Source of the DNA: a virus
Length of the DNA stretch: 64,000 nucleotides
IMG/VR virus record: IMGVR_UViG_3300005077_000018
Span: 1,686-65,685 of that record
Direction: 5' to 3' (one strand)
Shown: positions 1 through 64,000 of the stretch, piece by piece
How the letters are laid out: the number at the start of each line of letters is the position of its first letter
Position numbering within the stretch: position 1 is the first letter of the stretch
Notes under the pieces: model-generated
What the model saw: the letters and a program-made list of their open reading frames with translations, nothing else
Databases searched by the model: none
Told to the model about the DNA's origin: nothing
Position numbers and translations under genes: made by a program

Positions 1-16
1 GCGGTTATTTCATACG

Positions 17-25
17 TGCTAAAAT
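17..25 (+). promoter_or_regulatory. Extended -10 promoter candidate for the small-ORF operon
   Basis: TGcTAAAAT about 55 nt upstream of the AAGGAGG RBS (66-72) and ATG 79. Confidence 0.4.
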
Positions 26-78
26 AGGGTAGGTAGGAATTTGCCTACCCTCAACCACCAGCCTAAAGGAGGCTCACA

Positions 79-225
79 ATGGAACTCATTATTGCCGTAG
101 TCAAGTTACCCCTAACCCTGGTTCAAGCCTGGGTTGAGGCCATGCGTCAGGATCCGTTCGTTACCCTGGCGCTTACGGTCATCGGTTTAGCCGTACTTCT
201 CGCAGTTGTTTCACGGGGGCGGTAA
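79..225 (+). CDS. 48-aa membrane peptide
   Basis: RBS AAGGAGG at 66-72; MELIIAVVKLPLTLVQAWVEAMRQDPFVTLALTVIGLAVLLAVVSRGR; hydrophobic C-terminal helix; below the ORF-track cut-off. Confidence 0.7.
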   Translation: MELIIAVVKLPLTLVQAWVEAMRQDPFVTLALTVIGLAVLLAVVSRGR

Positions 226-302
226 TGGACATCATCGTCATGATCGTGGTTATCGCATTTCTCGTCCTTTTCGGAATTTTGACTTTTGGGGGGTTGGCAT
301 GA
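225..302 (+). CDS. 25-aa hydrophobic peptide
   Basis: TAATG overlap with upstream stop; MDIIVMIVVIAFLVLFGILTFGGLA. Confidence 0.55.
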   Translation: MDIIVMIVVIAFLVLFGILTFGGLA

Positions 303-355
303 ACCTTCTTCTGGTCGCTATCCTGGTTCTGGTTCTGTTCTGGAGCTGGTCATGA
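299..355 (+). CDS. 18-aa hydrophobic peptide
   Basis: ATGA overlap at both ends; MNLLLVAILVLVLFWSWS. Confidence 0.45.
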   Translation: MNLLLVAILVLVLFWSWS

Positions 356-537
356 TCACTCTTGAGAAGTCACTCATCAGGCACGTACGAAATGTAGTCG
401 TGGTTCGCGAGCCTACCGCAGTCGTTTTTCCGTGGCGATTGTATGCTGAGTTCATGGGTGAACGTTTCCTCATGGCTTTCTCAGACAACGAGGATGAGAT
501 TCGGGGTCTTGAATCCCTGATCACTTCGGTAAATTAG
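352..537 (+). CDS. Hypothetical protein (61 aa)
   Basis: ATGA-coupled start; C-terminal part of track ORF 286..537. Confidence 0.55.
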   Translation: MITLEKSLIRHVRNVVVVREPTAVVFPWRLYAEFMGERFLMAFSDNEDEIRGLESLITSVN

Positions 538-549
538 TCGTGGTATTTC

Positions 550-587
550 GGAAAGACCGTCGTGCCGTGAGGTTCGGCGGTCTTTTC
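550..587 (+). terminator. Stem-loop with GNRA (GTGA) tetraloop after the small-ORF operon
   Basis: AAAGACCGTCG (552-562) pairs with CGGCGGTCTTT (575-585), plus inner GCC/GGT stem and GTGA loop; weak U tract. Confidence 0.55.
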
Positions 588-594
588 AGTTGTT

Positions 595-702
595 GTGGTA
601 AGATCCTCAAGAGGACGCCTACTCTGAGACTGAAAGACGCTCAGGCTTCAGTCAGCATGGTATCGGGTTCAGACGCTCGTGGTAAGACCTTCAAGAGGAC
701 GC
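595..702. repeat. 24-nt direct repeat, two copies 84 nt apart, among five GACGC motifs
   Basis: GTGGTAAGATCCTCAAGAGGACGC (595-618) vs GTGGTAAGACCTTCAAGAGGACGC (679-702), 22/24 identical. Confidence 0.85.
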
Positions 703-824
703 TCAGTCTCAGACGCAAGGGTCTTCAGGCCCGCTTGCCCGCTTGCCCGCGCTGTCTCAGTCGCGCATGGGCAAAAAAATGGGCAACGGGTTGCCCCGTT
801 GCCCCGTTGTCCCGTTGCCCTTGC

Positions 825-1058
825 CTATCGCACTTCCCCTATATAGGCCCCGGTTCTGGCGTAAAATACAACTGTAGCTTGCCAATCTTGCATGGCATCG
901 TAGTATTGTTTGTTATCGTAGTACTCGTTTATGGCAACATCCGGGTCCACTTCTGCGGGTTGCCCCGGTTTTGCGGCGGCCATTTTTAGGTTTTGTATCG
1001 CGGCAATTGCCGCATCCAGCGCATCTTGCAAGTTGTCGTAAGCCTGTTTGTTTTCCAT
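825..1058 (-). CDS. Hypothetical protein (77 aa)
   Basis: AGGAG RBS upstream of ATG on - strand; normal protein composition. Confidence 0.75.
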   Translation of the reverse strand: MENKQAYDNLQDALDAAIAAIQNLKMAAAKPGQPAEVDPDVAINEYYDNKQYYDAMQDWQATVVFYARTGAYIGEVR

Positions 1059-1073
1059 GGTATTGTACTCCTG

Positions 1074-1102
1074 TTTGGTGGTTTGGTGGTTTGGTGGTTT
1101 GG
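1074..1102. repeat. Tandem 8-mer TTTGGTGG x3.6
   Basis: Copies at 1074, 1082, 1090, partial at 1098. Confidence 0.9.
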
Positions 1103-1141
1103 GCAGCCGGGTTGCCCCGGCTGCCCTATAGGTGGTATTGG

Positions 1142-1576
1142 TTATTTAGCGGCGGTCGCTTTTACAAGCGCCCTAAGCGCTTTCGCGGCGGTCGCGGCCA
1201 CATATTTGCGCTTGCCCCAAACTACCACTTCAAAACCTTTTGCGGGTTGTTTTGTGCCTGCATCCCCGCCGCAAAGGGCCACGGCAAAACCACGGCTTTT
1301 TCCAAGCTCTTGTGCCAAATCGCACAACTTGGTAAGGGGCATGTATTTCGGGTCGTCGGCGGGGTTTGCGCTTGCCAATTGGTAGTACTTGCCTACTTTG
1401 CCAAGGTGGGCTAAACAAGTACTCCCAGTATCGTGGTTTGCTGGCTTGCCGCAGTACTGGCAAACACCAGTTTTGCCCGCAAAGCGCGGTTCGCGGCCAA
1501 TAAGCGGGCTTGTTGGCGGGGTTGGTGGGGTTGGTGGGTTGGTGGGGTTGGTGGGGTTGGTTGGTTGGTCGGCCAT
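1142..1576 (-). CDS. Hypothetical protein with PTN/PPT-repeat N-terminus and CxxC...H...C...H motif; paralog of 59021..59536
   Basis: AAGGAG RBS; CQYC and HDTGSTCLAH; shared GGD...F.VV..G.RKY motif. Confidence 0.8.
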   Translation of the reverse strand: MADQPTNPTNPTNPPTPPTPPTSPLIGREPRFAGKTGVCQYCGKPANHDTGSTCLAHLGKVGKYYQLASANPADDPKYMPLTKLCDLAQELGKSRGFAVALCGGDAGTKQPAKGFEVVVWGKRKYVAATAAKALRALVKATAAK

Positions 1577-1638
1577 CGTGTGCTCCTTTTTGGGTTGGTT
1601 GGCGCTTGCCCTATTGCACGCGCGCTTGCCCTAAAAAT

Positions 1639-1649
1639 ATTTTACCACA
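1639..1649 (-). promoter_or_regulatory. Extended -10 promoter driving the island genes
   Basis: Reverse complement TGTGGTAAAAT about 60 nt upstream of ATG 1576. Confidence 0.55.
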
Positions 1650-1790
1650 AACTACGTTTTGTGCTCGTCCACTTTTGCCCTTTTGCCCAAAAAGGGTAAA
1701 ATTTATCGTTTTAAGGGTATGACTGGTTCCAAAAATATCGGACCCGAAACTCGACTCTGAATTTGCCAGCACTATCCTTCAGAACTTCTT

Positions 1791-1801
1791 TGTGCTATAA
1801 T
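1791..1801 (+). promoter_or_regulatory. Extended -10 promoter, probably leaderless, for the packaging operon
   Basis: TGTGCTATAAT; ATG 1808 lies 7 nt after the TATAAT. Confidence 0.6.
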
Positions 1802-1807
1802 AAAGGT

Positions 1808-2170
1808 ATGGACAACCCGATACCCACTATCCTCGACCCGAACGACCGAAGCATCTCTGACGTCACCCGCAGAATGTTGGCCGACGCCTTCCGCGATCAG
1901 GGGCTTCAGGAAGTGGTCTACTTTCCTGACGGCGGAAGAAAGATGTCTTACGCCTCGGCTCTCTCCAAAATGATCTGGCAGGCTCTAGTTGAGGGAGAGA
2001 TGTATTTCGCTGATGGAACTGTCGTCAAAGTGTCGGGTGAGATGAAACAGTGGATAGAGATTTTGAAATTTGTAAGTACTCACATCGACGGAGCTGCTGG
2101 AACTAACAATTCCGTCGGTCAGGTCAACATATTCAAGGTCTACAAGGGAATTGATACAGACAGGGTATAA
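1808..2170 (+). CDS. terS: Putative terminase small subunit
   Basis: Size and position two genes upstream of terL; ATG start in frame with track ORF 1763. Confidence 0.5.
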   Translation: MDNPIPTILDPNDRSISDVTRRMLADAFRDQGLQEVVYFPDGGRKMSYASALSKMIWQALVEGEMYFADGTVVKVSGEMKQWIEILKFVSTHIDGAAGTNNSVGQVNIFKVYKGIDTDRV

Positions 2171-2463
2171 TGAGAAATGATCTACACCCTACCGATCGCT
2201 CTCTTCCCGAACATGACACCCTCAACCCTCGAGGAGGAGAATTCGACGAAGAGTTCGCCGTCGCCAGTGAACTTCGGGTCATCGACCTCGGAGATTCCCT
2301 CACGATCGGAAGAGTTTTCCTGGACCCGTATGGGGATCCCTATTCCTATGAGACCGACACCCTCTACGCAGACAATCTTTCCGGTCTTCGGGAGATGGTC
2401 AGAGAGATTACTCTCGCTTTGAGCAGACCTGCTGTGAATTCTCGAGACATGATCCAATGCTGA
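2170..2463 (+). CDS. Hypothetical protein
   Basis: TAATG-coupled ORF between terS and terL. Confidence 0.6.
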   Translation: MRNDLHPTDRSLPEHDTLNPRGGEFDEEFAVASELRVIDLGDSLTIGRVFLDPYGDPYSYETDTLYADNLSGLREMVREITLALSRPAVNSRDMIQC

Positions 2464-3773
2464 GAGCTTTTGCTGATCCAACTCTAGATCCCAGAAATGC
2501 TCCGTATCAGCCCTTCGGGGTTGCGGAAGATTTGCTGTATGACCAGAGCGATCAGATCATTCTGTGCGGTCCATCGGGAACGGGCAAGTCCAGAGCTTGT
2601 TTGGAGAAGCTTCATCTGATCTGCTCCAAATACGCCGGAACCAGAGCTTTGATGGTTAGAAAGACTAGAGCTTCTCTAACTCAGTCAGCTATGGTGACTT
2701 TTGAGAAGATGGTCGTTCCTCAAAATGACTCGGTTTCTTTTAGAACGGGAGAGCAAGAGTACAGATATGTGAACGGTAGCGTCATAGCTGTAGGCGGAAT
2801 GGATAAGGCAATCAAGATCATGTCTACGGAATACGACATAATCTATGTCCAGGAGGCTACCGAGCTAAGTGAAGAGGACTGGGAAACTCTAACAACCAGA
2901 GCCAGATTCGGAAGAGTTCCATACAATCAGGTTATCGGGGACTGCAATCCGTCATTTCCTTTCCATTGGATCAAGCGGAAATCTGACAGAGGAGAGCTCA
3001 AACTCTACAATAGCAGACATGAGGACAATCCTGTTCTATTCAATCAAATTTTGAGGGACTGGACTCCCAAGGGAAGAGCCTATCTAGCTAAATTGGAGAA
3101 GCTGTCGGGTGTACGGTTCAAGAGATTGAGATTGGGAATCTGGGCCGCCGCTGAGGGAATGATCTATACGGAGTACGATTCTAACGTTCATCTACTGGAC
3201 AGATTTCCCATTCCCGCCGAGTGGGATAGATATTGGGTCGTTGACTTCGGTTTCACAAATCCCTTCGTATGGCAAGCCTGGGCGATTGATCCTGAGGGAA
3301 GAGCCTACCGTTTCGCTGAGATCTACCGTACTCAGCTCCTTGTGGAAGATGCCGCCGCTATGATTTCTGCTTGGAGAAGAGAGAACTCTGAGCTTCCTCC
3401 AGCGGCTCTAATTTGCGATCACGACGCAGAGGACAGAGCTACTCTTGAGCGACATCTCAATCTGACTACGGAGCCAGCTATAAAGAATGTCAGCGGCGGT
3501 ATTCAGACGGTCAAGGAGAGACTGAGGATCAGAGAAGACGGGAAAGCCAGAATGTATTTTCTGAGAGACTCAGTTTGGGATGTCGATGAGGAATTGGTTG
3601 ATGCTATGAAACCCTACTCTACTGAGCAGGAATTTGATGCGTATGAGTGGGCTGATTCCAGGAAGCGTGACGAACCCAAGAAAGTTGATGATCATGGCAT
3701 GGACTGTACCAGATATCTTTCGGTTCATCTTGATAACTTCGTAGACGCATGGTCTATGGGAATGAGTTCATAG
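2457..3773 (+). CDS. terL: Terminase large subunit (PBSX-like)
   Basis: Walker A GPSGTGKS, Walker B-like YVQEATE, DCNP, nuclease VDFGFTNP and DDHGMDCTRY. Confidence 0.95.
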   Translation: MLRAFADPTLDPRNAPYQPFGVAEDLLYDQSDQIILCGPSGTGKSRACLEKLHLICSKYAGTRALMVRKTRASLTQSAMVTFEKMVVPQNDSVSFRTGEQEYRYVNGSVIAVGGMDKAIKIMSTEYDIIYVQEATELSEEDWETLTTRARFGRVPYNQVIGDCNPSFPFHWIKRKSDRGELKLYNSRHEDNPVLFNQILRDWTPKGRAYLAKLEKLSGVRFKRLRLGIWAAAEGMIYTEYDSNVHLLDRFPIPAEWDRYWVVDFGFTNPFVWQAWAIDPEGRAYRFAEIYRTQLLVEDAAAMISAWRRENSELPPAALICDHDAEDRATLERHLNLTTEPAIKNVSGGIQTVKERLRIREDGKARMYFLRDSVWDVDEELVDAMKPYSTEQEFDAYEWADSRKRDEPKKVDDHGMDCTRYLSVHLDNFVDAWSMGMSS

Positions 3774-3792
3774 ACTTAGCAAGGAGATTGAC

Positions 3793-5763
3793 ATGGTTCG
3801 TTCAGACCAGGATAAATTCAAAACACAGGAACCGGAAGATTTCTTCGCTAATATGGTGAAGATTTATACCGATATAGACGAGGAGAAAGAACCTCCGTAC
3901 TCTAAGGATAGTCGTGCTCGGGATAAGTGGCTCATAGAATTTGCGAGGAGAGAGCCGCATTTGAGCGGAATACTGTCAAGTGTTACTGCCATTGATAAGA
4001 ACAGAGGGTGGTCTCTAATCGGATCGATGCGTCAGGTTAACAAGTACGCACGAATTCTTCACAATTTCAGAGTGTCTCCCGGTCTAAAGGGATGGCGTCC
4101 AGCTTTCGCTCAGCTGTCGGCATCATTCTGGGGCACGAATCTGGGCGCAGTTGTTGAAGTCGGTAGAGTGGGAGTTGATGGACCTGTTCAGGAATTCTAC
4201 ACAGCAGATCCGACTAAATTCGTCCTCGCAAAGGATCAAAAATTCCCTATTTACTATTATCCTTCCAATGGAAAGAGAATGAAGTGGAGAGATTCAGATT
4301 TCTTCAGGATTTGTTCTCTTCCTTCCATTCTCGAGGAGAACATGGGAATAGGATTCTGTGCCGTCGATCGTGCTGTTCAGCTTGCGAGACTGATGCTGGC
4401 TCTTTTTCGTCATGATGAGGAGATGCTTCTTTCTCGTGCTCCAAGAGGCCTTCTGCTTCTGTCCGGAATAAAGCGCGATCAATGGGAATCCGCTATGAAA
4501 GCAAGAGACGCGGAGCTGGATCAGGGTCAAATGAAGTATTTCGGAGCGATAGCCGTTCTTGCCTCAGCTTCCTCTACCGTTGAGGCGAAGCTCATGGCCC
4601 TTTCTCAGCTTCCGGCGGGTTTCGATCTGAAGATATGGATGGATATGATCATGTACGGATATTCTCTATGCTTCGGATATGACGCATCGGAATTCTGGCC
4701 GGTTCAATACGGTTCTTTGGGGAGAGGAAATGAAACACAGATTCAGCACGAGAAAGCAACCGGAAAGGGTCGTCTTGACTTCGTTCTCGGATTCCAGGAA
4801 CAGGTTACTGATTTTCTGCCTGAGTCTCTTGACTTTGTTGTTGAGCAGCGTGATGATCAGGGAGATCTTACTCGTGCGTCCGTTATTCAGGCGTGGGCGA
4901 ATGTTGCCAAATCTCTGTACACATCTCAATTGAACGGAATTCCTCTGGTAACGAATGAGGAGGCTAGAGTACTTCTGGCCGAGTACGGAGTTATTCCAGC
5001 TACGTGGAGTCCTACCGCCGATGCTTCTGCTACCGATATCGATGATGCTGACGACGAGGAAGTGGTCGATCAACCCGAAGACGAGGAGTCTGCAGGAGGA
5101 TCGTCAGAAGGGAACATGAAGCCAAAGTCAACCAGTCCTGACTCGGCTTCTCCCACCGCTGAGATGCTTCGGTCAGCTTACAAAACTCGAAGAATTCAAG
5201 ATTTAAGAGAGGTTGTTCTTCAGAAAGCTTCTGTGTTTGAAGCCGCGAGAAGATTTCCTAAAGAACCTATTGTTCAGTTTACTTACCCCGGGAATAATAT
5301 CCTGGAGCTGTGGAAATCAGGAGAGGATTTGATGAAACCTAGAGTTTGGGCTTCCATAGGAGATGTTGTTAGAAGAGCAATTCAGGAGAGTCTTCCTCCG
5401 GCAGTTGTCGGATCTGGTCTTGTTCAATCCAATCAGCCGACTCAACCTCAGATTGTGGTTGTAGATACTGAGGGAAGAATAGTTCAGCAAGCACGTCAAG
5501 AACCTTCCATAGTTGTGAACGTGCCCGAGCAGAATTTCCAGGTTGACTTGGAGAGGCTCGGTGAAGTCATAGCCAAACAACTGAAACAGGCTTCTGATCC
5601 TACGATAACTCTTACTCCGATCATTCAACTTCCAGAAATTCCTGTGATCGTAGAGAATAACGTAACTATCCAGGAGCCAGTTACCGAGGCGGTCGTAGAG
5701 GTCAACAGAGGATTCGACGGGAAGATTAAATCGGTAAAGAAAACTGAAAAGGTCATACGATGA
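3793..5763 (+). CDS. Portal protein with acidic linker and C-terminal extension
   Basis: Directly after terL, 656 aa, helical portal-like composition. Confidence 0.8.
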   Translation: MVRSDQDKFKTQEPEDFFANMVKIYTDIDEEKEPPYSKDSRARDKWLIEFARREPHLSGILSSVTAIDKNRGWSLIGSMRQVNKYARILHNFRVSPGLKGWRPAFAQLSASFWGTNLGAVVEVGRVGVDGPVQEFYTADPTKFVLAKDQKFPIYYYPSNGKRMKWRDSDFFRICSLPSILEENMGIGFCAVDRAVQLARLMLALFRHDEEMLLSRAPRGLLLLSGIKRDQWESAMKARDAELDQGQMKYFGAIAVLASASSTVEAKLMALSQLPAGFDLKIWMDMIMYGYSLCFGYDASEFWPVQYGSLGRGNETQIQHEKATGKGRLDFVLGFQEQVTDFLPESLDFVVEQRDDQGDLTRASVIQAWANVAKSLYTSQLNGIPLVTNEEARVLLAEYGVIPATWSPTADASATDIDDADDEEVVDQPEDEESAGGSSEGNMKPKSTSPDSASPTAEMLRSAYKTRRIQDLREVVLQKASVFEAARRFPKEPIVQFTYPGNNILELWKSGEDLMKPRVWASIGDVVRRAIQESLPPAVVGSGLVQSNQPTQPQIVVVDTEGRIVQQARQEPSIVVNVPEQNFQVDLERLGEVIAKQLKQASDPTITLTPIIQLPEIPVIVENNVTIQEPVTEAVVEVNRGFDGKIKSVKKTEKVIR

Positions 5764-6653
5764 GCGGTTTGTCCGTAGTCATTCCCTCCAGGAACGAGCT
5801 ATTTCTGGAAAATACAGTCAGGGATATTTTGACCAACTCAAGAGGAGAACTTGAGATCATCGTAGTTCTTGACGGATATTGGCCCAATCCTCCTCTACCG
5901 GACGATCGAAGAATCAGCATCATTCACAGAGGAAAAGCTAGAGGAATGCGTGACGGGATCAATTCAGCGATTAGTATAGCTCGCAACAAATTCGTCATGA
6001 AATGCGATGCTCATTGTCTATTCGCCGAGGGATTTGATGAAATTTTGAAGGCTGACTGCGACGATGACTGGGTTGTTATTCCAAGAAGATACTCTCTAAA
6101 TCCAGACACGTGGGGTCTAAATAAAAAGACTCCGGTAGACTATCATTTTCTGAGTTATCCGTGGTGGAAGCCTGAGATGCTCGGTCTTCATGGAACGGTA
6201 TGGACAGAACGGGCCAAGGAGAGGCTTCACATTACTCTGGACGAGGAAATGAGTTTTCAGGGATCCTGCTGGTTCACTACCAAGGATCATTTTATCAACA
6301 GAATAAGATTTCTTGAAGAGGAAGGATACGAAACTTTCATCGGAGAACCTCAGGAGGTTGGAAATAAAACTTGGTTGGGAGGGGGCAAGGTAATGGTCAA
6401 TAAGAAGACCTACTACGCTCATCTCCACAAGGGAAAGAGGTTCGGACGAGGATACTTCATGAGCAAAGACGAGACCTACCGAGGAAATCAGTTCAGTTGG
6501 AATTTCTGGTTCTACGACCAATGGTCTGACAGAATTCACGATTTATCCTGGCTAGTAGACAGATTTTGGCCCGTTCCATCCTGGCCTGAAAACTGGAAAG
6601 ACATTCATGAAAACGATATTAGACTTCGTAGAAAACCTGGAAAGTCCTCGTAG
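5760..6653 (+). CDS. Family 2 glycosyltransferase
   Basis: LSVVIPSRNE, EIIVVLDG, GMRDGINSA, KCDAH. Confidence 0.9.
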   Translation: MSGLSVVIPSRNELFLENTVRDILTNSRGELEIIVVLDGYWPNPPLPDDRRISIIHRGKARGMRDGINSAISIARNKFVMKCDAHCLFAEGFDEILKADCDDDWVVIPRRYSLNPDTWGLNKKTPVDYHFLSYPWWKPEMLGLHGTVWTERAKERLHITLDEEMSFQGSCWFTTKDHFINRIRFLEEEGYETFIGEPQEVGNKTWLGGGKVMVNKKTYYAHLHKGKRFGRGYFMSKDETYRGNQFSWNFWFYDQWSDRIHDLSWLVDRFWPVPSWPENWKDIHENDIRLRRKPGKSS

Positions 6654-7236
6654 ATCTCCCGTTGAAATCACCGGAGTTGGGAGAGATGATCTTGCGGTCT
6701 TCTTCCGGGAAGCTGGATTTCGCGTAGGAGTTGAGCTGGGAGTTGAGCAGGGATTGTTCACTGAGGTTTTAGCGAAATCTAATCCTGAGGCTAAGATTTA
6801 TGCGATAGATGCTTGGGAGGCATATCGTGGATACCGAGATCATGTGTCTCAGAGCAAACTGTCGGATTTCTATCTCGAGGCGAATAGACGGGTTAGAGAT
6901 TTGAACGTAGAATTGGTTGTAGCTTTCAGCATGGATGCTCTAGAGCAGTTTGATGACGAATCTCTTGACTTTGTCTATATAGACGCAAATCACGAACTAC
7001 CGTATGTGATCAGAGACATAATCGAATGGAGTAAGAAAGTTAGGAAGGGTGGAGTAGTCTCTGGCCATGATTATTACGAGTCAAAACGTATTTCCACCAA
7101 GAATCATGTAAAATATGCGGTAGATTGCTACACTAGATCCTATAGAATAAATCCCTGGTTCATTCTAGGTTCCAAAGCTAAGAATGACGGGGAAATCAGA
7201 GACAAATCAAGGTCTTGGATGTGGGTAAAACGGTAG
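6607..7236 (+). CDS. Class I SAM-dependent (O-)methyltransferase
   Basis: GVELGVEQG, DESLDFVYIDANH, GGVVSGHDY. Confidence 0.9.
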   Translation: MKTILDFVENLESPRRSPVEITGVGRDDLAVFFREAGFRVGVELGVEQGLFTEVLAKSNPEAKIYAIDAWEAYRGYRDHVSQSKLSDFYLEANRRVRDLNVELVVAFSMDALEQFDDESLDFVYIDANHELPYVIRDIIEWSKKVRKGGVVSGHDYYESKRISTKNHVKYAVDCYTRSYRINPWFILGSKAKNDGEIRDKSRSWMWVKR

Positions 7237-8135
7237 ATTTATCAGTAATCATTCCTGCTAGAAATGAGGAATTTCTGGGAGAAACCGTCAAAGGAGTCCT
7301 GGATAACTCAAGAGCTAACACAGAGATTGTGGTGGTTCTCGATGGAGAGTGGCCTGTGAATTCGTTGAGAATTGATCCGAGATTGTCCATTCTCTACCGT
7401 CCTGAAAGTATAGGTCAAAGAGCAGCTATGAATGAGGCGTTCAGGTTATCCAGGGGTCGATGGATCATGAAACTTGACGCTCATTGCGCTGTTGATGAGG
7501 GTTTTGATCGGAAGCTTTTGTCCGTTATCAAGCCCGATTGGACGATGGCTCCCTGCATGAAGAATCTCCATGTTTTTGATTGGGTTTGCTCTTGTGGGCA
7601 TAGAATCTACCAAGGACCTATACCTAAGAAATGTCCTTCTTGCTCTGGATCTTCTTTCAGTAGAGAAATAGTCTGGATTCCCAAATCCAGTCCTAACAGT
7701 TGTTCCTTCAGATTCGATCGAGATCTTCGCTTTCAATACTGGAGAGAGTTTGGAAAGAGGCCTGAAGGAAAGGGTCCTATAGCTCCGTCTTTGAGTCTTC
7801 AGGGATCTTGTTTCATGTTGTCTAGGGAAAAGTACGAGGAGTTGAATATAGCTGACGAGGAACATGGTTCTTGGGGTCAGCAGGGAACAGAGGTAGCTTG
7901 TAAGACGTGGCTTTCCGGGGGTCAGGTTATGATCATGAAGACTACCTGGTATGCTCATCTATTCAGAACTCAAGCTGGATTTACTTTTCCCTATAAACTT
8001 GAATCTGGACAGGTTGATCATGCTAGAAAATACTCTAGAGAGCTTTTTCTCGAGGGAAAATGGGATAAGGCTATTTACGATCTGAATTGGTTGCTTGAAA
8101 AATTCAAACCAGTTCCAGGATGGCATGATGGCTGA
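7215..8135 (+). CDS. Family 2 glycosyltransferase, paralog of 5760..6653, with Cys-rich insert
   Basis: LSVIIPARNE, VVVLDG, KLDAHC, QGSCF, KTWLSGG shared with the first GT; CxC...CPSC insert. Confidence 0.9.
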   Translation: MDVGKTVDLSVIIPARNEEFLGETVKGVLDNSRANTEIVVVLDGEWPVNSLRIDPRLSILYRPESIGQRAAMNEAFRLSRGRWIMKLDAHCAVDEGFDRKLLSVIKPDWTMAPCMKNLHVFDWVCSCGHRIYQGPIPKKCPSCSGSSFSREIVWIPKSSPNSCSFRFDRDLRFQYWREFGKRPEGKGPIAPSLSLQGSCFMLSREKYEELNIADEEHGSWGQQGTEVACKTWLSGGQVMIMKTTWYAHLFRTQAGFTFPYKLESGQVDHARKYSRELFLEGKWDKAIYDLNWLLEKFKPVPGWHDG

Positions 8136-8820
8136 AATAATTTACTATACTTGTAATACTCATCCTCCAGAAATAGATCTGAACTGCAGAAGAGTTCTGA
8201 AGGATGTTCCTCTAAGAATAGTGTGTGTATCTTTGAACTCTATGCTGGATTTCGGAGATCACAACATCATGATGACCGGAGAAAGAGGTCCTCTGATGAT
8301 GTTTCGTCAGATCCTTACCGGACTTCGTGCTTCAGATGACGACTATGTATTTCTTTGCGAGTCTGACGTTCTTTATCCGTTCAGTCATTTTTCTCCTCCA
8401 GCTATTTTGAGTAACGAATTTCTGTACAATACGAATGTATGGAAGATGAGGTTCTCTGACGGTTTACTGGTTTGGACCGACAACATGATTCAAGTAAGTG
8501 GTTTATTCAGCAGAAGAGAGTTTCTCATGGACTGGGTTTTCAAGAAGATCGATCAGATAAAGAAAGATGGATTTGATCGACATTACGAGCCTGGTGTTCG
8601 TCAGAAACTAAAATTCGACTGCAAAGTCAATACTTGGGAATCGGCGTCTCCTCTAGTTTGCGTCAGACACGACAAGAACTTGACCAAATCAAAGTGGTCT
8701 CCTGAGGAATTCAGAAATTCCAAGTTTGCCTACGGATGGAAGACCGCTAGAGAAATTCCTCTGTGGGGAACATCTGAGCAGATTCTGTCAATTTTTGGTA
8801 GAAGTGGAGAATCGAAATGA
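8125..8820 (+). CDS. Glycosyltransferase-like protein (GT-A fold)
   Basis: QILTGL...DDDYVFLCESDVLY motif; start probably ATG near 8125-8128. Confidence 0.6.
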   Translation: MMAEIIYYTCNTHPPEIDLNCRRVLKDVPLRIVCVSLNSMLDFGDHNIMMTGERGPLMMFRQILTGLRASDDDYVFLCESDVLYPFSHFSPPAILSNEFLYNTNVWKMRFSDGLLVWTDNMIQVSGLFSRREFLMDWVFKKIDQIKKDGFDRHYEPGVRQKLKFDCKVNTWESASPLVCVRHDKNLTKSKWSPEEFRNSKFAYGWKTAREIPLWGTSEQILSIFGRSGESK

Positions 8821-11800
8821 GTCTAATTATACGCTCTACAAGAATAGCGGCTCCGACTTCTACCGGAAATCAAGATATAACAATCTCTGATTTCGGAACT
8901 CCGAAATTTGCTATTTTACAGATAACGAATGCTACACAGAATGCTACTTCTGTTAATCATTTAGTTTATGGATTTGGCATGGTCGGAAACAGTCAACAGA
9001 TGGCTGTTGGAAGAACCGACGAGCATAATCTCGATACTTCTGACGCTTACGATACGAATAGTACCAGCAAATGTCTGATCATTCTAAATCCAGCGGATGG
9101 AACTGTTGATGGAGAAGCAGAATTCGTAGAGTGGATAACCAATGGAATAAGAATAAATTGGACCAATGCTCCTTCTTCAGCCTATCTTGTTACCGCTACT
9201 CTTTTCGGAGGAACTGATCTCACGAACGTGTATTTGGGATCAGTAAATCCGAGCTCAACTTTGAATAATACAGTAGATGTCACTGCTCCTGGATTTCAAC
9301 CTAATCTAGTATTTACTGCCGAGTCTTTATCTTCAAGCACAGCTTACGGTGGAGTTAGTCTCGGAGTAGTTCATAGCGGAATTTCTGTGACTCAGGGGTC
9401 TATCCAGGCCATGTCCAGAGATGCTAGAGGAACTACTCAATCAGCTCTTAACATATCCGATTCTTACGGATCAGGTATAGCTCTTTTGACCGCTAATGGT
9501 TATCAGGCTGAGTTTGGTAGTTTTGATGCCAGCGGATTCTCTATTACTACCAGGGGAAGTGCGAATGCCGTAGGAACTCTGTTTTATGCGGCTTTAGCGA
9601 TAACTAATTTTGATATAAAGGTTGGATTCCTCTCTACTCCCACCTCTACCGGAAGTCAGGGAATTACAGGAGTCGGATTCAAACCTCAATTTCTGTATAC
9701 TCTATTCGGTGGAGCAGAAGCATACGACACTAATTACGATGATGATGATGGATGCTCTTTTTCTGTAGGTGTTGCTGATTATCTCAACGAGTATTCCTGC
9801 ACTATAACTACAGATATAGATGCCGGAACTTCAGATACGGAATCTAGAGTTGATGATAGTCTTGTAAGAATAAATAATCCGGATGGTTCCGTTCAAGCTC
9901 AGGCTTCGTTCACTCAATTTGACAATGACGGTTGGACTTGGAATTTCTCTTCAGTTGATGGTACTGCTGGGAAAGTTGGAGTTTATCTGGCAATTGAGGA
10001 AGAAGTTTCTACCGGATCTCCTAGCTCGTCGGTTTCTCCTTCCGGTTCACCCTCAAATTCTCCTTCTGTTTCTCCTTCTGTTTCTCCTTCTGGTTCTTCC
10101 TCCAACAGTCCTAGCAATTCTCCGTCGGTCTCTCCGTCGTCTAGTACCTCTCCTTCGAGTAGTGTGAGTCCTTCTCCTAGTGTAGGAATTTCTACTTTTG
10201 TGAATGGTTACGGAGGAGATGTAAATTCCGCTAAAGACGCTCTTCTTAATGGTAGAATTCCAGAGTTGGGTCTTGAGGATCACGGAAGTTTCGAGGTAGA
10301 TGATCAGCAGAGAGGCTTGATATTTTTCAGTTGTTCAGCTGTTCCTGCAGGAAGTCATTGTTCTTCGGCTACTCTCGAGATGTGGAAAAATGATTCGGGA
10401 GGAGTCAACGTTTGCGAAGTTGAGATTTACAAAGTAGCTCTAGCTAATAAGAATTGGATTCTGGGAGAGGGAGTAGGAAATCCTGCTCCTGAAGATTGTC
10501 CAACTTGGGAAGCTCTAGCCGCCGATGGAAGCGGAGGAGTGAAAGTTGCTTGGGCGGGTTCAGCCGGTTTGTCTACCGCTGGAACAGACTACAACTCTAC
10601 CATGATTGGATCTTTCATATTTTCCGGTTCTGACGCCGCAGGGACTCACTACACTTGTGAGTTGGATCCGGATTCTGTAGAGGAGTGGTTCGGGTCGGAC
10701 GATTATAATGCTGGACTGCTTCTGATATTCCCTGTATTCACAGGAAATCATCTTACTCAATCAGAATATGGGACAACTGGATACAGACCAAAACTAACCA
10801 TTGAGTATATAGAAGCTAGCGATTCTCCATCTCTATCTCCGTCGGCCTCTCTTTCTCCATCTTCTAGCGTTTCTCCCAGTGAGTCGGCAAGTTTATCTCC
10901 CTCATCCAGTATTTCTCCATCGTCTAGTAGTTCTAGCTCTCAGTCTCCTAGCGATTCTCCTTCGCTTTCTCCCTCTTCATCTCTCAGCCCTAGTAGCTCT
11001 GAGAGTCCTAGTGTTTCTCCTTCCAGCTCAGGCTCTTCGTCTCAGAGTCCCTCTGTTTCTCCGTCCAGTTCGAGCTCTGCAAGTCAATCTCCAAGCTCTT
11101 CTTTGTCTCCCAGCTCTTCTGTGAGTCCTTCTCAGAGCTCGTCTAATTCTCCTAGTTTATCTCCGTCAAGTTCGGAATCTGCTAGTCAGTCTCCTAGCTC
11201 TTCGAATTCAGCTAGTCAATCTCCTAGCTCGTCTACCTCTCCAAGTTCGTCAGTTTCTGCAAGCCAGTCGTCTAGTTCGTCTCCAAGTTCGTCGTCAAGT
11301 ATTTCTCCCTCTCCGTCCATTGGAGATATTCCGTGGAATCTGCCTTCGTCAGTCAATGTCTATATAGGATCCATCGATTCCGGATCCGTGTGGTCTACAC
11401 ATGACGATGACGATCAGAAGTTTGTGGTCTCTGGAGTCATAGGAACTCCAGCTTTCATGATCGATTTAGTTTTTGGAGAGGGAGAGGAAGTTCCGTCGTT
11501 TAATCTTCTACTTACCGTTAGAGGATTCTACTCCGGAAATCCAGGTCATAACGTAAAACTTCGTCAATATAACTGGGCTACAGAAGATTGGGATGATGTT
11601 ACTTCGGATGTTCAAGATTTTCCGGATCAAAGCTCCGATCAGGAATACGAATTTGATCTTATAGCAGATATTGATCATTTGAGTGATACAGGACTTGTGT
11701 CTGTAGCCATAGTCCACACTACCTCAGGAACTGCGGACGATCAGCTTAGTATAGATCATGCGTTCTTGACTCTTCTTGGAAGTCCTAGTAGTAGCGTCAG

Positions 11801-12458
11801 TCCTAGTAGTAGTGTCAGTCCTAGTAGTAGTGTTAGCTCATCTATTTCTCCATCGAGCTCGACTAGTCCTTCCTCTAGCGCATCTTCCTCATTGAGTCCG
11901 TCGTCGTCTGAGAGCTCTTCTCAGAGTTCCTCTGTTAGTTCGTCTCAATCCTCCAGCGAGTCGTCAAGTGCTAGCTCGTCTCAATCTCCTAGCTCTTCCG
12001 CTTCATCAAGTGAGAGCCCTTCTCCTAGTCCTGCAAGTCCTAGCAGTAGTCTAAGTCCTTCTTCCAGTCCCTCTGCCAGTGAGTCCGGTAGTGTCTCTCC
12101 TAGTTCTTCAGGATCGGCAAGTCAAAGTCCAAGCTCGTCTGAGAGCTCTAGTCAGAGTCCTAGTAGTAGTGCTTCCAGGTCAGTGTCTCCTTCCTCTTCA
12201 GGAAGTCCTTCTCGGTCTCCATCCTCGTCAGTTTCGTCCAGTCCTTCTTCCAGCGCTTCCAGAAGTACCTCTTCGAGCGCTTCCTCGAGTACTTCTTCTA
12301 GCAACTCATCCTCAGAATCTCCGTCAGTGTCTCCTTCCGAGGGTCCTGAGCCAGAGCCTAATCCAGCTCCTGTAGGTGGATCAGGTTGGAACAGATACTT
12401 CGTAGAACCTGGCGAAGACGATGAGGAATTGTTGAAAATTCTCATGTCAATTCTATAG
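8817..12458 (+). CDS. Large Ser/Pro-rich (mucin-like) putative virion protein
   Basis: Three SPS-repeat blocks separating beta-rich globular domains; middle domain resembles DNRLRE-type domains. Confidence 0.8.
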   Translation: MSLIIRSTRIAAPTSTGNQDITISDFGTPKFAILQITNATQNATSVNHLVYGFGMVGNSQQMAVGRTDEHNLDTSDAYDTNSTSKCLIILNPADGTVDGEAEFVEWITNGIRINWTNAPSSAYLVTATLFGGTDLTNVYLGSVNPSSTLNNTVDVTAPGFQPNLVFTAESLSSSTAYGGVSLGVVHSGISVTQGSIQAMSRDARGTTQSALNISDSYGSGIALLTANGYQAEFGSFDASGFSITTRGSANAVGTLFYAALAITNFDIKVGFLSTPTSTGSQGITGVGFKPQFLYTLFGGAEAYDTNYDDDDGCSFSVGVADYLNEYSCTITTDIDAGTSDTESRVDDSLVRINNPDGSVQAQASFTQFDNDGWTWNFSSVDGTAGKVGVYLAIEEEVSTGSPSSSVSPSGSPSNSPSVSPSVSPSGSSSNSPSNSPSVSPSSSTSPSSSVSPSPSVGISTFVNGYGGDVNSAKDALLNGRIPELGLEDHGSFEVDDQQRGLIFFSCSAVPAGSHCSSATLEMWKNDSGGVNVCEVEIYKVALANKNWILGEGVGNPAPEDCPTWEALAADGSGGVKVAWAGSAGLSTAGTDYNSTMIGSFIFSGSDAAGTHYTCELDPDSVEEWFGSDDYNAGLLLIFPVFTGNHLTQSEYGTTGYRPKLTIEYIEASDSPSLSPSASLSPSSSVSPSESASLSPSSSISPSSSSSSSQSPSDSPSLSPSSSLSPSSSESPSVSPSSSGSSSQSPSVSPSSSSSASQSPSSSLSPSSSVSPSQSSSNSPSLSPSSSESASQSPSSSNSASQSPSSSTSPSSSVSASQSSSSSPSSSSSISPSPSIGDIPWNLPSSVNVYIGSIDSGSVWSTHDDDDQKFVVSGVIGTPAFMIDLVFGEGEEVPSFNLLLTVRGFYSGNPGHNVKLRQYNWATEDWDDVTSDVQDFPDQSSDQEYEFDLIADIDHLSDTGLVSVAIVHTTSGTADDQLSIDHAFLTLLGSPSSSVSPSSSVSPSSSVSSSISPSSSTSPSSSASSSLSPSSSESSSQSSSVSSSQSSSESSSASSSQSPSSSASSSESPSPSPASPSSSLSPSSSPSASESGSVSPSSSGSASQSPSSSESSSQSPSSSASRSVSPSSSGSPSRSPSSSVSSSPSSSASRSTSSSASSSTSSSNSSSESPSVSPSEGPEPEPNPAPVGGSGWNRYFVEPGEDDEELLKILMSIL
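11782..11834 (+). repeat. 18-nt tandem repeat encoding SPSSSV x3
   Basis: AGTCCTAGTAGTAG(C/T)GT(C/T) three times. Confidence 0.8.
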
Positions 12459-12467
12459 GAGAAATCT

Positions 12468-12992
12468 ATGAGTGCAAGTCTTCCAATCGAGTATCTCAGA
12501 GATCTTCCGTTTCATTTTCCAGCTTTTTTCGAGACTGGAACTTCAGAGGGAGATACGGTTCAGTCGGCTCTTGAAGCTGGGTTTTCAGAAATCTACTCCG
12601 TAGAGTTCCATCCAGAAATTTTTAGGAAGGCTCAAAGAAGATTCGTCGAATCCAAAAATGTGAGTTTGCTGAATTTCAAATCGGTGGAAGGTCTCAAAAT
12701 TCTAATCCCGTTTATTGAGGTTCCTACCGTATTCTTCCTGGATGCTCATCCCGATAGAGATGCGGGAGAATCTCCAATCTTGGAGGAGCTAGACGAGATT
12801 TCCAAATTCAAGCTTCCGTTTGTAATATTCGCTGATGATATGAGACTCATGGGTCAGGGAAAATGGTCAAGATCTTCTACCTCGGCTATTCAAGAGAAGA
12901 TTCTGTCTATCCATTCTGATTTTATGATAGATTTTATCGGCAACGGTCATTCAGATAGAGATCTTCTTAGAGCCGTGAGGAATTGGAAATGA
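12468..12992 (+). CDS. SAM-dependent methyltransferase-like protein
   Basis: FFETGTSEG, YSVE, FFLDAH, ILEEL, FADDMR. Confidence 0.7.
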   Translation: MSASLPIEYLRDLPFHFPAFFETGTSEGDTVQSALEAGFSEIYSVEFHPEIFRKAQRRFVESKNVSLLNFKSVEGLKILIPFIEVPTVFFLDAHPDRDAGESPILEELDEISKFKLPFVIFADDMRLMGQGKWSRSSTSAIQEKILSIHSDFMIDFIGNGHSDRDLLRAVRNWK

Positions 12993-14686
12993 TCGTCTCC
13001 ATAGTTACAGGAACATACAATCGTTTGAAGTCTCTCAAGAGAATGATCGACAGCGTTAGAAATTCAGTAGGAATTGGATTTCCGTACGAAATAGTTGTCG
13101 TAGATGGCGGATCTACCGACGGAACTCAGGAATTTCTACGTAATCAATCTGACGTAGTTTTAATCGAACAGAAAGAGCTGCTCGGTGCAGTGAAAGCCTT
13201 CAACGAAGGAGCCAGATCCTCAAGAGGAAGATATGTGATCATGGCTAATGACGATATAGCATTCAAATACGAATCCATAGTGAATGCTATATCGGTTCTT
13301 GAAGACGATTCCTCGATTGGAATTGGGTGTTTTCCACAGAACAGATATTCCTCCGAGTATACCGTGTCCAGGATGCCTGCTGTGATAGATGGAGCTCAAT
13401 CCTCAACATGGTACGGTCAGGTCTGCATTATTCCAAGATGGCTGGGAAATAGAGTTGGATGGTGGGGAGAGGGATATCATACTTACGGTGGCGATAACGA
13501 GATGTCTTGTAAGGTTCTCGAGTTAGGACTTAGAGTTGTTCCGTTGGAATCATGTTGCATAGATGATTTCGTGGAGAAAGACGAGCTTAGAAAAATAAAT
13601 TCGAAGGGATTCGGACCTGGCGATAATCATCCCGACTCGATTCTGTGGAAATCAAGATGGACCAGAAATGACAAGATTGGTCCTGTAGTGTCAAATTTTC
13701 CTCTCATAGATATTCCGAAAAGAACCAAAGATATAAGAGTTTTGTATGCTCCCATATACGAGGATTCGTCTTTTCCAATTCAGCTGAAAACCAAGAAGGG
13801 CTTGAGGGAATCTCTTTCGAAACATTGGATGGTTTACGAAGTAAATTACAGACGAGATCCCGACTTGATTTACTATGGGGTTTCCATGTTTAGACCCAAC
13901 TTGGTGATCATTCAGTTTCATGATCCGAAAGCGATATCCTATGACTTGATGATGAAGCTTCGCGATGAATTCAAGGATACCGTATTCGTTAGCTGGAACG
14001 GAGATTATAACCTCAAAGCATTGGAATCTTCAGCCTATAAGCAAGTCGCAAAATTGTTCCATTTGACCACTTTCGTTTGCATGGATATTATTCCTCAGTA
14101 TATTGCCGAGGGGATCAACGCTAAATATTGGCAGATAGGATTCGAGGATTATGATGTCATTCCTGGAACTCTGAAGGAGAGAATAGACGTATTATTTATG
14201 GGGAATTGTTACACAAGACAACGTCAATCAATGGGAGAAATGTTGCGGATTCGTAAGGATCTGAAAACACGTTTGTACGGATCGTGGCCTTCTCACATAG
14301 GATCGGACGGAAACACTCTCTATGATTTTGCTACCGGAGATTTGATCTGCAGGTCTTCAGAAATAGTTCTCGGAGATAATAATTTTCCTGATTCCTATGC
14401 GTATGTTTCAAATAGACTTTTTCAGGTTCTTCACTCTGGAGCATTCTATCTTCAGCAGGTAATTCCTGGAATGACGCAAACTTTAGGTTTAGAAGATGGA
14501 GTTCATCTGGCGACGTGGACTGATTTGAATGATCTATCTAACAAGATAGATTTTTGGTTGCCCAGAAAATCAGAAAGACTTCAGATCGGAAGGGAGGGAA
14601 AGAAATTTATCGACAGATACCATTCCTTCGACGCTAGAGTTTCTGAGTTGATGCTAATGCTCGCAGAGTTGAAAATGGGTCACTAG
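12983..14686 (+). CDS. Two-domain glycosyltransferase (GT2 + CgeB/GT-B-like)
   Basis: IVVVDGGSTDGT, ANDDI, YGGDNE; C-terminal FMGNCY, SNRLFQ, HSFDARV. Confidence 0.85.
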   Translation: MEMIVSIVTGTYNRLKSLKRMIDSVRNSVGIGFPYEIVVVDGGSTDGTQEFLRNQSDVVLIEQKELLGAVKAFNEGARSSRGRYVIMANDDIAFKYESIVNAISVLEDDSSIGIGCFPQNRYSSEYTVSRMPAVIDGAQSSTWYGQVCIIPRWLGNRVGWWGEGYHTYGGDNEMSCKVLELGLRVVPLESCCIDDFVEKDELRKINSKGFGPGDNHPDSILWKSRWTRNDKIGPVVSNFPLIDIPKRTKDIRVLYAPIYEDSSFPIQLKTKKGLRESLSKHWMVYEVNYRRDPDLIYYGVSMFRPNLVIIQFHDPKAISYDLMMKLRDEFKDTVFVSWNGDYNLKALESSAYKQVAKLFHLTTFVCMDIIPQYIAEGINAKYWQIGFEDYDVIPGTLKERIDVLFMGNCYTRQRQSMGEMLRIRKDLKTRLYGSWPSHIGSDGNTLYDFATGDLICRSSEIVLGDNNFPDSYAYVSNRLFQVLHSGAFYLQQVIPGMTQTLGLEDGVHLATWTDLNDLSNKIDFWLPRKSERLQIGREGKKFIDRYHSFDARVSELMLMLAELKMGH

Positions 14687-14703
14687 TCGGTGACTAAAAA
14701 GTA

Positions 14704-14712
14704 TGCTATAAT
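14704..14712 (+). promoter_or_regulatory. Extended -10 promoter upstream of the scaffold/capsid genes
   Basis: TGCTATAAT followed by GAGG RBS and ATG 14734. Confidence 0.6.
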
Positions 14713-14733
14713 GGGTTATAACGAGGAATTGAA

Positions 14734-16071
14734 ATGAGCGATCTAAAGGAAATTTTTAGAGATTTTCAGACGCTAATGGGCAAGCTGTTCAAAGCTATTC
14801 CGGCTGAGCAGTCCGTTAGCGTTCAAAACTTGTACGAGCAGGTATGGACTGCCTCCCTGGAGGGCGAGGATTGGATGTGGTTGATCGATCTATACGTAGA
14901 TGAGGCTTCTGGATCCATCTCGGCTCTTTTCGCAAAAGAGGGAAAGCTCTTCATGTCTCCGGTTTCTCTTAGTGATTCTGGAGCAACTCTCGGAGAGATG
15001 ACTCAGGTCAAGGAAGTTTTTGAACCTGTGGTCAACTCTATTAGAGTACGTCAGAGCGTCGATGGAACTTCCAGATGGTTCCTGATTTCCTCGTCTACCG
15101 TTCTGAATCGATCCGGATACTTCAATACAAAAGAACTATTCGATAAATTCGTCGAACAGAGCGAAAGCGGTAAAAATCCTTACGCCACCTTCTATCATCT
15201 AGAAGAGGTGATGAAGCTAGGGTCTGTAGACTGGATCGCCAGAGAAGGAAATCTTCTGTTGATGTCCGGTCTTTTCGACGACTCTGAGCTAGGAAGATTG
15301 ATGAAGGAAGCGATAGAGAAGGATCCCGACTATTGGGGTTCTTCTATTTCGTTCTATCCCTACGACCATAAGATGGTTAAAATAACCGAGAGCATTTCTC
15401 TTCCTGCCTATACTGATGGAGAACTGATCGAGGTCTCATTCCTGCCCGAAAAAGAGGCATGTGCTCTTCTTACTTCGGCAGTAGCTCAAGGAAGGAACAA
15501 ACTGATGGAAGAAAGAATTCTTAATGCTTTGAAGAAATTGACCGACGGAGATGAAAGTCTTCTGGAAACCCTGGTCGACAAGATCGACTCGGCTAACGGA
15601 GTGATCACTAAAGAAGGTCTTCTTCACCAATCAACTGAGACGACCGAGGTGACCGAGGTGACCGAGGAAGCTGCTGAGGAATCGGCAGGTTCAGGTCAGG
15701 TCGAGGAGATTGTTCTCGACGAATCGCTCATCAAAACTGTTGTTAATCAGCTGGCTGATCATCCCTCCATGAATGAATTCAGGCTCCTGTCCGAGCAGAG
15801 ATTCCAGGATCTTCAGCAGTCGATCGAGTCTTTGACGAGATCACTCGAAGAGTTGAGAACTGCGTTCGGAGCTTCCACAACCTCGGTTGACCAGCGGCTC
15901 AAGAGGATGGAGAAACCTGTGGCTGAACTCCAGCAACAGACTCAGAATGACCTTCCGAGAAATTCCACTCAGAGAGTTGTGGTCTATAGACCCAGTCTTC
16001 AGGAAACCGGAGAAGAGGAAAAACTCAATCCGTCCGACCTCGCGGAACAGACGCTTTCGAGGATCCGGTAA
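14734..16071 (+). CDS. Putative prohead protease/scaffold protein
   Basis: Position upstream of capsid; globular N-terminal part and acidic coiled-coil C-terminal part. Confidence 0.55.
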   Translation: MSDLKEIFRDFQTLMGKLFKAIPAEQSVSVQNLYEQVWTASLEGEDWMWLIDLYVDEASGSISALFAKEGKLFMSPVSLSDSGATLGEMTQVKEVFEPVVNSIRVRQSVDGTSRWFLISSSTVLNRSGYFNTKELFDKFVEQSESGKNPYATFYHLEEVMKLGSVDWIAREGNLLLMSGLFDDSELGRLMKEAIEKDPDYWGSSISFYPYDHKMVKITESISLPAYTDGELIEVSFLPEKEACALLTSAVAQGRNKLMEERILNALKKLTDGDESLLETLVDKIDSANGVITKEGLLHQSTETTEVTEVTEEAAEESAGSGQVEEIVLDESLIKTVVNQLADHPSMNEFRLLSEQRFQDLQQSIESLTRSLEELRTAFGASTTSVDQRLKRMEKPVAELQQQTQNDLPRNSTQRVVVYRPSLQETGEEEKLNPSDLAEQTLSRIR

Positions 16072-17366
16072 TGAGCCAATTTACCGAAACCCAACTTCAC
16101 GAAGCTAGATCGGAAGAGCGTAGACGTAGAACTTATGTTGCTCCGTCTACTTTCGAGCGCATTAAGAAGTATTTCCGTCCGGATGTTAAATCCGCCCTGG
16201 GAAAATACACCTATTTTGCCTCCAGAGATATCGGTCTTGACGGATCTGACTATCAACCAAAGGTGAATTGGGATGCTTTGCGTGGAAGAATGAAGTTCGT
16301 GATCTGGAAAGCGGCCGAAGTTCCCGATTCCTGGAAAACCTACGATCCGGCTAACTGGATTCAGAAAACTTTCGCTGATGCCTGCGACAAGTGCTACTCC
16401 AATGACATTCCCTTCTCGGGATATATCTATCTGAATCCGGCATACTTCTGGGTAAACGGAGGAACCGAGCAGAGCTGGCTGAATATTGACGATGAAACGG
16501 ATCCGGTAATATGGGCGAAGAACGTTTTGAAGACCGATCTCAACGTTTACATCACGGTTAGATCCTGGATCATCGGAACTGGTTTAGGAGACTGGGTTTT
16601 AGATCCGAATCTTCTCAAGAAGGCGTACTACAAGAAAGTTTATTCCTGGTGGGGAGATGCTGAAAGATGGTACAGAAGTACTTCAGATTGGCTGACCAAC
16701 GGCAATTCAGCAACCAGGGTTGGATCCGTCTGGATCAATAATATGTTCGGTAGGTGGGCTTACCGCATGACCAGACTGATGCGTCATGGATTCATTCCTA
16801 CCGTTCCTGTTGGATTCTATTCGGCTAAGTGGTTCATAGACACATACTGCAAAGAATTCGATCTGTCAACAGCTCAGAATTATCCTGTATGGAACGCAGG
16901 ATGGTACTGGAATCCCAGTCCTTCGGTTGTAACGACTCTGGAGGGTGTGAAGGATCAATTTACCACTATACCCGATGAGTGGAGACCCAAGATGTGGGGT
17001 AAGGATCCCACCGACATTATTCAGGTCTCTGGCGACAGATTCAAGATTCCGGAGATCACGAATCTTAACGGAGTTCCTGTAGGAACTGACTGGAACGTTT
17101 GGTGGAATCCCGGTCAAACTCTTCATCAATTCCTGAAGTATTCTTCCAAACCTCAGGAATGTCCGACAGGATCTCATTGGGACGATGTTCAGAAGATTTG
17201 CGTTCCTGACGATGTTCCCGGTCCTTCTACTGATCTTGAGAAAAGAGTTCAGGCTCTGGAAGAATTCAGATTGGAAGCTCAAAGAAACATGGAAGAGCTG
17301 AATAAAACCGCGACTTCTCTTAGAGACTCCGTACATTCAGCTGGCGATTCCTTGAAGTCAGCCTAA
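16071..17366 (+). CDS. GH25-like muramidase (endolysin candidate)
   Basis: IGLDGSDYQPKVNW, FVIWKAAE, YSAKWF, VWNAGW, C-terminal coiled coil. Confidence 0.7.
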   Translation: MSQFTETQLHEARSEERRRRTYVAPSTFERIKKYFRPDVKSALGKYTYFASRDIGLDGSDYQPKVNWDALRGRMKFVIWKAAEVPDSWKTYDPANWIQKTFADACDKCYSNDIPFSGYIYLNPAYFWVNGGTEQSWLNIDDETDPVIWAKNVLKTDLNVYITVRSWIIGTGLGDWVLDPNLLKKAYYKKVYSWWGDAERWYRSTSDWLTNGNSATRVGSVWINNMFGRWAYRMTRLMRHGFIPTVPVGFYSAKWFIDTYCKEFDLSTAQNYPVWNAGWYWNPSPSVVTTLEGVKDQFTTIPDEWRPKMWGKDPTDIIQVSGDRFKIPEITNLNGVPVGTDWNVWWNPGQTLHQFLKYSSKPQECPTGSHWDDVQKICVPDDVPGPSTDLEKRVQALEEFRLEAQRNMEELNKTATSLRDSVHSAGDSLKSA

Positions 17367-17385
17367 ACATAGGAGGATTATCGAA

Positions 17386-17451
17386 GTGAAGTTAATCTTT
17401 GACGGTAAAGTTACTGCGAAAGCAGATCTAACGCACAGAAGGAGTTTGTAA
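17386..17451 (+). CDS. 21-aa ORF coupled to the capsid start
   Basis: AGGAGG RBS, GTG start, MKLIFDGKVTAKADLTHRRSL, TAATG overlap. Confidence 0.35.
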   Translation: MKLIFDGKVTAKADLTHRRSL

Positions 17452-18737
17452 TGACCATTTCAGATTTAGCTACGATCTATGGGTGCTGTGGTCTGTTTGA
17501 CCTATGCAGTGACCAAGATCTGATGCCCCTCTAGTTAGAGGGCCAGTCCAGATTCATGGAATAGATCGGATGGGCGAAAACGAATGTTTGTGTGATCAAG
17601 AAAAACTTCATCACCTACATTCGCGCCGAGGAGAGCAAGGATGTAATGACAACCGGCTATCTCTCCAATCCCTGCGGAGATTCCAATGGAGTCGAGTGGG
17701 GATCCTGCGACTTCACTCTTGAAGATTTTGCTCTTCTTCGCCGACACGGTCCCGAGCGGAATGCTACCAGATCTGCCGTGAAGTATTGCGAAACTCAGCC
17801 GCGCTATCGGCTAGACGGATCTCCGATCACCAGCGATGTCGAATTTGACATGAGACTCGCTACCGAAGGAGTACTTCAGGATCTCAAGAGAATGCTTGTT
17901 GACGGCAACAAGGCTACCGCCGGTCAGTTCGATGGATTGACTCGCCTCGTGAAAACCGGCTATACGAACTCTCGTGGCGTCCACTGTAGATCCATGGATT
18001 CCATCGTTGTCGACTGGAACGCCAATGGTTTGGACGGTGGTAACGGGATTACCTGGAATGGAGTCTCGGTTGCCAGCACCTACTCTATGGTAGATGTTTT
18101 GATCGCCATCATTCGCCGGATCAAGGATCGAATCTCCATGTCTCCGGCTCTGTCGGCTCAGCCTCTTTCAGTTGGCGACATCATCGTTCTCGCTCCGTCT
18201 CACATTCTGAGAGCTCTGCTTGATTCGTTTACCTGCTGGAGTGTTTGCCCTGGTTCCACCAGTATTCAGGTTGCAATTCAGAGCTACGAGGCTCGAAGAT
18301 TCCGGGACAGTCTCATGGGCGGTCTCTTTGGAGACGGAAAGATCTATATCGATGGTTTTGAGATTCCTCTCTGCAAGTATGACTGGGGTCTCCATACTCC
18401 ATCGACCGGATATTCTGACATGTACGTTCTCACCGGAAGAATCGGAAACGTGAAGACTATTTCCGGTCAGTATCTGGATCTTTCCACGGTTCCGACCAAC
18501 TACCCTGAGGCGAATTACTCCTATACCGATGGCGGTCGTCTTCTGACCTGGCTTGAAAGAACCAAGACCTGCGTCTACCGTGAGGTGGAAATGCAACCTC
18601 GGTTGCTGATGTGGGCTCCTTGGGCTCAGGCGAGAATTCAGGACATATCGATCACTCCTCTGGGTGGTGTTATCAGTCCTGATCCTTGGGCTGCTACCTT
18701 CCCCGAGACCAGTTTCTCGGCGGCGGTTTGTCCATAG
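17451..18737 (+). CDS. Major capsid protein; frame interrupted by TAG at 17532-17534 and 17562-17564
   Basis: AAGGAG RBS and ATG 17451 in frame with track ORF 17592..18737; GQFDGL motif; position between scaffold and head-tail genes. Confidence 0.75.
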
Positions 18738-18760
18738 TCATTTCCTGATCCTCCTTGAAA

Positions 18761-18792
18761 GAGGGTGGGAGATCCGAAATTCTCCCACCCTC
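18761..18792 (+). terminator. Perfect 12-bp hairpin after the capsid gene
   Basis: GAGGGTGGGAGA / TCTCCCACCCTC, 8-nt loop; no U tract, so attenuator or stabiliser. Confidence 0.6.
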
Positions 18793-18806
18793 GAAGGAAT
18801 AAAAAA

Positions 18807-20132
18807 TTGGATTTTTCTGTTATCGTTCCGTCGTTCAATTCCGCGAAGTATCTTCCGGATCTGTTTCACTCCATATTCGGAGGCGAAACTTCTATTGGCG
18901 TTCTCAAAGCTCAAACTATTCTACCGTACGAAATTATAGTTGTTGATGATGCCTCTCAGGATAATACAGAAGAGGTAGTTGATTCGTTTAGAAGCAAATT
19001 TCCCAGGATATCCTACTACAGGTTGAACAGAAATAGTGGAACTCCTGTGGCTTGCAACGTAGCCGTCAGAAACAGTTCTACGGAAATAATCACTAGAATT
19101 GATTCCGACGATATGCGAGAGTTCGAATCTTTCGAGCGGATGCTTTCTATTCAGAGGTCGAATCCGAATTCGTTCGTTTTCGACGACATAAAAATATTCG
19201 TAAATGGAAAAAGACAGGTTCACGCATGGATAATGCCTGAGTATGATTTCTTCGGTCTTTTGCGGCAAAATACAATTCATGCAGGAATAATGTTTCCTAA
19301 ATCCGCATGGGAGAAATGCGGAGGATATCCCGAAGAGTTTGTCCGCGGAAGAGATGACTGGTCATTCAATGTTGCTCTTGGATCTGTGGGATGTTGCGGT
19401 ATTCATGTTCCTTACGCTGGCTATTTGTACAGAAGAGAGCAGCAAAATCGAACTTTACGAAATTCGTCATCGGAAGCTCAGAGAGACTTCATGTTTCAGA
19501 TGACGAAAAGATTTCCTGATCTGTACTCTGGGAGGTTTCCTATGGGATGCTGTGGAAATAGAGGTTCGCGTACTGCGACTTCTAAACCCTCCGGTTCTTC
19601 GTCGGAACTGGTTGTTGGAGAGGAAGGAATGACAATCCTCGAATATCAGGGAGGAAATTACGGTACTGAGACTTTCTACGGTCCTGTAACCAGAACTCCT
19701 TATCGATTCAACTCCACAAAATATTCGAAAAGAAATGTAGACAATCGGGATTTGCACGCTCCGAAAGGTCAAGGTCTTTTGGATTTTCACAACGGATCTA
19801 AGCCGATATTCGTTATTTGGCGTCCTTCCGAGCCAGTCGTTCAGGTTAACGACGTTCCCGAAGTTCCCGACATTTCCAAGACTGTCGAAGTTCCTGAGAC
19901 TGCGGACGCAACTTCCTCTGAAGTCAATGAGGCTGTTATGACGTTTCCGATCAGAACTCCGATAGAATCGGGACAAGTGAAAGGAATAACGGTAAAGAGA
20001 ATAAAAGCTCTTTCCGACAGGGGCATATCGGATTGGGAATCTTTCGTGTCGTCTTCCTCGGAGCTTCTGTCCGAGATTACTGGAATGTCTGTTGAGGACA
20101 TCAACGCGATCAAGAAGGATCTGACTGAATGA
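18807..20132 (+). CDS. GT2 glycosyltransferase fused to an MGCCG-type domain and an HhH-like C-terminus
   Basis: SVIVPSFN, IIVVDDASQD, RIDSDD, GRDDW; TTG start after AAGGA. Confidence 0.85.
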   Translation: MDFSVIVPSFNSAKYLPDLFHSIFGGETSIGVLKAQTILPYEIIVVDDASQDNTEEVVDSFRSKFPRISYYRLNRNSGTPVACNVAVRNSSTEIITRIDSDDMREFESFERMLSIQRSNPNSFVFDDIKIFVNGKRQVHAWIMPEYDFFGLLRQNTIHAGIMFPKSAWEKCGGYPEEFVRGRDDWSFNVALGSVGCCGIHVPYAGYLYRREQQNRTLRNSSSEAQRDFMFQMTKRFPDLYSGRFPMGCCGNRGSRTATSKPSGSSSELVVGEEGMTILEYQGGNYGTETFYGPVTRTPYRFNSTKYSKRNVDNRDLHAPKGQGLLDFHNGSKPIFVIWRPSEPVVQVNDVPEVPDISKTVEVPETADATSSEVNEAVMTFPIRTPIESGQVKGITVKRIKALSDRGISDWESFVSSSSELLSEITGMSVEDINAIKKDLTE

Positions 20133-20479
20133 TTGACGATATTCTTAGAATTCCTCTCGCGATTCTGGCCGTCTTTAGAGTTACCGAACTGATGGTTTAT
20201 GACGACGGTCCTTTCGGAGTATTTCTACGATTTCGTCATTTTCTGGCGGATCTTTCTACTTCGTCGCGAGCAAGGAATTCGGGAATCAGAACCGTAAGTA
20301 CCGAACTTGCCGACTGGGTTCATTGTCCGTTCTGTGTTGGAGTTTGGATCTCTGTGGTATTTGCGGTTCTGATTCTGATTCCTTCCATTCCAGGAGATGT
20401 TATCATATTGATCCTGGGTTTGGCCGGAGGACAGTCATTTCTACAGCAAAAGGTTTCAAGAGATGCGCTCACGCAATAG
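20129..20479 (+). CDS. DUF1360-like membrane protein
   Basis: LAVFRVTELMVYDDGP and CPFCVGVW with hydrophobic helices. Confidence 0.7.
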   Translation: MIDDILRIPLAILAVFRVTELMVYDDGPFGVFLRFRHFLADLSTSSRARNSGIRTVSTELADWVHCPFCVGVWISVVFAVLILIPSIPGDVIILILGLAGGQSFLQQKVSRDALTQ

Positions 20480-20530
20480 TTTGGGTTTTTTGCAAGGTGT
20501 AAAAATACCTATTGCAATTATGCGCGAAAA

Positions 20531-20545
20531 AATCGAACGTTGTAG
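20531..20545. repeat. Dispersed 15-mer AATCGAACGTTGTAG, copy 1
   Basis: Identical at 51438-51452 and 56551-56565. Confidence 0.9.
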
Positions 20546-20582
20546 TGGCTCGTTTTTGGTCATTTTTAGGGTTGTATAACCA

Positions 20583-21638
20583 ATGCAAATCTATGGAGCT
20601 GGATTAGATCCTCAAGCTGTTTCTCTAAGCAGATATGCCTCTATCGTGGGCTATACTGAGTGGGCTTTCTTCGGAATATCTCACAGTTCCAACTACAGAT
20701 ACAGTATACGAGAAATCTGGAATGAGCATCAGAGGCAAGAAATCGTATCGAGTCTTTCTCAAGCTCAGTCCATGCTAGAAGATGTTATCGGATATCCTCT
20801 GGCTAAGCGTTGGATAGCAGGAGAAAGACACAATCTTTCCGGAAATACTCCCGAAATTCTTTTGACCAAATGGTGCGACGTTCAGGATCTAGGAGTGGAG
20901 CTCAACGAGGTACTCTCAGAAAACGTCCTGATAGATTATACAGGCTCGATTCCTACCGTTTCTATTCTTGTTTCTGAGGATGTTCCTATTCAGGAAGTTC
21001 ATGTTTTTCATCCCGGAGAATCTGAAGAGATAGAATCTTCAAGAAAATCGTCAGTTCCTTCTGGAAGTAATTTCGTTATAACTATTCAGATTCCTCAACC
21101 AAGACTTGTAACTCTTGAGAACAGAGAAAATCCCGAGGAAGGATGGACTAGTGACGATCTTTCGAAATTTCTTTCCGTGGTTGATGTTAGAAGAATACGA
21201 AATGATTCGTCAGTTCAGGCTAATTTCATCAGAAGAATAAATATGACCTCGTCTTTTGGATCCGAGGAAGCTTATCCAGGATTGGAGTATTGCGAAGATC
21301 CTGTTATAGGAAAAATTCAGACTATTCTTTATCCGTCTTTGGGAGGATGTACTCCTTTCGAAGTGGTTGAACTAAACTATTCCGCAGGACGAACCACGAT
21401 ATCAAGAGTAGCAGAAAACATTTTGGTCAGATTAGCTCACTCGTTGATGCCTTCTGAGCCTTGCGGTGAAGATGTAGTTTTGAGGCTGTGGACTAGGGAT
21501 CAGACAATTCCGAAGATTCTTACCAAAGAAAGAATTGAGTGTCCATTCGGAATGTCTGACGGAGCCTGGAGTGCTTGGAAATTCGCTCAGAATATAACGG
21601 TCTTCAGAGCATCCACTACCGCTGTGAGGTATTCATGA
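20583..21638 (+). CDS. Putative head-tail adaptor
   Basis: Position after capsid; C-terminal Y.AG...RLAH. Confidence 0.5.
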   Translation: MQIYGAGLDPQAVSLSRYASIVGYTEWAFFGISHSSNYRYSIREIWNEHQRQEIVSSLSQAQSMLEDVIGYPLAKRWIAGERHNLSGNTPEILLTKWCDVQDLGVELNEVLSENVLIDYTGSIPTVSILVSEDVPIQEVHVFHPGESEEIESSRKSSVPSGSNFVITIQIPQPRLVTLENRENPEEGWTSDDLSKFLSVVDVRRIRNDSSVQANFIRRINMTSSFGSEEAYPGLEYCEDPVIGKIQTILYPSLGGCTPFEVVELNYSAGRTTISRVAENILVRLAHSLMPSEPCGEDVVLRLWTRDQTIPKILTKERIECPFGMSDGAWSAWKFAQNITVFRASTTAVRYS

Positions 21639-22168
21639 TAGCTATAAAATTCGAAGCTATAAGACCTCCTCAATTCAACTCTCAGTTCTACCGAAAGAAT
21701 TTAGTCTTCGAGATGGGAGCTTTCGGTAGAGAAGCCGTGAAGGAATTCTCCAAGGTTACTAAATTCTTCAAGTCCAACAGACCTAAATTTTCATACAATT
21801 TGAATACCATAGCCGAGGGAAGAACCAGAGTAGAAGTGTCAGTATCTACTGACAATCCTCTATTCTTTTGGCTTGATCAGGGAGTTCCTGCTCACGATAT
21901 AATTCCTAGAAAAAGATTCATATCAGGAACTTCAGGAACGTATCATTCGGCCTCTCTTCCTGGAACCCTCTCTACAGATCCTGCTGGAGGAACAAAAATA
22001 ATCGACGGAAGATATCTGAATTTAAACTGGGTAGTTCCCTGGTCAGGAATACGGGCAAGAGAGTGGACCAGACTTATAAGAGAGAAGATGGAGTCTGAGT
22101 ATTCCTTGGCTGACAGACTTCAGACAGCTCTAAATAAATCAGCTGGAGAATGCTGGAAGGGAGAGTGA
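21635..22168 (+). CDS. Putative neck/tail-completion protein (HK97 gp10-like)
   Basis: WLDQGVPAHDIIP and PWSGIRAREW; ATGA-coupled start. Confidence 0.5.
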   Translation: MIAIKFEAIRPPQFNSQFYRKNLVFEMGAFGREAVKEFSKVTKFFKSNRPKFSYNLNTIAEGRTRVEVSVSTDNPLFFWLDQGVPAHDIIPRKRFISGTSGTYHSASLPGTLSTDPAGGTKIIDGRYLNLNWVVPWSGIRAREWTRLIREKMESEYSLADRLQTALNKSAGECWKGE

Positions 22169-22533
22169 TGAAATCTGCCAGATTTATTCTTAGAAGACGA
22201 AGAGCAGTTATTCTCGAAATGGAAATCGAAGGAAAATTTCAGAGAGCTTCTTTTCCTGCCGAAAGTATTGCTCTTAGCAACGAAGATATCGTTTATATGA
22301 CTGAAGAGGAATTTTCTTTAGGAATTCCATTCGGCATACCCTTCGAGGATCGTTTATCCGGAAAGTTTCTTAGTCCAATTTCCATAGCAGAAGCACTTCA
22401 TAATGTGGGTTTGTGGACTTCGAAGGACATTCAGGAAAATCCTCGACTTGTTCAGTCAGCTTTGGTGTCTCTCTTGGGAGATACTCTACATGAGATCACC
22501 AGCTTAGCTCGGGAATTCAAAGCGAAGGAGTAA
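22168..22533 (+). CDS. Hypothetical virion morphogenesis protein
   Basis: ORF between neck and tail-tube genes. Confidence 0.55.
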   Translation: MKSARFILRRRRAVILEMEIEGKFQRASFPAESIALSNEDIVYMTEEEFSLGIPFGIPFEDRLSGKFLSPISIAEALHNVGLWTSKDIQENPRLVQSALVSLLGDTLHEITSLAREFKAKE

Positions 22534-22535
22534 AG

Positions 22536-23993
22536 ATGACTAATTATCTTGCTGGTCAAGCCTCTCTGTGGGTACAACCGGATGGACCCAATACTGAACC
22601 CAAATATCTTGGGTGTCACAGTATCGGGGATATTCCGGAACCGAAAGGCGATTCGACTTTTCTGTACTGTCCCGATCCGGCCCAGGTTGGGAAATTCGTG
22701 GTGAAGAACAGCTACCGTGGAGAGCCTGGGACTATCACTACGACTCTTGAGACCGATCTAAGGTCCACGGCTGACTATCTTGAGGATCTCTCCTCGAAGG
22801 GTTGTACCTTCCCGATCTTCGTTCACAAACTCACTACGGGTCGTCGCGACGTCTTCACCAACTTTGAACGGTCGTTTGTTCTTCGCGGTGTCGACATCAC
22901 CCAGAGCACTCTAAGTAAATTGGCCTCAAGAACACCTTCTGATGAAGGCGAATCTATGCAGTCCTTTGATCTGTCGGTTCTTCAGGTTCTTAGATGCTTC
23001 AATCTTCAGGCTGTCAGAACTTCGATTACGGAAACTGAGGACGTTACCGCCATCGCTGTTCTTGGTCAGGATCGTTGCGAAGGTGGCGGTCTTAGAAGAA
23101 TGGATCCTGAGGACTCTTTATTCGCCGCCACAAAGCATCTTTCCGGAAGCTCGGCCAATGTTGCCAATGTCCTGAATTCAGCTTACGAAGCTTCCTGGGG
23201 AGCCACCGGAGCAAATCCATTCGGTGCTGGATACGATATCAACGGAATAGTCGGATTCCTGATCTCCGCCACTTCGGTCAGAGTGGTTGTTGCCAGAGGA
23301 ACCACCATTGGTGGAACTCCGGCTCAAATCGCGTATTCTGACGACGACGGCGATACTTGGACGACCGTTACCGTTGGGTCGGTCAATGGAGAATTCGTTT
23401 CTGGAGCGCACGCTCTGTTCTCCCTCGACAGATATCACATCTGGCTCGGAACCAATCTCGGTAGAATATACTTCTCGGCTGACGGAGGTCTTACCTGGTC
23501 TCTTCAAGAGAATCAAGCCATATCCAACACAGCGATCAAGGGCATAGATTTCGTAGACGAGCTTACCGGAATGGTGGTTTACACCGGAGGAGAAGTCGGA
23601 CTCTCGGTTGATGGAGAGACCTGGTCCGAGCTGACGGATACCACTTCATCTGCCCTCGTTGACTGTCAGATGATCACCAGATACAATCTCTGGGCAGTCG
23701 GAACTGACGGAATGTTTTATTCCATGGACGGTGGAGTTACCTGGGTCAGCAGATCCTCGGATAACGTCGGAGCTATCGACTTCTTGAACGAAATGTTCGG
23801 TATAGCAGTCGGCGGAGCTGCCAACGGGAATATCTGGATGACCATAGACGGAGGGTATGACTGGCTTCCGCTGACTGCGGTGACCAATTCCGGCCTTACC
23901 GATGTTGTGGTCGTATCAACCAAGTTGGCCTATGTTGTCGGAAATGCCAACGGCGGAACAGGCTTCATTGCCAAACTCGTTCCGGCCTCCTAA
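22536..23993 (+). CDS. Major tail tube protein with C-terminal Asp-box (BNR) beta-propeller
   Basis: Precedes chaperones and TMP; SDDDGDTW, SADGGLTW, SMDGGVTW, TIDGGYDW. Confidence 0.75.
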   Translation: MTNYLAGQASLWVQPDGPNTEPKYLGCHSIGDIPEPKGDSTFLYCPDPAQVGKFVVKNSYRGEPGTITTTLETDLRSTADYLEDLSSKGCTFPIFVHKLTTGRRDVFTNFERSFVLRGVDITQSTLSKLASRTPSDEGESMQSFDLSVLQVLRCFNLQAVRTSITETEDVTAIAVLGQDRCEGGGLRRMDPEDSLFAATKHLSGSSANVANVLNSAYEASWGATGANPFGAGYDINGIVGFLISATSVRVVVARGTTIGGTPAQIAYSDDDGDTWTTVTVGSVNGEFVSGAHALFSLDRYHIWLGTNLGRIYFSADGGLTWSLQENQAISNTAIKGIDFVDELTGMVVYTGGEVGLSVDGETWSELTDTTSSALVDCQMITRYNLWAVGTDGMFYSMDGGVTWVSRSSDNVGAIDFLNEMFGIAVGGAANGNIWMTIDGGYDWLPLTAVTNSGLTDVVVVSTKLAYVVGNANGGTGFIAKLVPAS

Positions 23994-24039
23994 TTCTGAT
24001 CCAAGGGGAGATCTTGAAATCTGCCTTGAAATTTTATTA

Positions 24040-24087
24040 CTCTCGGAAGGAGGGAATGGTAACTCCCCGCCACCTTCCTTCCGAGAG
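24040..24087 (+). terminator. 15-bp hairpin after the tail tube gene
   Basis: CTCTCGGAAGGAGGG / CCTTCCTTCCGAGAG. Confidence 0.55.
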
Positions 24088-24101
24088 TCGGGGAGAACTA
24101 T

Positions 24102-24680
24102 ATGTCAAAAGGATATAAAAATACTCAGCTAGCTCAGCTAGTTGAGGATGTTTCCAGAACAGAAGAAGTTATCTGGACCAATTCTCGAGGAATTACTGTA
24201 AGACTTCTTCCTATTCCTCCGTATTTGGTTCAGTTGGCCTCTTCCTCAATTGAGAGACCTACTCCTCCTACTTATACGGTAAAATTAGAGGGTGGAGGAA
24301 CTGAAACGCATATTCATGATGAGACCTCAATAGCTCAATCCTCAGAAGAGGAGAAGAAGTTATGGGAGGACTACAAGTTAGCTGAGATGCAGGCTGATCA
24401 AGCTGTCTCAGATCTTATTCTGGATATCGTTCTCATGGAAGGAGTCGTTCTTGAGCCAGAGACGCTTGAAGCAAGCAAGAAAAGGCTCCAGTTGTATAGA
24501 GTGAGTCTTCCTGAGGATCCAGAGGAAGCAGAACTATTTATGCGAAGAACATTCCTTATCGGAAATAGAAATGACGCGGAGGCTATAGTTTCAGTTGCTA
24601 TGGCTTTGACTGGAGCTTCTCCGGAAAGGTTGAAAGTTATGCGTAAATCCTTTCCAGATCCAATGGACTCCGAGTCATAA
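24102..24680 (+). CDS. Tail assembly chaperone (G-like)
   Basis: Between tube and TMP; acidic, helical. Confidence 0.75.
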   Translation: MSKGYKNTQLAQLVEDVSRTEEVIWTNSRGITVRLLPIPPYLVQLASSSIERPTPPTYTVKLEGGGTETHIHDETSIAQSSEEEKKLWEDYKLAEMQADQAVSDLILDIVLMEGVVLEPETLEASKKRLQLYRVSLPEDPEEAELFMRRTFLIGNRNDAEAIVSVAMALTGASPERLKVMRKSFPDPMDSES

Positions 24681-24900
24681 CGAAGGGAAAGGAATTCCCA
24701 TTGAGAATCTCAAGATCTCTAAGGGTAGTTGGGAATTTTCTCAGCTGTTTCTTGAGGTGGGAGTAGCTAAGGATTGGAATATGGATCCGATGGAATTCTG
24801 GTCAAAACCTAGAATTGCTCGAGAACTTATGATAGCCTTCTCTATTTCGTCGGGAGAGATGACGACTTTTGAGCGAGATCAGGTTACCAAGGAGACGTAA
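24655..24900 (+). CDS. Frameshift extension of the tail chaperone (GT-like)
   Basis: +1 frame open 24634-24900, encoding QIQWTPSHNEGKG...WNMDPMEFWSKPRIARELMIAF; TAA overlaps the TMP ATG. Confidence 0.7.
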   Translation, partial: QIQWTPSHNEGKGIPIENLKISKGSWEFSQLFLEVGVAKDWNMDPMEFWSKPRIARELMIAFSISSGEMTTFERDQVTKET

Positions 24901-27900
24901 TGGCAACTCCTGCTGAGATAGGTCTAAGAGCCGTTCTCGACATGGCGAATATGGACTCTAACAGCAAGAGATTTCTTGCTGAAGTGGATCAACTGAAAAA
25001 GGAAGTATCCTCATTTGCTTCTAGTTCTTCCAGTTCTCTGCGGAATTCTGGTAAAGAAATGGGGATCTTCGGAGAAGCAGTCCATAGAGTCTCGTCCATC
25101 GTCAACGGAATCATCGTAGCTGATATTTTCCGAGGAATAGCTCGAGAGATTCGAGGAGTTGTTTCTGAAGTTTTTCAGGCTACTTCTGAGTTCCAGAGTC
25201 TTCAAATTCAATTCGAAACTCTAGCGGCTAGAGATTACATGGCTGAATTCGGAGGTAGCATTGACGAAGCTCTCGAAGCCACCTCAGGAACAGCCCAAGA
25301 TCTGTTGATGTGGGTAAGACAGATAGCTGTAACTACGCCGTTCACGGTGGAAAATCTAGGAAATACTCTCGCCATGGGAAAGGCTTACGGATTCACCACA
25401 GAGGAGGCTCAGAAGCTGGTTCTTACCGTAGGCGACTTTACTGCCGGAATGGGTTTGTCCGGTGAGGTCATGGAAAGAATCATCTACAATATGGGTCAGA
25501 TGATGGCCGCTGGAAAGCCAACAGGAAGAGAGCTTAGAGACCTATCCAACAGTTTTGTTCCGGTAATAGAAATAGCCGACAGAATGGCTGAGAAGCTGGG
25601 AGTAACCAGAAATGAAATGCTGGAGATGTTCAGAACCGGCAAAGTTTCTGCTAGAGAGTTTGTAGACGAATTTACCTTATTGGTTGGAGAACAATTCCCT
25701 GGAGCTATGGAGAGAATGAGCAGAACCTTCCAGGGAGTTACTTCCAACATACAAGACTTCATTCAGACTATCCTAGGTTTTGAGCTGCTGGGTCCGATAG
25801 CCTCAGACATAGCCTCCGATCTGAATGATGCTCTTAAGGGTTTGCTAACTCCTGAAGTTTTCTCGGTAGCTGAAGCCGGAGGAGAATCTCTATCCTTTGC
25901 TTATGGTAAAATAGCAGAAGCTGTAAAAGCTGGAATAAGCTCTATATCTGATTTCCGCAAAGCTCTTGGAATAAATGCTCCTACAGTTACCGGATTTGCC
26001 GAATCAATTCTACGAATTGCGGCTAATGCAGTCAATATGGCCGAGGGAGTGTACGCTGGATTCGACTCGCTTTCTGCGGCCATATCTGATGTTCTCGGCT
26101 TCTTCAATACCTCATTCGAGCAGCTTGGTGCTGATATGCAGCTCTGGGGTCAAAACGTAATTTATCAGTTCGCCGCAGGTATCGTTCAAGGAATAGTGTT
26201 TGTAATTCAGGCCATAACTGCTGTTGCCAATACCATAACGAAAATGCTTCAAGCTAATAGCCCTCCGCTTATTCTTCCTGAATTGGAAGAGTGGGGAGCT
26301 AGTGCTATGCTGTCATACATGAATGGTTGGAGAAATGCAGATTTTTCTGCCTTCGAGGATATCGGAGCTCTTCTAGAAAGAGCTATAATGTCATGGAGAG
26401 GAACAACTGACGAACAGGATCTTGTTTCTAGGGTTATAGGATCCACTATTTCCATGAGCTCTGCTGTGGAAGAATTCAAGAATTTCGGAAGAGTTAGTGA
26501 GTCGACTCTATCGAAGATAGCTGATGCCGCCGGATTTGCCAGCGATGAATTCAAGGACTTCATCAATCTTTCCCTCAGTTTCGAGGGTTTTCAGGGTATT
26601 TCGGATGCGGTAGAATCTGCTCTTGACTTCGAAGGAGTTGGCTCAGTCAACGTCTTCGGTCAGGTAGTCGATTCTTTTCAAGATCTGATCTCTATGGCGG
26701 ATTTGTTCGGACGAGACCTTTCTGCTACCGTATCTTCCTATGCCTCCGATTCCATGAGACTGATCGAAATAAATGATTTGGTGAAAAGATCTCAAGAAGA
26801 AATAAATACAGTCACAAAGCAATATGACGAAGTTCTCGCATCTTTGAATGCGGAGCTTCAGCTTCTGATCAATAGGCAAGAAGATACTACTAGAATATAC
26901 GACATAGACAAAGCTCTAACGAGTAAGATTCTTACCTCCAGAGAACGAGAGCGTTTGGAATTAGAAAAGAAGAGAATTCTTCTTGAAAGAGAAATAAAGA
27001 CCACTCAAGCAGAGAAAAATACCACTCTGAGCACCCTCAAATCTAAACTCGAGGGATATCAACAGGAACAAGACGCTATTGAGGCTAGGGTCAATAGAGA
27101 AAAAGATCTTCTAAAGAGCCTATCAGAAGCTCAACTTCAATCAGCCAAAGATCAGTTAGAAGCTGTAAGATCTGTAATTCAAGCTCAAATTGAGCTCAAT
27201 GAATTATACGGTAGAACCATAGAAGTTGGAGTAAAAGCTAAGAAGGGTGGAGCTGGTTCAGCAGAGGAACTCGCCGAGGAAATAGAGTCAGCTATAAGCG
27301 GAGCTATCGGTAGTGGAATAAACACCGAGGATATAGAGCTGGCTTTCGACGAACTGTGGGAAACCATAAAAGCTGAAGTTGACAAGGCTTGGGAAGAATT
27401 CGGGAAAATTTTTGATCCCATCGAGGAACCATTCAACGAGCTGGTCGGCGCTCTTGAGCAACTATTCGGTTCTGGAGAGCTTCAGAAGTCTATAGATGGC
27501 TTCGTAGCAGATGTTCAGACTGCTTTGAAGCCACTTTCTGATTGGTGGGAAACTGACGGAGAGAAACTCGCTACGGCTTTTGGAGAAATATTCGGAACTA
27601 TTTTGGGAAACATAATAGCCGATAATCCGAACACCGGAAAAAGTATGCTTGACGTTATAGCTGAATCGCTAGGATACATAGTTGACTCCATTGTTGAAAA
27701 TGGTCCCGAGCTTACCGATCTTCTCGGAGACGTGAAAGATTTTCTCAATGACGACGCTTTTCCTAAAATTCAAGAAATTCTTCTAAAGATTTCCAAAGAC
27801 GTCATTCCCAAAATCATAGATTTCGTTGTTCAAGCCGGACCGACCGTTCTTGATATTTTGGGTTTCATCGTAAGAAACGTTGACAAGATAGTTTTGTTTC

Positions 27901-29318
27901 TTACAGCTCTAAGATTCTTGTCTATTTTTGCCGTCATTCTTCCGGTAGTTTTGGCTCTTCAGGGTCCTCTTGCTGGAGTAGTTACAGCTCTAACAGGGCT
28001 CGGAGCACCGGCTCTTTTCGCTGTTGGTCTCATGGCTCTTCTCGGCGGAGGAATAATTGCTGTTCAGGATGCTTACGATGCTGGAAAATTCGACGGAATC
28101 CTAAAATTCTTCAACGAGCTTGGACCGAACATAAAAGAAGGAGTATCTAAAGCTTCGGAGGCTGTAACAGAGTGGATAACTACAATTTCGGAGAGTATAA
28201 ATACTTGGATTCAGGAAACTTTTGGAGAGGGAGGAACTTTAGAAACTTCCTTCTCAGAATTCGGAGCAACCGTAACAGAAAAGTTGGGTGAGATAGGAAC
28301 TTCTCTCGCCGAGTGGTACAATTCAGTTTTTGGAGAGCAGGGAACCATAACTCTCGCAAAAGATGCCTTCTTCGACGCTATCATGAAAACCTACGAAGAT
28401 TTCGGAATATGGATTTCGGAGAAAGCTACGGAAATATCTGAAACCCTAGGAACGTGGATAGTAGATACCTTCGGGGAAGAAGGAACAGTTACCACAGGAA
28501 TCAAAAATTTCTGGGAATCTACCAAACTAGGATTCTCTTTATGGGCATTGGACGTTCTAGGTAAATTTCTGGAGCTCAAAGATAGTGTAGTCGCATGGCT
28601 TACGGAAACATTCGGTCCTGAAGGAACTCTAATTACCGGATTCTCCGAATTCATCACTACTACGGTAGAGGATTTCTCTACGTGGATTTCAGACGTATTT
28701 GAGAAATTCAACGAGCTGATGAAGAGTCTAGGAGATTGGGTGGTAGATGTTTTCGGTCCTGAAGGAAGTTTGATCGAAGGAATAAAAGCATTCGGAACAG
28801 AATTCGAAGCCTGGTGGGACAAAGTTTTCGGTCCTGAGGGTCTTCTAGTTTCTTGGTTTTCGGATTTCTTCGAGAACGTAGTTCCCGGTATAGTTGAGGA
28901 TTTTGTTTCTCTGGGTCAAGATCTAGTGAAGGGAGTTATTCACGGAATAACCAAAATGTGGGAATGGGGAGTAGATCAGGTATCTACCTTCTTCAACGAT
29001 CTGATAGAAGCCGCAAGAGGAGCGGTAAGAGCTGAATCTCCGTCAAAAGAATTCGCCGATTTGGGTGTAGATATCGTTCAGGGACTAGTTCTTGGTATTC
29101 AGTCTCTGTCACATGTTCCTCAGGATTTGATAACCGGAATGCTCAAGAGAAGTATATCTGCATCAGTAGCTCTTTCATCTCCGTCTAATTTCGGATCCTC
29201 TACCGTATACAATGACAATAGGGTCAGCGTGAATATGCAAGCTTCTTACGCTGGCTCTCCTTCACCAGTTACCGTTTATCACGATCTTACTGCGGCTCTA
29301 GCTTCTGCGAGGTTATAG
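24900..29318 (+). CDS. Tape measure protein
   Basis: 1472 aa; tape-measure domain (TPFTVENL, GQMMAAGKPTGRELRDL), W/F helical repeats, C-terminal SPSKEF. Confidence 0.95.
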   Translation: MATPAEIGLRAVLDMANMDSNSKRFLAEVDQLKKEVSSFASSSSSSLRNSGKEMGIFGEAVHRVSSIVNGIIVADIFRGIAREIRGVVSEVFQATSEFQSLQIQFETLAARDYMAEFGGSIDEALEATSGTAQDLLMWVRQIAVTTPFTVENLGNTLAMGKAYGFTTEEAQKLVLTVGDFTAGMGLSGEVMERIIYNMGQMMAAGKPTGRELRDLSNSFVPVIEIADRMAEKLGVTRNEMLEMFRTGKVSAREFVDEFTLLVGEQFPGAMERMSRTFQGVTSNIQDFIQTILGFELLGPIASDIASDLNDALKGLLTPEVFSVAEAGGESLSFAYGKIAEAVKAGISSISDFRKALGINAPTVTGFAESILRIAANAVNMAEGVYAGFDSLSAAISDVLGFFNTSFEQLGADMQLWGQNVIYQFAAGIVQGIVFVIQAITAVANTITKMLQANSPPLILPELEEWGASAMLSYMNGWRNADFSAFEDIGALLERAIMSWRGTTDEQDLVSRVIGSTISMSSAVEEFKNFGRVSESTLSKIADAAGFASDEFKDFINLSLSFEGFQGISDAVESALDFEGVGSVNVFGQVVDSFQDLISMADLFGRDLSATVSSYASDSMRLIEINDLVKRSQEEINTVTKQYDEVLASLNAELQLLINRQEDTTRIYDIDKALTSKILTSRERERLELEKKRILLEREIKTTQAEKNTTLSTLKSKLEGYQQEQDAIEARVNREKDLLKSLSEAQLQSAKDQLEAVRSVIQAQIELNELYGRTIEVGVKAKKGGAGSAEELAEEIESAISGAIGSGINTEDIELAFDELWETIKAEVDKAWEEFGKIFDPIEEPFNELVGALEQLFGSGELQKSIDGFVADVQTALKPLSDWWETDGEKLATAFGEIFGTILGNIIADNPNTGKSMLDVIAESLGYIVDSIVENGPELTDLLGDVKDFLNDDAFPKIQEILLKISKDVIPKIIDFVVQAGPTVLDILGFIVRNVDKIVLFLTALRFLSIFAVILPVVLALQGPLAGVVTALTGLGAPALFAVGLMALLGGGIIAVQDAYDAGKFDGILKFFNELGPNIKEGVSKASEAVTEWITTISESINTWIQETFGEGGTLETSFSEFGATVTEKLGEIGTSLAEWYNSVFGEQGTITLAKDAFFDAIMKTYEDFGIWISEKATEISETLGTWIVDTFGEEGTVTTGIKNFWESTKLGFSLWALDVLGKFLELKDSVVAWLTETFGPEGTLITGFSEFITTTVEDFSTWISDVFEKFNELMKSLGDWVVDVFGPEGSLIEGIKAFGTEFEAWWDKVFGPEGLLVSWFSDFFENVVPGIVEDFVSLGQDLVKGVIHGITKMWEWGVDQVSTFFNDLIEAARGAVRAESPSKEFADLGVDIVQGLVLGIQSLSHVPQDLITGMLKRSISASVALSSPSNFGSSTVYNDNRVSVNMQASYAGSPSPVTVYHDLTAALASARL

Positions 29319-29319
29319 A

Positions 29320-30249
29320 ATGAACTGTGTTACTGAATTCACTTCATTTATAACACCTGACGGAGTTGAGTACAAGTTTGACACCTCTCACAGATTCATC
29401 TTGACCGAGGAAGGATTTGGAGCGGCTCCGGTTACTTACATAACTCAAAAAGGTCCTTTTCAACACGGAGAATCCATAATAGATTTCAGATTAACTCCGA
29501 GAACTATTCAGATGGTTATTCGCAATAATGGAGATTCCAGGCAAGATTACTGGAACAATCGGTCCGGACTTCTGAATGCTCTTCGTCCCAATAGATCTTT
29601 GTCAGGACAAATGAATTCAGGAAAACTGAGAAAAATTTTCCAAGACGGTTCAATTAGAGACATAGACGTAGTTTGTGTTTCTGGTCCTGGATTCGTAGCC
29701 AGAGATCTTTCCAGGTGGGATGAATGGGGTTTCACGGAAACGCTAAGATTCATAGCGTATGACCCTACTTTCTACAATCCTGTGGAACAAGTTGTCACTT
29801 GGGCTACGATGATTGTGTCGAGTTTCGCCGGATACATGACTTTTCCTATCACATTTCCGCTCACTACCGGAACTATTCTATCCGATAAGAGCGACACGGT
29901 AACTTACGCAGGTTCCTGGCTATCGTATCCGAGAATTAAAGCTACAGGACCTATAGAAAATCTTATTCTTCAAAACGAGTCAACAGGAGAAAGAATATCT
30001 TTTCTATACGATATTCAAGAGGGCGAAGAAGTGACCTTTGATCTTTCGTATGGAAACAAAACCGTCATTTCGTCTACCGGAGCTAATCTTATAGGAGCGG
30101 TTAGTTCAGACAGCGATCTTGTAACTTTTCATCTTGCTCCTGATCCTGAGGTCGTCAATGGGATAAACGAGATATCAGTTTCTGCCTCGGCTATAACCGA
30201 TGAATCAGGTCTTGAAATAAGATACTACGAAAGATTCGTGGGAATCTAG
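29320..30249 (+). CDS. Distal tail protein (Dit-like)
   Basis: After TMP; QHGE, AYDPTFY, YPRIKATGP. Confidence 0.8.
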   Translation: MNCVTEFTSFITPDGVEYKFDTSHRFILTEEGFGAAPVTYITQKGPFQHGESIIDFRLTPRTIQMVIRNNGDSRQDYWNNRSGLLNALRPNRSLSGQMNSGKLRKIFQDGSIRDIDVVCVSGPGFVARDLSRWDEWGFTETLRFIAYDPTFYNPVEQVVTWATMIVSSFAGYMTFPITFPLTTGTILSDKSDTVTYAGSWLSYPRIKATGPIENLILQNESTGERISFLYDIQEGEEVTFDLSYGNKTVISSTGANLIGAVSSDSDLVTFHLAPDPEVVNGINEISVSASAITDESGLEIRYYERFVGI

Positions 30250-30251
30250 AG

Positions 30252-31382
30252 ATGCAGAGCATAACTCCAGCCTATACCGTCATTCTTAGGGATTGGAATT
30301 TCAATGTGATAGCCATATTTGACAATCCTCTGATGCTATCATACTCTAAGAAAATTCATGACGTCAACTCCTTCTCTGTGAGTCTGTCTGCAAGAGATTC
30401 AAGAGTAGACTTATTTCTTCTGGACTATTTCGTAGAAATAATCCGATCAGTTCCAGGACTTGGAATAACTCCGTATAGAGAATTTCTGGGATTTCACAGA
30501 GATCCTAGCTTCAACATGGACTCAGATGGACAGGCTATCTTTACCAGTACGGGAGTTGGTCTGATCTATATCCTTCAGGGAGGAATAATAAATTATCATG
30601 AAGGAACTATTAGATCGTACAAGGAATGCTCATCTAACAGAGCCATGCAGGAATATGTTGAGGAGAATTGTACAGAGATGGCTACAGTCTCCAACGAGCG
30701 ATTAGCTGATTCTGTGATTCCTGGATTTATGATCGACGAGAAGTCAGATTATGGACCTGTGTGGGAAGGAGATAGAGCCTTTCAGAATCTTCTGGATGTG
30801 ATTAAGGACATATCGTCTTTCTCTTCCATAGATTTTGACGTTCTTAAGGATGATACGCTAGGAAAAATAGTCTTTAGAACCTATCCTCTGGGAATAGGTT
30901 CTGATAGAACTAATAGAGGTCTTCAATCATCTACCGGACTCAATCAGGCGGGAAACTCTCCGGTAGTATTCGCTAGAGAGCTGGGCAACGTTTCAGTTAT
31001 ATCTTATAAGAAAAGTTCCAGCTCTGAAGTAAATATCGTATCCGTTCTAGGAGAAGGTGACGGAGCTACTAGACATGTAGAGGTTAGGGAATCTGACAGA
31101 AGAAATGATTCTCCGTTCAATCGAAGAGAAGTCAGTAGACCCTATACCGGATTTACTTACGAAATGCAAGTATTCGGAGACGAAATTCTTAATGATGGAA
31201 GAGCTAAGGAGATTATATCCATAACTCCTATTCTTCTTCCTACATCTATGTACGGTCTTCACTATTTCGTTGGAGATTGGATTACCGTTAGATTTAGAGG
31301 AGTTGACTATCACAAAAGAATAGTCAGCGTGAAAAATACCGTCGGAACTTCGGACAGTTTGGCTATTTCGTTCGAGGAATAG
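30252..31382 (+). CDS. Baseplate hub / minor tail protein
   Basis: After Dit; VLGEGDGATR, HYFVGDWITV. Confidence 0.65.
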   Translation: MQSITPAYTVILRDWNFNVIAIFDNPLMLSYSKKIHDVNSFSVSLSARDSRVDLFLLDYFVEIIRSVPGLGITPYREFLGFHRDPSFNMDSDGQAIFTSTGVGLIYILQGGIINYHEGTIRSYKECSSNRAMQEYVEENCTEMATVSNERLADSVIPGFMIDEKSDYGPVWEGDRAFQNLLDVIKDISSFSSIDFDVLKDDTLGKIVFRTYPLGIGSDRTNRGLQSSTGLNQAGNSPVVFARELGNVSVISYKKSSSSEVNIVSVLGEGDGATRHVEVRESDRRNDSPFNRREVSRPYTGFTYEMQVFGDEILNDGRAKEIISITPILLPTSMYGLHYFVGDWITVRFRGVDYHKRIVSVKNTVGTSDSLAISFEE

Positions 31383-31395
31383 CAGGAGGACACAG

Positions 31396-32448
31396 ATGGC
31401 TGAAAGCTCTTATTTCTGGGGAGGAACTACTACTGGAGATGCAGGTCCGTACACTGACGACGCATTTTCCGATGCTTTTGCCAAGATATTTCTTAGAGAT
31501 AGAACTACTCAAGGAGTTCTAAAGGGTATAGGATCTGAGCTGGTAGTTTCTAATCCCTCAGGAATGACTTTGAGAGTAGCCTCTGGATACGGAATTGTTG
31601 ATGGAAAAATCTACTTCAATACCGCCAACGTAGATACTACGATATCAGTTCCCGGAGCTTTGAGGTATTACAGAGTAGTTCTTCGAAAATCTTTTACGGC
31701 TCAAACTGTAAGAGTTGCTATTCTCGGCCCTTCTGTTGGATCGTTTCCTGCTCTTACTCAGAATGACGGTACAACCTGGGAGATTTCTCTGGCTACCTTC
31801 ACAATAGATGCTTCTAACGTTTTCACTATTACTGACACCCGTCAATTCTGTGTGTTTACCGGAAATGTAGCTACTGAAGTTATAGCCGATTCAGCGGTAA
31901 CTACAGTCAAGATAGCTGATCTTAACGTAACTGGAGCTAAGATTGCCAACGAGACCATAACACCGGATAAAATTGACAATAGAACCAGAAGATTCTATGT
32001 TCCTGTAGAGAATGCAGTTGATGATGGAACTGTAATCAACAAAATTAGCAACGGTTTCGGTTGGATGACCAACAACTCTGGTATGACCTGGTTCCAGGGA
32101 GCTTTTCTTGTTCCTGACGACTATGTGTCCGACCTGATGGTATATGGTCTATTCGCAAATCATGGAGCTAGCAATAATCAAGTAGTTCTGAACTTTCAGG
32201 CGAAGTATTTCTTCGTAAGTGGATCCCACGATACTCCTACTGAGGAAAACATAACAGGAAGAGTAGCGGTCATTCCAAGTGGAGGAACTCTATACTTCGA
32301 TTTGTTCGTCCATCTTCCGGACGTGGAAGCCAATGACTTGGTGGAATTGTATGCGGCAAGAGACGGAGCCAACGTCAATGACACCGGAACTGTAGCATTC
32401 GGATGTCAATTTCACGGATTCTATGTAACCTATATGGCTGACAGCTAA
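31396..32448 (+). CDS. Minor tail / baseplate protein
   Basis: Position; VASGYGIVDG, ALTQNDGTTWEISLA, IADSAVTTVKIAD repeat. Confidence 0.6.
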   Translation: MAESSYFWGGTTTGDAGPYTDDAFSDAFAKIFLRDRTTQGVLKGIGSELVVSNPSGMTLRVASGYGIVDGKIYFNTANVDTTISVPGALRYYRVVLRKSFTAQTVRVAILGPSVGSFPALTQNDGTTWEISLATFTIDASNVFTITDTRQFCVFTGNVATEVIADSAVTTVKIADLNVTGAKIANETITPDKIDNRTRRFYVPVENAVDDGTVINKISNGFGWMTNNSGMTWFQGAFLVPDDYVSDLMVYGLFANHGASNNQVVLNFQAKYFFVSGSHDTPTEENITGRVAVIPSGGTLYFDLFVHLPDVEANDLVELYAARDGANVNDTGTVAFGCQFHGFYVTYMADS

Positions 32449-32449
32449 A

Positions 32450-35071
32450 ATGAGTGAACTAGAAGAATCCATCATAAATTCACTTTCTAGTCTAGCCAAA
32501 AGAGTTAGAACTCTTGAAACTAGATCGACGGGAATATCCTCTGAGACCACTGATTCCGACATATCTCTCGGAGAATTAACTGATGTTAGTTCTACAGTTG
32601 CCGGAGCTTCCGATAGGGATGCTCTTGTATTTGATCAGGGATCCTCAGAGTGGATTCCGGAGGAAATTCCTCGATCTCTAGAAGAGCTGTCAGATGTGAG
32701 TATTTCCTCACCCCCGTCAGACGGAAATCTTCTTGAATTTGATTCGTCTTCAGGTAGATGGATTCCAGGAGACGGATTGTCCACAATCGGTCCCTTTGCC
32801 CCGGATCCTCACGATCTGGATGGAGATCATCATACAGGAACAATCTCTGACGATCAAGGTCCTCAGTTCTTCCTCTTGGACGGCACTAGAACGATAACAG
32901 GAAACATTGATCTTTCAGAATTGTCTACCGTTGATGGAGTAGATCTAAGTGAGTTCAAGAGTGACTTCGACTCCCATAATCATGATCTCTATCATCTAAG
33001 ATTAGGAACTCCTGACGTAATAACAGCTGTTCATTCGTTTGAGCCAGCTTCTACGTCTGCTCCATTTTCTCTTGGAACGAATGCTCAGGGTCAGTTAGTT
33101 GCGGGATTTCAGGCGGATCAGCTCAACAAGTCCGTAATTGCCGGAGATGGACTTCTTACCGGAGGACTTCTTACCGCTGACGTTACTTTGGAAATAAATG
33201 AGGCGTTCGAGTTTGTATGGTCAGCGTCTCATGAGTTTCAGAGTAGCATAAATCTTAGTGACGCAATTCCTAGACAATCCTATCAGTTTGACTTAGGATC
33301 TGCCGATAAATTGTGGGGAGTTCTTCACGTAGCGGAATTGGATACCTTCCTGATCAAAGCGGACGCTATATCTGTCATGGGAGGAAAACAGATTGTGGCT
33401 AAAGCGGAAGGACTTCTTCCTCTTGATGTAGATGCGGTTCAAACTGATATAGATTTTTCAGGAATTCTATCCGTTGGAGACTTCATTCTTTTGAAGACTC
33501 TTCTTCAGGTTGAATTCATGCAGATTACTGCTTTCATATCCGGAACTACATATACAGTTACCAGAAATGTAGATGGAACCGGAGCGAATTCCTGGCCCGC
33601 TGGATCCGTTTGGGTTGATCTGGGATCCTTTCAAGACGGAAGAATAGAGCTAGAAGCTGTATCTACCCCAAGAATTTCTATTGTGCTTCAAGGAGCTACT
33701 TTTGATGAAGTGGATTCTGAACCTCTAAGAATAGGAGATCTTGAAGGATGGGACGATGTAGTAGGAACTCGATACGGAGTAGGTATAGGAGACTTTTCGG
33801 GAGAGAATTATTTCAAATACGATCCGGTAGAAGGATTTTCCCTTCGATCAGGAGACGGAAAACTACAAATAGATCCAAATGGATTTAGTTTTCTTCTTCA
33901 ACCGGCTCTTGATTCGTCTACAGCTATAAAGTGGACTACTTCCTATGGAACTTCCAGTTTATCTAGTTTGACTACTTACTCAGGTACAGGTGGATTCTAT
34001 GCCTCGGAATGGGTTTTGAATACTCCAGAGCCTTCCTTGATACGAATGAGGTCAGATCATGACTTTGGATCTCAACCGTCGGCTAGTATTCAACTTCTTG
34101 CAGGATGGGATTTGGATGGAATTTCAGATTTAGCCAGAAAATCTCAAGTTATCCTAACTGCTCAAGGAGATACCGCCGAAAGATCGTCAGTTGGACTTTC
34201 TGCGGACGATATACTCATAACCAAACATGAAGATGGAGCTAATGCGTCTTCTCCTATAATATCTATTGAGGAAACTTCTTCTAATCCTTCCGATCCATCT
34301 TCTACGAAAATAAAGCTCTACTCCAGATACGGAATTCCCACCATACGAAGATCCAACGGAGCTATGCACTCTCTGATATATGCCGATAAATTTCTTGAGG
34401 CAATTCCTGGAGGAACGGTATGGGCTGGGAGTTCCATGGTAGCTGGATCATTTCTGATAGCTGACAGATCTGGAGGAGGAAATCATCTTACGAGATCCGG
34501 AGCAGGAGTTTCTGTAGCTCCTAACGCTGGAACTGTAGGAAAGACTGTTCTCCCTTCTGTTTCGTTTAATGGATCAACCTATGCCTATAGAACCAATGCC
34601 AATCAGCTTCAGCCAAATAACGGTAATTATCAATGTCTCGGAGGATGGTATTATTTAGACGCAGTAAATAGATATCATTCCTTGATGCAATTCGGAGTGG
34701 CTACTCCGAATATTTCTCTGTACATAAATAATGCTAACGGAATAGAATTTCGTTTCTGGAATACAATAGGAACATTTTATACTCATGGAGTGGGTGTTGG
34801 AGTTACTACCGGATGGCATTTTTTCTTGGCCTATCTTTATTGGAATAGTTCGGTTAGTCAGCAAATGGGTCTAATGTATGACGGAACCTGGTGGTATTAC
34901 ACTCCAACTTCCACTTCTACAATTAGAGCTCCCGGAGGAGATTTTAGACTAGGTCATGACGGAAGTAATTTTCTTCTGGGAAAATTCTCTGTTGCTTTTA
35001 CCGGAGACTATTCTGGATGCATAGAGTTGGGAACCGAATATTACAATATGACGAGGAATCTGTTCAAATGA
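32450..35071 (+). CDS. Tail fibre / receptor-binding protein with C-terminal LamG/ConA-like domain
   Basis: LxELSDV repeats; C-terminal LGGWYYLD...GWHFF...DFRLG. Confidence 0.7.
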   Translation: MSELEESIINSLSSLAKRVRTLETRSTGISSETTDSDISLGELTDVSSTVAGASDRDALVFDQGSSEWIPEEIPRSLEELSDVSISSPPSDGNLLEFDSSSGRWIPGDGLSTIGPFAPDPHDLDGDHHTGTISDDQGPQFFLLDGTRTITGNIDLSELSTVDGVDLSEFKSDFDSHNHDLYHLRLGTPDVITAVHSFEPASTSAPFSLGTNAQGQLVAGFQADQLNKSVIAGDGLLTGGLLTADVTLEINEAFEFVWSASHEFQSSINLSDAIPRQSYQFDLGSADKLWGVLHVAELDTFLIKADAISVMGGKQIVAKAEGLLPLDVDAVQTDIDFSGILSVGDFILLKTLLQVEFMQITAFISGTTYTVTRNVDGTGANSWPAGSVWVDLGSFQDGRIELEAVSTPRISIVLQGATFDEVDSEPLRIGDLEGWDDVVGTRYGVGIGDFSGENYFKYDPVEGFSLRSGDGKLQIDPNGFSFLLQPALDSSTAIKWTTSYGTSSLSSLTTYSGTGGFYASEWVLNTPEPSLIRMRSDHDFGSQPSASIQLLAGWDLDGISDLARKSQVILTAQGDTAERSSVGLSADDILITKHEDGANASSPIISIEETSSNPSDPSSTKIKLYSRYGIPTIRRSNGAMHSLIYADKFLEAIPGGTVWAGSSMVAGSFLIADRSGGGNHLTRSGAGVSVAPNAGTVGKTVLPSVSFNGSTYAYRTNANQLQPNNGNYQCLGGWYYLDAVNRYHSLMQFGVATPNISLYINNANGIEFRFWNTIGTFYTHGVGVGVTTGWHFFLAYLYWNSSVSQQMGLMYDGTWWYYTPTSTSTIRAPGGDFRLGHDGSNFLLGKFSVAFTGDYSGCIELGTEYYNMTRNLFK

Positions 35072-35265
35072 AAATAGAAACCATAGAAAGTATGCTCAGA
35101 GAACTGGAGGATAAACTCCTTTCCGGAAAAGAAAAACTTGCAGAGTTGGATGCTACCAGAAGATCTCTTTTGGATAGTTTGATTGAGATATCCGGAGCAA
35201 TTAAGATCTGCAGAAGAATTCTTAGCTCAGAGGAGATCGAAGATGCCAACAACCCCAACTCCTAA
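35068..35265 (+). CDS. Small coiled-coil protein
   Basis: ATGA-coupled start, heptad pattern. Confidence 0.55.
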   Translation: MKIETIESMLRELEDKLLSGKEKLAELDATRRSLLDSLIEISGAIKICRRILSSEEIEDANNPNS

Positions 35266-35728
35266 AAACCTTTCTGACACAGTGTCTAAGTTCGATTTAA
35301 TCCTTGAGAAGATTGAGGCTATTCAAACCACGCAGAATTTGCGTTTCGCCAATCTGGAAACTTCCTTGATCAAATTAGAGGAGACTGGCGAAGAGAGCAG
35401 AAGAGCATTACGTGGTTCAAACGGAGACGTTGGACTCGTGGGTACAGTGAATAACTTGATCTCAAGAGTCAGAGAGATTGAGCGATCAGTTGACGAACTG
35501 ACGAAACAGGTCATGGAGCAGGGAAAACTAGTCAAAACTCATGGTGCTCATGCCGATTCGTCAAGAACACAAAAGGAGGAAATTATCGAGATAGTAAAGG
35601 AAGCAACCAGTGAGGATCACGTTGTAAGATGGTCTACTGTAAGAGATAAGACTTTGTGGCCTCTGATTCTGATAGCCATTCTCGGACTAGCTTTCTTGCT
35701 CGGTCAGCAAGGTCTAATTCACCCCTGA
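35243..35728 (+). CDS. Coiled-coil protein with C-terminal TM helix (lysis-associated?)
   Basis: AGGAG RBS; C-terminal LWPLILIAILGLAFLLG. Confidence 0.6.
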   Translation: MPTTPTPKNLSDTVSKFDLILEKIEAIQTTQNLRFANLETSLIKLEETGEESRRALRGSNGDVGLVGTVNNLISRVREIERSVDELTKQVMEQGKLVKTHGAHADSSRTQKEEIIEIVKEATSEDHVVRWSTVRDKTLWPLILIAILGLAFLLGQQGLIHP

Positions 35729-35737
35729 GGAGTTGAC

Positions 35738-36064
35738 ATGACTGTAGAGAAGGTTGTTTTTCTTGCCGTCGTGGTTGAAGCTGTAGTGAATTTGTTCATG
35801 TCAGTTTACAACCACAAAGAGGGATCTCCATTCTACAAGAATATTGAGTGGAAACTGATTGCATCCCTAATCGTAGGAGAATTCGTTGCCTTCGGTTTCG
35901 GAATCGATATTACCGAAATCGTCGGAATTCCTCCTGTAATTCAGCCGGCGGGTTTGATCCTTACCGGACTTCTTCTCGGAAGAGGATCCAACTTCGTTCA
36001 TGATTTGTTCTCCCTGGTCAAATCTGGCAAGGAGATGAATCAAGAGAGGCTGAAATCTCTGTAG
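35738..36064 (+). CDS. Putative holin
   Basis: Three hydrophobic segments and TGLLLGRGSNFVHDL motif at the end of the late operon. Confidence 0.7.
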   Translation: MTVEKVVFLAVVVEAVVNLFMSVYNHKEGSPFYKNIEWKLIASLIVGEFVAFGFGIDITEIVGIPPVIQPAGLILTGLLLGRGSNFVHDLFSLVKSGKEMNQERLKSL

Positions 36065-36070
36065 TTCTCA

Positions 36071-36101
36071 GCAATAGGGCAGATTATTTCTGCCCTATTG
36101 C
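36071..36101. terminator. Perfect 13-bp hairpin ending the late operon
   Basis: GCAATAGGGCAGA ttatt TCTGCCCTATTGC. Confidence 0.75.
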
Positions 36102-36126
36102 ATTTAAATCTCAGATGTGGTAAAAT
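36098..36126 (+). promoter_or_regulatory. Sigma70-type promoter 1 of the replication operon
   Basis: TTGCAT-17-TAAAAT with TG extension. Confidence 0.7.
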
Positions 36127-36170
36127 AAAAATATGACATTCAATTTTGAGATTAATTTTGTTTCGCCCTA

Positions 36171-36199
36171 TTGCTTTTTGGCTTCAGGTATGCTATAAT
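36171..36199 (+). promoter_or_regulatory. Sigma70-type promoter 2 of the replication operon
   Basis: TTGCTT-17-TATAAT with TG extension. Confidence 0.8.
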
Positions 36200-36228
36200 T
36201 TAGGTACAAAATTACAAAGAGGATTCAA

Positions 36229-38151
36229 ATGGAATACGACTGGGAAAAGCCCGAACACGTCATGATTGCTTTGATCACCCTGTTTGAACAGCAAACTAAA
36301 CAAGAGCAGAATTCAGGTGCAACCGTAGAGCAAAATTACGCTGGATTCAACGCTGTAGATGCTCCTATTCTTTCCTCATTCGCCTCACAAATTATAGTGA
36401 GGCGAAGACGTCTATCCGATAAGCAGCTCAATTTAGCCCGAGGATTACTCCATAAGTACTGGAGACAACTTTCAACTTTGAATCCCTTATCATTACCAGA
36501 TCTCGAACCTACCGCCAAAAGATCTCCTAATTCCCAGGGAACTCTGAGGATTGATGGAGATAAACTGATCTTTACTCCTCGAGTCTATCCTTCCGGTCAA
36601 ATAAAGTCTCTCGGATTTACTTGGCTCGCTAAGGAAAAGGGATGGCAAGCTCCTCTTAGAGAGCCTTTGATCCGGGGCGTAATGGATCTTTTTTCGCCTA
36701 TAGATGTTGACGAATCAGTCGAGAACTTTCTCGATTTAGCTAATGTTCCAGTAGAGTTGTCTGATCAAGTTCATAAAAGTTCTCTATACGAGAAGCAGAA
36801 GGAAGCGGTAGCTTTTGTTAAGAAGGGCAAAAGAGTTCTTCTTGGAATGAGACCTGGAACTGGGAAAACTGCTTCTTCTATTTTTGCTGTGAATGAATTA
36901 ACTCAATACGACGATGTACTCGTAGTTTGTCCTCTTTCTCTTTGCCGTAACTGGCAGAACGAGATAAAGAAGTGGATAGGAGAGGATTCGGTAATCTGGC
37001 ACGGTCAGCCCTCTACCTGGTCCCCCTATCGTAAATGGGTTATCACGAATTACGACACCTTCATTCGTCAGATGCCGTCTATTCAGGCTCAGTCATTCAA
37101 AGTAGTAATCTTCGACGAATCCATAGTGATGAAGAACAGAAAAACTGTTCGCTCAGCGAAAGCGTCTGAATTCTCCAAAAATATGGATTATGTTATTCTT
37201 CTTTCTGGAGCTCCGGTAGCTAAGTTCGCTGACGATCTCTGGAGTCAATTCCATGTTCTTGATTCTAGACGATTTTCATCATATTGGAGATTTGTCGATC
37301 AATACTGCGAAAAAGAGCAAACTCAATGGGGAACATCAATTACTGGGAATCAGCATGATGCCCTCTTCAGAATACGAAGAGACTGCTCGGATATATTCTT
37401 CACGTGTACACTTGAGGATCTGAAGGATGTTCCTGATTGGATATTTGAGGACATAGAAGTTCCTATGTCCTCTGATCAGTACAGAATGTACGATGAAATG
37501 GAGAGAAATTTTCTAGCAAATCTTCCTGACGGAGATGTGGTTTTGGCTCCAAACGTTCTTTCTCAATTGCTCAGACTTGTTCAAATCTCTTCAAATCCAA
37601 TTCTACTCAACGGTCCTGACGATGGAGCCAAATGGAAAGCTGTCGAGGAACTCCTGGAATTCAAGGAGTTACCGGCCATAATTTGGACTACCTTTATTCA
37701 TACAGCTGACCTCATGGTTTCCAAACTTCGCTCCAAAAAATTAAGAGTGGAAAGGCTAACAGGAGCTACCGATCCATCGGTTCGTCAGGATATAGTCGAT
37801 AAATTCCAACGAGGAGAGATTGATGTTCTGGTAGCTCATCCAGCAGTTGGAAAATTCGGATTAACCCTCACAAAAGCCAGAACTATGATATATCTGGAAA
37901 TGTCCTTCAACGGAGACGACTATAATCAATCTCTCTACCGAGTCAAAAGAATAACTACAGAATTGTCTCCAAACGTTATCCATCTGTTAGCCGTGAGACC
38001 TTCCGGTTCCGATAGAACCATAGATCATGTGATAAGGTCAGTTCTGGAATTCAGAAAGAATCAAAATCTACAGATAACTGGTTCTTCTTCTCCACAGTTG
38101 ACCTCGGGAATGATCAGAGAAATGCTTAGAAAACCTAAGGAGAATGAATGA
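36229..38151 (+). CDS. SNF2-family helicase
   Basis: MRPGTGKT, VVCPLSL, FDES, LSGAP, FGLTLTKA, YNQSLYRVKR. Confidence 0.9.
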   Translation: MEYDWEKPEHVMIALITLFEQQTKQEQNSGATVEQNYAGFNAVDAPILSSFASQIIVRRRRLSDKQLNLARGLLHKYWRQLSTLNPLSLPDLEPTAKRSPNSQGTLRIDGDKLIFTPRVYPSGQIKSLGFTWLAKEKGWQAPLREPLIRGVMDLFSPIDVDESVENFLDLANVPVELSDQVHKSSLYEKQKEAVAFVKKGKRVLLGMRPGTGKTASSIFAVNELTQYDDVLVVCPLSLCRNWQNEIKKWIGEDSVIWHGQPSTWSPYRKWVITNYDTFIRQMPSIQAQSFKVVIFDESIVMKNRKTVRSAKASEFSKNMDYVILLSGAPVAKFADDLWSQFHVLDSRRFSSYWRFVDQYCEKEQTQWGTSITGNQHDALFRIRRDCSDIFFTCTLEDLKDVPDWIFEDIEVPMSSDQYRMYDEMERNFLANLPDGDVVLAPNVLSQLLRLVQISSNPILLNGPDDGAKWKAVEELLEFKELPAIIWTTFIHTADLMVSKLRSKKLRVERLTGATDPSVRQDIVDKFQRGEIDVLVAHPAVGKFGLTLTKARTMIYLEMSFNGDDYNQSLYRVKRITTELSPNVIHLLAVRPSGSDRTIDHVIRSVLEFRKNQNLQITGSSSPQLTSGMIREMLRKPKENE

Positions 38152-38456
38152 ATAATGAGGCATCATTTAGATGTGTTTACATAGTGGAACCTTCCCATGA
38201 TTTCAGCAAAGCCAGGGATTCAACGAAAAGAGTGACGTTCCTCTCCACTGGAGACGAAAAAGTCTTCGAGCTAAAGGATGTCATGGAAAAGATGCTGGAG
38301 GATTTTGATCCGGAAAAAGATGCGATAATTCCTATGGGAAGAGTTTCTGCCAGTCTTCTAGCCGGACTAATTCTCGGAAACAAATTTCCCGGACATACCA
38401 TCAATGTAGGAATATTTTCTACCTCAGGATACATATTTGAAAAGGTGAAAATGTGA
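38148..38456 (+). CDS. Hypothetical small alpha/beta protein
   Basis: ATGA-coupled ORF. Confidence 0.65.
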   Translation: MNNEASFRCVYIVEPSHDFSKARDSTKRVTFLSTGDEKVFELKDVMEKMLEDFDPEKDAIIPMGRVSASLLAGLILGNKFPGHTINVGIFSTSGYIFEKVKM

Positions 38457-39304
38457 TAGACAGAGCTCTTTCTCATTCGTCCATGTCTTGCTATAGAAGA
38501 TGTAGAAGACAATACAAATGGAAGTACATAGACAATCTATCTCCTAAGGAAGGTATAGGAAGAGTAAGAGGATCCGCCGGTCATTCAGCGTTAGCAGAAT
38601 GGTATAGAAACGGATGCGACCTGGAAGCTGATGAGATGGCTATGAAAGCTGCGTCCTCCTTACTGAGCGACTTCGAGAATTCCAACAATGTTTCTTTATC
38701 TTCAGAGTGGGAACTTCTGGAGATTATTCTTCCAAGATACTTCGATTGGGCTAGAGCTAACGATTCTTTCGAAGAAATTCTTAGCATAGAACAGGAATTC
38801 GAGATTGATCTGGATGGATATAGAATCGTGGGATTCATAGATGGTGTGGTAAAGGCGACCAACGGAACTGTGTGGCTCTTGGAGCACAAGTTCAACAAGC
38901 AGGTTTCTACCAGTCACATCGATTTGGATCCCCAGATGAGCATGTATCTGTGGGCAGCTCATAAACTTGGAATAGAGGCTAGAGGAGTTCTCTACAACGT
39001 TATCCGGGTTGCTGAAGGTGGAATAGCCGCTACGAAACCCGTGGAAAGAAGAATGGTCTATAGGAGGCCTGATGGTCTAAGATACATAGAAAATGAAATC
39101 AAGCTACAGCTCAAAGAAATGGATTTGTTTCATGCTGGTAAGCTCCCAGCCTACCGAAATCCAACGTCTAATTGTTCTTGGGACTGCTCGTTTTTCAATA
39201 GTTGTCTAGCTATAAATGACGACGGAGACGAAGAGTCGGCAGTCTCAAATATTCCTCTTTCCCAACGTTCGAGGAAAGAAAAGGACATGGACAATGCCCA
39301 ATAA
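38453..39304 (+). CDS. PD-(D/E)XK exonuclease (RecB/Cas4-like) with Cys ligands
   Basis: GFIDG, LLEHKF, QMSMY; Cys at YRRC and CSWDCSFFNSC. Confidence 0.85.
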   Translation: MIDRALSHSSMSCYRRCRRQYKWKYIDNLSPKEGIGRVRGSAGHSALAEWYRNGCDLEADEMAMKAASSLLSDFENSNNVSLSSEWELLEIILPRYFDWARANDSFEEILSIEQEFEIDLDGYRIVGFIDGVVKATNGTVWLLEHKFNKQVSTSHIDLDPQMSMYLWAAHKLGIEARGVLYNVIRVAEGGIAATKPVERRMVYRRPDGLRYIENEIKLQLKEMDLFHAGKLPAYRNPTSNCSWDCSFFNSCLAINDDGDEESAVSNIPLSQRSRKEKDMDNAQ

Positions 39305-40058
39305 TATTCAGCTTACTGACGATGAACTTGTCTCGTTCGAGCAAGAATGGTCTACAATACTCGAGAAAAAAGAAATCGGATTTGATCCGGACGAAGTTAA
39401 ATTCCTGGTCTACGGAGAAAGCGGAGTAGGAAAAACGGTATTCGGATCTACCTGGATCAAACCCGTATTTTTAGATATTGACAAGGGTATGTCCTCTATT
39501 CGAAGACAGGTTCATCGGATTAAGATTAATGCCTGGGAGGATCTTCAGAATTCGTATGACCTTCTTGCCAATCATAGGCATCCGTTCAGAACTGTTGTAG
39601 TAGATTCTCTCAACGAGCTTCAGAAGCTTACGATGAGGAATGTAGTTCAAACGTACACTTCTATAAGAAGGTCATACGACAGTCTGCCATCCCAGTCAGA
39701 TTATGGTAAGATGCTAGACGACTACGACAAAATGATCAGAGCTTTCAGAGCTCTTCCTATGCACGTAGTCTTTATTTCTCAGGTAGCTTCCAGAGAGTAC
39801 GAGACTGATCCGGTTCAGCCTCAACTTACCGGAAAGAATGCCGCTAGAGACCTTTGCCGAATGATGGATGTTGTCGGATATCTCGATAAGCGAGATTCAG
39901 AAGGGAGCGGTCCAAAAACAAGAGTTATGGTATTTGATCAGGTGGGTTACGTCACCAAGGATCGTTCGGGGATGCTTCCAGGGATGCTGGAGAATCCATC
40001 TTATGAGTCCATAGCGAAAATATGGAGTCCTCTTACAAAAGCTAAAAATCAGGAGTAA
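39294..40058 (+). CDS. AAA ATPase / Sak4-like single-strand annealing protein
   Basis: YGESGVGKT, LDIDKG, VVDSLNE, KDRSG. Confidence 0.85.
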   Translation: MPNNIQLTDDELVSFEQEWSTILEKKEIGFDPDEVKFLVYGESGVGKTVFGSTWIKPVFLDIDKGMSSIRRQVHRIKINAWEDLQNSYDLLANHRHPFRTVVVDSLNELQKLTMRNVVQTYTSIRRSYDSLPSQSDYGKMLDDYDKMIRAFRALPMHVVFISQVASREYETDPVQPQLTGKNAARDLCRMMDVVGYLDKRDSEGSGPKTRVMVFDQVGYVTKDRSGMLPGMLENPSYESIAKIWSPLTKAKNQE

Positions 40059-40066
40059 AAGCAAAA

Positions 40067-40504
40067 ATGCCTATCAATCTAGACAGAAATACGGGTCTCG
40101 TTTCCGAGGGAACCCATCTATTCAAAATTACCAGAGCCGAAGAGAAGCTCAACAACGACGGAGAGCCCAAGTTCATCGTGGAATTTACCTGTCAGGATTC
40201 CGGACCCGATCAGGGACTCAAGTTCACGGAATTCTTTTCCATTGATGGAAGGGCTCGCTACCGGCTTGACAACTTCCTCGACGCTCTCAACGCTCCGAAG
40301 AAGGGTTCCTGGGGAGCATCGGATGTTATGGGAAAATTGATCAGAATCACCATCGCTCATAACGAATGGCAAGGAAACGTCAGAGCTCAGGGTCAGGCTT
40401 TCCACGACGCCAAATCCACGGTGAATCCTGAGGTTAGAAAGAATCCGACCTCTACCGGAGCTACCCTTCCGAAATCTGACAAGGATAAGGAAATCCCGTT
40501 CTAG
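40067..40504 (+). CDS. Putative single-stranded DNA-binding protein (DUF669-like)
   Basis: Follows the AAA ATPase; acidic IPF C-terminus. Confidence 0.7.
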   Translation: MPINLDRNTGLVSEGTHLFKITRAEEKLNNDGEPKFIVEFTCQDSGPDQGLKFTEFFSIDGRARYRLDNFLDALNAPKKGSWGASDVMGKLIRITIAHNEWQGNVRAQGQAFHDAKSTVNPEVRKNPTSTGATLPKSDKDKEIPF

Positions 40505-40567
40505 AGTTTTAGTCGGATAGACCTCTACGGTATGATGCTGTAGAGGTCTATCCTTCTGGAGAGTACA

Positions 40568-40945
40568 ATGACTTCTATCGTGTCCTTTGATCCAGGAATG
40601 TCTACAGGAATATTTTTGTATCTGTCCGGAAATCCAGATTTTGAATACTCTTTGGTGAAGGATCCTTCTGGCTTGAAAAGATTTATTTCAACTTTCGATT
40701 TTGACATAGTTATCTGTGAAAGACTTCCTACTCCAGTAGCATCAGGTTTAGGATTTGTAGTTCAGATTATAAAAGAAAGATTCGACGAAATTTATTTTAT
40801 TTCTCCAGGAGAATGGAAACCCCTGGCAAGAACTTGGAAACATCCTACTTTCAAAACTGAGCATGAGAAGGATGCTTACTTCCTTATGAGATACTGGTCT
40901 ACCTTTAAGAGAAAGGATTTTGTATGCGGAAAAAAGTGGCAATAG
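40568..40945 (+). CDS. RuvC-like Holliday junction resolvase
   Basis: SFDPGMSTG, VICE, HEKDA. Confidence 0.7.
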   Translation: MTSIVSFDPGMSTGIFLYLSGNPDFEYSLVKDPSGLKRFISTFDFDIVICERLPTPVASGLGFVVQIIKERFDEIYFISPGEWKPLARTWKHPTFKTEHEKDAYFLMRYWSTFKRKDFVCGKKWQ

Positions 40946-41715
40946 TCGGAGGAGGTCCGTCATCGTGGTTTGCAAGAATGGCTTGCTTCCACGCTGGAAT
41001 AGTTCCGACAGTTTTTGTAAGATCAGAGGTCAATCCTCCAGGAGCTTTCTGGATTCATGAACTTCCAGATTTTGCTCATCATCTTCCTATGTTCAAAATT
41101 TCAGTTAGAAGTTCGGGATCAAGAGAGATCTATAAGAGGAAACAGTGGGGAAACATAGATCTTCCTGAAAATTATAGATCTTCTTTTCCCGATCTAGAGT
41201 ACGAAACCTACGGAGCTGATCCGTCGACGGTAAGATCATTTGTTGATTCTGAACTCGCTCACGAAAGAATAATTTTAGAAGGAAATCTTAATGATGAGGA
41301 TCTTTCTTCTCTAAAGGATACTTATGACGAGGTTTTCTACACTTTTCCGTCTGAAAGATCAAAGCGAGAAAACTCCGAGTTCTTCCGGTTTATTCCCATA
41401 TTTTCCACCCAAACTCCTGTAGCTGATAGGCATATAAAAGAAATATTTTATGACGGCAGATCTCAATCTTCCGTTGTAAGATTTTCTGAAATATGGGGAA
41501 TGCAATTCAGAGAATATCAGGTGATTCGATATCCCAGTCAAGTGGACAAATTTGCAAAATCTAACTGTGTCTTCATTCCGGACATAATTCCTACAGATAG
41601 GAAACTATCTCCGCTGTCCCCTGAAGGAACAACTCCTATAGGAAGATTGGCATGTATGAACAGAACTATGCTGTCTCATCAGACCTATGAAATAGTGAGG
41701 GAAAAGTTATCATGA
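40924..41715 (+). CDS. FAD/NAD-binding oxidoreductase (UDP-galactopyranose-mutase-like architecture)
   Basis: KVAIVGGGPS Rossmann start; C-terminal IGRLA. Confidence 0.65.
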   Translation: MRKKVAIVGGGPSSWFARMACFHAGIVPTVFVRSEVNPPGAFWIHELPDFAHHLPMFKISVRSSGSREIYKRKQWGNIDLPENYRSSFPDLEYETYGADPSTVRSFVDSELAHERIILEGNLNDEDLSSLKDTYDEVFYTFPSERSKRENSEFFRFIPIFSTQTPVADRHIKEIFYDGRSQSSVVRFSEIWGMQFREYQVIRYPSQVDKFAKSNCVFIPDIIPTDRKLSPLSPEGTTPIGRLACMNRTMLSHQTYEIVREKLS

Positions 41716-42632
41716 ATTCTCCTTTCGATCTTCTTTACAAAAGACAGAGATTCTATAACACAAAATTGCGAGCAGAAAAGGGTGGAGACAGAATGACCTG
41801 GACTAAGACCTATCTCCTCGGTCTGTCGTCGGAAATAGGTGACGTACTGAAAAGTCTCGCATGGAAAGCGCATAGAAAGAAAGAGACAACGGAACCTTCT
41901 AGAGATAATCTTGCGTTCGAGTTCGCCGATCTTCTCAAATACGTCATGTCTCTTTCAGAACTGTGGGGCTTGGATTCCGACGAACTTATTTCTTTTGCGA
42001 ACAGGAAGAGCGCTCTTCTGGAAAGAATTAGCTACGAGGATTCTCGGGAAATTCCGAATGGCTCTACCGTTCTCATGGTAGATTTAGATGGAACAGTAGG
42101 AGATTGGAGATCCTCTTTTAGATCATTTCTTGAGAATCTTGGTCTAGATCTAGGTGAAGATTCAGAGAGGTCTCTTGACATAGAGATGGAACTAAATCTC
42201 TCCTACAGTGAATATATTGATCTAAAGGATAAATTCGAATCTACTGGAGGATACGCTAATCTGTATGCCTATCCTGACGCAGTTGACTTTCTTATAGAAG
42301 CTAAGAGCAGAGGTTTCAAAATAGTAGTCTTTACCGCTAGACCGGTGGATAAGCATAGAAGAATATGGTCGGACACTTTGGACTGGTTATACTCTAACGG
42401 AATTTCGGCTGATCAGGTACGCTTCGGCTCTGAAACCAGAATCGTCTATGCCAAAGAGTTGTCCTGGAACAATAGGGTATTTGTACTAGAGGACAATCCT
42501 CAATTGATGTTGAGAGCGGCGAACGCCGGTCTTACAGTAATAGGACGAAGGCATCAATATAACTCCGGTATAGATCATCCCGGAATACGCATGGTAGATT
42601 CATTTGAAGAGATAAATCTGGAGGATCTATGA
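41712..42632 (+). CDS. MazG-like NTP pyrophosphatase fused to HAD 5'-nucleotidase
   Basis: SEIGDV...EFADLLKY; VDLDGT, VFTARP, VLEDNP. Confidence 0.85.
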   Translation: MNSPFDLLYKRQRFYNTKLRAEKGGDRMTWTKTYLLGLSSEIGDVLKSLAWKAHRKKETTEPSRDNLAFEFADLLKYVMSLSELWGLDSDELISFANRKSALLERISYEDSREIPNGSTVLMVDLDGTVGDWRSSFRSFLENLGLDLGEDSERSLDIEMELNLSYSEYIDLKDKFESTGGYANLYAYPDAVDFLIEAKSRGFKIVVFTARPVDKHRRIWSDTLDWLYSNGISADQVRFGSETRIVYAKELSWNNRVFVLEDNPQLMLRAANAGLTVIGRRHQYNSGIDHPGIRMVDSFEEINLEDL

Positions 42633-42955
42633 GAACTAGGGAGGATATGGAAGCTCATTTTGAGCGTCGCGACAGTCAATTTGAAGACATCTGCACATCT
42701 TCAGCGGCCATCTTCGAGGTAAAGAACAGACAGTACAATGACGCGATATCTAGAACTGGTCTTCTCGGAGCGTGCGTAGAGATTGTAGGAGTAGCCGCTA
42801 GACTGGAACCTCTGATCATACAAAATTCAACTTTTGAGAGTGACTTTGAAACTGATTCCTTCAGATCTTCTGTTCTGAACGCTCTGAACGATCTTCACAA
42901 TTACGCAGTTATCGCCCTGATGATGCTTGAGGATCAAAACTGGAGGGGAGAGTGA
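42629..42955 (+). CDS. Nucleotide-modification-associated domain 1 (Nmad1/DUF1599)-like protein
   Basis: KNRQYND...G..G...RL...DLHNYAVIALMML. Confidence 0.7.
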   Translation: MRTREDMEAHFERRDSQFEDICTSSAAIFEVKNRQYNDAISRTGLLGACVEIVGVAARLEPLIIQNSTFESDFETDSFRSSVLNALNDLHNYAVIALMMLEDQNWRGE

Positions 42956-43764
42956 GAATTCTCGCGGGAATACCTACAAGACTACGAAATACCAGCGGAA
43001 AGATAGCTCAGACCCTGGCTACCGTAGTAGATGATGTCTTCGTAGTGTCTCAGGGAGCTGAAGTATGGGTTGACGAAGGAACGGACCTCTCAAAGATTCA
43101 TGTTCAGGAATATCCCGAAAATTTTGGAGTAATTCCTGCTAGAAATGAAATTCTTAGAGTTGCTTTCCAGGGAGACTACGACATAGTCATTCAGAGTGAT
43201 GATGACATTTCATTCCGTGAAGCTACTATTCGGAGAATGATAGAAATTCTGGATGAATTTCCAACCATAGGAGCTATAACCTCAGAAAGCAGAGCTTATT
43301 TCAACTGGAACAAGGATGTCAGAAGTACCAGACCATTTCTTCTTACTCCGTGCGCCGCTCAACTCTGGGCTGCTAGAGTACCGATCATGAGGGAAATCGG
43401 GTTAATGGAAGTTCCGTATTTAGAGGATAGAGAGCACGGTTGTCGACTCTGGAAGTCCGGATATCCGGTAGTTGAACTTCACGAAACTATAGATCTTGCT
43501 CATAATCCATTCATTTCAAGAACGAATGTCTCCTCGAAAATTGGTGGGCAGAATGAGGAGCACGAAGGAGATATTCACTCCGGTCTGAAAGCTGGAATAG
43601 AAGAAATGAACCTCAGACATGGAGACATAGTAAATCTCAAGTATCTCGGAATACGAGGAAGATCGTTTACTTCCAGATACAATTGGCCCAGAATGATAGA
43701 GTATGTAGATCGTCGATTCGGAAAAATTCTTGGGTATGCGGATTCCAAGGGAAGAGTCTTATGA
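42952..43764 (+). CDS. GT-A fold glycosyltransferase
   Basis: ILAGIPT, GVIPARNEIL, QSDDDI, YLEDRE. Confidence 0.75.
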   Translation: MRILAGIPTRLRNTSGKIAQTLATVVDDVFVVSQGAEVWVDEGTDLSKIHVQEYPENFGVIPARNEILRVAFQGDYDIVIQSDDDISFREATIRRMIEILDEFPTIGAITSESRAYFNWNKDVRSTRPFLLTPCAAQLWAARVPIMREIGLMEVPYLEDREHGCRLWKSGYPVVELHETIDLAHNPFISRTNVSSKIGGQNEEHEGDIHSGLKAGIEEMNLRHGDIVNLKYLGIRGRSFTSRYNWPRMIEYVDRRFGKILGYADSKGRVL

Positions 43765-44543
43765 GGATATTTTCTGCTATAAAAACTCTCGGAAGGAAGA
43801 CTGCTGGCAAGGTAGCTGATAATCTATCGAGGCTGTCAGAATGCGTAACAGTCGTGTCATTTGGAGCTACCGTAGAAACCAAATCTTCCAATACGAAAAT
43901 AATAGAGGTATTCGGAACTGATAAAGCTGAGGCTGAGAATATACTCATACAAGAATTTCTTGCCTCAGACTGTGACATCTATCTTTCTTGCGACGACGAC
44001 ATCATTGTTCCTGAGGTCTCCGCTCTTGCTTCTGCTAAGATCGTTTCAGAAATTCAATCCGCGGGAATAGTGTCCATTCCCGATCGAAAAACTTTCTTCT
44101 ATCAGTCTAAAGTAACCTGTAACAGAGGATTCAAACTTACGACCAATATATCGAAGATATGGATTGCTAGAAGAGAGGTTGTGAAAGAAGTTGGTTGGTT
44201 TAGGTTTCCCTTTGCAGAAGACAGAGATTTCATGGTACGAGCATATAGGGCTGGATTCGCTGTAGTTTCTCTGTCAGAATCTGTAGAGCAGTCCTGCAGA
44301 TCTCTATCCTCAAAAGAAGATCTTTCTGATTTCTCCAATTTTATACGAACCAAGGAAAAGCAGAAGAAAGCCATGATAAGTTTCTTCAGAGCTAACAAAC
44401 CTCTGGTAAGTTTGGAACCTGAGAATCCCTCAGAGAAAAATCCGTTCATAGTGAAGTATGATTGGAATCAACTCCTACTGATAGTTGTCAAAAGATTCGG
44501 AGTATCGGTAGGATATGAAGACTCTCTTGGAAGGAGATTTTGA
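43761..44543 (+). CDS. GT-A fold glycosyltransferase, paralog of the preceding gene
   Basis: SCDDDI, FAEDRD; similar C-terminus (GVSVGYEDSLGRRF vs GKILGYADSKGRVL). Confidence 0.7.
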   Translation: MRIFSAIKTLGRKTAGKVADNLSRLSECVTVVSFGATVETKSSNTKIIEVFGTDKAEAENILIQEFLASDCDIYLSCDDDIIVPEVSALASAKIVSEIQSAGIVSIPDRKTFFYQSKVTCNRGFKLTTNISKIWIARREVVKEVGWFRFPFAEDRDFMVRAYRAGFAVVSLSESVEQSCRSLSSKEDLSDFSNFIRTKEKQKKAMISFFRANKPLVSLEPENPSEKNPFIVKYDWNQLLLIVVKRFGVSVGYEDSLGRRF

Positions 44544-44544
44544 A

Positions 44545-45285
44545 ATGCCAGTTGTAAGAACAGCTTATGACGACCGTCACGATACAACGATTGAGTTCGT
44601 CACTTTGCCGATCTCTACCGTTGAGTTTGTTGACGGAATTACCGATCCGTTTCAGACAGTAGCCAAGATGTCTCGAGGCTACGGGGGGATCTACTCAAAT
44701 GATCCCTGTACAGAAGATGAAATTGCTCAAGCAATCAAGGATATGAATTCCACCAAACTTGGAACTCCTCTAGAAACGGTAGAGGTCATATTTTTGATCC
44801 ACGATGTGTCCAGAGCATTTACCCATCAACAGGTCAGAACTAGAATTGGTGCTTCATTCGTTCAGGAGTCCATGAGATTTCTGGGACATCAGGGTAAGTA
44901 TCGCATAATGGTCTCCGGGGAAATCTTCCGTAATTCAGAAGCCTTTGAAGCCTACCAGCAAGCGTGCTTCACGTCCATCTGGACGTACGAGGAAATGCTC
45001 AAAATCGGAATTCCAGGAGAGGATGCACGAGACATTCTTCCTCACGGAATATGTACTCGTTTGTTCGTTGGATACGCCATGAGTACTCTTCGTACCGTGT
45101 ATGCTCAGAGAATGTGTTGTCAGGCTCAGCCTGGTCAATGGCAACATATTCTTCGTCAGATGAAGAGGATTCTCATAGAGAAATACGGAGAACGAATGAC
45201 CGACATGCTTTCAGCTCCGTATGAGCGAGGAGAACCTTGCGGTTATCGGGCCAGCTTCGATCGTCCGTGTACATGGCAAAAATGA
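44545..45285 (+). CDS. thyX: Flavin-dependent thymidylate synthase-like protein with RTR variant motif
   Basis: TPLE, VSRAFTHQQVRTRIGASFVQESMRF, EDARDILP. Confidence 0.85.
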   Translation: MPVVRTAYDDRHDTTIEFVTLPISTVEFVDGITDPFQTVAKMSRGYGGIYSNDPCTEDEIAQAIKDMNSTKLGTPLETVEVIFLIHDVSRAFTHQQVRTRIGASFVQESMRFLGHQGKYRIMVSGEIFRNSEAFEAYQQACFTSIWTYEEMLKIGIPGEDARDILPHGICTRLFVGYAMSTLRTVYAQRMCCQAQPGQWQHILRQMKRILIEKYGERMTDMLSAPYERGEPCGYRASFDRPCTWQK

Positions 45286-45914
45286 AAACTCCAATCTGCG
45301 ATCTTGCTGAAAAATATGGAAGTGACAAGGCTCCCTGGGGTCACAACTATACTCCGGTATACTGGGATCTCATGTGCGAAAAGCAGTACGAAGAGGTGAA
45401 TATTCTGGAGATAGGAGTTTTGACAGGAGCTTCCATCAGAATGTGGCTAGAGTTCTTCCCTCGTTCCACCGTATTCGCTCTAGATGTAGACGAGGTAGCT
45501 CTAGAGAGGCTTCGAGGAACCAGTCACAGAATTATTCCTATGTTAGGATCTCAGACCGACTTCCTAGTATGGAATTCCTTTCCTAGGGTTTCTTACGATT
45601 TCATAATAGACGACGGAAGTCATATTCCCAATGACCAGATGAGGACATTCGAGGAAAATTTTCATCGCGTAAAATCCGGAGGATTCTGGATCATAGAAGA
45701 TACTCATTGTATGTTTCATGACAAATTCAATCCAACCAAAAGCTTCGAGTTATATACCTGGTTTTCGCAGCTTATACTTCTTCAGCAAATGCGAGGAGCC
45801 GAGGGCGGAAATTTTGATCGAGCTCTGAATTCTGGAATACTAATCGGAAGTCTTACCAGAATGATTAGATCCATACGAAGCTACAAATCTCTGATGATTT
45901 TCGAGAGGGCTTAA
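45282..45914 (+). CDS. SAM-dependent O-methyltransferase (MycE/TylE-like)
   Basis: KYGSDK...HNY, ILEIGV, FIIDDGSH, GGFWIIEDT. Confidence 0.85.
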   Translation: MKTPICDLAEKYGSDKAPWGHNYTPVYWDLMCEKQYEEVNILEIGVLTGASIRMWLEFFPRSTVFALDVDEVALERLRGTSHRIIPMLGSQTDFLVWNSFPRVSYDFIIDDGSHIPNDQMRTFEENFHRVKSGGFWIIEDTHCMFHDKFNPTKSFELYTWFSQLILLQQMRGAEGGNFDRALNSGILIGSLTRMIRSIRSYKSLMIFERA

Positions 45915-46609
45915 TGAACAAGGTAATCTCGTATACTACTAGCTCCTATTATCAAAATATGGAGGATATGCTTCATGAATGTTGCGAGAGATTCGATCTT
46001 CAACACGAGAGATATGATCAAGAATGGTTTCATTCCACCGAATACTATTCGAAACACAAAGACGTCGCTGATCAAAGAAGAATGGCAGGTTTCGCAATTT
46101 GGAAACCATTCATCATTCTGGACGCTTTGAGGAAGGTCGAAGAAAACGATGTAATCTGCTATCTTGACGCTAGCGTGGTATTCGAAGAAGACCCCAGACC
46201 ATTCTTCGACACAGTAAAATTCATAGCGGTAGGTAACGCAGACGACTGGGTGAATCGAGACTGGATAAAGAGAGACGCGTTTATCCTGATGAATGCCGAT
46301 AGCTCGGAATTTTGGAATGCAAGACAGATTTGGGCGGGTCAAATTGTTGTTAGGAAGAATAACGCTTCGATGACCCTCATGGAAGAATTCTTGACGTGGT
46401 GTGAAGATAGAAGAATAATAACTGACGAAGATAACGTCTGCGGTCTTCCGAATTTCTCGGGATTTAGAGAAAATAGATCCGAGCAAGCTATTCTCGCCAT
46501 AATGGCGGTCATCTATCCTGAATTCATTTCTCACGATCCTACCGTATTCCACGATTATGCTGGAAACTGGTCAGAGTGGATTCCTTGGTCCAAGAAGGGA
46601 AGAAGATGA
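45914..46609 (+). CDS. Nucleotide-diphospho-sugar transferase-like protein
   Basis: IWKPFIILDAL, CYLDAS, EQAILAI. Confidence 0.6.
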   Translation: MNKVISYTTSSYYQNMEDMLHECCERFDLQHERYDQEWFHSTEYYSKHKDVADQRRMAGFAIWKPFIILDALRKVEENDVICYLDASVVFEEDPRPFFDTVKFIAVGNADDWVNRDWIKRDAFILMNADSSEFWNARQIWAGQIVVRKNNASMTLMEEFLTWCEDRRIITDEDNVCGLPNFSGFRENRSEQAILAIMAVIYPEFISHDPTVFHDYAGNWSEWIPWSKKGRR

Positions 46610-46842
46610 TAGTTCTGACTTGTATCGACTGCAGAGGATTAGTGGAATCCAGAGGAGGATTCCCTTACTGCGAAAGATGCGGTAAGTTCTTGTATATGTA
46701 TCAGATTAGATTTACCGTGGTTCCTACGCCAGAAAACTGGACAGAAAAAGAGGAGTTTTTAGATGTCAGAACAACCCCAGAAGGATTACATAACGACATT
46801 CGATCAACTGGAGAGATGCAAGGGTCATCCGATATCTCTTGA
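46606..46842 (+). CDS. Small Zn-ribbon protein
   Basis: CIDC...CERC; overlaps the polA start. Confidence 0.5.
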   Translation: MIVLTCIDCRGLVESRGGFPYCERCGKFLYMYQIRFTVVPTPENWTEKEEFLDVRTTPEGLHNDIRSTGEMQGSSDIS

Positions 46843-48727
46843 CACAGAAACCACAGGTCTGAATCCCTGGATGGACGATCTGATCGGAGTTTCGTTTTAT
46901 TGCGAATCTCTGGGTTTAGGCGGATATATTCCCACTTTGGATTCGGAAAGCAGAGTTACGGCAAAGAGGATCTGCAGTGAATTTCCAGACAAGAACGTGA
47001 TTGTTTTTCACAATGCGAAATTTGACCTTCACTTTCTTCGAATGGACCCCAATCTTCATGACTGGACTATAATGGATACTACAGTCATGCTTCATCTTCT
47101 AGACAGTAGACAACCCAAGGCATTAGTTCTTGCGGAGAAACGTTGGCTTGGAACTGAAAGCAAGAGAGACAAAGTTGAAGCCGCTCCTGCTAGAACAAAA
47201 ATATGGAATTGGCCGATAAGGATAATTTCGGCCTACGCCGCCAATGACGCAAAAGTCACATGGCAACTTGCTCAAAAACTCTGGCCCTATCTCAAGGAAA
47301 TGGGTCTTACCGATCTTTTCTGGAAAGATATGGAATACGTGAAAACTTTGTATTCTATAGAAGATTACGGAGTTCTAATTGACGAGGAGTTCATTGAGGA
47401 ATCTGCCGAAAAGCTACAGGGTCATCTAAGAAATATGGAACGTGAGCTCATGGATAGTTGCGGAGCTCAGTTCAATTGGAGAAGTCCTCAGCAGCTCAGC
47501 AGGGCAATCTATGATGGTCTCGGAATTCCTAAACCGAAGAATCCTTTCGCTGACGCCGATGGAGTTGATCGAAGTCGTTTTGCTGACGCAGGTAAGTACA
47601 AATCAACTTGCACAGCTACCTTCATTCTTACAGAAAAGATCCATCATCCTCTAGGAGAGCTTATTTCCTCGATGAGAGAAGCCGATAAACTTCGGAAAGC
47701 CTTCTTGAAGTGGTTGGAATTGAAGGACGAAAATAACATTCTTCACACAAACTTCAATCAAACTGGAACCAGAACTGGCAGATTATCCTCGTCAAGACCC
47801 AATCTTCAAAACATAGCCTCTCAAACCAGAGGAAGATTCACTCAGAGCGTCTATACCGGATCTGTGGATCGATCCGACGAATTCAACATGAGAAGAGCAG
47901 TAATTCCAAGACCTGGAAACTGCTTCATATCGGTAGACTATAAGCAGATGGAAATGAGAATGTTCGGAATTCTTAGCAAAGATCCATTCATGCTCAATGC
48001 TCTGATTGCCGGAAAGGATGTTCATCTGGAGATTGCTCTGAAAGTATGGGGAGATTGCGGTGAACACATGAACAAAGTTCATCGCGAGTGGTCCAAAACA
48101 ATAACATTCGGTCTTATCTACGGAATGACTCTCGGCTCTCTTCAGTATAAACTTAATATGACTAGAATTGAAGCCGCCAAAGTGACCGATCAATATTGGG
48201 GTCAATTCCCAAGAATCAAACCCTGGATGGACGAAATAGTTGAATCATGCAAACTTGACGGGTTCCTGAGATACTGGAGTGGAAGAATCTGGAAAGAGGA
48301 AAATCCCATTGACATGTACAAGGGATGCAACGCTCTTATTCAGGGAGGATGTGCTGATCTTCTTTCAATAGCCGCCATGAGAGTGCATGAATGGATGAGA
48401 AAGCAACCAAATCACAGATTGATCAATCTGGTTCATGACGAAACAATTAGCGAAGTTCCTGTCGACGACATTCTTCGATCGGCAAAATTCGTTTCGGAAA
48501 CTATGCAAGTACCTGATCTATTCGGAATTCCCTTCGCTACAGATGTGAAAATAGGACATTCCTACGGAGACATGGTAAAAGTTTCCAAAGATGTTTTGAA
48601 TGATCCTTCAAGAACTTCTCTGTCAATGGAGGAAGTATTCCAGGAAACTCCGGTTGCCGTAGCTGAGATTCCTGACGCGATAGATTTTGATGACTCGGAT
48701 GAAGACGAAGATTCTGAAGAGTCTTAA
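46763..48727 (+). CDS. polA: Family A DNA polymerase with 3'-5' exonuclease
   Basis: LDTETTG, HNAKFD, TGRLSSSRPNLQNI, VDYKQME, KTITFGLIYG, VHDE. Confidence 0.97.
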   Translation: MSEQPQKDYITTFDQLERCKGHPISLDTETTGLNPWMDDLIGVSFYCESLGLGGYIPTLDSESRVTAKRICSEFPDKNVIVFHNAKFDLHFLRMDPNLHDWTIMDTTVMLHLLDSRQPKALVLAEKRWLGTESKRDKVEAAPARTKIWNWPIRIISAYAANDAKVTWQLAQKLWPYLKEMGLTDLFWKDMEYVKTLYSIEDYGVLIDEEFIEESAEKLQGHLRNMERELMDSCGAQFNWRSPQQLSRAIYDGLGIPKPKNPFADADGVDRSRFADAGKYKSTCTATFILTEKIHHPLGELISSMREADKLRKAFLKWLELKDENNILHTNFNQTGTRTGRLSSSRPNLQNIASQTRGRFTQSVYTGSVDRSDEFNMRRAVIPRPGNCFISVDYKQMEMRMFGILSKDPFMLNALIAGKDVHLEIALKVWGDCGEHMNKVHREWSKTITFGLIYGMTLGSLQYKLNMTRIEAAKVTDQYWGQFPRIKPWMDEIVESCKLDGFLRYWSGRIWKEENPIDMYKGCNALIQGGCADLLSIAAMRVHEWMRKQPNHRLINLVHDETISEVPVDDILRSAKFVSETMQVPDLFGIPFATDVKIGHSYGDMVKVSKDVLNDPSRTSLSMEEVFQETPVAVAEIPDAIDFDDSDEDEDSEES

Positions 48728-48729
48728 CA

Positions 48730-48903
48730 ATGGAGGTTCTTATCTGTCCTTTCTGCGACTCCATATTTCTTCAAGAGTATGATGCTGGAGACGAATGTCC
48801 GGAATGCGAACTAGGAGTCCTCATATCATTCGATGAGTATTTAGAGAGAATAAGCTCCTCATTTGGAGAAGCATTCTCATTCTTCAGAGGTTCAGATGAG
48901 TGA
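48730..48903 (+). CDS. 57-aa Zn-ribbon protein
   Basis: CPFC...CPEC; not in the ORF track. Confidence 0.6.
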   Translation: MEVLICPFCDSIFLQEYDAGDECPECELGVLISFDEYLERISSSFGEAFSFFRGSDE

Positions 48904-51382
48904 ACTAGACGAAACTGCTGAGCTTCTTCTGGACATATTTGGCGGAAATCCGTACAGAGCGGTAGCCTCTTCTACCGGAAGAGATATTTACTATGCTCCA
49001 GTGGACGTTCCCCTATCTCTGGACGATTTGAAGAGACATCTATCCGGGGAAATATGTTTGGGAGCGTATCAACTTCTCTCCGGATCAGACGTTGTGAATT
49101 GGTTGGGATTCGACGTCGATAGCGTTGATCTTGACAAGGCTAGAGAAATCGTAAGAAAAATCCAAACCCATCTTAACAACATTCCTCATGCGGTTGAATT
49201 TTCCGGGGGTAAGGGATATCATATACTCATATTTCTAAAATCTCCTCTTCCAGCCGTCAAAGCTAAGAAGATTGTAGACTGGGTGAGGGAAACTGAGGGA
49301 TTTGCCTCTACCGGATCAGTTCACGTTGAATGCTTTCCGAAACAAGACAGGCTCACAAAATCTAGGCCAAAGGGAAATCTTCTGAAGATTCCGTTAGGAG
49401 AGCATCCTAGATCTCACGCGAGATCAATATTCGTAGATCCGGCTAATGGATGGGAAAACGGTCCATCAATTGATCCGGTGTCTACACTCAGAGCCAAAGC
49501 AGACATAGATGATCTGATGGCAATAATCAATGAGGGTCCTGATCCAACTACTCAATTGGTTGAGCTCATAGGTCAATATTGGGAATCCGGAAAAAGACAC
49601 GACTTAGCTCTGTTTCTGAGCGGATACCTAGCTCATGAAGGATGGGGAGTTGACCAGGCAAGAGATTTGATGCTTCAAATCGTAAGAACGACTGGAGACG
49701 ACGAAGAATTCAATAGACTTGCTACCGTAGAAACTACTTTCGTAAAACATAAGGAAGGGAAATCTGTTAGAGGAAGACAGGGTTTAGGGGAAATTCTTCC
49801 AGTATCAGCTATGCAAAAGCTGACGGAATTGGTCTCCAATCTAAGAGCTCCTGACACGGTAAGACAGATAGACGACATAAGATTCACAAAGAGTCGTCCT
49901 CCGATAGAAAATGCAAGATTATCAGCGGCAACCATGTGGGGAATACTCAATGACGAAGGAAGTAGATTATTTCAAACATCTGAAGGATTTGCTTATTGGT
50001 ATAATGCTTCAGACCATACAGTGACTGAAACAGGCTCTGAAATGTGGAAGTCTATTCTCAATAGACTTTTCGGAATGAATCCCCACGATAATTTCAGTAA
50101 ACTTACAACTCAGGAACTTCATCTCCGAACAGTCAGAGAAGCTCCTATAGTCCCTGTAGAGACTAGAACATTCTGGTCGGAAGCGGCAGAAAAGTTGTAT
50201 GTGAATCTTGGAGGTCCTGAGGTATATGTTCTAAACGGAGAGTCGATCGACAAGAGCTATAATGGAGAGTGTGGTATCATGTTCGTTACCAATCAGAACG
50301 GTAAGTACATAGAACCAGACTTTGAATCTAAACCAGTTGACTGCTGGAATTTTCTTACGAATGATCTGAGCTTCAAATCAACTACGGAAGCTCCTTCAAG
50401 ACCTGCAGAACAGAGAGAACTTCTCAAAGCATGGCTTCTGGCCTTCTTCTTCCAGGAGTTGATGCCAACTAAACCCATTCTTGCCATGCTAGGACAACCA
50501 GGAAGCGGAAAAACTACAGCTATCAGAAGAATTCTACGAATCGTTGAGAATCCTGATAGTGATGTGCTTGGGGTTCCAACTGACAAGCAAGATGCTTTCA
50601 GAGCTTCAATCTCGTCGCATCGTCTCCTCGTTCTTGACAACCTCGAGAAATCGGGAGCCGGATGGATGGTTGACATGCTCAATAAACTATCTACCGGAAA
50701 TACAATTGAGCTCAGGGAACTGTATAAAACTAACGCCAGACATTTGATAGCTCCTAAATGTTTCGTAGCTTGTACTGCTGTGAATATGCCTTTCTCCGAT
50801 GAAACTCTATTTTCAAGACTTCTAGTTCTTGAGATGGATCAGCTTCAGGAACCTATGGCAGAGCATCTTATTCAACGGAGAATAAGAGAAAACGGTCCGG
50901 CTATATGGGCTGATCTTCTTCGTAAACTGAACGATATAGTCTCTCAGATCAAGACCTACCGTAATCCAAGAGCTCCGACTAAATCAAGACTTGTAGACTT
51001 CAACGTCTTCTGCGATAGGATAAAAAAGTCTTACGCGGTAAATGGAGAAATGTTGATGATGGGTCTTCTTAGTATGGTAGATGCTCAGCTCAGACAGTTG
51101 AAAGAAAGCTCTCAAGCTGTAACTTTGATTGAAGAATGGATAACTTCTAGACCGCATGAAGCTGAGGAATGGAAGTCTTTCCAGGAGTTATACGCCGCTT
51201 TGAGCCTGATGTGTCAAGCAAGGAAAATAGATTTCAGATGGAAGAATGCTCTAGGACTCGGTAGGCATCTATCGACTCTGAAGGAAAGACTGATTGCGGA
51301 TTTCGGGGCCGAGTTTTCTGAAGTCGAGTCGAAGGAATCGGCTAGATCTGTGACGAAAGTGAGATTTAGAATAAATGTGTAA
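48896..51382 (+). CDS. AEP-type primase fused to P-loop ATPase/helicase
   Basis: GFDVDS, EFSGGKGYH, GNLLKIPLG, GQPGSGKTT, LVLDN. Confidence 0.9.
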   Translation: MSELDETAELLLDIFGGNPYRAVASSTGRDIYYAPVDVPLSLDDLKRHLSGEICLGAYQLLSGSDVVNWLGFDVDSVDLDKAREIVRKIQTHLNNIPHAVEFSGGKGYHILIFLKSPLPAVKAKKIVDWVRETEGFASTGSVHVECFPKQDRLTKSRPKGNLLKIPLGEHPRSHARSIFVDPANGWENGPSIDPVSTLRAKADIDDLMAIINEGPDPTTQLVELIGQYWESGKRHDLALFLSGYLAHEGWGVDQARDLMLQIVRTTGDDEEFNRLATVETTFVKHKEGKSVRGRQGLGEILPVSAMQKLTELVSNLRAPDTVRQIDDIRFTKSRPPIENARLSAATMWGILNDEGSRLFQTSEGFAYWYNASDHTVTETGSEMWKSILNRLFGMNPHDNFSKLTTQELHLRTVREAPIVPVETRTFWSEAAEKLYVNLGGPEVYVLNGESIDKSYNGECGIMFVTNQNGKYIEPDFESKPVDCWNFLTNDLSFKSTTEAPSRPAEQRELLKAWLLAFFFQELMPTKPILAMLGQPGSGKTTAIRRILRIVENPDSDVLGVPTDKQDAFRASISSHRLLVLDNLEKSGAGWMVDMLNKLSTGNTIELRELYKTNARHLIAPKCFVACTAVNMPFSDETLFSRLLVLEMDQLQEPMAEHLIQRRIRENGPAIWADLLRKLNDIVSQIKTYRNPRAPTKSRLVDFNVFCDRIKKSYAVNGEMLMMGLLSMVDAQLRQLKESSQAVTLIEEWITSRPHEAEEWKSFQELYAALSLMCQARKIDFRWKNALGLGRHLSTLKERLIADFGAEFSEVESKESARSVTKVRFRINV

Positions 51383-51407
51383 ATTCATTACAATTTTTTT
51401 GCCATAG

Positions 51408-51452
51408 TTTTATATGGCTTGTGTATTTTACGCATATAATCGAACGTTGTAG
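51408..51452. repeat. 45-nt dispersed element, copy A
   Basis: 40/45 identical to 56521-56565. Confidence 0.9.
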
Positions 51453-51520
51453 GGGCATGTTTTTGGTCATTAGGCAGGTACGCGCAAAAAATAGCCCCGT
51501 TTCAGGTCAAAAGTGGGCTA

Positions 51521-51549
51521 TTGCAAAATATTTTCTGGCGGGTTATAAT
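51521..51549 (+). promoter_or_regulatory. Sigma70-type promoter
   Basis: TTGCAA-17-TATAAT. Confidence 0.85.
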
Positions 51550-51597
51550 AAATTGTAGCAAAAAATTCTTTCGTCTTCAAGAGATAAGGAGGCTAGT

Positions 51598-51915
51598 ATG
51601 GGTACAAAATTCACTATCGAAGAGGTTGACTTCTTCCCATCAAAGCGTGCGGTCAGCAACGAGTACTCTCCAATATACGAGATGATTGCGTCTGCTCCCC
51701 TGGAAAGTCCCCGAAGAATCGGTCCGTTCAGTCGTCGGGAAGCCAACAGCGTTCAGACCTCAATCACCGAGAAATTCAAGGATTCCTTGGAATTCAAGGT
51801 CTTTACGACAATTCGGGATATCCACGGAGATAAACCCTCCTCTGATGAGGAAGGTCGCTATGTCTTCGTGACAAAGGTTGCTCGGGTTAATCCCAACTCT
51901 TCCCAGGAAGATTAG
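51598..51915 (+). CDS. Hypothetical small protein
   Basis: AAGGAGG RBS. Confidence 0.75.
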   Translation: MGTKFTIEEVDFFPSKRAVSNEYSPIYEMIASAPLESPRRIGPFSRREANSVQTSITEKFKDSLEFKVFTTIRDIHGDKPSSDEEGRYVFVTKVARVNPNSSQED

Positions 51916-51934
51916 CAATCTGAATAAACATGCG

Positions 51935-52010
51935 GGGCCTCTAGCTCAGTGGTTAGAGCGGACGGCTCATAACCGTTTGGTCGCTGGTTCGATCCCAGCG
52001 AGGCCCACCA
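51935..52010 (+). tRNA. tRNA with CAT anticodon, likely Ile2 (lysidine, reads AUA)
   Basis: Cloverleaf GGGCCTC/GAGGCCC, loop CT-CAT-AA, TTCGATC T-loop, encoded ACCA; resembles ileX-type more than Met tRNAs. Confidence 0.9.
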
Positions 52011-52159
52011 TGTCACAGTAATTTTCGGGCGTGGTGAGTAGGCAGAAGGCAGTAGAAGGATACCGCGACAAGATCGCTAAACTCGAGACCGTGATCACCT
52101 CAGTACCGGCGTCGAGGGAACCGTAAACCTCAAAAAAAAATTCACTATAGGAGTTTTAT

Positions 52160-52312
52160 ATGGGACCGAATGATGATAAGAGGGAACGAGAAAGAAGAGA
52201 GCGTGCTGAGCAAGAAGCAAGAAGACTTGCCGAAGAGCTCAAACGAAAGATTGAAGAGCGAGAGAATGCTCAGAGGGTTATAGAGCGAATGAATCAAGGT
52301 AAGAAACCCTAG
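52160..52312 (+). CDS. 50-aa charged single-alpha-helix peptide
   Basis: AGGAG RBS; ER/K-rich. Confidence 0.6.
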   Translation: MGPNDDKRERERRERAEQEARRLAEELKRKIEERENAQRVIERMNQGKKP

Positions 52313-52323
52313 AGGGTCTAATC

Positions 52324-52396
52324 GCTCTCGTAGCTCAACGGACAGAGCATCTGCCTTCTAAGCAGAGGGTTGTGGGTTCGAATCCCACCGAGAGCG
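52324..52396 (+). tRNA. tRNA-Arg(UCU)
   Basis: GCTCTCG/CGAGAGC acceptor, TCTGC-CT-TCT-AA-GCAGA anticodon arm, GTGGG-TTCGAAT-CCCAC T arm; CCA not encoded. Confidence 0.92.
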
Positions 52397-52400
52397 CAAG

Positions 52401-52550
52401 CCTCGCGAACACGTACTCGGGGAACCCCCGACGAGGCCCGAACGGTAGAACATACGATGACATGTGCAGAGGTGAGTCCCAGTCCTGCAACCCACTACCG
52501 TTCTGAACTTTAAAAACGAGCGGGGAGCTAATGGCTCAAATCTTCCGCTC
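52401..52550 (+). ncRNA. Putative structured RNA downstream of tRNA-Arg
   Basis: Three consecutive stems, including perfect 9-bp GAACGGTAG/CTACCGTTC. Confidence 0.45.
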
Positions 52551-52564
52551 TTTAGGAGAGTGTT

Positions 52565-53140
52565 ATGAAAACACTACTCAATGCTTTGTTTAGAGCGCCA
52601 GTTCTAGTTATGGTAGCTCTGTCGCTGGCTCTGAGCGGTTGCTTTGGAGCTGTCAACCTCCCGGCCAATACTGAGGCTATTCTCTACTATACAGCGACTT
52701 CCGTTGGACCGAGAACGGTAGCCTTCGGCATCTCCCAAGCTCTCGCCGACAAGCCTGGAGCAGAGATTTTGATGAAGGGATCCCAGTATATCTTCCTATG
52801 GACCCAAGAGGGCATAGGGACCGCTATGTGGGCGATAGATCTCAAGAGTGGTACTGCGACCTGGGACGTCATTAAAAACCTAAATTTGGGAGGTCAAATC
52901 GGGAACTTCCGAGCAGTTTCTGATTTGAAGGCGTGGTTGATGAGACCGGAAAATGGGTGGACTATAACTACAGGATCCGCCCTAGCGTCGACTGCCAGAT
53001 CATTATTGACCTCAGCAATTTCTGCCGTTTCTTCGTCTACGCTTTCTCTCTATATGCTTACTCCGACAATGATGTCAGGATCTCAGGTTCCATGGGATCA
53101 CCTGATGCCCCCGGACGACTTCGAAATTCCACAGAGTTAG
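52565..53140 (+). CDS. Predicted lipoprotein
   Basis: Signal peptide with lipobox LSGC. Confidence 0.7.
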   Translation: MKTLLNALFRAPVLVMVALSLALSGCFGAVNLPANTEAILYYTATSVGPRTVAFGISQALADKPGAEILMKGSQYIFLWTQEGIGTAMWAIDLKSGTATWDVIKNLNLGGQIGNFRAVSDLKAWLMRPENGWTITTGSALASTARSLLTSAISAVSSSTLSLYMLTPTMMSGSQVPWDHLMPPDDFEIPQS

Positions 53141-53155
53141 GCACTCTAAACGAGT

Positions 53156-53211
53156 GAGAGTTGCTTGGAGCACGGATCCATGATTCGTCCGGTTCGATTC
53201 CGGAACTCTCC
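53156..53211 (+). ncRNA. Miniature tRNA-like element
   Basis: GAGAGTT/AACTCTC acceptor-like stem, CCGG-TTCGATT-CCGG T arm, CAT-loop hairpin. Confidence 0.55.
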
Positions 53212-53237
53212 TTTAATCTTTTTCTAAAGGAGATGAA

Positions 53238-53624
53238 ATGCTAGAAAGATTGATTCGGCTTTTGGTGGAACCCGTTCAGCGGGAAATATCGATTCGTCAG
53301 ATTGCTCGAGATTCCGGAATGAATTTGAGAGTTCTTCGCGACTCTGCGGATCTTCTTGACACGGTATACAGATTTTGTAGCAAGATGTCAATAAAACTTG
53401 ACGATCAATACAGTCTGGATACCAGAAATAGAGCACTTCTATTCTGCAGAAATCTTTTGGCTGTCCTGGTAACTGTGTCAGATGCCGAAGATTTAGAGGA
53501 GATGAACAGAGTAATAGACGGAACCAGCGAAATACTCTACTCTCTTATGGAGAGATCGTCGGAACCGGATAATCTTCTTCTGTACAAACAGTTCGAGGAT
53601 ATCGCTCGAGGAGACAGACTATGA
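53238..53624 (+). CDS. Hypothetical protein
   Basis: AAGGAG RBS. Confidence 0.65.
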   Translation: MLERLIRLLVEPVQREISIRQIARDSGMNLRVLRDSADLLDTVYRFCSKMSIKLDDQYSLDTRNRALLFCRNLLAVLVTVSDAEDLEEMNRVIDGTSEILYSLMERSSEPDNLLLYKQFEDIARGDRL

Positions 53625-54160
53625 ATCTGGATTTTATAACGTCTGACGAAATCTTCGTTATAGACACGGAAACTACTGGCTTGGGATCTACAGCTGAAGC
53701 GGTTCAGATAGCCATAGTAGACTACTATGGAAATATCAGATTCGATCAGCTGATTAAACCAACCTATCCCATTCCGATCGAAGTTTCCACAATTCATGGA
53801 ATACTCAATTCAGATGTCGAGAAGGCTCAAACACTTCACTATTACTGGGATATGATCAGACATCAGTGGATAGATGGAAAGGTTCTGACCGGATATAACG
53901 TCAACTTCGACATGAGAATTCTAACTACTACCTTGACTGCCAGAGATCCGGAAATAGCGAGAACCAGAATGCCTACTCCTCTTATGATTCTTGACGTCAT
54001 GCTTCTGGTCAAACATCATTTCAGACTCGAAAAATTTGTCAGTCTCAAAAAAGCTGTGGAACTTCTGGATCTTCCTCTTTCTTCCGGAGATGAATTCCAT
54101 ACGGCTAGAACTGACGCCGTAATGACAGCTATGGTTCTGAGAGAAGTTCTGAGCCTATAA
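53621..54160 (+). CDS. DEDDh 3'-5' exonuclease (DnaQ-like)
   Basis: IDTETTG, GYNVNFD, HTARTDA. Confidence 0.92.
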   Translation: MNLDFITSDEIFVIDTETTGLGSTAEAVQIAIVDYYGNIRFDQLIKPTYPIPIEVSTIHGILNSDVEKAQTLHYYWDMIRHQWIDGKVLTGYNVNFDMRILTTTLTARDPEIARTRMPTPLMILDVMLLVKHHFRLEKFVSLKKAVELLDLPLSSGDEFHTARTDAVMTAMVLREVLSL

Positions 54161-54568
54161 ATGGAAGCAATAACCTCAATCACGATCAGAAATTTGTATC
54201 TTCAATCTTCGAAACCTACCGTCAAAGAGAAGGTCTACGAAACATTCAGATCGACTTTGGCTGAAATCTCTCGAATTCTTCACGAGGATCCTCCTGACCA
54301 AACTTGGAAGTATGCTCAGGTCTTTGATAGCGTAGCTGTTGAATGGACTATAGCCTCTGTAGAGATCAACAAACTTCTAATCGACCTGAAATCTGAAGAT
54401 CTTGTGGCATCTGACGCGTTCAGAATACTTCTAAGAGCGGAGAACCCAACATTCTATTTTCGCCTGTTGATGGCGGGAATGACTCCTCTTCCCGACGAGG
54501 AGAATTTGACTTTGAAGGCTAGAGCTAGAGCGAGGAAGAATAATGGCAGAAAAAGACACCTTAACTAA
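54161..54568 (+). CDS. Hypothetical protein
   Basis: Operonic ORF. Confidence 0.6.
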   Translation: MEAITSITIRNLYLQSSKPTVKEKVYETFRSTLAEISRILHEDPPDQTWKYAQVFDSVAVEWTIASVEINKLLIDLKSEDLVASDAFRILLRAENPTFYFRLLMAGMTPLPDEENLTLKARARARKNNGRKRHLN

Positions 54569-54842
54569 TTCCTTTATGGACGGAGTGTGGAAAAATCTAG
54601 CAGAATCTATGGATGACCCCTCTCCGCTCTTTTCAACTACTATCACGATTTTCAAAATCAACGTTCTTAGAGACTCATTCAGAGCGATCGTTCATTTCCA
54701 CTTCTTGATCGTCATTTCCTGTTTCGTATATGCCGTTCTAGAACGCGGAGAAACGTTTATTCCCTGGATTCCTTTCGTTTCGTCGATGACGAGTCTCTTG
54801 ATCACTACCATGACGGTAAATTCTCGGGTGGTGAACTCATGA
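54543..54842 (+). CDS. Hypothetical protein, partly hydrophobic
   Basis: Overlap-coupled ORF. Confidence 0.45.
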   Translation: MAEKDTLTNSFMDGVWKNLAESMDDPSPLFSTTITIFKINVLRDSFRAIVHFHFLIVISCFVYAVLERGETFIPWIPFVSSMTSLLITTMTVNSRVVNS

Positions 54843-55666
54843 GCGAATTTTCTGCTCTCGTCGATGTTTGCAAAAGAAAGCTTCAGGATGTTGAAGAAGG
54901 TCATCTTCCTAAATTTTCCCTGGTTCAACCGAAATATGACGGATGGTGGACACTTCTCAGAATTCGTCACGAGATGATGCAATTCATAACATCCGGGGGA
55001 GAGGTGAGAAGCGAAATTCGCATTCCTGGATGCGAGGATGGATTGATCATAGCGGAGTGGATTATAGGAACCAACTGGAGCCTGCTTCAGAAGCAGACGG
55101 ATATAGCTGGAAAGGCTATTCTCCATACCGTTATTTCCATCGGTGGAGATGAAGTTTCTCTTCCTCTCGATAAGAACGCTGAAGTTCTTTCAGATTTCTG
55201 TCGTCGCAATCTTCCCGAGAATAAATTCAGAATGGTGGAGTCTTATCCAATCAGTCAGTGGAGAAACGTCTGGGAAGAATTCGTCGACTCTAAAGGATTC
55301 GAGGGATTGGTATTCAAGCAGGGATCTCTTCCCTACCATTCTTCAGCCCTCGGAAGGATGAAAAAGAAGATAACAATAGACTATGTTGTAATGGGTTTCA
55401 CTGAGGGCAAGAATAGACTTGAGGGAACTCTTGGAGCTATCGAGGGAGGTCTATTCGTTGACGGTAAACTGAAAAAGGTTTGCACGGTAGGAGGAGGATT
55501 TTCAGACTTCGATCGTCATTCAATTTGGAAGAATAGAGCAAATCTTATCGGAAAGGTCTTCGAGGCTACCGGAAAAGTTCTATTCGATTCGGGAGCTTTG
55601 AGACATCCAACCTTTATCCGATTTAGAGACGATAAGAAATCGGGAGAATGCATTTGGCTTGGATAG
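54839..55666 (+). CDS. Minimal ATP-dependent DNA ligase
   Basis: QPKYDG, EGLVFK, KMKK-like RMKK, OB fold LRHPTFIRFRDDK. Confidence 0.92.
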   Translation: MSEFSALVDVCKRKLQDVEEGHLPKFSLVQPKYDGWWTLLRIRHEMMQFITSGGEVRSEIRIPGCEDGLIIAEWIIGTNWSLLQKQTDIAGKAILHTVISIGGDEVSLPLDKNAEVLSDFCRRNLPENKFRMVESYPISQWRNVWEEFVDSKGFEGLVFKQGSLPYHSSALGRMKKKITIDYVVMGFTEGKNRLEGTLGAIEGGLFVDGKLKKVCTVGGGFSDFDRHSIWKNRANLIGKVFEATGKVLFDSGALRHPTFIRFRDDKKSGECIWLG

Positions 55667-56478
55667 GGTCAGGTAAAAGCAAGAGAGTAATTAGAATGGA
55701 CACAGGGGAGGTATTCTCCTGTGTCTATTCGATCGCCTATGTACTAAGAGTAGAAAGTAAAGCCATATTTCTATGTTGCGAAAAATACATTCCAACGGTA
55801 AAGGGAATTCGTCTGGAATGGCTTGAGCAATTTCTTCATGACCATCCTGAAAAAGCTGATTTTCCCAAATATCGTGTTCCGAAGCCGATTAGAATCAAGA
55901 AACCCAAGGAAATAGAAATTCCCAAGGGATACAATAGTCAGGGCAATCTTCGAAAATACAATCTGGGATTTCTGAAGCTCATGACCGAATTCCTGGATCA
56001 TGTGCTAAAAGATCAGGAAACAATTTCTCTGTCCTGCTATGAACTTGAGGTGGGATTTGTCGAGTTCGTGCGTCAAAAAAGACCTCTATTCAAGACTTCA
56101 GCCTCCGGAATATCGAGACATCTTCTCAATAAAAAAGACATATATGAGAAGACCTATGGAATGGAAGTTTCCGAAGGATACTCCGTAGAGTCCAGAAAAA
56201 ACGTTAATCTTTACAAATTTCACAGAGCGGAAAACGGTAGCAATCTTGTGGAAACAAGAGCCTACAATTTCAGATTCCATAAGACTGGAACTTTCCACTC
56301 AAGAAACGGTAAGCCAGTAATTAGAATGAGGGATAAGATGATATTTTCATCCATAAGAATGGCCTCAAAACTCACGTCGATATCTGCTAACAAGATAAGA
56401 TGGTGTTGTGAGGGAGACATCCCCGCTGTAAAACTTTTCGCTGGAGAAGAGGTTTTCAGATATGTCGAATTCCGCTAA
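55648..56478 (+). CDS. Protein with two NUMOD1-like DNA-binding repeats
   Basis: KRVIRMDTGEVFSC and KPVIRMRDKMIFSSIRMAS...IRWCC. Confidence 0.6.
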   Translation: MHLAWIGSGKSKRVIRMDTGEVFSCVYSIAYVLRVESKAIFLCCEKYIPTVKGIRLEWLEQFLHDHPEKADFPKYRVPKPIRIKKPKEIEIPKGYNSQGNLRKYNLGFLKLMTEFLDHVLKDQETISLSCYELEVGFVEFVRQKRPLFKTSASGISRHLLNKKDIYEKTYGMEVSEGYSVESRKNVNLYKFHRAENGSNLVETRAYNFRFHKTGTFHSRNGKPVIRMRDKMIFSSIRMASKLTSISANKIRWCCEGDIPAVKLFAGEEVFRYVEFR

Positions 56479-56520
56479 AGAGAGAAATTCATGTATTTAT
56501 TGGCGGTTGTACTGGTATAC

Positions 56521-56565
56521 TTTTATATGGCTTGTGCACTTTGTGCATAAAATCGAACGTTGTAG
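56521..56565. repeat. 45-nt dispersed element, copy B
   Basis: 40/45 identical to 51408-51452. Confidence 0.9.
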
Positions 56566-56632
56566 CGCCCCCAAAATATTCATTTAGGGGGCATGTAGCG
56601 CCCAAAAACTTTGTAGGAAAGGAAATCTGCGC

Positions 56633-56821
56633 ATGAACGAAAGAAACGAGCTGATAAGTCACATCAACGAAGTTGAGAGAAAACTCTTTAACACGAGTCG
56701 TGACGCGGAAGTTTTGATTGAGTCCATCCTTGTGTTGGCTAAGTCAGTCCTTCTTCTGGAAAATACCATAAGAAGGCCCGTATCAGAATATGACGAAAGT
56801 ATCAAGGTAAAAATCATATGA
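56633..56821 (+). CDS. Hypothetical protein
   Basis: AAAGGA RBS. Confidence 0.6.
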   Translation: MNERNELISHINEVERKLFNTSRDAEVLIESILVLAKSVLLLENTIRRPVSEYDESIKVKII

Positions 56822-57003
56822 GATGCTCAAGATGTGGAGGAAGAGGAAAGATCGTTACAGAACACTCGGTGTATGATCCATACGAGCGAAGAAATGTCGT
56901 CGTAAAACACGAAGTGAGTTGCTCAGCGTGTGGTGGTAGAGGAGAAATTCCCGATCCCAGAACATCTGAGGAAGACAGGTCCAAGAGAAAACTTGAGGAC
57001 TAG
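56818..57003 (+). CDS. DnaJ-type Zn-finger mini protein
   Basis: CSRCGGRG and CSACGGRG. Confidence 0.75.
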   Translation: MRCSRCGGRGKIVTEHSVYDPYERRNVVVKHEVSCSACGGRGEIPDPRTSEEDRSKRKLED

Positions 57004-57192
57004 ATGATTGCCGTAGGAGCTATCCTGGTAATTTTCGGATTGACTGATCTTCTGGTTCTTGCCTTTGAAGAATACTTCGACAAGACCACCAGAAATTTGA
57101 TCGTGGTAACTGACACCAAGAGATGCTCCTACTGCGATTCACCAATCCTCACTAAATCTTCCAAATGCAAGTTTTGTGGAGCAAACCTATGA
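57004..57192 (+). CDS. TM + Zn-ribbon protein
   Basis: N-terminal hydrophobic helix; CSYC...CKFC. Confidence 0.7.
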   Translation: MIAVGAILVIFGLTDLLVLAFEEYFDKTTRNLIVVTDTKRCSYCDSPILTKSSKCKFCGANL

Positions 57193-57437
57193 TCAAGTCG
57201 AAATCAGGAATCAGAAGAATCGCGGATACTCTTCTGAAAATCTTTAGCGGAGAATCATTCATAGTCGATCCTGCTCAATCCAGCAGAGAATCCTACGGAT
57301 CTCCCTCTAGTATACGGGGAAAACTCATCAGTGATCTCTATACAGAGGATGCATCTTTATCTGTGTCACTATCTGTATCTCCATCTGAAGAGGAATTTGA
57401 ATCTCCATCGGAAGAGCCGGGAGAGTACTTAGAGTAG
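57189..57437 (+). CDS. Hypothetical protein
   Basis: ATGA-coupled start within track ORF 57165. Confidence 0.5.
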   Translation: MIKSKSGIRRIADTLLKIFSGESFIVDPAQSSRESYGSPSSIRGKLISDLYTEDASLSVSLSVSPSEEEFESPSEEPGEYLE

Positions 57438-57451
57438 ACTGGACGATTCTT

Positions 57452-57658
57452 TTGAAACTGTCATTTGAAAGGTTAGTCGAATGGACTCTTTCTACCGTTC
57501 TTCAATCAAGACTATTTTCGCACTTTCGGCAGTATTGGGAATTCTGGTACTTTGTCTACTTCTTGTCGGAAGACTTTGCCTGGATGGACTATGCTAGAAT
57601 TCTCTTTCTTCTCGGAAGCATATCGTTTGGAATTTACGTTTTAGAAGCTATTTTATGA
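57452..57658 (+). CDS. Small membrane protein
   Basis: Aromatic/hydrophobic ORF. Confidence 0.4.
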   Translation: MKLSFERLVEWTLSTVLQSRLFSHFRQYWEFWYFVYFLSEDFAWMDYARILFLLGSISFGIYVLEAIL

Positions 57659-57683
57659 AGACGATAACTCACGATTTTAATCG

Positions 57684-58238
57684 ATGAAGACCTCTATTCT
57701 TAGAGCCAGAAGAAAAGATAGATTGGAAGTTCTTGAGGAATGGTTGAACTCAGGAACTCTTGTATATTGGAGAAGAGCTCCAGAAGTTCTCCACGAGTCG
57801 GGACTGGTGTCCGTAAATTACGGAATGAGTAACTTATACATGGATATATGGTATCTAAGAAGACCCTATCTTTCTCCGGATGTAAAATCTATGGAGGAAG
57901 CAGAGTGCGACTCGGGTAAAATATTGTTCCATGTAATCATGAGAAGTCTTCTAGATTTCAGATCCGGTAGGCCATGCGATTCCGGAATATGGAACGACGA
58001 CATGTCATCTGACTTCTCTTCTTGCACATCTGATCATCATCTCTGCTCAGGAGATGCCGAGAGGTTTCTGAAAACCTTAGATCCTGAGGTTGAGGAATTT
58101 TGCAATTTGTCCAGGGGGAAGATACGAGATCTGCTGAAATCTATAAAAAAAGACCCAATCTTTCAAATTGGGTCTATTCTTGACTCTGAGGAACCTACTT
58201 CATTTGTTGCTCTAAGAATCTCCAGTCTCCAACTCTAA
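57684..58238 (+). CDS. Hypothetical protein
   Basis: 184-aa ORF. Confidence 0.6.
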   Translation: MKTSILRARRKDRLEVLEEWLNSGTLVYWRRAPEVLHESGLVSVNYGMSNLYMDIWYLRRPYLSPDVKSMEEAECDSGKILFHVIMRSLLDFRSGRPCDSGIWNDDMSSDFSSCTSDHHLCSGDAERFLKTLDPEVEEFCNLSRGKIRDLLKSIKKDPIFQIGSILDSEEPTSFVALRISSLQL

Positions 58239-58518
58239 GCGCAAATTGAATTTGACTGTAGACTGAGGGACCGCAATGAGACGCTTCTTCTAGGAGCGTC
58301 TCTTTTTGTTCGTTTGTTGGATTTCTTCCCAAATTTTCTATCAACGGACTCATCTTTTCATAGCAGGTAAGCTGTCCTACCGAACCTCTTGCAAATCCCG
58401 ACAATTCCGAATAGGTAGGAATAATTTCATTCTTGGCAGATACCCCTATGATTATCATCGACATTCCCACAATTACCGCCGAAGAACTGAGGAAAGCTCT
58501 TAGAATTCTTGATCTCAT
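58195..58518 (-). CDS. Secreted or membrane-anchored protein
   Basis: N-terminal signal-like helix, two Cys. Confidence 0.5.
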   Translation of the reverse strand: MRSRILRAFLSSSAVIVGMSMIIIGVSAKNEIIPTYSELSGFARGSVGQLTCYEKMSPLIENLGRNPTNEQKETLLEEASHCGPSVYSQIQFALRVGDWRFLEQQMK

Positions 58519-58620
58519 AGTAGATTACTGGCGCTTTTTAGCATGGCAAACCACCTTTCACATGCCCCTGTAGGGCAAAAAACATGCCCAAATTTGCTCA
58601 TTTTTAGGGCGCAAGTACAT

Positions 58621-58959
58621 TTACCCTACCCCAAAATTTTCCGCTTTTAGGTCGTTCAATTTGATTCCCGACCAGATAGCCAGGAATAACTGAGCTCTGT
58701 TACGAAGCATAAGAGCGAGGCGATGTTTGCAGATGAATCTCATACGATAGCCCTGATCAGGACACTCGCAGATCTCGACGGTCGTCTTGTATTTCGTGAG
58801 GGGATCGGAGGATAGAGCCAACGCGAATGCTTTATTCAGACGACCAATCTCAACACCTTCTAGAGCTGGATCGTCTATACTATTCAGCATGAGCTTATAC
58901 GCTTCTCGTATATCTCTTTGTCTTTTTTCAGTCGCTCTTGCCGTCATGTTCTCTCCCAT
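58621..58959 (-). CDS. SWIM zinc-finger protein
   Basis: CECPD...CKHRLA. Confidence 0.8.
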   Translation of the reverse strand: MGENMTARATEKRQRDIREAYKLMLNSIDDPALEGVEIGRLNKAFALALSSDPLTKYKTTVEICECPDQGYRMRFICKHRLALMLRNRAQLFLAIWSGIKLNDLKAENFGVG

Positions 58960-58966
58960 CTAGTAG

Positions 58967-58998
58967 AATAGGGCTGGGACCGAAGTCCCAACCCTATT
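58967..58998 (-). terminator. Hairpin with C(UUCG)G tetraloop on the - strand
   Basis: Reverse complement AATAGGGTTGGGAC TTCG GTCCCAGCCCTATT. Confidence 0.7.
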
Positions 58999-59020
58999 TC
59001 TCCAGGAACTTTCCTGAATC

Positions 59021-59536
59021 TTACTTTTTCTCCGTCCAGACCTGTGCTGAGGCCTCGGTAGGAGCGCTCACCTTGAGCTTCTTGGGAGCCGCCGGAGTAG
59101 CCGGAGCAGTTGCCGAGCCATCTCCCTCGGATTTTTCTTTCTTCGTGCGACCACGCCGAGCCGGTTTGTGATATTCCGGGTCCTTGAGCAGTTCGAAACC
59201 GCGGGTCAAAATCTCCGGGGAACCGTACTTGCGACCGCCCACGTAAACAACCTTGAAAACTTCGTCCCAAGGCTCCGAGGCGCACCGGTCTCCACCCATG
59301 GCCGCGCAAATCCGGGAACGACCGATGTCATTTTCGACAGCCTTCTTGACGATCTGCGCCATGTTAAGCCATCCAACCGGAACCTGCTGAACGGTCATTT
59401 CGGCGATTTTCGCGGTCCAGGCCTCTGCGGTCCATTTCTTGCCCAAGCGGGGTTCTGCCGGAGGTTTGGGTTCCTTGACCTGTTTGACCTTCTTGGTCTT
59501 CTCTACTGGTTCGACTGAAACGGTCTGTTCTGACAT
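59021..59536 (-). CDS. Lys/Pro-tailed protein, paralog of 1142..1576
   Basis: AAGGAG RBS, own promoter, shared core motif. Confidence 0.85.
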   Translation of the reverse strand: MSEQTVSVEPVEKTKKVKQVKEPKPPAEPRLGKKWTAEAWTAKIAEMTVQQVPVGWLNMAQIVKKAVENDIGRSRICAAMGGDRCASEPWDEVFKVVYVGGRKYGSPEILTRGFELLKDPEYHKPARRGRTKKEKSEGDGSATAPATPAAPKKLKVSAPTEASAQVWTEKK

Positions 59537-59593
59537 TTGAAACTCCTTTACATGAAAACCGACTGGATTTTAGGGGTTCTTGCCCACAACCTT

Positions 59594-59622
59594 ATTATAC
59601 CTCGACTGACGCTATATTGCAA
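59594..59622 (-). promoter_or_regulatory. Sigma70-type promoter
   Basis: Reverse complement TTGCAA-17-TATAAT. Confidence 0.8.
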
Positions 59623-59660
59623 GTACCAATTTAGACGTGAATGCCTAAATGATACTGCCG

Positions 59661-59897
59661 TCATTTCCTATTTGCCCTCTCTTTCTCCGCTCTAATCGCG
59701 AGATTTCTGAACAGGGCCTTCCTAAAAATGCTTACTCCATAAGAATATCCTAAATCCGACAAAACACTCTCCATGATATTCCTAGCAAGAATTTCCATCA
59801 GATCGGGATCTTTCTCATAGAGCTTTTTGATCTCAGGATCCTTGGGATCCACTATACCTAGCATGACATCGGCAAATTCAGCCGGAGTTTGAGTCAT
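59661..59897 (-). CDS. Hypothetical protein
   Basis: GAGGAGG RBS. Confidence 0.65.
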   Translation of the reverse strand: MTQTPAEFADVMLGIVDPKDPEIKKLYEKDPDLMEILARNIMESVLSDLGYSYGVSIFRKALFRNLAIRAEKERANRK

Positions 59898-60427
59898 AGT
59901 AATTTCTTCCTCCTCAACTCCTTGATCTCTTCCTTTTCATGATTGGTCAAGAGCTCTTCTGTGTTGAAAGTCTTGACCGTTGAAACCAAATCCTGAGCGG
60001 TCATGTTGAAACGGTAGGAAGATCCACAAATGAAACAAGAAGGATTATTGCGGGTTCTGTAAACTACGAGACATTCCTCGCATTTCCAGAAATTCATGGC
60101 TATAAGAACTCCGTCCTCCGCTAGATCCTGGAATGACGTCAAGTATTCTCCCGTGAAAAGATTCTTCCGCTTCATCTCTTCTAAATCTATCCAGATCATG
60201 TGACGAAGATCGTCTTCAGTGTAGTGTTTAGAGCGAAGAAAGACAACAGCCGCGTCTCTTGAGCCAAAGAATTTTTCTTTATTGAAAGAATCCTTCCTTG
60301 AATTTTCCATGAGAAATTCTATCGGTTCTTCCTCCGAATCTGAAAGAAGAGAGCCTGACAACCTAGCTACGAATCCACCTTCCATTATTTCCTCCATATT
60401 ATGGATACGCAATAGATCGGATTCCAC
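59894..60427 (-). CDS. Hypothetical protein with Zn ribbon
   Basis: CEEC...CFIC; start may be about 14 codons downstream. Confidence 0.6.
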   Translation of the reverse strand: MESDLLRIHNMEEIMEGGFVARLSGSLLSDSEEEPIEFLMENSRKDSFNKEKFFGSRDAAVVFLRSKHYTEDDLRHMIWIDLEEMKRKNLFTGEYLTSFQDLAEDGVLIAMNFWKCEECLVVYRTRNNPSCFICGSSYRFNMTAQDLVSTVKTFNTEELLTNHEKEEIKELRRKKLL

Positions 60428-60520
60428 CAGACTATGTATCGGTTACTGACGAAAAAGATAATTCCGACGATTGAGCCGTTTGTGACAGCCCAATCGACGG
60501 AAATCTTGAATCCGGGGATT

Positions 60521-60625
60521 CTAGTCCAGAATGAAAGCATAGAGCGGTAGACATCCGAACAGAAATGCGATCGCAAGAGCAACTCCGATTATGACCGTTA
60601 GAGGATCAATCTTCTTGTGAGCCAT
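60521..60625 (-). CDS. 34-aa membrane peptide
   Basis: AAAGGA RBS; MAHKKIDPLTVIIGVALAIAFLFGCLPLYAFILD. Confidence 0.55.
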   Translation of the reverse strand: MAHKKIDPLTVIIGVALAIAFLFGCLPLYAFILD

Positions 60626-60626
60626 A

Positions 60627-62144
60627 CTATCCTTTCCTCAGAATTGAAACCAAGAATTTCATTCGGTCCAGCAACGATTGAGCAGTCAAACGAGCCAGAA
60701 AACTCATGAAGGTGGTCAAGACTTCGTTGTGACCTGTTTCCTTTAGATGAGCCACTTCCTCGCAAGCTGTCTGCCATAGAGACATAATCTGAGCTTCCGG
60801 AGAAGGCTGAACTGGAATGCTCTTGGTAGACAGGCAGAAGAATGTAACGTTTTCAACCGTGGTTATCTCGCTGATTACGTTATCCTCCCCGATTAATCCT
60901 ACTCCGAACTGGAATCCGTCAGGAAGAACTAGCTCCAGAATGTGCGCCCAGGTAACAATCATTCTAGAATCCCGATCCAAATCATCCGGACTAGGCTCGT
61001 AATTGAAGAGTCTAAGAAGCGGCATTGTGGAATTCGGATCGTAGAATTCAGACAGTCCGTCTTTTTCTTCTAGATTCGATCCCGCATTTCCTCCGTAGAA
61101 AGCTGTAGCCATCCACGATCTAACATCTTCGACCATTTTTGACGGATTTTCAATTTCCCGTAGCCTGTCTTCGACGAAGCCACCGCTCCTTTTACCGACA
61201 TACAATCTTCCGCGAGTGAACTTCAATTCGTTGGAGGTTATCTTCCTGCGAACCAGTTGGGAAGTAGTAATCCCGTTTTGAGTGTTGAACGAGTGCCATT
61301 CTGCAACCTCTGTCTCCACATTCCCAATCAATTTTTCTCGACTCATAACCATTGGGAATTTTGGATCGTCAGGACTCATTGAAGCATCAAGATCTATAAG
61401 CAGATTATTCCTCATGCTCTCGTTGTAGGGACGATAGCGGTCATGCTGAACCAGACCGTTTAGACGAACCATAGCGTATCCTTCGAAGGATTCACCGAAG
61501 AGTTCGAACTGCGAGCCGTACATCGTACCGTATCCAGTCCACCCAGAGCCTGTCATCATCTCCGTCTTCTCAAACTTTCCGCCAAGTATCTCTGATCGAT
61601 GGATCTCGCCATCTCGGAGATAGCTCAATTTGACCGGATATTCTGAAAATGCCAGCATCATAATCATGCGGCGATACCACTCATACGAAGAGCGGATGTC
61701 GTCATAGACTATTTCTATTCTGGTTCCCTCGCGGTAGGCAGCCTCCTGGATATCCAACTCCTGCGCTACAATTTCATTGCTTACGAAATTGTCCCGTGTG
61801 TGAACTTTCCAAGAAACTCCGCACATAAGAGCAACTTTCGCAACTCCGAAACGACCCGTAGCTTCCGTCCCAGCTTTGCTGGAACCTCCTAGACAAAGAA
61901 ATTTGGAGACGATCGTTTCCTCGTCCATTCCTATTCCGTTGTCTTCGCAGATTACCGTTACCTGGGATTTGGAAGAATCGTAATCCACGCTGATGCTTAT
62001 TTCGGCCAGTCTATCGCAAACCTTGCAAGCATCAACTGAATTCTGATAGAGCTCCCGTACCGCGATTACAATCGGATGGGAAGTATATAATTTTCTTCCC
62101 AACAGACTGAACAATCGCTGATCGACACTGTATTTAGCCTTCAT
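60627..62144 (-). CDS. GHKL (HSP90/MORC-like) ATPase domain protein
   Basis: RELYQNSVDA, EDNGIGMD, GRFGVA. Confidence 0.85.
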   Translation of the reverse strand: MKAKYSVDQRLFSLLGRKLYTSHPIVIAVRELYQNSVDACKVCDRLAEISISVDYDSSKSQVTVICEDNGIGMDEETIVSKFLCLGGSSKAGTEATGRFGVAKVALMCGVSWKVHTRDNFVSNEIVAQELDIQEAAYREGTRIEIVYDDIRSSYEWYRRMIMMLAFSEYPVKLSYLRDGEIHRSEILGGKFEKTEMMTGSGWTGYGTMYGSQFELFGESFEGYAMVRLNGLVQHDRYRPYNESMRNNLLIDLDASMSPDDPKFPMVMSREKLIGNVETEVAEWHSFNTQNGITTSQLVRRKITSNELKFTRGRLYVGKRSGGFVEDRLREIENPSKMVEDVRSWMATAFYGGNAGSNLEEKDGLSEFYDPNSTMPLLRLFNYEPSPDDLDRDSRMIVTWAHILELVLPDGFQFGVGLIGEDNVISEITTVENVTFFCLSTKSIPVQPSPEAQIMSLWQTACEEVAHLKETGHNEVLTTFMSFLARLTAQSLLDRMKFLVSILRKG

Positions 62145-62265
62145 TTTTTTGAGACCTCCTATAGGTGATTTTTGGCGCTATGCGCCTAAAAATAGTGTAG
62201 CATGTATGAAGCTAAAGAGCAACAACCAATTTTGAATTGATTGCTGCTCTTCACCGTCATACAGA

Positions 62266-62403
62266 CTAGACGGGGCTGAGAATTGAAAGAAGAATGAAAA
62301 CTCCTATTCCCCCGAATAGGAAAATCAAACCCGTACAGATCAAAAAGATCGCCACAGGACCCAAGCATCCTGAAGCATCTCCGTCCTGAAGTGCAAAATT
62401 CAT
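62266..62403 (-). CDS. 45-aa membrane peptide
   Basis: ATGA-coupled; MNFALQDGDASGCLGPVAIFLICTGLIFLFGGIGVFILLSILSPV. Confidence 0.55.
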   Translation of the reverse strand: MNFALQDGDASGCLGPVAIFLICTGLIFLFGGIGVFILLSILSPV

Positions 62404-62570
62404 TTAAAGCTCCTTGTTCCAATGAACATTAGAAGAATGAGGATAAGACAGATGGTGAAAGACCAAGAAAAAACAAGTCCTGTTATGATGGAGATAGCAA
62501 GAGCAATAATACCCGCTCCTATAATTCCACCCAAGACTGCTCCGACTATTTCAGGGATAGCCGATTCCAT
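62400..62570 (-). CDS. 56-aa two-helix membrane peptide
   Basis: AGGAGGA RBS; MESAIPEIVGAVLGGIIGAGIIALAISIITGLVFSWSFTICLILILLMFIGTRSFK. Confidence 0.65.
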   Translation of the reverse strand: MESAIPEIVGAVLGGIIGAGIIALAISIITGLVFSWSFTICLILILLMFIGTRSFK

Positions 62571-62598
62571 AAGTCCTCCTAATAGTTTGACCTCTAGA

Positions 62599-62880
62599 TC
62601 ATTTTCTTTCCTGTATGATCGTTCGTACAGTGGAAGTTTCTATGACACTTGCCGAAAGGCATAAAATAATCGCCGAATTCATCTGAAACATTGTCTCTAA
62701 TTTGAATAGTAAAGACTGAATTTCCTCCTCTGGAATATCCAGAACTTCGGCCTCTTCTGAGCTGTCGACGAATTTGAGCGGATCCAAAGCCGCAACAAAT
62801 ATTGAGAAGTACGAGTCGTCTCCCTCAAAACGAATCTGCACGACTACTCCACTGAACAGTATCTTTTCCTCAACTTTCAT
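62599..62880 (-). CDS. Hypothetical protein
   Basis: AAGGAG RBS. Confidence 0.6.
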   Translation of the reverse strand: MKVEEKILFSGVVVQIRFEGDDSYFSIFVAALDPLKFVDSSEEAEVLDIPEEEIQSLLFKLETMFQMNSAIILCLSASVIETSTVRTIIQERK

Positions 62881-62881
62881 T

Positions 62882-63310
62882 TTACTCTCCTTGTTTAGAT
62901 TTCCAACGCTTTACGACTGCTCTTTGCATTCCTTCAAAATACCCATACAGAGTTGTTACCGTTCCGTATTTGAAGAGATCATACTTCTGGTATATCTCCT
63001 TAACCTTTTCCTCTACGGCTAATCTGGTTCCCAGAATGCTGTAAATGACTTGACCCGAGTCCTCTGACTCAAGCACATCTACTTGGGACTGATCAGAATC
63101 TACAAAATCAATCTTGCCGTCCGATTCATGAGTAGCGATGTAGAAGTCGTTATGAATAGATCCCAGAGCAACCGACAGAATACGAATGTCCTCCAAGCTA
63201 GGTCGTCTGTTACTGCGACGAAGAGCCTCAACCTCCAGAATTACCTGCTGAAGCCTTTCTTGAATTGCCTCTATTCTTTCTCTGTCTGCATGTTTGAAAA
63301 TTATTGCCAT
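62882..63310 (-). CDS. Hypothetical protein, tandem paralog A
   Basis: FKHAD...LGSIHNDFYIATHE. Confidence 0.75.
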   Translation of the reverse strand: MAIIFKHADRERIEAIQERLQQVILEVEALRRSNRRPSLEDIRILSVALGSIHNDFYIATHESDGKIDFVDSDQSQVDVLESEDSGQVIYSILGTRLAVEEKVKEIYQKYDLFKYGTVTTLYGYFEGMQRAVVKRWKSKQGE

Positions 63311-63337
63311 ATTTCCCTCGCTATGTAGTCAACTCCT

Positions 63338-63733
63338 TTAGTCTGAACGAATTTTCCTAGACATTCGCGCGCTTCGTACTCCGAGCTCATTGGTCTCGTC
63401 GTATGTTATCTTGACATCGTACTCTTCTTTGGGGTATGCTCCGAGAACATTCTGAATTTCACATTCCACGCTCACCGGATCTCCGGAGAATGCGTAGACT
63501 ACTCTCGTTCCGTTGGCTACTCTTTTCACTCTGGCCGGAGCATGTCCCTCATGAGTAGCTATGTAGAGATCGTTGTGAATGGATCCAAGAACGATGGATA
63601 AGAGGTAAATCTCATCCCGTCTCGGCTGTCTGTCTCTGTAGTAGATACTTTCTACGCCAGTGACAACCTCGGAAAGACGAGCAAGAATTTCTTCCATCTT
63701 CTTCTCGTCAGCATGCTTGAAAGTTACTGACAT
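63338..63733 (-). CDS. Hypothetical protein, tandem paralog B
   Basis: AAGGAGG RBS; FKHAD...LGSIHNDLYIATHE. Confidence 0.75.
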   Translation of the reverse strand: MSVTFKHADEKKMEEILARLSEVVTGVESIYYRDRQPRRDEIYLLSIVLGSIHNDLYIATHEGHAPARVKRVANGTRVVYAFSGDPVSVECEIQNVLGAYPKEEYDVKITYDETNELGVRSARMSRKIRSD

Positions 63734-63763
63734 AATTCCTCCTTTAGGATTCCGGAACATTGA

Positions 63764-63955
63764 TTACACATCTGAGTTCTCTTTCTGCAACCTGTCAATT
63801 GTGATGCGCGTAGAGATCGTCCTCGTAACTGTTACCGGAACTATGATCACGACTGCAAACGGGAACCTGTTGGAAATCGAAATCCGGATGAATTCCAGAT
63901 TGACTTCTCCGGGATCGAAGATCTTTATCTCTTTGAGATCCTGAGTAAAAATCAT
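63764..63955 (-). CDS. Hypothetical protein
   Basis: GGAAGGGG upstream; beta-rich 63-aa ORF. Confidence 0.45.
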   Translation of the reverse strand: MIFTQDLKEIKIFDPGEVNLEFIRISISNRFPFAVVIIVPVTVTRTISTRITIDRLQKENSDV

Positions 63956-64000
63956 GGGCTCTTGCCCCGAAAGGAAAAAGTCAAAACTTCCTTCCCCTCC

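Follow-up and report, generated by a model that had tools for sequence, protein, structure and literature searches.

The window that we analysed, a 64-kb stretch of DNA from an uncultured tailed phage covering positions 1686-65685 of a 70,023-bp source genome (G000), contains a locus which, as read from its sequence, is one complete minus-strand transcription unit of the sigma70 type, with a predicted promoter, two genes (A and B) and a predicted terminator (Table 1). A boundary element separates it from the divergent terS/terL operon. The whole unit lies within an "island" from which one dinucleotide is absent, and here we describe the extent and conservation of this purge, its effect on the encoded proteins and the explanations that may account for it.

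Table 1. Features of the island, the candidate modification cluster and the second gene A paralogues (window positions unless another genome or locus is named)
Feature	Position	Strand	Basis or remark
GA-free (+) / TC-free (minus, coding) island	714..1720	.	Dinucleotide count
Strong intrinsic terminator (hairpin 804-781 plus a T-run): stem of 10 bp, 8 of them GC, with a GCAA loop and the tail ATTTTTTTGC	771..804	-	Sequence
Gene B, 77 aa, acidic	825..1058	-	ORF
Intergenic GC-rich hairpin, GCAA tetraloop, without T-run	1101..1126	-	Read from sequence
Gene A, 144 aa	1142..1576	-	Common to all islands
5' leader with two TAGGGCAAGCGC repeats	1600..1632	-	Part of GCAAG enrichment
Predicted extended -10 promoter TGGTAAAAT	1639..1647	-	Sequence inference
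Boundary element, island versus divergent terS/terL operon	1712..1766	.	Consensus GTCCGATATTTTTGTGA ... CCCTTA
Candidate pyrimidine-hypermodification cluster	40924..46609	+	Upstream of polA
ThyX-like protein	44515-45285		Pfam Thy1
Second gene A paralogue, G000	C1:187-723	+	Outside the window
Second gene A paralogue, G001	289-606		
Second gene A paralogue, L094	3953-4324		
Second gene A paralogue, L002	1011-1382		

The ATG of the first gene follows 62 nt after the end of the predicted extended -10 element, and transcription would start near 1631-1632. An extended -10 of the form TGnTAxxxT occurs in eight of the ten islands scanned in this and related genomes (window included), ending 56-74 nt before the ATG (61-62 nt in L108, L110 and L001, 56 nt in L102, 69 nt in L103 and 74 nt in L104); the promoter of L094 differs, having a near-consensus TTGCAA-17-TATAAT that ends 61 nt before the ATG. 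At -35 the consensus hexamer TTGACA, a word that contains GA, is avoided, and both the island promoter and the terminator are conserved in relatives. On the coding strand the TC-free zone reaches ~88 nt upstream of the predicted start and ~60 nt beyond the terminator, with the first GA/TC steps returning within the boundary element. This element (GTCCGATATTTTTGTGA ... CCCTTA ... TTTTAGCCTGTTTTGG), with the island promoter on one side and the divergent terS promoter on the other, was aligned in L001, L004, L094, L102-L104, L108 and L110, and is kept even where the proteins are only ~40% identical.

The islands are also enriched in the pentamer GCAAG, which in ten of them (9,539 nt) occurs 131 times on the sense strand against 27 expected under a first-order Markov model (~5-fold), and at a density 9-40 times that of bulk DNA in most islands tested. 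The enrichment is strand-biased, CTTGC occurring only 27 times in the same ten islands, and clusters in leaders and 3' regions as arrays such as GGGCAAGCG (window 714-1720, L001, L002, L094, L103 and L105), which may be bound by the gene A protein or act as a strand-oriented signal of another kind. An Rfam search of window positions 1-2500 returned no credible family. As to physical genome ends, G000 has no terminal repeat and the "DTR" of G001, the second complete island-bearing genome, is an assembly overlap of ~127 nt.

The gene A product has a Pro/Thr-rich N-terminus followed by a Cys4-type zinc finger in which C39, C42, C54 and C85 are invariant. In an AlphaFold model (pLDDT 72) its C-terminal domain weakly resembles a winged helix of the MerR/Xis type, a resemblance that we treat as a lead only: the nearest solved folds to residues 77-144 are SoxR, CvkR, RacA and Xis, at Z scores of 5.4-4, a range that is not decisive. 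Membership of the MerR family itself was rejected, as the winged-helix-like domain is C-terminal and lies behind the zinc finger, whereas MerR proteins have an N-terminal HTH and a coiled coil. Pfam returned zf-BED for gene A at an E-value of 0.13 only, Pfam and PHROGs gave nothing useful for either gene, a Foldseek search of the gene A model against the PDB found no match, and an atlas structure search gave weak dsRBD-like hints only, with TM scores below 0.45. By eye, four distant members of the family (P0067, P0068, P0077 and P0096) carry an extra N-terminal domain that looks like the MutS mismatch-binding domain I. Gene B is an orphan, with no homologue among 5.8 billion proteins. Most islands add a small membrane peptide, in place of which the window has this acidic 77-aa orphan; the peptide follows gene A in L003 (4518-4673) and L108 (3084-3239), which share a TVPA(E/Q)GL motif, and as the second ORFs of L094 and L002.

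GA is the commonest dinucleotide of the genome (9.1%), with an observed/expected ratio (O/E) of 1.47 in the bulk against 1.44 for TC. On the + strand a GA at 712-713 is followed by the next at 1721-1722, and a letter count of the 1007 nt in between (714-1720) finds none, where 45.5 would be expected from the local base composition. The second-longest GA gap on this strand is 142 nt, whether the window or the full 70,023-bp genome is considered; a gap of 1,009 nt is therefore real and far beyond chance, as the preliminary description had held. That description had also put the TC on the + strand of the island at about 40, close to the 42 that we counted (O/E 0.54), and its report of exclusively AGY serine codons in both genes agrees with our codon counts. 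As both genes lie on the minus strand, the ban on the coding strand amounts to an absence of TC: Phe is encoded by TTT only, and ATC, GTC and CTC are all missing. Recoding the two proteins with bulk codon usage (20,000 draws) yields 26.7 +/- 3.7 sense-strand TC, with a minimum of 11, against the zero observed. The GC content of the island is 54%, compared with 45% for the genome. The flanks were considered as a possible barrier rich in GA and TC, which was ruled out, since they are not exceptionally rich in either.

Absence of TC is not the whole of the pattern. The 42 sense-strand GA in the island comprise 21 in Asp/Glu codons, many of them supplied by gene B, 12 in non-coding DNA, two of which fall in Shine-Dalgarno sites, and 9 at coding positions where GA could be avoided, against 25.2 predicted from bulk codon usage (P<2e-4). 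Glycine provides an illustration, GGA accounting for 1 of 17 Gly codons in the island against 65% in the bulk. Avoidable sense GA is thus also depleted, which indicates that both orientations of the GA:TC step are selected against, and the purely strand-specific exclusion that had been proposed for this locus does not hold; strict strand specificity is contradicted as well by the related islands L094 and L102-L105, from which TC and GA are both absent. An asymmetry is left over, in that sense TC stands at 0 of ~27 expected and avoidable sense GA at 9 of ~25 expected; TC on the coding strand is always removable by synonymous change and has reached zero. The antisense TCs retained in islands of the window's type share no longer context, all 5' and 3' neighbours being found. 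That both orientations are banned is consistent with an enzyme reading a 2-bp step in duplex DNA.

A megablast search of window positions 1-6000 against GenBank phages gave no match, and homologues of gene A are present in metagenomes. Together with the window, eleven loci with such a homologue form a set of twelve islands (Table 2) that contain no sense TC and 250 GA in 11,081 nt. Sense GA is gone or nearly gone in seven of the twelve, and its O/E ranges from 0.00 to 0.62 across the islands compared with 1.1-1.5 in the bulk. Palindromes without GA/TC show only moderate avoidance inside the islands (O/E 0.77-0.80), a result that is uninformative.

Table 2. Purge in the eleven islands found outside the window
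Island	Sense TC-free	Sense GA
L001	At least 603 nt	Mostly Asp/Glu codons
L002	321 nt	Near zero
L003	1,004 nt	Near zero
L004 (complete genome G001)	1,366 nt, sole such zone in 75 kb	Present
L094	1,023 nt	GA-free 939 nt
L102	813 nt	GA-free 602 nt
L103	929 nt	GA-free 899 nt
L104	1,371 nt	GA-free 1,295 nt
L105	Whole 1,110-nt contig	None at all
L108	852 nt	Present
L110	692 nt	Present

Wherever flanks are present (L003, L004, L094 and L108), the island is divergent from terS/terL; in L001 it lies at a contig end. Island-bearing relatives are 63-66% identical to this phage in TerL and 37-59% identical in gene A, and relatives at or below 55% TerL identity have neither the island, nor gene A, nor the ThyX-like gene discussed below. 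The recurrence of the same gene, promoter type and purge in phages this divergent points to selection and not to import. The preliminary description had suggested looking for the depletion in relatives with the same genes, and the outcome is divided: the eleven further islands are purged, whereas two homologues of gene A, in L109 (syntenic, 3732-4133, beside terS/terL) and in L111 (in a temperate context), are not, the former of which could serve as a natural contrast lineage. Enrichment of GA/TC in bulk DNA was also considered as a mark of island-bearing phages and ruled out, O/E values of ~1.1-1.2 being typical of island-less relatives too.

The purge extends beyond the DNA that would be transcribed. 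Across the islands scanned the TC nearest to the extended -10 is found 20-98 nt upstream of it, beside the boundary element (in L094, 41 nt upstream of the -35), and on the other side the purge runs past the terminator. Untranscribed DNA is therefore covered, which points to a constraint acting on DNA and not on RNA.

The consequences for the proteins are considerable. Among the ~90 family representatives listed, ~19 have less than 2.5% Asp+Glu, many of them with none, and the 204-aa copy of gene A in L094 lacks both residues entirely. A conserved GGDAG has become GGNAG in the copies of L102 and L103 and GGNGG in L094, and LCD.AE has become LCN.AQ; on a maximum-likelihood tree the acid-free state requires at least 3 changes. 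Every genome examined has, 1-4 kb away, a second copy of normal composition (Table 1); in G000 and G001 it belongs to a separate well-supported clade (100/100) and has its own extended -10 promoter. The protein thus needs to be neither acid-free nor TC-free, and the constraint belongs to the locus.

A different line of evidence comes from bulk DNA, for which we compared the counts of all 6-bp palindromes with those expected under a maximal-order Markov model (Table 3). In the island-bearing genomes palindrome avoidance of the ordinary kind is present, solely for sites without GA/TC. The first GA/TC word among the most avoided ranks 19 of 51 in G000 and 18 of 50 in G001, compared with 1st to 3rd in four island-less TerL relatives, a comparison limited by the higher GC content and mostly temperate lifestyle of the controls and by the relatedness of the island-bearing genomes among themselves. 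Neither these four relatives nor the unpurged L109 show the exemption. The avoided words differ by genome (CATATG, ACCGGT and TGGCCA in one, GCATGC, GGTACC and GTGCAC in another), in line with a difference in hosts, and have the absence of GA/TC in common. A protective modification at GA:TC steps would give rise to such an exemption.

Table 3. Observed/expected ratios of 6-bp palindromes in bulk DNA
Genomes	GA/TC palindromes	Other palindromes	Remark
G000 (island)	0.99	0.77	p=0.0024
G001 (island)	0.88	0.73	p=0.0061
Six smaller island-bearing loci	0.91-1.22 each, pooled 258/250.5	0.52-0.85, pooled 259/398.3	
Four island-less TerL relatives	0.49-0.85	0.80-0.86	
L109 (unpurged)	0.95	0.98	No avoidance at all

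Candidate enzymes for a modification of this kind are encoded in a cluster conserved in both complete island-bearing genomes (G000 and G001), which comprises a ThyX-like protein, a MazG-like NTP pyrophosphatase fused to a HAD/PNK-like domain, two GT-A glycosyltransferases and a SAM methyltransferase. Its tie to the island is putative, and the cluster could alternatively serve dTMP supply or protein glycosylation. The ThyX-like protein (Pfam Thy1, E 3.8e-25) carries RTR in place of the canonical RHR and has no sequence match in the PDB. Six-frame searches found no Tet_JBP domain (PF12851) in G000 and no C5 methyltransferase (PF00145) in G000 or G001; N6/N4 DNA methyltransferases were looked for and not found, nor was a phage RNA polymerase among the large proteins scanned. 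TGT/DpdA (PF01702), found in 14 of 14 control genomes, is absent from G000 and G001, which makes a 7-deazaguanine modification unlikely and extends to the whole genome an earlier remark that the window has no dpd genes. Phages M6, ViI and phiW-14 hypermodify thymidine in TG/TC contexts (PMC6449724), and the phage T-dioxygenase 5mYOX97 prefers NTC (PMC13229309). In these systems dinucleotide context sets the modified bases, TC being a documented context, and glycosyltransferases and thymidylate-synthase homologues take part, as those of the candidate cluster would under the reading proposed here. The TET/JBP (5mYOX) pathways differ, given that Tet_JBP and DNA methyltransferases are absent here, where the modification itself is hypothetical; GpC-directed pathways with a C5 methyltransferase, TET and glycosyltransferase represent a further context-specific modification (bioRxiv 10.1101/2023.12.21.572611). 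The cited papers on context-specific modification do not mention a modification-free gene island. Bulky groups in the major groove block the RNA polymerases of E. coli and B. subtilis in vitro (PMC4838386).

From these patterns we infer that the bulk DNA of the phage may carry a covalent modification in the TC/GA context, and that the island may be an immediate-early cassette kept unmodifiable for host RNA polymerase, a reading to which we give about an even chance. Probably the ThyX-like/glycosyltransferase cluster would make this modification, as a bulky hypermodification of pyrimidines. A cassette purged of the 5'-TC-3'/5'-GA-3' step, its coding strand free of TC and its other strand nearly or entirely so, could not be modified, so that on infection the host sigma70 polymerase, itself unmodified, might recognise the island promoter and transcribe the cassette directly from virion DNA. 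A DNA-binding product with a zinc finger and a winged helix would then be available first, and perhaps licenses transcription of the modified genome. The preliminary description had already envisaged a modification-free zone for host RNA polymerase, terminase or the ejection machinery; the sigma70-type unit, the extension of the ban over promoter DNA and the exemption of GA/TC palindromes speak indirectly for the polymerase version of it, and the strict strand specificity attached to it was not sustained. Counting against a modification, it leaves the asymmetry between sense TC and avoidable sense GA unaccounted for, other promoters of the genome contain TC/GA, for example the divergent terS promoter and that of the second paralogue, and some modified DNAs, such as those of T4 and SPO1, can be transcribed by host polymerase. 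A fuller scenario, in which siphophages hypermodify their DNA at TC steps and keep one immediate-early operon blank, the gene A protein lets host polymerase use the modified genome, and Asp and Glu have been lost in several lineages, is offered more tentatively, its chances falling short of even.

Alternatively, the island might have escaped attack at TC by an enzyme of the host, for instance a cytosine deaminase with a preference for TC, an ADP-ribosyltransferase of the DarT type or a nuclease of low specificity, in which case a first-expressed cassette that encodes the countermeasure must itself lack target sites, the coding (displaced) strand being the most exposed. The ban is absolute on the coding strand and weaker on the other in the window, L004, L108 and L110, and the over-representation of sense TT and AA (O/E up to 2.35 and 1.48) is expected from TC-to-TT erosion. 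We nevertheless regard such an escape as unlikely: duplex promoter DNA ahead of the predicted start is purged too, a bulk genome rich in TC/GA would stay exposed, the palindrome exemption is not predicted, and these hosts are not known to have a defence enzyme of this type that acts on phage DNA. The same excess of TT and AA would be left by recurrent TC-to-TT deamination of a heavily transcribed region, a passive footprint in which the TC-free state brings no benefit, and the Asp-to-Asn replacements (GGDAG to GGNAG) are indeed G-to-A transitions. However, Glu-to-Gln replacements are transversions, and these, together with exact zeros over 11 kb in twelve lineages and sharp boundaries at conserved elements, indicate selection; the GC content of the island is moreover higher than that of the bulk, and we consider a passive origin quite improbable.

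Selection might also act on RNA, an early mRNA without UC surviving a UC-cutting ribonuclease of host or phage. Sense strand and mRNA are one sequence, and the ban applies in all three frames and in the leader, as this would require; yet it continues 20-98 nt upstream of the predicted -10 and beyond the terminator, a UC-specific RNase gives no cause for a GA purge that takes away every Asp and Glu, UC is abundant in bulk phage mRNAs and the palindrome result is left without explanation, so that we hold an RNA-level cause to be very improbable. Scarcely credible, finally, is a recent import from a donor of differing composition. The GC difference between island and genome and the orphan status of gene B would suit a foreign origin, but the gene, its promoter type and the purge recur at the TerL and gene A identities given above, in the same place beside terS/terL in L003, L004, L094 and L108, and with a divergence in each island that matches that of its own genome; the conserved synteny refutes import in practice.

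Among known systems, the avoidance of restriction sites and other short motifs by phages is similar in that words on which an enzyme acts are removed by selection by way of synonymous codons, and in T7 asymmetric restriction sites show an orientation bias. GATC-free phiX174 is an example of motif avoidance (PMC5014478). Classical restriction-site avoidance, however, concerns mostly palindromic words of 4-8 bp that are depleted genome-wide, whereas the word in the island is a dinucleotide, its removal is local (~1 kb, one unit) and absolute and yields Asp/Glu-free proteins, and the remaining genome is rich in it. APOBEC3-type depletion of TC in animal DNA viruses is mild and genome-wide; the island shares with it the loss of TC and the enrichment of TT, and differs in being absolute, local, sharply bounded and inclusive of duplex promoter DNA. 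In the early region of T7, which has host-polymerase promoters, an anti-restriction gene is expressed first. The likeness here lies in a strong sigma70-type promoter, a small operon that would be expressed first and, in the window and L004, a small acidic protein, whereas the conserved product of the island is a zinc-finger/winged-helix-like protein and not an Ocr-like DNA mimic, and T7 has no dinucleotide purge. Our literature search found no description of a local dinucleotide-free early cassette, nor of acid-free proteins caused by one.

If the proposed modification is real, base composition alone would reveal the context of an unknown modification in uncultured phages, through the banned dinucleotide and the exempt palindromes, and would also reveal the first genes expressed. 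The island would in addition offer a clear example from nature of a protein whose amino-acid alphabet has been rewritten by a constraint at the nucleotide level, and an unmodifiable promoter-gene cassette beside modifiable DNA would provide a test system for the transcription of hypermodified genomes.

Two minor observations concern neighbouring and similar stretches of the window. Intergenic segments of ~140 nt at 51442-51581 and 58523-58663 are free of GA on the + strand yet contain TC, a pattern far weaker than that of the island. Just past the 3' end of the island, TC/GA-rich non-coding DNA at 597-720 holds two copies of a ~40-nt direct repeat (GGTAAGAyCyTCAAGAGGACGC...), and non-coding DNA similarly rich in repeats comes after the islands of L002 and L094.

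Follow-up and report, generated by a model that had tools for sequence, protein, structure and literature searches.

The window analyzed here is a 64,000-nt stretch of viral DNA (positions 1,686 to 65,685 of IMG/VR record IMGVR_UViG_3300005077_000018) from the 70-kb genome of an uncultured phage, nearly the whole length of which over-uses the dinucleotide step TC/GA. Its features are listed in Table 1. The candidate modification operon starts with a protein carrying a FAD-type Rossmann N terminus, a fusion of a MazG/dimeric-dUTPase-like domain with a HAD/PNK-type phosphatase, and a small protein. These are followed by two GT-A glycosyltransferase-like genes, a variant ThyX, a SAM methyltransferase, and an uncharacterized protein, and then by PolA. 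The ThyX-family protein is divergent (65 bits against the TIGR02170 cutoff of 87.9), with its RHR motif reading RTR. The two GT-A-like open reading frames (ORFs; 42952 to 44543) scored 21 and 16.5 bits, below the Pfam cutoffs, and gave one PHROG glycosyltransferase match (8e-5). The genome encodes a DenV-type pyrimidine-dimer glycosylase in addition to its own PolA.

Table 1. Positions of the compositional features and candidate genes in the window
Feature	Positions	Strand	Basis or detail
GA/TC-poor island (counterexample), 1,009 nt	713..1721	+	GA 0 and TC 42 on the + strand
Bulk DNA rich in the 5'-TC-3'/5'-GA-3' step	1760..64000		rho* 1.457; 2-kb bins; all codon phases
Seven GAATTC sites in 3 kb	2239..5197		Example of GA/TC palindromes that are not avoided
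GT2 glycosyltransferase with C-terminal helix-hairpin-helix	18765..20132	+	Pfam GT2 and HHH_5; directly 3' of the capsid gene
Intergenic regulatory gap, GA/TC-poor	20464..20595		20480-20582: GA 2 vs 6.3 expected, TC 3 vs 4.9 expected
Candidate nucleotide/DNA-modification operon	40924..46609	+	Pfam, PHROGs, NCBIfam, and PDB matches
Intergenic gap	51370..51581		Two + strand runs without GA (73 and 139 nt)
Divergent regulatory region between rightward and leftward gene blocks	58519..58663		GA 1 vs 5.7 expected, TC 2 vs 6.9 expected
SWIM-finger protein, 171-aa protein, and 505-aa GHKL ATPase (HATPase_c_3 type)	58621..62144	-	tblastn

Extent and strength of the GA/TC enrichment

Between positions 2170 and 58500, where the earlier note had placed the enrichment, we counted 10,170 GA+TC steps against 6,951 expected (symmetrized rho, 1.465; z, approximately 41). 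The enrichment was therefore real, and the limits given for it were too narrow: the rich stretch began at about position 1760, continued to the end of the window (11,185 GA+TC steps against 7,682 expected), and ran on to approximately genome position 69,500. Rho was between 1.32 and 1.61 in each 2-kb bin of positions 2001 to 64000. The bulk DNA held a mean of 10.8 GA+TC per 60 nt (7.4 expected), and the two lines for which 11 to 12 had been reported, at 28381 and 38461, contained 12 and 11, respectively. At least one TC/GA step was present in 72% of 6-bp windows (53% expected).

Mild over-representation of GA/TC was found in most phage loci (median rho, 1.14 to 1.16). Among 91 unrelated phage loci, the median rho was 1.14 and the maximum was 1.36, so that this phage exceeded all of them; control loci with a GC content of <0.5 had a median of 1.09 and a maximum of 1.22. 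Of the other steps in the genome, AA/TT (1.05), GG/CC (1.00), and CA/TG (0.91) were not enriched, AC/GT (0.77) and GC (0.75) were depleted alongside the GA/TC excess, and purine-purine/pyrimidine-pyrimidine steps taken together were enriched (1.16 to 1.18). No excess of long purine tracts was detected in the genome. A motif longer than the dinucleotide was also considered and rejected. The best contexts were of the form YTCY (TTCC, 2.35; TTCT, 2.15) and GTCN was not enriched, and because maximum-order Markov residuals were small, the effect is essentially at the dinucleotide level.

Codon usage and protein content

The enrichment is a property of the DNA, seen in every codon phase and on either strand. 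On the coding strand, the phase-specific rho values were 1.35, 1.79, and 1.21 for GA and 1.57, 1.19, and 1.93 for TC, with plus- and minus-strand genes behaving alike. These values and two codon-aware null models ruled out a codon or amino acid artifact. When protein sequences were kept constant and codons were chosen according to base composition, the predicted rho was only 1.15/1.12 (approximately 1.13), and synonymous shuffling within genes yielded 4,013 ± 22 TC steps, 40 standard deviations short of the 4,884 observed. Rho did not drop to 1 after codon correction, so that the first result named in the earlier note as refuting its reading did not occur. The excess fell almost wholly at synonymous sites and codon junctions, which are weakly selected positions. 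Junctions of an NNT codon with a following CNN codon (NNT-CNN) numbered 2,043 against 1,169 expected. Local codon compensation had a modest effect (odds ratio, 1.26; P = 3e-4), and AA/TT behaved similarly.

Codon choice was heavily skewed (GGA for 64% of Gly and AGA for 57% of Arg), which, with the enrichment of purine-purine/pyrimidine-pyrimidine steps and the mild GA/TC richness of most phage loci, would fit an ordinary compositional cause, such as host mimicry, thermophile-type stacking of purine-purine/pyrimidine-pyrimidine steps, or a translational preference for codons or codon pairs. We consider such a cause very improbable. AA/TT and GG/CC did not share in the enrichment, GA and TC on the coding strand were both raised in every phase, and relatives of similar GC content ranged from 0.96 to 1.44. 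The nearest capsid homologs were located in contigs of Chloroflexota metagenome-assembled genomes (MAGs), where rho was 0.87 to 1.21. Host mimicry, stacking, and codon preference would also leave the island and the site spacing described below unexplained.

Relatives of the phage

In DNA comparisons, the GenBank phage collection yielded no near relative, and the best match to the large terminase subunit (TerL) came from Thermobifida phage P1312 (49%). Within the clade, bulk rho ranged from 0.96 to 1.44 among relatives of similar GC content. As rho rose over this range in six members of the clade, each of the six phase-specific values climbed with it, and the Asp+Glu content held steady at 12.5 to 13.9%.

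Even spacing of GA/TC sites

Coding sequences contained 41 GA/TC-free gaps of at least 20 nt, compared with 85 to 91 expected from phase-specific and codon-chain models (z, approximately -5.5), and the CV2 of GA/TC spacing was 0.38 versus 0.45 to 0.47 in the models. Of the dinucleotide classes that combine two unlike bases, GA/TC alone was under-dispersed. The only periodicity found was that of codons, and helical or other periodic placement of the sites was rejected. Clade A relatives were also evenly spaced (z, -2.7 to -11), including one with a bulk rho of 0.96. The exception was locus L009, for which the CV2 z value was -0.2 on the locus and -4.3 on its whole contig, G003. The sister clades and unrelated phages that were compared showed no even GA/TC spacing.

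Restriction palindromes

Six-base-pair palindromes lacking GA/TC were avoided (294 against a first-order Markov expectation of 458; ratio, 0.64; z, -7.9), whereas those containing GA/TC were not (485 against 456; ratio, 1.06), which bears out the earlier claim that the latter escape avoidance. In a second tally, the palindromes lacking GA/TC numbered 271, against 694 expected from base composition and 414 from a dinucleotide model. Those with GA/TC stood at 2.05 times the base-composition expectation and 1.06 times the dinucleotide expectation. Nonpalindromic control 6-mers occurred at 0.95 and 1.02 of expectation. Four-base-pair palindromes without GA/TC were strongly avoided too, with TTAA, GCGC, CGCG, and GGCC at 0.15 to 0.40. 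The pattern resembles the restriction-site avoidance of phages in that 4- and 6-bp palindromes without GA/TC are under-represented, but differs from it in that avoidance stops at palindromes containing the step. The palindrome contrast ratio of 1.66 ranked no higher than about the 94th percentile among 63 loci, with two unrelated loci above it, and TCGA and 6-mers containing TCGA fell below the dinucleotide expectation.

Individual sites varied. GAATTC occurred 87 times in the window and 81 times in 2170 to 58500, against 16.6 (base composition) and 37.8 (dinucleotide composition) expected; the seven positions given for it previously (2239, 2436, 4052, 4192, 4690, 4937, and 5192) were all exact. 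Three further palindromes had been called common, which held for GGATCC (31 against 10.3 expected from base composition) and AGATCT (44 against 16.6) but not for TCTAGA, whose 22 occurrences compare with expectations of 16.6 by base composition and 35 by dinucleotide composition. We rejected the possibility that the GA/TC excess is a by-product of palindrome avoidance: the nonpalindromic controls were normal, and the approximately 1,000 4-bp palindromes removed (2,172 seen against 3,200 expected) cannot supply approximately 3,200 extra GA/TC steps.

A GA/TC-poor island and step-poor regulatory gaps

Minus-strand genes occupy the island, which is located upstream of the terminase genes and has a TC count about half of that expected. 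Equivalent runs were found in relatives L017 (1,004 nt), L018/G005 (1,366 nt), and G004 (1,014 nt), and the stretch beside TerL was partly purged of GA/TC in G001. All relatives sampled in this region thus had a fully or partly purged stretch beside the terminase gene, including G004, with a bulk rho of 0.96. RNA readers of the CmdT or Rho type were rejected as the cause of the island, since both misfit a message strand without UC yet with 42 GA and many CC. The divergent regulatory region contained a GA-free run of 140 nt.

Context-dependent mutation bias could account for the density if replication, repair, or damage in this clade created TC/GA or destroyed AC, GC, and GT, driving synonymous sites and junctions, with the island and promoters shaped separately by purifying selection. 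Consistent with this, the excess is concentrated at synonymous sites and codon junctions, the gradient among relatives is smooth and quantitative, AC/GT and GC fall in parallel, and both PolA and a DenV-type glycosylase are encoded in the genome. We nevertheless regard mutation bias as unlikely, because three features are not expected from it: the under-dispersed spacing, a palindrome contrast exceeding that due to dinucleotide composition, and the purging of the same dinucleotide from the island, which was seen even in G004.

A putative protective mark at the TC/GA step

With moderate confidence, we infer from these statistics that the TC/GA step is functional in this phage clade and most likely forms the context of a protective mark on virion DNA. 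The mark would probably be a post-replicative base hypermodification; the covalent change, the base bearing it, and the enzyme writing it are all presumptive. Selection would have raised TC/GA density in coding DNA and kept the sites evenly spread, acting through synonymous codons (GGA, AGA, TCN, and TTC), NNT-CNN junctions, and extra serine, to give the observed 72% of 6-bp windows with a step. Palindromes containing the step would thereby be freed from the pressure for removal, and those lacking it would still be purged. Promoter regions and the 1-kb early island by the terminase gene would be kept step-free and so stay unmarked.

Searches for known modification enzymes covered the whole 70-kb record, which is an estimated 95% complete. 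No match at an E value of ≤1 was obtained for DpdA (Pfam TGT, PF01702; 14 of 14 control genomes matched), QueC (PF06508, a marker of preQ0 synthesis), the ThyA family (PF00303, which includes dUMP 5-hydroxymethyltransferase), C5-cytosine methyltransferase (PF00145), or TET/JBP (PF12851). Pfam scans that covered 60 ORFs, the majority of those with at least 100 aa, revealed no FolE, QueD, or QueE, and no N6/N4 DNA methyltransferase was found in the record. At BLAST sensitivity, tblastn searches with phage M6 gp49 to gp59 against this genome and five relatives returned nothing below an E value of 0.2; gp51 to gp54 and gp58, including the gp54 5-hmdU DNA kinase and the gp51 amino-acid:DNA transferase, had no BLAST match. 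Since the known GA- and TC-context systems are absent, the earlier note's reading, selection for a protective modification in this context, is only partly supported: the sequence statistics agree with it, and no writer enzyme was found.

Documented systems offered partial parallels. Thymidine hypermodification is partial and post-replicative, at TG or TC (PMC6449724), mainly at TG and less at TC (PMC13458397), and it blocks many Type II enzymes. M6, a documented modifier in the TS context, shares the even GA/TC spacing (z, -9.0) but has a rho of only 1.19, no step-free island, and a longest GA/TC-free gap of 51 nt. The present phage differs from the 5-hmdU pathway in having no ThyA-type hydroxymethylase, no enrichment of CA/TG, and no BLAST-detectable kinase, transferase, PLP enzyme, or radical-SAM enzyme. 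In phage CAjan, DpdA-dependent 7-deazaguanine (dPreQ0) at GA/GGC protects against restriction (PMC7544227). The GA step itself is among the contexts modified in CAjan, the one GA-context modifier that has been mapped, but the rho of CAjan is 0.88 and its spacing random, and DpdA and QueC are lacking here. Because CAjan modifies GA without enrichment, maximizing the target is no general rule. In the methyltransferase-TET-glycosyltransferase systems of phages, which hypermodify cytosine, 5hmC is formed at methyltransferase sites and then glycosylated; the mark is post-replicative and confined to a short context, and the decorating glycosyltransferases are related to cell-wall glycosyltransferases (bioRxiv 10.1101/2023.12.21.572611; PMC8256090). 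The present phage has GT-A-like genes in its replication module, but the C5-methyltransferase and TET/JBP dioxygenase are missing here.

Candidate genes

The SWIM-finger, 171-aa, and GHKL ATPase genes were present in five of five sampled signature genomes and not in G006, G007, or G009, which lack the signature (tblastn), although a more sensitive search gave one weak match to the 171-aa protein in G006 (E value, 1e-8; 26% identity). The N terminus of the ATPase weakly resembles restriction enzymes of the BbrUII/HgiDII type (E value, 1.8e-5). ESM Atlas look-ups for the ATPase and the 171-aa protein returned no function. The restriction of these genes to signature genomes in tblastn searches and the resemblance of the ATPase would suit a TC/GA step that is read by a protein and not modified, either by a coating or compaction factor or by a self/nonself nuclease, with regular coverage protecting or organizing the genome; density, spacing, spared palindromes, and step-free regulatory windows would be equally expected. 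We judge such a reader improbable. The gene association comes from a few related genomes, with the G006 match against it, and the ATPase family is widespread among viruses without an assigned function. We know of no DNA-binding protein that recognizes a two-base step so densely.

A more specific form of the marking hypothesis, which we offer tentatively and consider rather doubtful, is that this uncultured siphophage clade marks TC/GA through a pathway with no relation to the DpdA, ThyA/5-hmdU kinase, or methyltransferase-TET systems. The pathway would perhaps use the variant ThyX, the dNTP-pyrophosphatase/phosphatase fusion, and the flavoprotein, with glycosyl or methyl decoration in some members, and coding sequences would be tuned to maximize the target and space it evenly while the island and promoters are kept target-free. 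Genome composition would then, for the first time, be seen to coevolve with the modification specificity of the phage itself. The operon core is common to clade A, yet it is also found in relatives lacking the GA/TC signature; its ThyX-like, MazG-HAD, and flavoprotein genes occur in signature-free sister-clade genomes G006 and G007.

If marking of the step is correct, composition alone could disclose that an uncultured phage carries a novel DNA modification and which sequence that modification targets, with target-dinucleotide density, under-dispersed spacing, split palindrome avoidance, and target-free islands as its markers. It would imply a modification pathway without any known writer enzyme, and a coding sequence that responds to the anti-restriction chemistry of the phage itself as well as to host restriction sites. 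As the spacing statistic picked out M6, an experimentally verified context-specific modifier, it suggests a cheap metagenome screen for such systems.

The HHH_5 domain of the GT2 glycosyltransferase recurs in many homologs. This gene, considered as a possible DNA-directed writer (a DNA glycosyltransferase), was rejected as a predictor of the signature, because 25 loci carrying it had a median rho of 1.04 and random spacing (median z, 0.1). The operon GT-A genes were likewise rejected as predictors of rho: an apparent trend across six genomes was broken by L119, L120, and L122, with both operon glycosyltransferases present in L119 at a rho of 1.13 and absent from L120 at 1.14. The phage also carries a large set of virion-glycosylation genes.

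GA/TC enrichment along the genome

The GA/TC enrichment reported in the earlier note was confirmed and found to extend further. The symmetrised observed/expected ratio of the duplex step 5'-TC-3'/5'-GA-3', rho(GA/TC), was 1.436 for the whole window and 1.465 for positions 2170 to 58500 (the bulk), where we counted 10,170 GA+TC versus 6,951 expected. This corresponds to 10.8 versus 7.4 per 60 nt, and the counts given in the note were correct. All seven GAATTC sites listed then were exactly placed, and the bulk holds 81 GAATTC versus 16.6 expected. Enrichment was rightly assigned to 2170 to 58500, but its limits were not: rho was 1.32 to 1.61 in all 2-kb bins from 2001 to 64000, and enrichment continues to approximately genome position 69,500.

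The leftmost 3.4 kb (window up to approximately 1715) had a GC content of 0.51 to 0.59 and a rho of 0.91, compared with 0.44 and 1.46 elsewhere. This non-enriched left end closes with a GA/TC-purged island, a 1,009-nt run with zero GA on the plus strand. In G005, a complete relative with terminal repeats, an equivalent non-enriched block and island lie at the genome end, adjoining the terminase gene. TCG accounted for 20 of the 42 TC steps remaining in the island, and in the bulk G was the least favored base after TC (0.77), with CGA/TCG at 0.85 of its dinucleotide expectation. These contexts hint at a possible weakness of TCG/CGA as a target; the TCG-remnant pattern was not seen in the island of phage locus L018.

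The genome exceeded all 91 unrelated phage loci of at least 8 kb each used as controls (median rho, 1.14; SD, 0.11; maximum, 1.36), and is therefore a clear outlier (approximately 2.8 SD), yet not an astronomically distant one. For the 24 control loci with a GC content of <0.5, the median was 1.09 and the maximum 1.22. Locus L133 (IMGVR_UViG_3300035208_001320) has an ordinary rho of 1.00, yet carries uninterrupted stretches of 643 nt free of GA and 518 nt free of TC, and may contain another step-free island.

Codon-level analysis

In 64 confident genes (57.7 kb), rho for phases 1-2, 2-3, and 3-1 was 1.35, 1.79, and 1.21 for coding-strand GA and 1.57, 1.19, and 1.93 for coding-strand TC, respectively; the 15 minus-strand genes showed the same phase pattern. 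When proteins were fixed and synonymous codons were drawn by base composition, rho was 1.15 and 1.12, approximately the ordinary-phage level. Shuffling synonymous codons within genes gave 4,013 ± 22 TC versus 4,884 observed, and the junction class NNT|CNN numbered 2,043 versus 1,169. The excess therefore comes from three sources: preferred synonymous codons (GGA, 64% of Gly; AGA, 57% of Arg; TCN, 79% of Ser; TTC, 62% of Phe), codon junctions, and a raised serine content (9.7%), with no contribution from acidic residues. The phase-specific values and the fixed-protein and shuffle nulls rule out a codon effect as the cause of the enrichment, and rho stays above its codon-corrected level. The best wider context was YTCY (TTCC, 2.35; TTCT, 2.15), GTCN was not enriched, higher-order residuals were small, and purine runs fit a geometric law; the enrichment is essentially dinucleotide level.

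Palindrome avoidance

From 2170 to 58500, the 48 six-base palindromes lacking GA/TC occurred 271 times, versus 694, 414, and 350 expected from base composition, first-order Markov, and maximal-order models, respectively; the 16 GA/TC-containing palindromes occurred 442 times, versus 215, 416, and 448. Over 2170 to 64000, the ratios to the dinucleotide model were 0.64 (z = -7.9) without GA/TC and 1.06 (z = +1.5) with it, against 0.95 and 1.02 for non-palindromic control words, so the avoidance is real and ends at words with the GA/TC step. The claim that GA/TC palindromes are unavoided holds for the class, with a caveat for TCTAGA, TCGA, and 6-mers containing TCGA, which fell below dinucleotide expectation. 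The contrast ratio was 1.66; among 63 loci this placed the genome only near the 94th percentile, and two unrelated loci had higher values. Among the nearest relatives it was 1.71 (L017), 1.48 (L005), and 1.45 (L006); relative L001, with a rho of 1.00, showed none (0.94).

TTAA was extremely rare in 2170 to 58500 (53 versus 343, 249, and 111 expected from base composition, dinucleotide, and maximal-order models), and CATATG, ACCGGT, TGGCCA, ATTAAT, and TTTAAA were each at ≤0.2 of dinucleotide expectation there. Their scarcity may mirror host restriction systems.

Even spacing and the clade signal

The GA/TC steps are also evenly spaced, a new observation that goes beyond the earlier note. Against a phase-specific Markov chain or a codon chain keeping junction preferences, coding DNA had 41 GA/TC-free gaps of ≥20 nt versus 85 to 91 expected (z, about -5.5) and 234 of ≥15 nt versus 328 to 352, with a CV2 of 0.38 versus 0.45 to 0.47. 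Among dinucleotide classes with two different bases, only GA/TC was evenly spaced; AA/TT and GG/CC were as well, but these self-overlapping classes are poorly handled by the model. GA/TC-bearing synonymous codons were favored when no site lay within 5 nt (Mantel-Haenszel odds ratio, 1.26; p = 3e-4), a modest effect that was similar for AA/TT. As a result of dense, even sites, 72% of 6-bp windows hold a step, versus 53% expected.

Clade A was defined by IMG/VR scans (PolA, TerL, primase, and glycosyltransferase) and whole contigs, with a primase identity of 57 to 68%. Its bulk rho was 0.96 (G004), 1.13 (G001), 1.17 (G003), 1.23 (G005), 1.33 (G002), approximately 1.38 (L017), and 1.44 (here). 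Bulk density therefore varies and evolves within the clade and is most extreme in this genome. Along this series the six phase-specific rho values climb together and Asp+Glu stays at 12.5 to 13.9%. A mutational origin of the density seems unlikely. Spacing was even throughout clade A (z, -2.7 to -11), including in G004 despite its unremarkable density; the exception was L009 (CV2 z, -0.2 at the locus and -4.3 over its whole contig, G003). It was not found in sister clades (G006, G007, G009, L013, and L015) or unrelated phages. A purged stretch adjoined TerL in every relative sampled there (L017, 1,004 nt; G005, 1,366 nt; G004, 1,014 nt, of which 595 nt is free on both strands; G001, purged in part). 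The step is thus a conserved clade signal.

Among phages with known modifications, the GA-context modifier CAjan had a rho of 0.88 and random spacing, and the TS-context modifier M6 (Pseudomonas phage, NC_007809; rho, 1.19) had strongly even GA/TC spacing like clade A (CV2, 0.48 versus 0.58 in a dinucleotide-preserving model; z, -9.0; CA/TG z, -2.0; longest GA/TC-free gap, 51 nt; L126 and L128). Effects in ViI were weaker. M6 is thus one experimentally grounded parallel for the spacing. These controls also show that target-step enrichment is not general among context-specific modifiers. In the best single account, which we give about an even chance, TC/GA would be the context where a putative protective mark is placed, coding DNA would be selected toward dense, even step coverage, and step-free windows would be kept where the mark is unwanted.

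Search for a writer enzyme

The search covered the two kinds of dinucleotide-context modification that have been mapped in phages: preQ0 at GA/GGC, which depends on DpdA (PMC7544227), and, at TG/TC, thymidine hypermodification derived from 5-hmdU (PMC6449724, PMC13458397). TGT/DpdA, QueC, and ThyA were not detected in the 70,023-bp record (IMG/VR; classed linear; estimated 95% complete; window, 1686 to 65685), M6 gp51-54 and gp58 had no BLAST match, and the methyltransferase-TET route was absent.

Selected genome features (window positions unless indicated)
Feature	Position	Strand	Details
GA/TC-purged island	713-1721		Beside terminase
GT2 with C-terminal helix-hairpin-helix (GT2-HHH)	18765-20132	+	Directly 3' of major capsid gene
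Candidate operon	Just upstream of PolA		FAD-type N-terminus protein; MazG/dimeric-dUTPase-like + HAD/PNK-type phosphatase fusion; small protein; two GT-A-like genes; ThyX-family protein; SAM methyltransferase
ThyX-family protein	44515-45285	+	65 bits versus TIGR02170 cutoff of 87.9; RTR in place of ThyX motif RHR
SWIM-finger protein, 171-aa protein, 505-aa GHKL ATPase (HATPase_c_3)	58621-62144	-	tblastn
T4 endonuclease V-type pyrimidine-dimer DNA glycosylase	L115:1371-1850 (genome 66970-67449, outside window)	-	Pfam Pyr_excise, E = 2.8e-22

The ThyX-family gene adjoins the MazG/dUTPase_2-like and HAD-phosphatase fusion and the FAD-type protein; a dNTP pyrophosphatase/phosphatase fusion next to a thymidylate synthase variant might serve to exclude a canonical pyrimidine. 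Sister-clade genomes that lack the GA/TC signature share the operon core, and the GT-A genes of the operon did not predict rho. The SWIM-finger/171-aa/GHKL trio was present in five of five sampled signature genomes and absent by tblastn from the complete non-signature genomes G006, G007, and G009; a more sensitive search gave one weak G006 match to the 171-aa protein (E, 1e-8; 26% identity). The ATPase N terminus weakly resembles BbrUII/HgiDII restriction enzymes. A protein that reads the step, in place of a covalent mark, seems improbable.

GT2-HHH looked like a candidate DNA glycosyltransferase but was rejected as a predictor of the signature: it is common in phages without any GA/TC signal, and its presence is uncorrelated with the signature. 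The family is large and found on phage-sized metagenomic contigs; many members match Pfam HHH_5, some (approximately 640 aa) have a second N-terminal domain, and a PMGCCG motif is conserved.

Host and genome context

In prokaryote assemblies, the closest homologues of the capsid protein (38 to 55% identity) were on five contigs, all from Chloroflexota MAGs (Anaerolineae and Caldilineae; L170 to L174), a weak lead that may point to the host phylum. These contigs had a GC content of 0.57 to 0.70 and a rho of only 0.87 to 1.21, giving no support to host mimicry and counting against ordinary compositional causes, which we regard as very improbable.

The genome is of siphovirus type (terminase, tape measure, Dit, and gp37-like tail proteins), with GT2 glycosyltransferases crowding the head module and a replication module (SNF2 helicase, PD-(D/E)XK nuclease, AAA_24, PolA, AEP primase, and ligase) followed by a leftward block of small genes. 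No close relative at the DNA level was found in the GenBank phage collection, where the closest TerL was that of Thermobifida phage P1312 (49%). The pyrimidine-dimer glycosylase is notable because the genome is rich in TC and CT, steps at which UV photoproducts readily form.

Follow-up and report, generated by a model that had tools for sequence, protein, structure and literature searches.

The window analyzed here (the whole stretch of 64,000 nucleotides, positions 1,686 to 65,685 of the IMG/VR virus record IMGVR_UViG_3300005077_000018) belongs to an uncultured tailed phage. Among its head-assembly genes we found an island, in which five glycosyltransferase (GT) genes and two methyltransferase (MTase) genes flank the gene of a serine-rich protein, and which spans from the putative portal gene (3793) to the gene following the capsid gene. 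All seven enzyme genes of the original prediction were present on the plus strand at or near the positions given there. For the last GT a start at 18807 had been suggested, which is equally possible, but the open reading frame (ORF) is called here as 18765-20132. The gene at 12983 encodes two domains, as had been proposed, and the predicted serine-rich protein (8817-12458) contains 343 serines in 1,213 amino acids. The term overlap-coupled was also appropriate, since the gaps between successive genes from the portal to the two-domain GT amount to -4, -47, -22, -11, -4, +9, and -10 nucleotides. The features are as follows:

3793-5763, plus strand: putative portal protein, 656 amino acids, upstream boundary of the island (position, size, conservation)
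5760-6653, plus strand: GT-A glycosyltransferase GT2_a of a DxH GT27-like family (PF00535, 5.4e-13)
6607-7236, plus strand: SAM methyltransferase, Methyltransf_24 (PF13578, 9.6e-17)
7215-8135, plus strand: GT2_b, second DxH GT27-like glycosyltransferase, with a 4-Cys zinc-ribbon-like insertion (PF00535, 1.7e-15)
8125-8820, plus strand: GT-A fold glycosyltransferase-like protein (ESM-Atlas model)
8817-10001, plus strand: fibre head with three jelly rolls in tandem, which together make up a C1q/TNF-like pseudo-trimer, residues 1-395 (model)
10002-10190, plus strand: Ser-Pro stalk 1, residues 396-458 (Ser fraction 0.40-0.60 in 30-residue blocks)
10191-10814, plus strand: DNRLRE-like beta-sandwich domain, residues 459-666 (NF033679, E 6.3e-7, 29.6 bits, under the 34-bit cut-off)
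10815-11324, plus strand: Ser-Pro stalk 2, residues 667-836 (Ser fraction 0.43-0.67)
11325-11780, plus strand: third globular domain, residues 837-988 (low Ser content)
11781-12341, plus strand: Ser-rich stalk 3, residues 989-1175 (Ser fraction 0.60-0.73)
12342-12458 including the stop codon, plus strand: short non-repetitive C-terminal tail, candidate virion anchor
12468-12992, plus strand: small class I SAM O-methyltransferase-like protein (Atlas model and profile)
12983-14686, plus strand: two-domain glycosyltransferase, GT2 plus Glyco_trans_1_2 (PF00535, 3.3e-20; PF13524, 5.5e-11)
14734-16071, plus strand: putative scaffold/prohead-protease-like protein (its gene immediately precedes that of the capsid in every relative)
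16071-17366, plus strand: Trp-rich protein of 431 amino acids, inserted between scaffold and capsid genes (window-specific)
17451-18737, plus strand: major capsid protein (homology to IMG/VR loci)
18765-20132, plus strand: GT2 glycosyltransferase with a C-terminal helix-hairpin-helix, GT2-HhH (PF00535, 4.5e-25; sub-threshold HHH_5 match, 5.4e-4)
20129-20479, plus strand: DUF1360 small membrane protein with three TM-like segments (PF07098, 5e-10)

The putative portal gene directly follows TerL (PF04466) and its product shares 27-56% identity with its counterparts in relatives. Because it had no Pfam, PHROG, or PDB sequence match, it was assigned by position and size. The scaffold-like protein had no family match, and a PDB search yielded weak coiled-coil-type matches for its C-terminal part only. 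For the Trp-rich protein, neither a homologue in any relative nor a family or PDB match was found. The capsid protein is 37-70% identical to those of 16 IMG/VR loci. It had no family match and its AF2 model is poor (pLDDT 50), but the weak Foldseek matches of this model are nearly all HK97-fold capsids. The N-terminal 47 codons of the capsid gene are broken by two in-frame TAGs (17532, 17562) and an intact ORF starts from a GTG at 17592. In relatives the corresponding N-terminus is intact, Cys-rich, and aligns with the interrupted stretch. Because of the two TAGs, this copy of the genome may be defective or wrongly assembled. The DUF1360 gene start-stop overlaps the GT2-HhH gene and follows the GT in nine related loci.

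GT2_a and GT2_b are members of one alignment (A5), and a profile of nine such sequences was searched against the PDB. Here, we found that 15 of the top 16 matches were polypeptide GalNAc-transferases (GT27; E 2.7e-16 to 9e-10), which aligned over profile positions 4-261 of 286, i.e. the whole catalytic domain. Seven residues are invariant in A5 (D88, H90, E226, K230, W232, G236, and H248 in GT2_b numbering) and correspond in the alignment to the DxH and Gal/GalNAc-T motifs of GalNAc-T9; the invariant residues include the His of the Gal/GalNAc-T motif. The GT2-HhH profile matched GT27 enzymes at E 6e-5 or worse and over the nucleotide-binding half only, and the two-domain GT profile gave no GT27 match at E 0.01. 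By sequence profile, GT2_a and GT2_b are similar to the enzymes by which animals initiate the glycosylation of mucins; for the phage enzymes, such a donor, acceptor, and linkage are putative. GT2_a is 43% identical to its orthologue in an independent complete phage (G001), and no homologue of GT2_b was found among 50,697 GenBank phage records.

The neighboring 8125 protein had no match in Pfam, PHROG, or NCBIfam, but its ESM-Atlas model (pTM 0.89) superimposed on GT2-bearing clusters with TM values of 0.68-0.90. A homologue of this domain is fused to a 7215-type GT in 65 of 80 related loci and forms a separate gene in 11 more. The 8125 protein is colinear with residues 331-560 of the fused homologue and its reading frame differs from that of GT2_b. 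Sequence comparison thus identifies it as a C-terminal half that has become a gene of its own here, whereas most relatives encode both halves as one fused protein. Relatives of the 6607 MTase occur in about 50 of 80 GT27-like loci, and G001 has two copies.

The protein encoded between these enzymes is Ser/Pro-rich and looks like a display protein. All six serine codons are used and the DNA repeats of the gene are short and low-copy only; the serine tracts are codon-scrambled, so that the composition appears to be selected at the protein level. The model of its head is of high quality (pLDDT 95), and the C1q/TNF-like subdomains resemble tail-fibre tips; stand-alone homologues of the head are located among podovirus tail genes and also end in a short tail. 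Family searches with the third globular domain gave no match. The C-terminal tail shares an 8-residue acidic/hydrophobic motif with its positional analogue in G001, at equal distance from the C-terminus, although this similarity is weakly significant (179 of 5000 shuffles). There is neither a signal peptide nor a convincing TM segment in the protein, its one hydrophobic stretch lying within the third globular domain, and no homology to known decoration or head-fibre proteins was detected.

The GT27-like DxH family is represented on at least 554 IMG/VR contigs. Among the best 80 of these loci, 61 carry a Ser/Thr-rich ORF (same strand, at least 50% Ser+Thr across 100 residues). Dereplication at 90% identity left 59 loci with a length of 12 kb or more; such an ORF was present in 50 of them, as compared with none of 37 control loci (Fisher p 2e-18), which were TerL-centered, lacked the GT, and were all of one TerL lineage. 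In 34 of the dereplicated loci the ORF starts at most 4 kb downstream of the GT, and the sole control locus with a Ser/Thr-rich ORF also carries the GT27-like GT. The original prediction had spoken of a glyco-system of the capsid; this part is refined here, in that the best supported acceptor is the co-encoded serine-rich protein rather than the capsid in general. In G001, the gene order is portal, GT27-like GT, MTases, GT-A, serine-rich protein, 12468-like MTase, two-domain GT, scaffold, capsid, and GT2-HhH. Its serine-rich protein (988 residues) is LamG-headed and has a Ser-Ala-Ser type repeat. In other lineages, the cassette adjoins an S78 protease with a PF05065 capsid gene, a P22-type portal, or TerL with an SPP1-type portal, and in addition there is a weak, below-cut-off match to a gp6-like connector. 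In every lineage examined it lies within structural modules. The GT27-like cassette and the fibre gene are a mobile add-on, which is co-transferred into unrelated head modules.

The remaining three enzymes are distributed differently. The 12468 protein had no Pfam match, but its Atlas model resembles FkbM, CmcI, and class I SAM methyltransferase clusters (TM 0.80-0.86), its seven-sequence profile matches O-methyltransferases (YrrM, 4.5e-5; COMT, 7e-4), and motif I (ETGT..G) is conserved. Its homologues adjoin the portal gene in L002-L005, L007, and L008. Orthologues of the 12983 GT (45-56% identity) lie between portal and scaffold genes in L002-L007, and its profile gave generic GT2 matches only in the PDB. 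The GT2-HhH profile matched the GT2 domain of chondroitin synthase (2.5e-41), GalT1, an enzyme acting on serine-rich repeat proteins (SRRPs; 9.6e-24), and the N-terminal HhH of Rad51 (1.5e-3). Of the 22 loci with sequence available upstream, 21 keep the order scaffold-capsid-GT. All three enzymes are also present in relatives without any Ser/Thr-rich protein and, therefore, their target differs from the serine-rich protein. They probably act on a different part of the virion, for which the subunits of capsid or tail tube are, as in mycobacteriophages, the obvious candidates.

What the analysis shows directly is which genes are present, with which folds and motifs, their synteny, and the statistical association of the GT with Ser-rich ORFs; from here on we infer the identity of the acceptor, the chemistry of the glycan, and the attachment to the virion. 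We consider it fairly probable that the island is a cytoplasmic protein O-glycosylation system, the main product of which is a glycosylated, O-methylated, mucin-like fibre that joins the virion. This product appears most likely because two enzymes resembling the starters of mucin glycosylation are encoded beside a serine-rich protein. Late in infection, the structural operon would deliver the 1,213-residue fibre protein together with the soluble enzymes. The 5760 and/or 7215 enzymes would start O-linked glycans on serines of the three Ser-Pro stalks, in the manner of polypeptide GalNAc-transferases acting on mucins, and would draw on nucleotide sugars of the host; the island carries no genes of nucleotide-sugar synthesis. 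The glycans might be extended by the GT-A partner 8125, possibly with the help of the 12983 and 18765 enzymes, and the two methyltransferases (6607, 12468) would add methyl caps to the sugars. The stalks would then form a stiff, protease-resistant bottle-brush that displays the C1q/TNF-like head and the DNRLRE-like domain as binding modules, and the C-terminal tail would anchor the fibre to some protein of the head or neck.

Alternatively, the GTs might decorate the major capsid or tail-tube subunits directly, with the serine-rich protein as bystander or secondary acceptor. The position of GT2-HhH behind the capsid gene (21 of 22 related loci), the 12468 and 12983 genes flanking scaffold and capsid genes in relatives without a Ser-rich ORF, and the conserved Ser/Thr-containing tail at the capsid C-terminus fit this idea, and so do mycobacteriophage glycans, which an account of Freeman 2023 in PMC12619734 places at the C-terminal ends of the subunits of capsid and tail tube. 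However, it leaves unexplained why the GT27-like enzymes are linked to Ser/Thr-rich ORFs (50/59 vs. 0/37) and why cassette and fibre gene move together into unrelated head modules, and no island GT is detectably homologous to a GenBank mycobacteriophage GT. As an account of the whole island it is unlikely, but for the three conserved enzymes it is probably true and thus complements the fibre explanation more than it competes with it.

A host-directed function appears quite unlikely. Here, the enzymes would alter surface glycoconjugates or Ser-rich surface proteins of the host, e.g. for superinfection exclusion or receptor masking, and the Ser-rich protein of the phage, taken over from a host surface or serving as a decoy, would not belong to the virion. 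The closest cellular homologues (48-59% identity) are carried by Patescibacteria MAG contigs, and 41 of 80 of them adjoin Ser/Thr-rich ORFs; the system therefore occurs in cells as well, and a host-directed role of the phage copy is conceivable, but such contigs could be prophage sequences or phages binned in error. The PHROGs label on the weak 12983 and 18765 matches ("GtrB-like O-antigen conversion") and the coupling of the membrane protein DUF1360 to GT2-HhH point in the same direction. On the other hand, none of the island GTs and MTases has a TM segment, so that the enzymes are soluble, and like the Ser-rich protein they lack signal peptides. Flippase, polymerase, and oligosaccharyltransferase genes are not present and no tyrosine integrase was found in the genome. 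Moreover, the island genes are translationally coupled by overlaps to late structural genes, which is the wrong timing for exclusion, and the cassette keeps to structural modules. For these reasons modification of host surface polymers, which the original prediction had named as the outcome that would overturn it, is disfavored.

It is very unlikely that GT2-HhH is a DNA glycosyltransferase acting with the putative hypermodification genes near ThyX/PolA: its C-terminal domain, also present in L008, matches a DNA-binding module (HHH_5, Rad51) and the genome has a candidate DNA-modification module, a replication-module set (two weak GT-A paralogues at 42952 and 43683, ThyX, Methyltransf_24, and PolA) that differs in sequence from the island enzymes, as had been predicted, but the HhH matches are under curated cut-offs, the gene is strictly syntenic with scaffold and capsid rather than replication genes, and the catalytic domain is nearest to polysaccharide- or protein-directed GT2 enzymes.

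In the literature we found no description of a GT27-like enzyme paired with a serine stalk or of a sugar-coated mucin-like phage fibre, but several systems share parts of this design. Virion glycosylation has been reported for the mycobacteriophages Che8, cluster O/Corndog, and Myrna (Freeman et al. 2023, as reported in PMC11600133, PMC12619734, and PMC13313380), and the role proposed in these accounts is particle shielding. In cluster O phages, according to PMC11600133 (citing Freeman 2023), an O-methyltransferase and three tandem GTs modify capsid and tail tube. As in the island, soluble phage-encoded GTs, in cluster O with an O-methyltransferase, would thus act on virion proteins in the cytoplasm. 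However, there is no detectable sequence relationship, the 12983 and 18765 proteins giving distant matches over the GT2 domain only, and the initiating enzymes here are predicted to be GT27-like DxH proteins. As far as these accounts describe the acceptors, they are C-termini of capsid and tail-tube subunits, whereas a dedicated Ser-Pro stalk protein is best supported here.

With eukaryotic mucin-type GT27 enzymes the phage proteins share the GT-A domain, the DxH metal site, the Gal/GalNAc-T motif, and end-to-end alignment, and their predicted acceptors are likewise long Ser/Pro-rich, mucin-like tracts. In contrast to the Golgi enzymes, they are cytoplasmic, lack the ricin-type lectin domain and the type II membrane anchor, and the 7215 protein carries a 4-Cys insertion, with a second GT-A domain being fused to this type of GT as a rule. 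The SRRPs of Gram-positive gtf loci (Fap1, GspB, SraP) also combine very long Ser-X stalks with a binding domain and receive their glycans in the cytoplasm from a set of GTs whose genes are linked to theirs; GalT1 (PDB 5hea) was among the PDB matches of three GT profiles, and the repeat in the G001 fibre, Ser-Ala-Ser, belongs to the same type. However, the island lacks a GtfA/GtfB-type GT-B initiating pair, a signal peptide, an LPXTG anchor, and accessory Sec genes, and the phage protein is encoded inside a head module.

In the BclA exosporium filament of Bacillus anthracis, a repetitive, glycosylated stalk bears a C1q/TNF-like head, and methylated sugars are among its glycans; giant viruses (Mimivirus, PBCV-1) encode the enzymes that glycosylate their surface fibrils. 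BclA, however, forms a true trimer with a collagen-like stalk, whereas a single phage chain bears three jelly rolls on a Ser-Pro stalk; for BclA and the giant-virus fibrils there is no sequence relationship, and hosts and enzyme families differ. The topology proposed for the fibre, with the C-terminal part on the particle and the N-terminal domains outward, is that of T4 Hoc and Ig-like capsid decoration proteins; in Hoc it serves weak adhesion to surfaces and the same is proposed here. Hoc, however, is small, unglycosylated, and Ig-like, and capsid binding of the fibre is a proposal.

Of the multi-step, O-methylated glycan system originally envisaged, a dedicated multi-enzyme, methylating protein-glycosylation kit in the head module is supported, but it is not a single unit. 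The toolkit has three layers: GT2-HhH was inherited with the capsid family throughout the lineage, closer relatives share the 12468 MTase and the 12983 GT, and the GT27-like cassette with its fibre gene is mobile.

The window covers 64 kb of an IMG/VR viral contig that is 70 kb long and has a completeness estimate of 95%, and the + strand holds nearly all of its genes. Downstream of the glycosyltransferase (GT) island, a BNR-repeat protein occupies the position of the major tail protein and is followed by a 1,472-aa tape-measure protein (PF20155), so that the genome is of the siphovirus type. A tyrosine integrase was not detected in the window. TerL shares at most 49% identity with its counterparts in GenBank phages, the nearest being those of Thermobifida and Streptomyces phages. 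The capsid protein, the two-domain GT and the GT encoded at 7215 (genes are named by their start) are essentially without relatives among 50,697 deposited phage genomes, and megablast of 5000-21000 against GenBank phages returned zero matches.

The original prediction had placed five GT and two methyltransferase genes, coupled by overlaps, in the head module. Here, we found that all seven genes are real, as judged by Pfam, Atlas models and profile matches, and that the successive gaps from the portal gene to the 12983 gene are -4, -47, -22, -11, -4, +9 and -10 nt, which bears out the coupling. TM-like segments are absent from all seven enzymes.

Head-module genes of the window
2457-3773, TerL (PF04466)
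3793-5763, putative portal protein of 656 aa, assigned by position
5760-6653, GT2 (PF00535, 5.4e-13)
6607-7236, Methyltransf_24 (9.6e-17)
7215-8135, GT2 (PF00535, 1.7e-15)
8125-8820, GT-A fold (Atlas model, TM 0.68-0.90 to GT2 clusters)
8817-12458, Ser-rich protein
12468-12992, class I SAM methyltransferase (Atlas TM 0.80-0.86; profile matches to YrrM, 4.5e-5, and COMT, 7e-4)
12983-14686, two-domain GT, GT2 plus Glyco_trans_1_2 (3.3e-20 and 5.5e-11)
17451-18737, capsid protein
18765-20132, GT2 plus HhH, here GT2-HhH (4.5e-25; HhH sub-threshold)

Two of these assignments need comment. For 8125-8820 we obtained no family match, and the profile of its family was likewise without a PDB sequence match; its GT-A assignment is based on the Atlas model and on fusions in relatives, where it forms the C-terminal half of a protein fused to a 7215-type GT in 65 of 80 related loci. 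In such single fused proteins, residues 21-318 correspond colinearly to GT 7215 and residues 331-560 to 8125. In the window the two halves are intact, are read in different frames and overlap by 11 nt, with an ATG of its own for 8125; the split would be explained either by fission of the gene or by a frameshift in the linker. The 12468 protein has no Pfam match, and its family conserves SAM methyltransferase motif I. Comparison with an FkbM methyltransferase of G001, a complete 75-kb relative phage with the same island architecture, gave an hhalign probability of only 33%, and the methyltransferase call relies on the Atlas model and the YrrM/COMT profile matches rather than on hhalign.

The two paralogues GT 5760 and GT 7215 share 33% identity, and a profile built from nine members of their family matched polypeptide GalNAc-transferases (T9, T1, T4, T10, T2, T12, T7) in 15 of the top 16 PDB matches, with E-values from 2.7e-16 to 9e-10. 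The alignment with GT27 spans profile positions 4-261 of 286 and includes the DxH motif as well as the Gal/GalNAc-T motif with its His. D88-x-H90 (GT 7215 numbering), which is invariant in 9 sequences, lies opposite the DSH of GalNAc-T9. Similarly, the invariant residues E226, K230, W232, G236 and H248 lie opposite its WGGEN...CGG...H.FR block, which marks the Gal/GalNAc-T motif with the third metal-ligand His. The two enzymes, 297 and 306 aa long and free of further Pfam domains and of TM segments, lack the C-terminal ricin-type (CBM13) lectin domain and the N-terminal type II membrane anchor of GT27, and their relatives carry a second GT-A domain where GT27 has the lectin domain. The likeness to CAZy GT27 extends to the GT-A catalytic domain with its DxH and Gal/GalNAc-T motifs but not to lectin domain and anchor, and because the latter two are absent we say that these enzymes work like GT27, not that they are members of it. 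The GT2-HhH profile was closest to the GT2 domain of chondroitin synthase (2.5e-41) and matched GT27 weakly and in the nucleotide-binding half only; the two-domain GT profile yielded generic GT2 matches only. GT 7215 also contains, at about aa 120-145 (7560-7640), a zinc-ribbon-like insertion (Cys-x(1-2)-Cys ... Cys-Pro-x-Cys), which the 7215-type enzymes conserve and the 5760 type lacks. This insertion might stand in for the GT27 lectin domain in substrate handling.

In the Ser-rich protein encoded at 8817, a putative fibre, three stalks (about 420 aa in total, 40-73% Ser) alternate with globular domains.

Domains of the Ser-rich putative fibre protein
aa 1-395, all-beta head (AF2 pLDDT 95.1, pTM 0.94), a candidate C1q/TNF-like arrangement of three jelly rolls about a pseudo-threefold axis
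aa 396-458, Ser-Pro stalk 1
aa 459-666, DNRLRE-like domain (NF033679, E 6.3e-7, 29.6 bits against a curated cut-off of 34)
aa 667-836, Ser-Pro stalk 2
aa 837-988, third globular domain, no family match
aa 989-1175, Ser-rich stalk 3
aa 1176-1213, non-repetitive tail

All six Ser codons occur in the Ser tracts, and the only DNA repeats there are short and low-copy, which indicates that the Ser composition is maintained at the protein level. We found no signal peptide, no convincing membrane segment and no N- or C-terminal hydrophobic segment in this protein, its single hydrophobic stretch falling within the third globular domain. Among the BFVD matches were a protein containing a DUF7483 domain as well as several unnamed viral proteins of large size. 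A stand-alone version of the head (about 420 aa) has at least 132 relatives, which likewise finish with a short tail; in one podovirus-like contig it is encoded among the genes downstream of an SU10-type adaptor. The C-terminal tails of the window and G001 fibres have a common 8-residue motif (shuffle p ~0.04), a hint that the two tails are alike.

To quantify the linkage between GT27-like enzymes and such proteins, we scored same-strand ORFs with at least 50% Ser+Thr within a 100-aa window. The GT27-like profile detected at least 554 viral contigs in IMG/VR, and a Ser/Thr-rich ORF was present in 61 of the 80 best loci. After dereplication (90% identity; loci of at least 12 kb only) the count was 50 of 59, and in 34 of these 50 the ORF begins within 4 kb downstream of the GT. 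Among 80 TerL-centred control loci (0.97 Mb), G001 alone has a Ser/Thr-rich ORF and G001 alone has a GT27-like GT; GT-free controls of 12 kb or more scored 0/37 (Fisher p 2e-18 vs 50/59), the control set representing one TerL lineage. Certain architectures recur among the Ser-rich ORFs: the N-terminal head varies, stalks follow, and the short C-terminal tails belong to a few classes. GT27 enzymes transfer GalNAc from UDP-GalNAc to Ser/Thr of polypeptides, with retention; for the GT27-like enzymes it is this genomic linkage that supports a polypeptide acceptor. A small protein class of about 250-430 aa recurs in loci L028-L107, in which the N-terminal domain (about 100 aa) is conserved and precedes a Ser-Pro tract reaching a conserved Pro-Ser-Phe-Pro end (e.g. 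L029:4327-5160, L097:1662-2513). In L029 and L097 it is encoded directly after a 371-aa ORF, and the class may represent a Ser-tailed head or connector protein.

When we compared the island across relatives (ORFs called by a simple ORF finder), three layers could be distinguished. The first is common to the whole lineage: the capsid protein retrieved 16 related IMG/VR loci (37-70% identity) and the GT2-HhH profile 33 loci, and the order scaffold, capsid, GT2-HhH was kept in 21 of the 22 loci with upstream sequence (about 16 distinct ones after merging near-identical contigs). A DUF1360 gene often lies 3' of GT2-HhH in these relatives. The second layer, found in closer relatives, has the order portal, 12468-like methyltransferase, two-domain GT, scaffold, and most of these loci are without a Ser/Thr-rich ORF anywhere. 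In L008 a sulfotransferase (1621-2277; PF13469, 2.6e-13) lies beside the 12468-like methyltransferase in the portal-scaffold slot, which seems to gather different glycan-tailoring enzymes. The third layer is a mobile cassette of GT27-like GTs, associated genes and the fibre gene, and G001 is the only one of these relatives with the extra block of the window. In G001 the portal gene is followed by a GT27-like GT (43% identical), a pair each of Methyltransf_24 and 8125-like genes, one more methyltransferase, a second GT27-like GT (54% identical) and the gene for a 988-aa Ser-rich protein, in which about 750 residues of Ser-Ala/Ser-Pro repeats join a Laminin_G_3 head to a short tail; a 12468-like methyltransferase, two FkbM methyltransferases, a GT2 and the two-domain GT come next. 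The same cassette was found beside unrelated head-gene types in four more loci.

Further loci with the cassette
L026, beside an S78 protease and a PF05065 capsid
L027, LamG/Ser-Thr-rich protein followed by an ORF whose match to a gp6-like connector is weak and below cut-off
L033, beside a P22-type portal
L054, beside TerL and an SPP1-type portal

Taken together, the Ser-rich protein is likely to be glycosylated by the GT27-like cassette in which it is encoded. If it is, the glycoprotein is probably a virion fibre, and both statements jointly can be held with somewhat less assurance, as the reading we favour. The three conserved enzymes (12468, 12983 and 18765) would, on the most economical guess, act on subunits of the capsid or the tail tube. 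A DNA-directed GT2-HhH is a minor alternative, for which the HhH domain leaves room.

Like the portal, the scaffold and neck genes were assigned by position; portal, scaffold, major capsid protein (MCP), 16071, 20583 and other proteins had no match in Pfam, PHROGs and NCBIfam, PDB sequence-profile searches with MCP, portal and scaffold gave nothing useful, and an IMG/VR search by portal recovered no relatives. The AF2 model of the MCP (14 sequences) reached a pLDDT of 50 and Foldseek returned zero matches at E <= 0.001; HK97 capsids were weakly enriched, which lends weak support to an HK97-type capsid. All relatives have a conserved Cys-rich N-terminus of the capsid protein, with which codons 1-47 of the window's capsid gene (17451-17600) align; two in-frame TAGs (17532, 17562) stand there at positions where the consensus of the relatives has Ser and Trp. 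Amber suppression or a recoding of these TAGs is unsupported, since TAG is the stop codon of at least 8 other window genes and the only tRNAs in the window are Met(CAT) and Arg(TCT), with no suppressor tRNA. An error in sequencing or assembly, or a defect of the genome itself, is the likelier cause, and the contig may thus be defective or error-containing. A Cys-Cys-Gly motif occurs both in the capsid N-terminus (17475-17500, consensus of the relatives) and in the middle of GT2-HhH (19540-19560), where C262, C263 and G264 are invariant; it may be coincidental or mark a modification or metal site common to both. A Trp-rich protein of 431 aa, coiled-coil-like at its C-terminal end, is encoded by an insertion (16071-17366) that separates the capsid gene from the scaffold gene; no homologue of it was found in the 16 relatives. 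A GH25-type lysozyme, guessed from its N-terminal motif, was dropped as unsupported by Pfam, NCBIfam and PDB. The protein at the major-tail-protein position (22536-23993) contains BNR/Asp-box repeats (PSII_BNR, 7e-9; NCBIfam glycosylhydrolase family, 5e-11) and is kept in relatives at 29-63% identity; its sequence suggests a beta-propeller on the tail, possibly carbohydrate-binding.

The island had also been predicted to be distinct from a GT/methyltransferase set in the replication module. This set (40924-46609) consists of a dUTPase/MazG-like gene, two weak GT-A paralogues, ThyX and a Methyltransf_24 gene and adjoins PolA; its domain content is consistent with a DNA hypermodification operon. 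The two sets are unrelated at the BLAST level but for one 25%-identity match, so the distinction stands with that exception.

Virion glycosylation is documented for mycobacteriophages, and according to a passage in PMC11600133 (citing Freeman et al. 2023) an O-methyltransferase gene followed by three GT genes serves capsid and tail tube in cluster O; a passage in PMC12619734 (citing Freeman et al. 2023) locates the glycans at subunit C-termini. There, as in the window with its five GT and two methyltransferase genes overlap-coupled in the head module, phage-encoded GTs and methyltransferases accompany virion genes. The concept is the same, but the enzymes and the predicted acceptor type differ. 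In tblastn against the 50,697 phage records we found no homology to the GTs of Che8, Corndog and Myrna: 7215 had zero matches, 12983 had three weak ones, none of them in a mycobacteriophage, and 18765 matched 72 records, none covering 80% of the query (22-30% identity in the 15 listed). Bacterial SRRP systems resemble the window protein and its three stalks in that a long Ser-rich region carries a binding region, but the window fibre is without signal peptide and cell-wall anchor. Among the island genes no match was found to accessory Sec export components or to a GtfA/GtfB-type enzyme, and the sole GT-B-type domain is PF13524 in 12983. A full-text literature search found nothing relevant on GT27 in phages nor on serine-rich O-glycosylated phage capsid proteins.

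As to the host, a contig profile search of species-representative genomes with a narrow family alignment identified 114 cellular relatives of the GT27-like GT. Most of the best 80 (48-59% identity) come from MAG contigs of Patescibacteria/CPR (Saccharibacteria, Paceibacterota, Woesebacteria, WWE3 and others), and 41 of the 80 have Ser/Thr-rich ORFs nearby; several "Gammaproteobacteria" MAGs of about 0.9 Mb are also represented, and their labels look wrong. A CPR/Patescibacteria host for phages with the cassette is supported but not proven because the MAG contigs may be prophages or mis-binned phages.

To our knowledge, phage virion glycosylation has been documented only for a few actinobacteriophages, in which it blunts antibody recognition, and GT27 is currently regarded as essentially eukaryotic. 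The machinery described here differs from that of actinobacteriophages and is far more widespread (at least 554 viral contigs vs 0/50,697 deposited phage genomes), and its enzymes, resembling the initiators of animal mucin glycosylation, are genetically tied to Ser-rich stalk proteins with lectin-like or possibly C1q-like heads. The layering of a lineage-fixed capsid-linked GT, a semi-conserved GT/methyltransferase pair and a mobile cassette is a natural experiment on enzyme versus virion component served. A bolder reading, which we regard as rather unlikely, combines two statements: that the DxH enzymes of phages and Patescibacteria are true prokaryotic-world relatives of GT27 starting mucin-type O-glycosylation on Ser-Pro stalks, and that GT2-HhH glycosylates the capsid shell. 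Were it true, one phage would run three separate glyco-systems (shell, mucin-like fibre, DNA), and a large unrecognised reservoir of mucin-type O-glycosylation, possibly its origin, would lie outside eukaryotes. Confirmation of glycosylation of the fibre by the cassette would make the evolutionary history of GT27 testable and provide a compact, soluble, transplantable O-glycosylation kit for glyco-engineering. It would also mean that many environmental phages, probably of ultra-small Patescibacteria, bear sugar-coated fibres, which would be relevant to adsorption, aggregation and the stability of the particle as well as to grazing or immune recognition.
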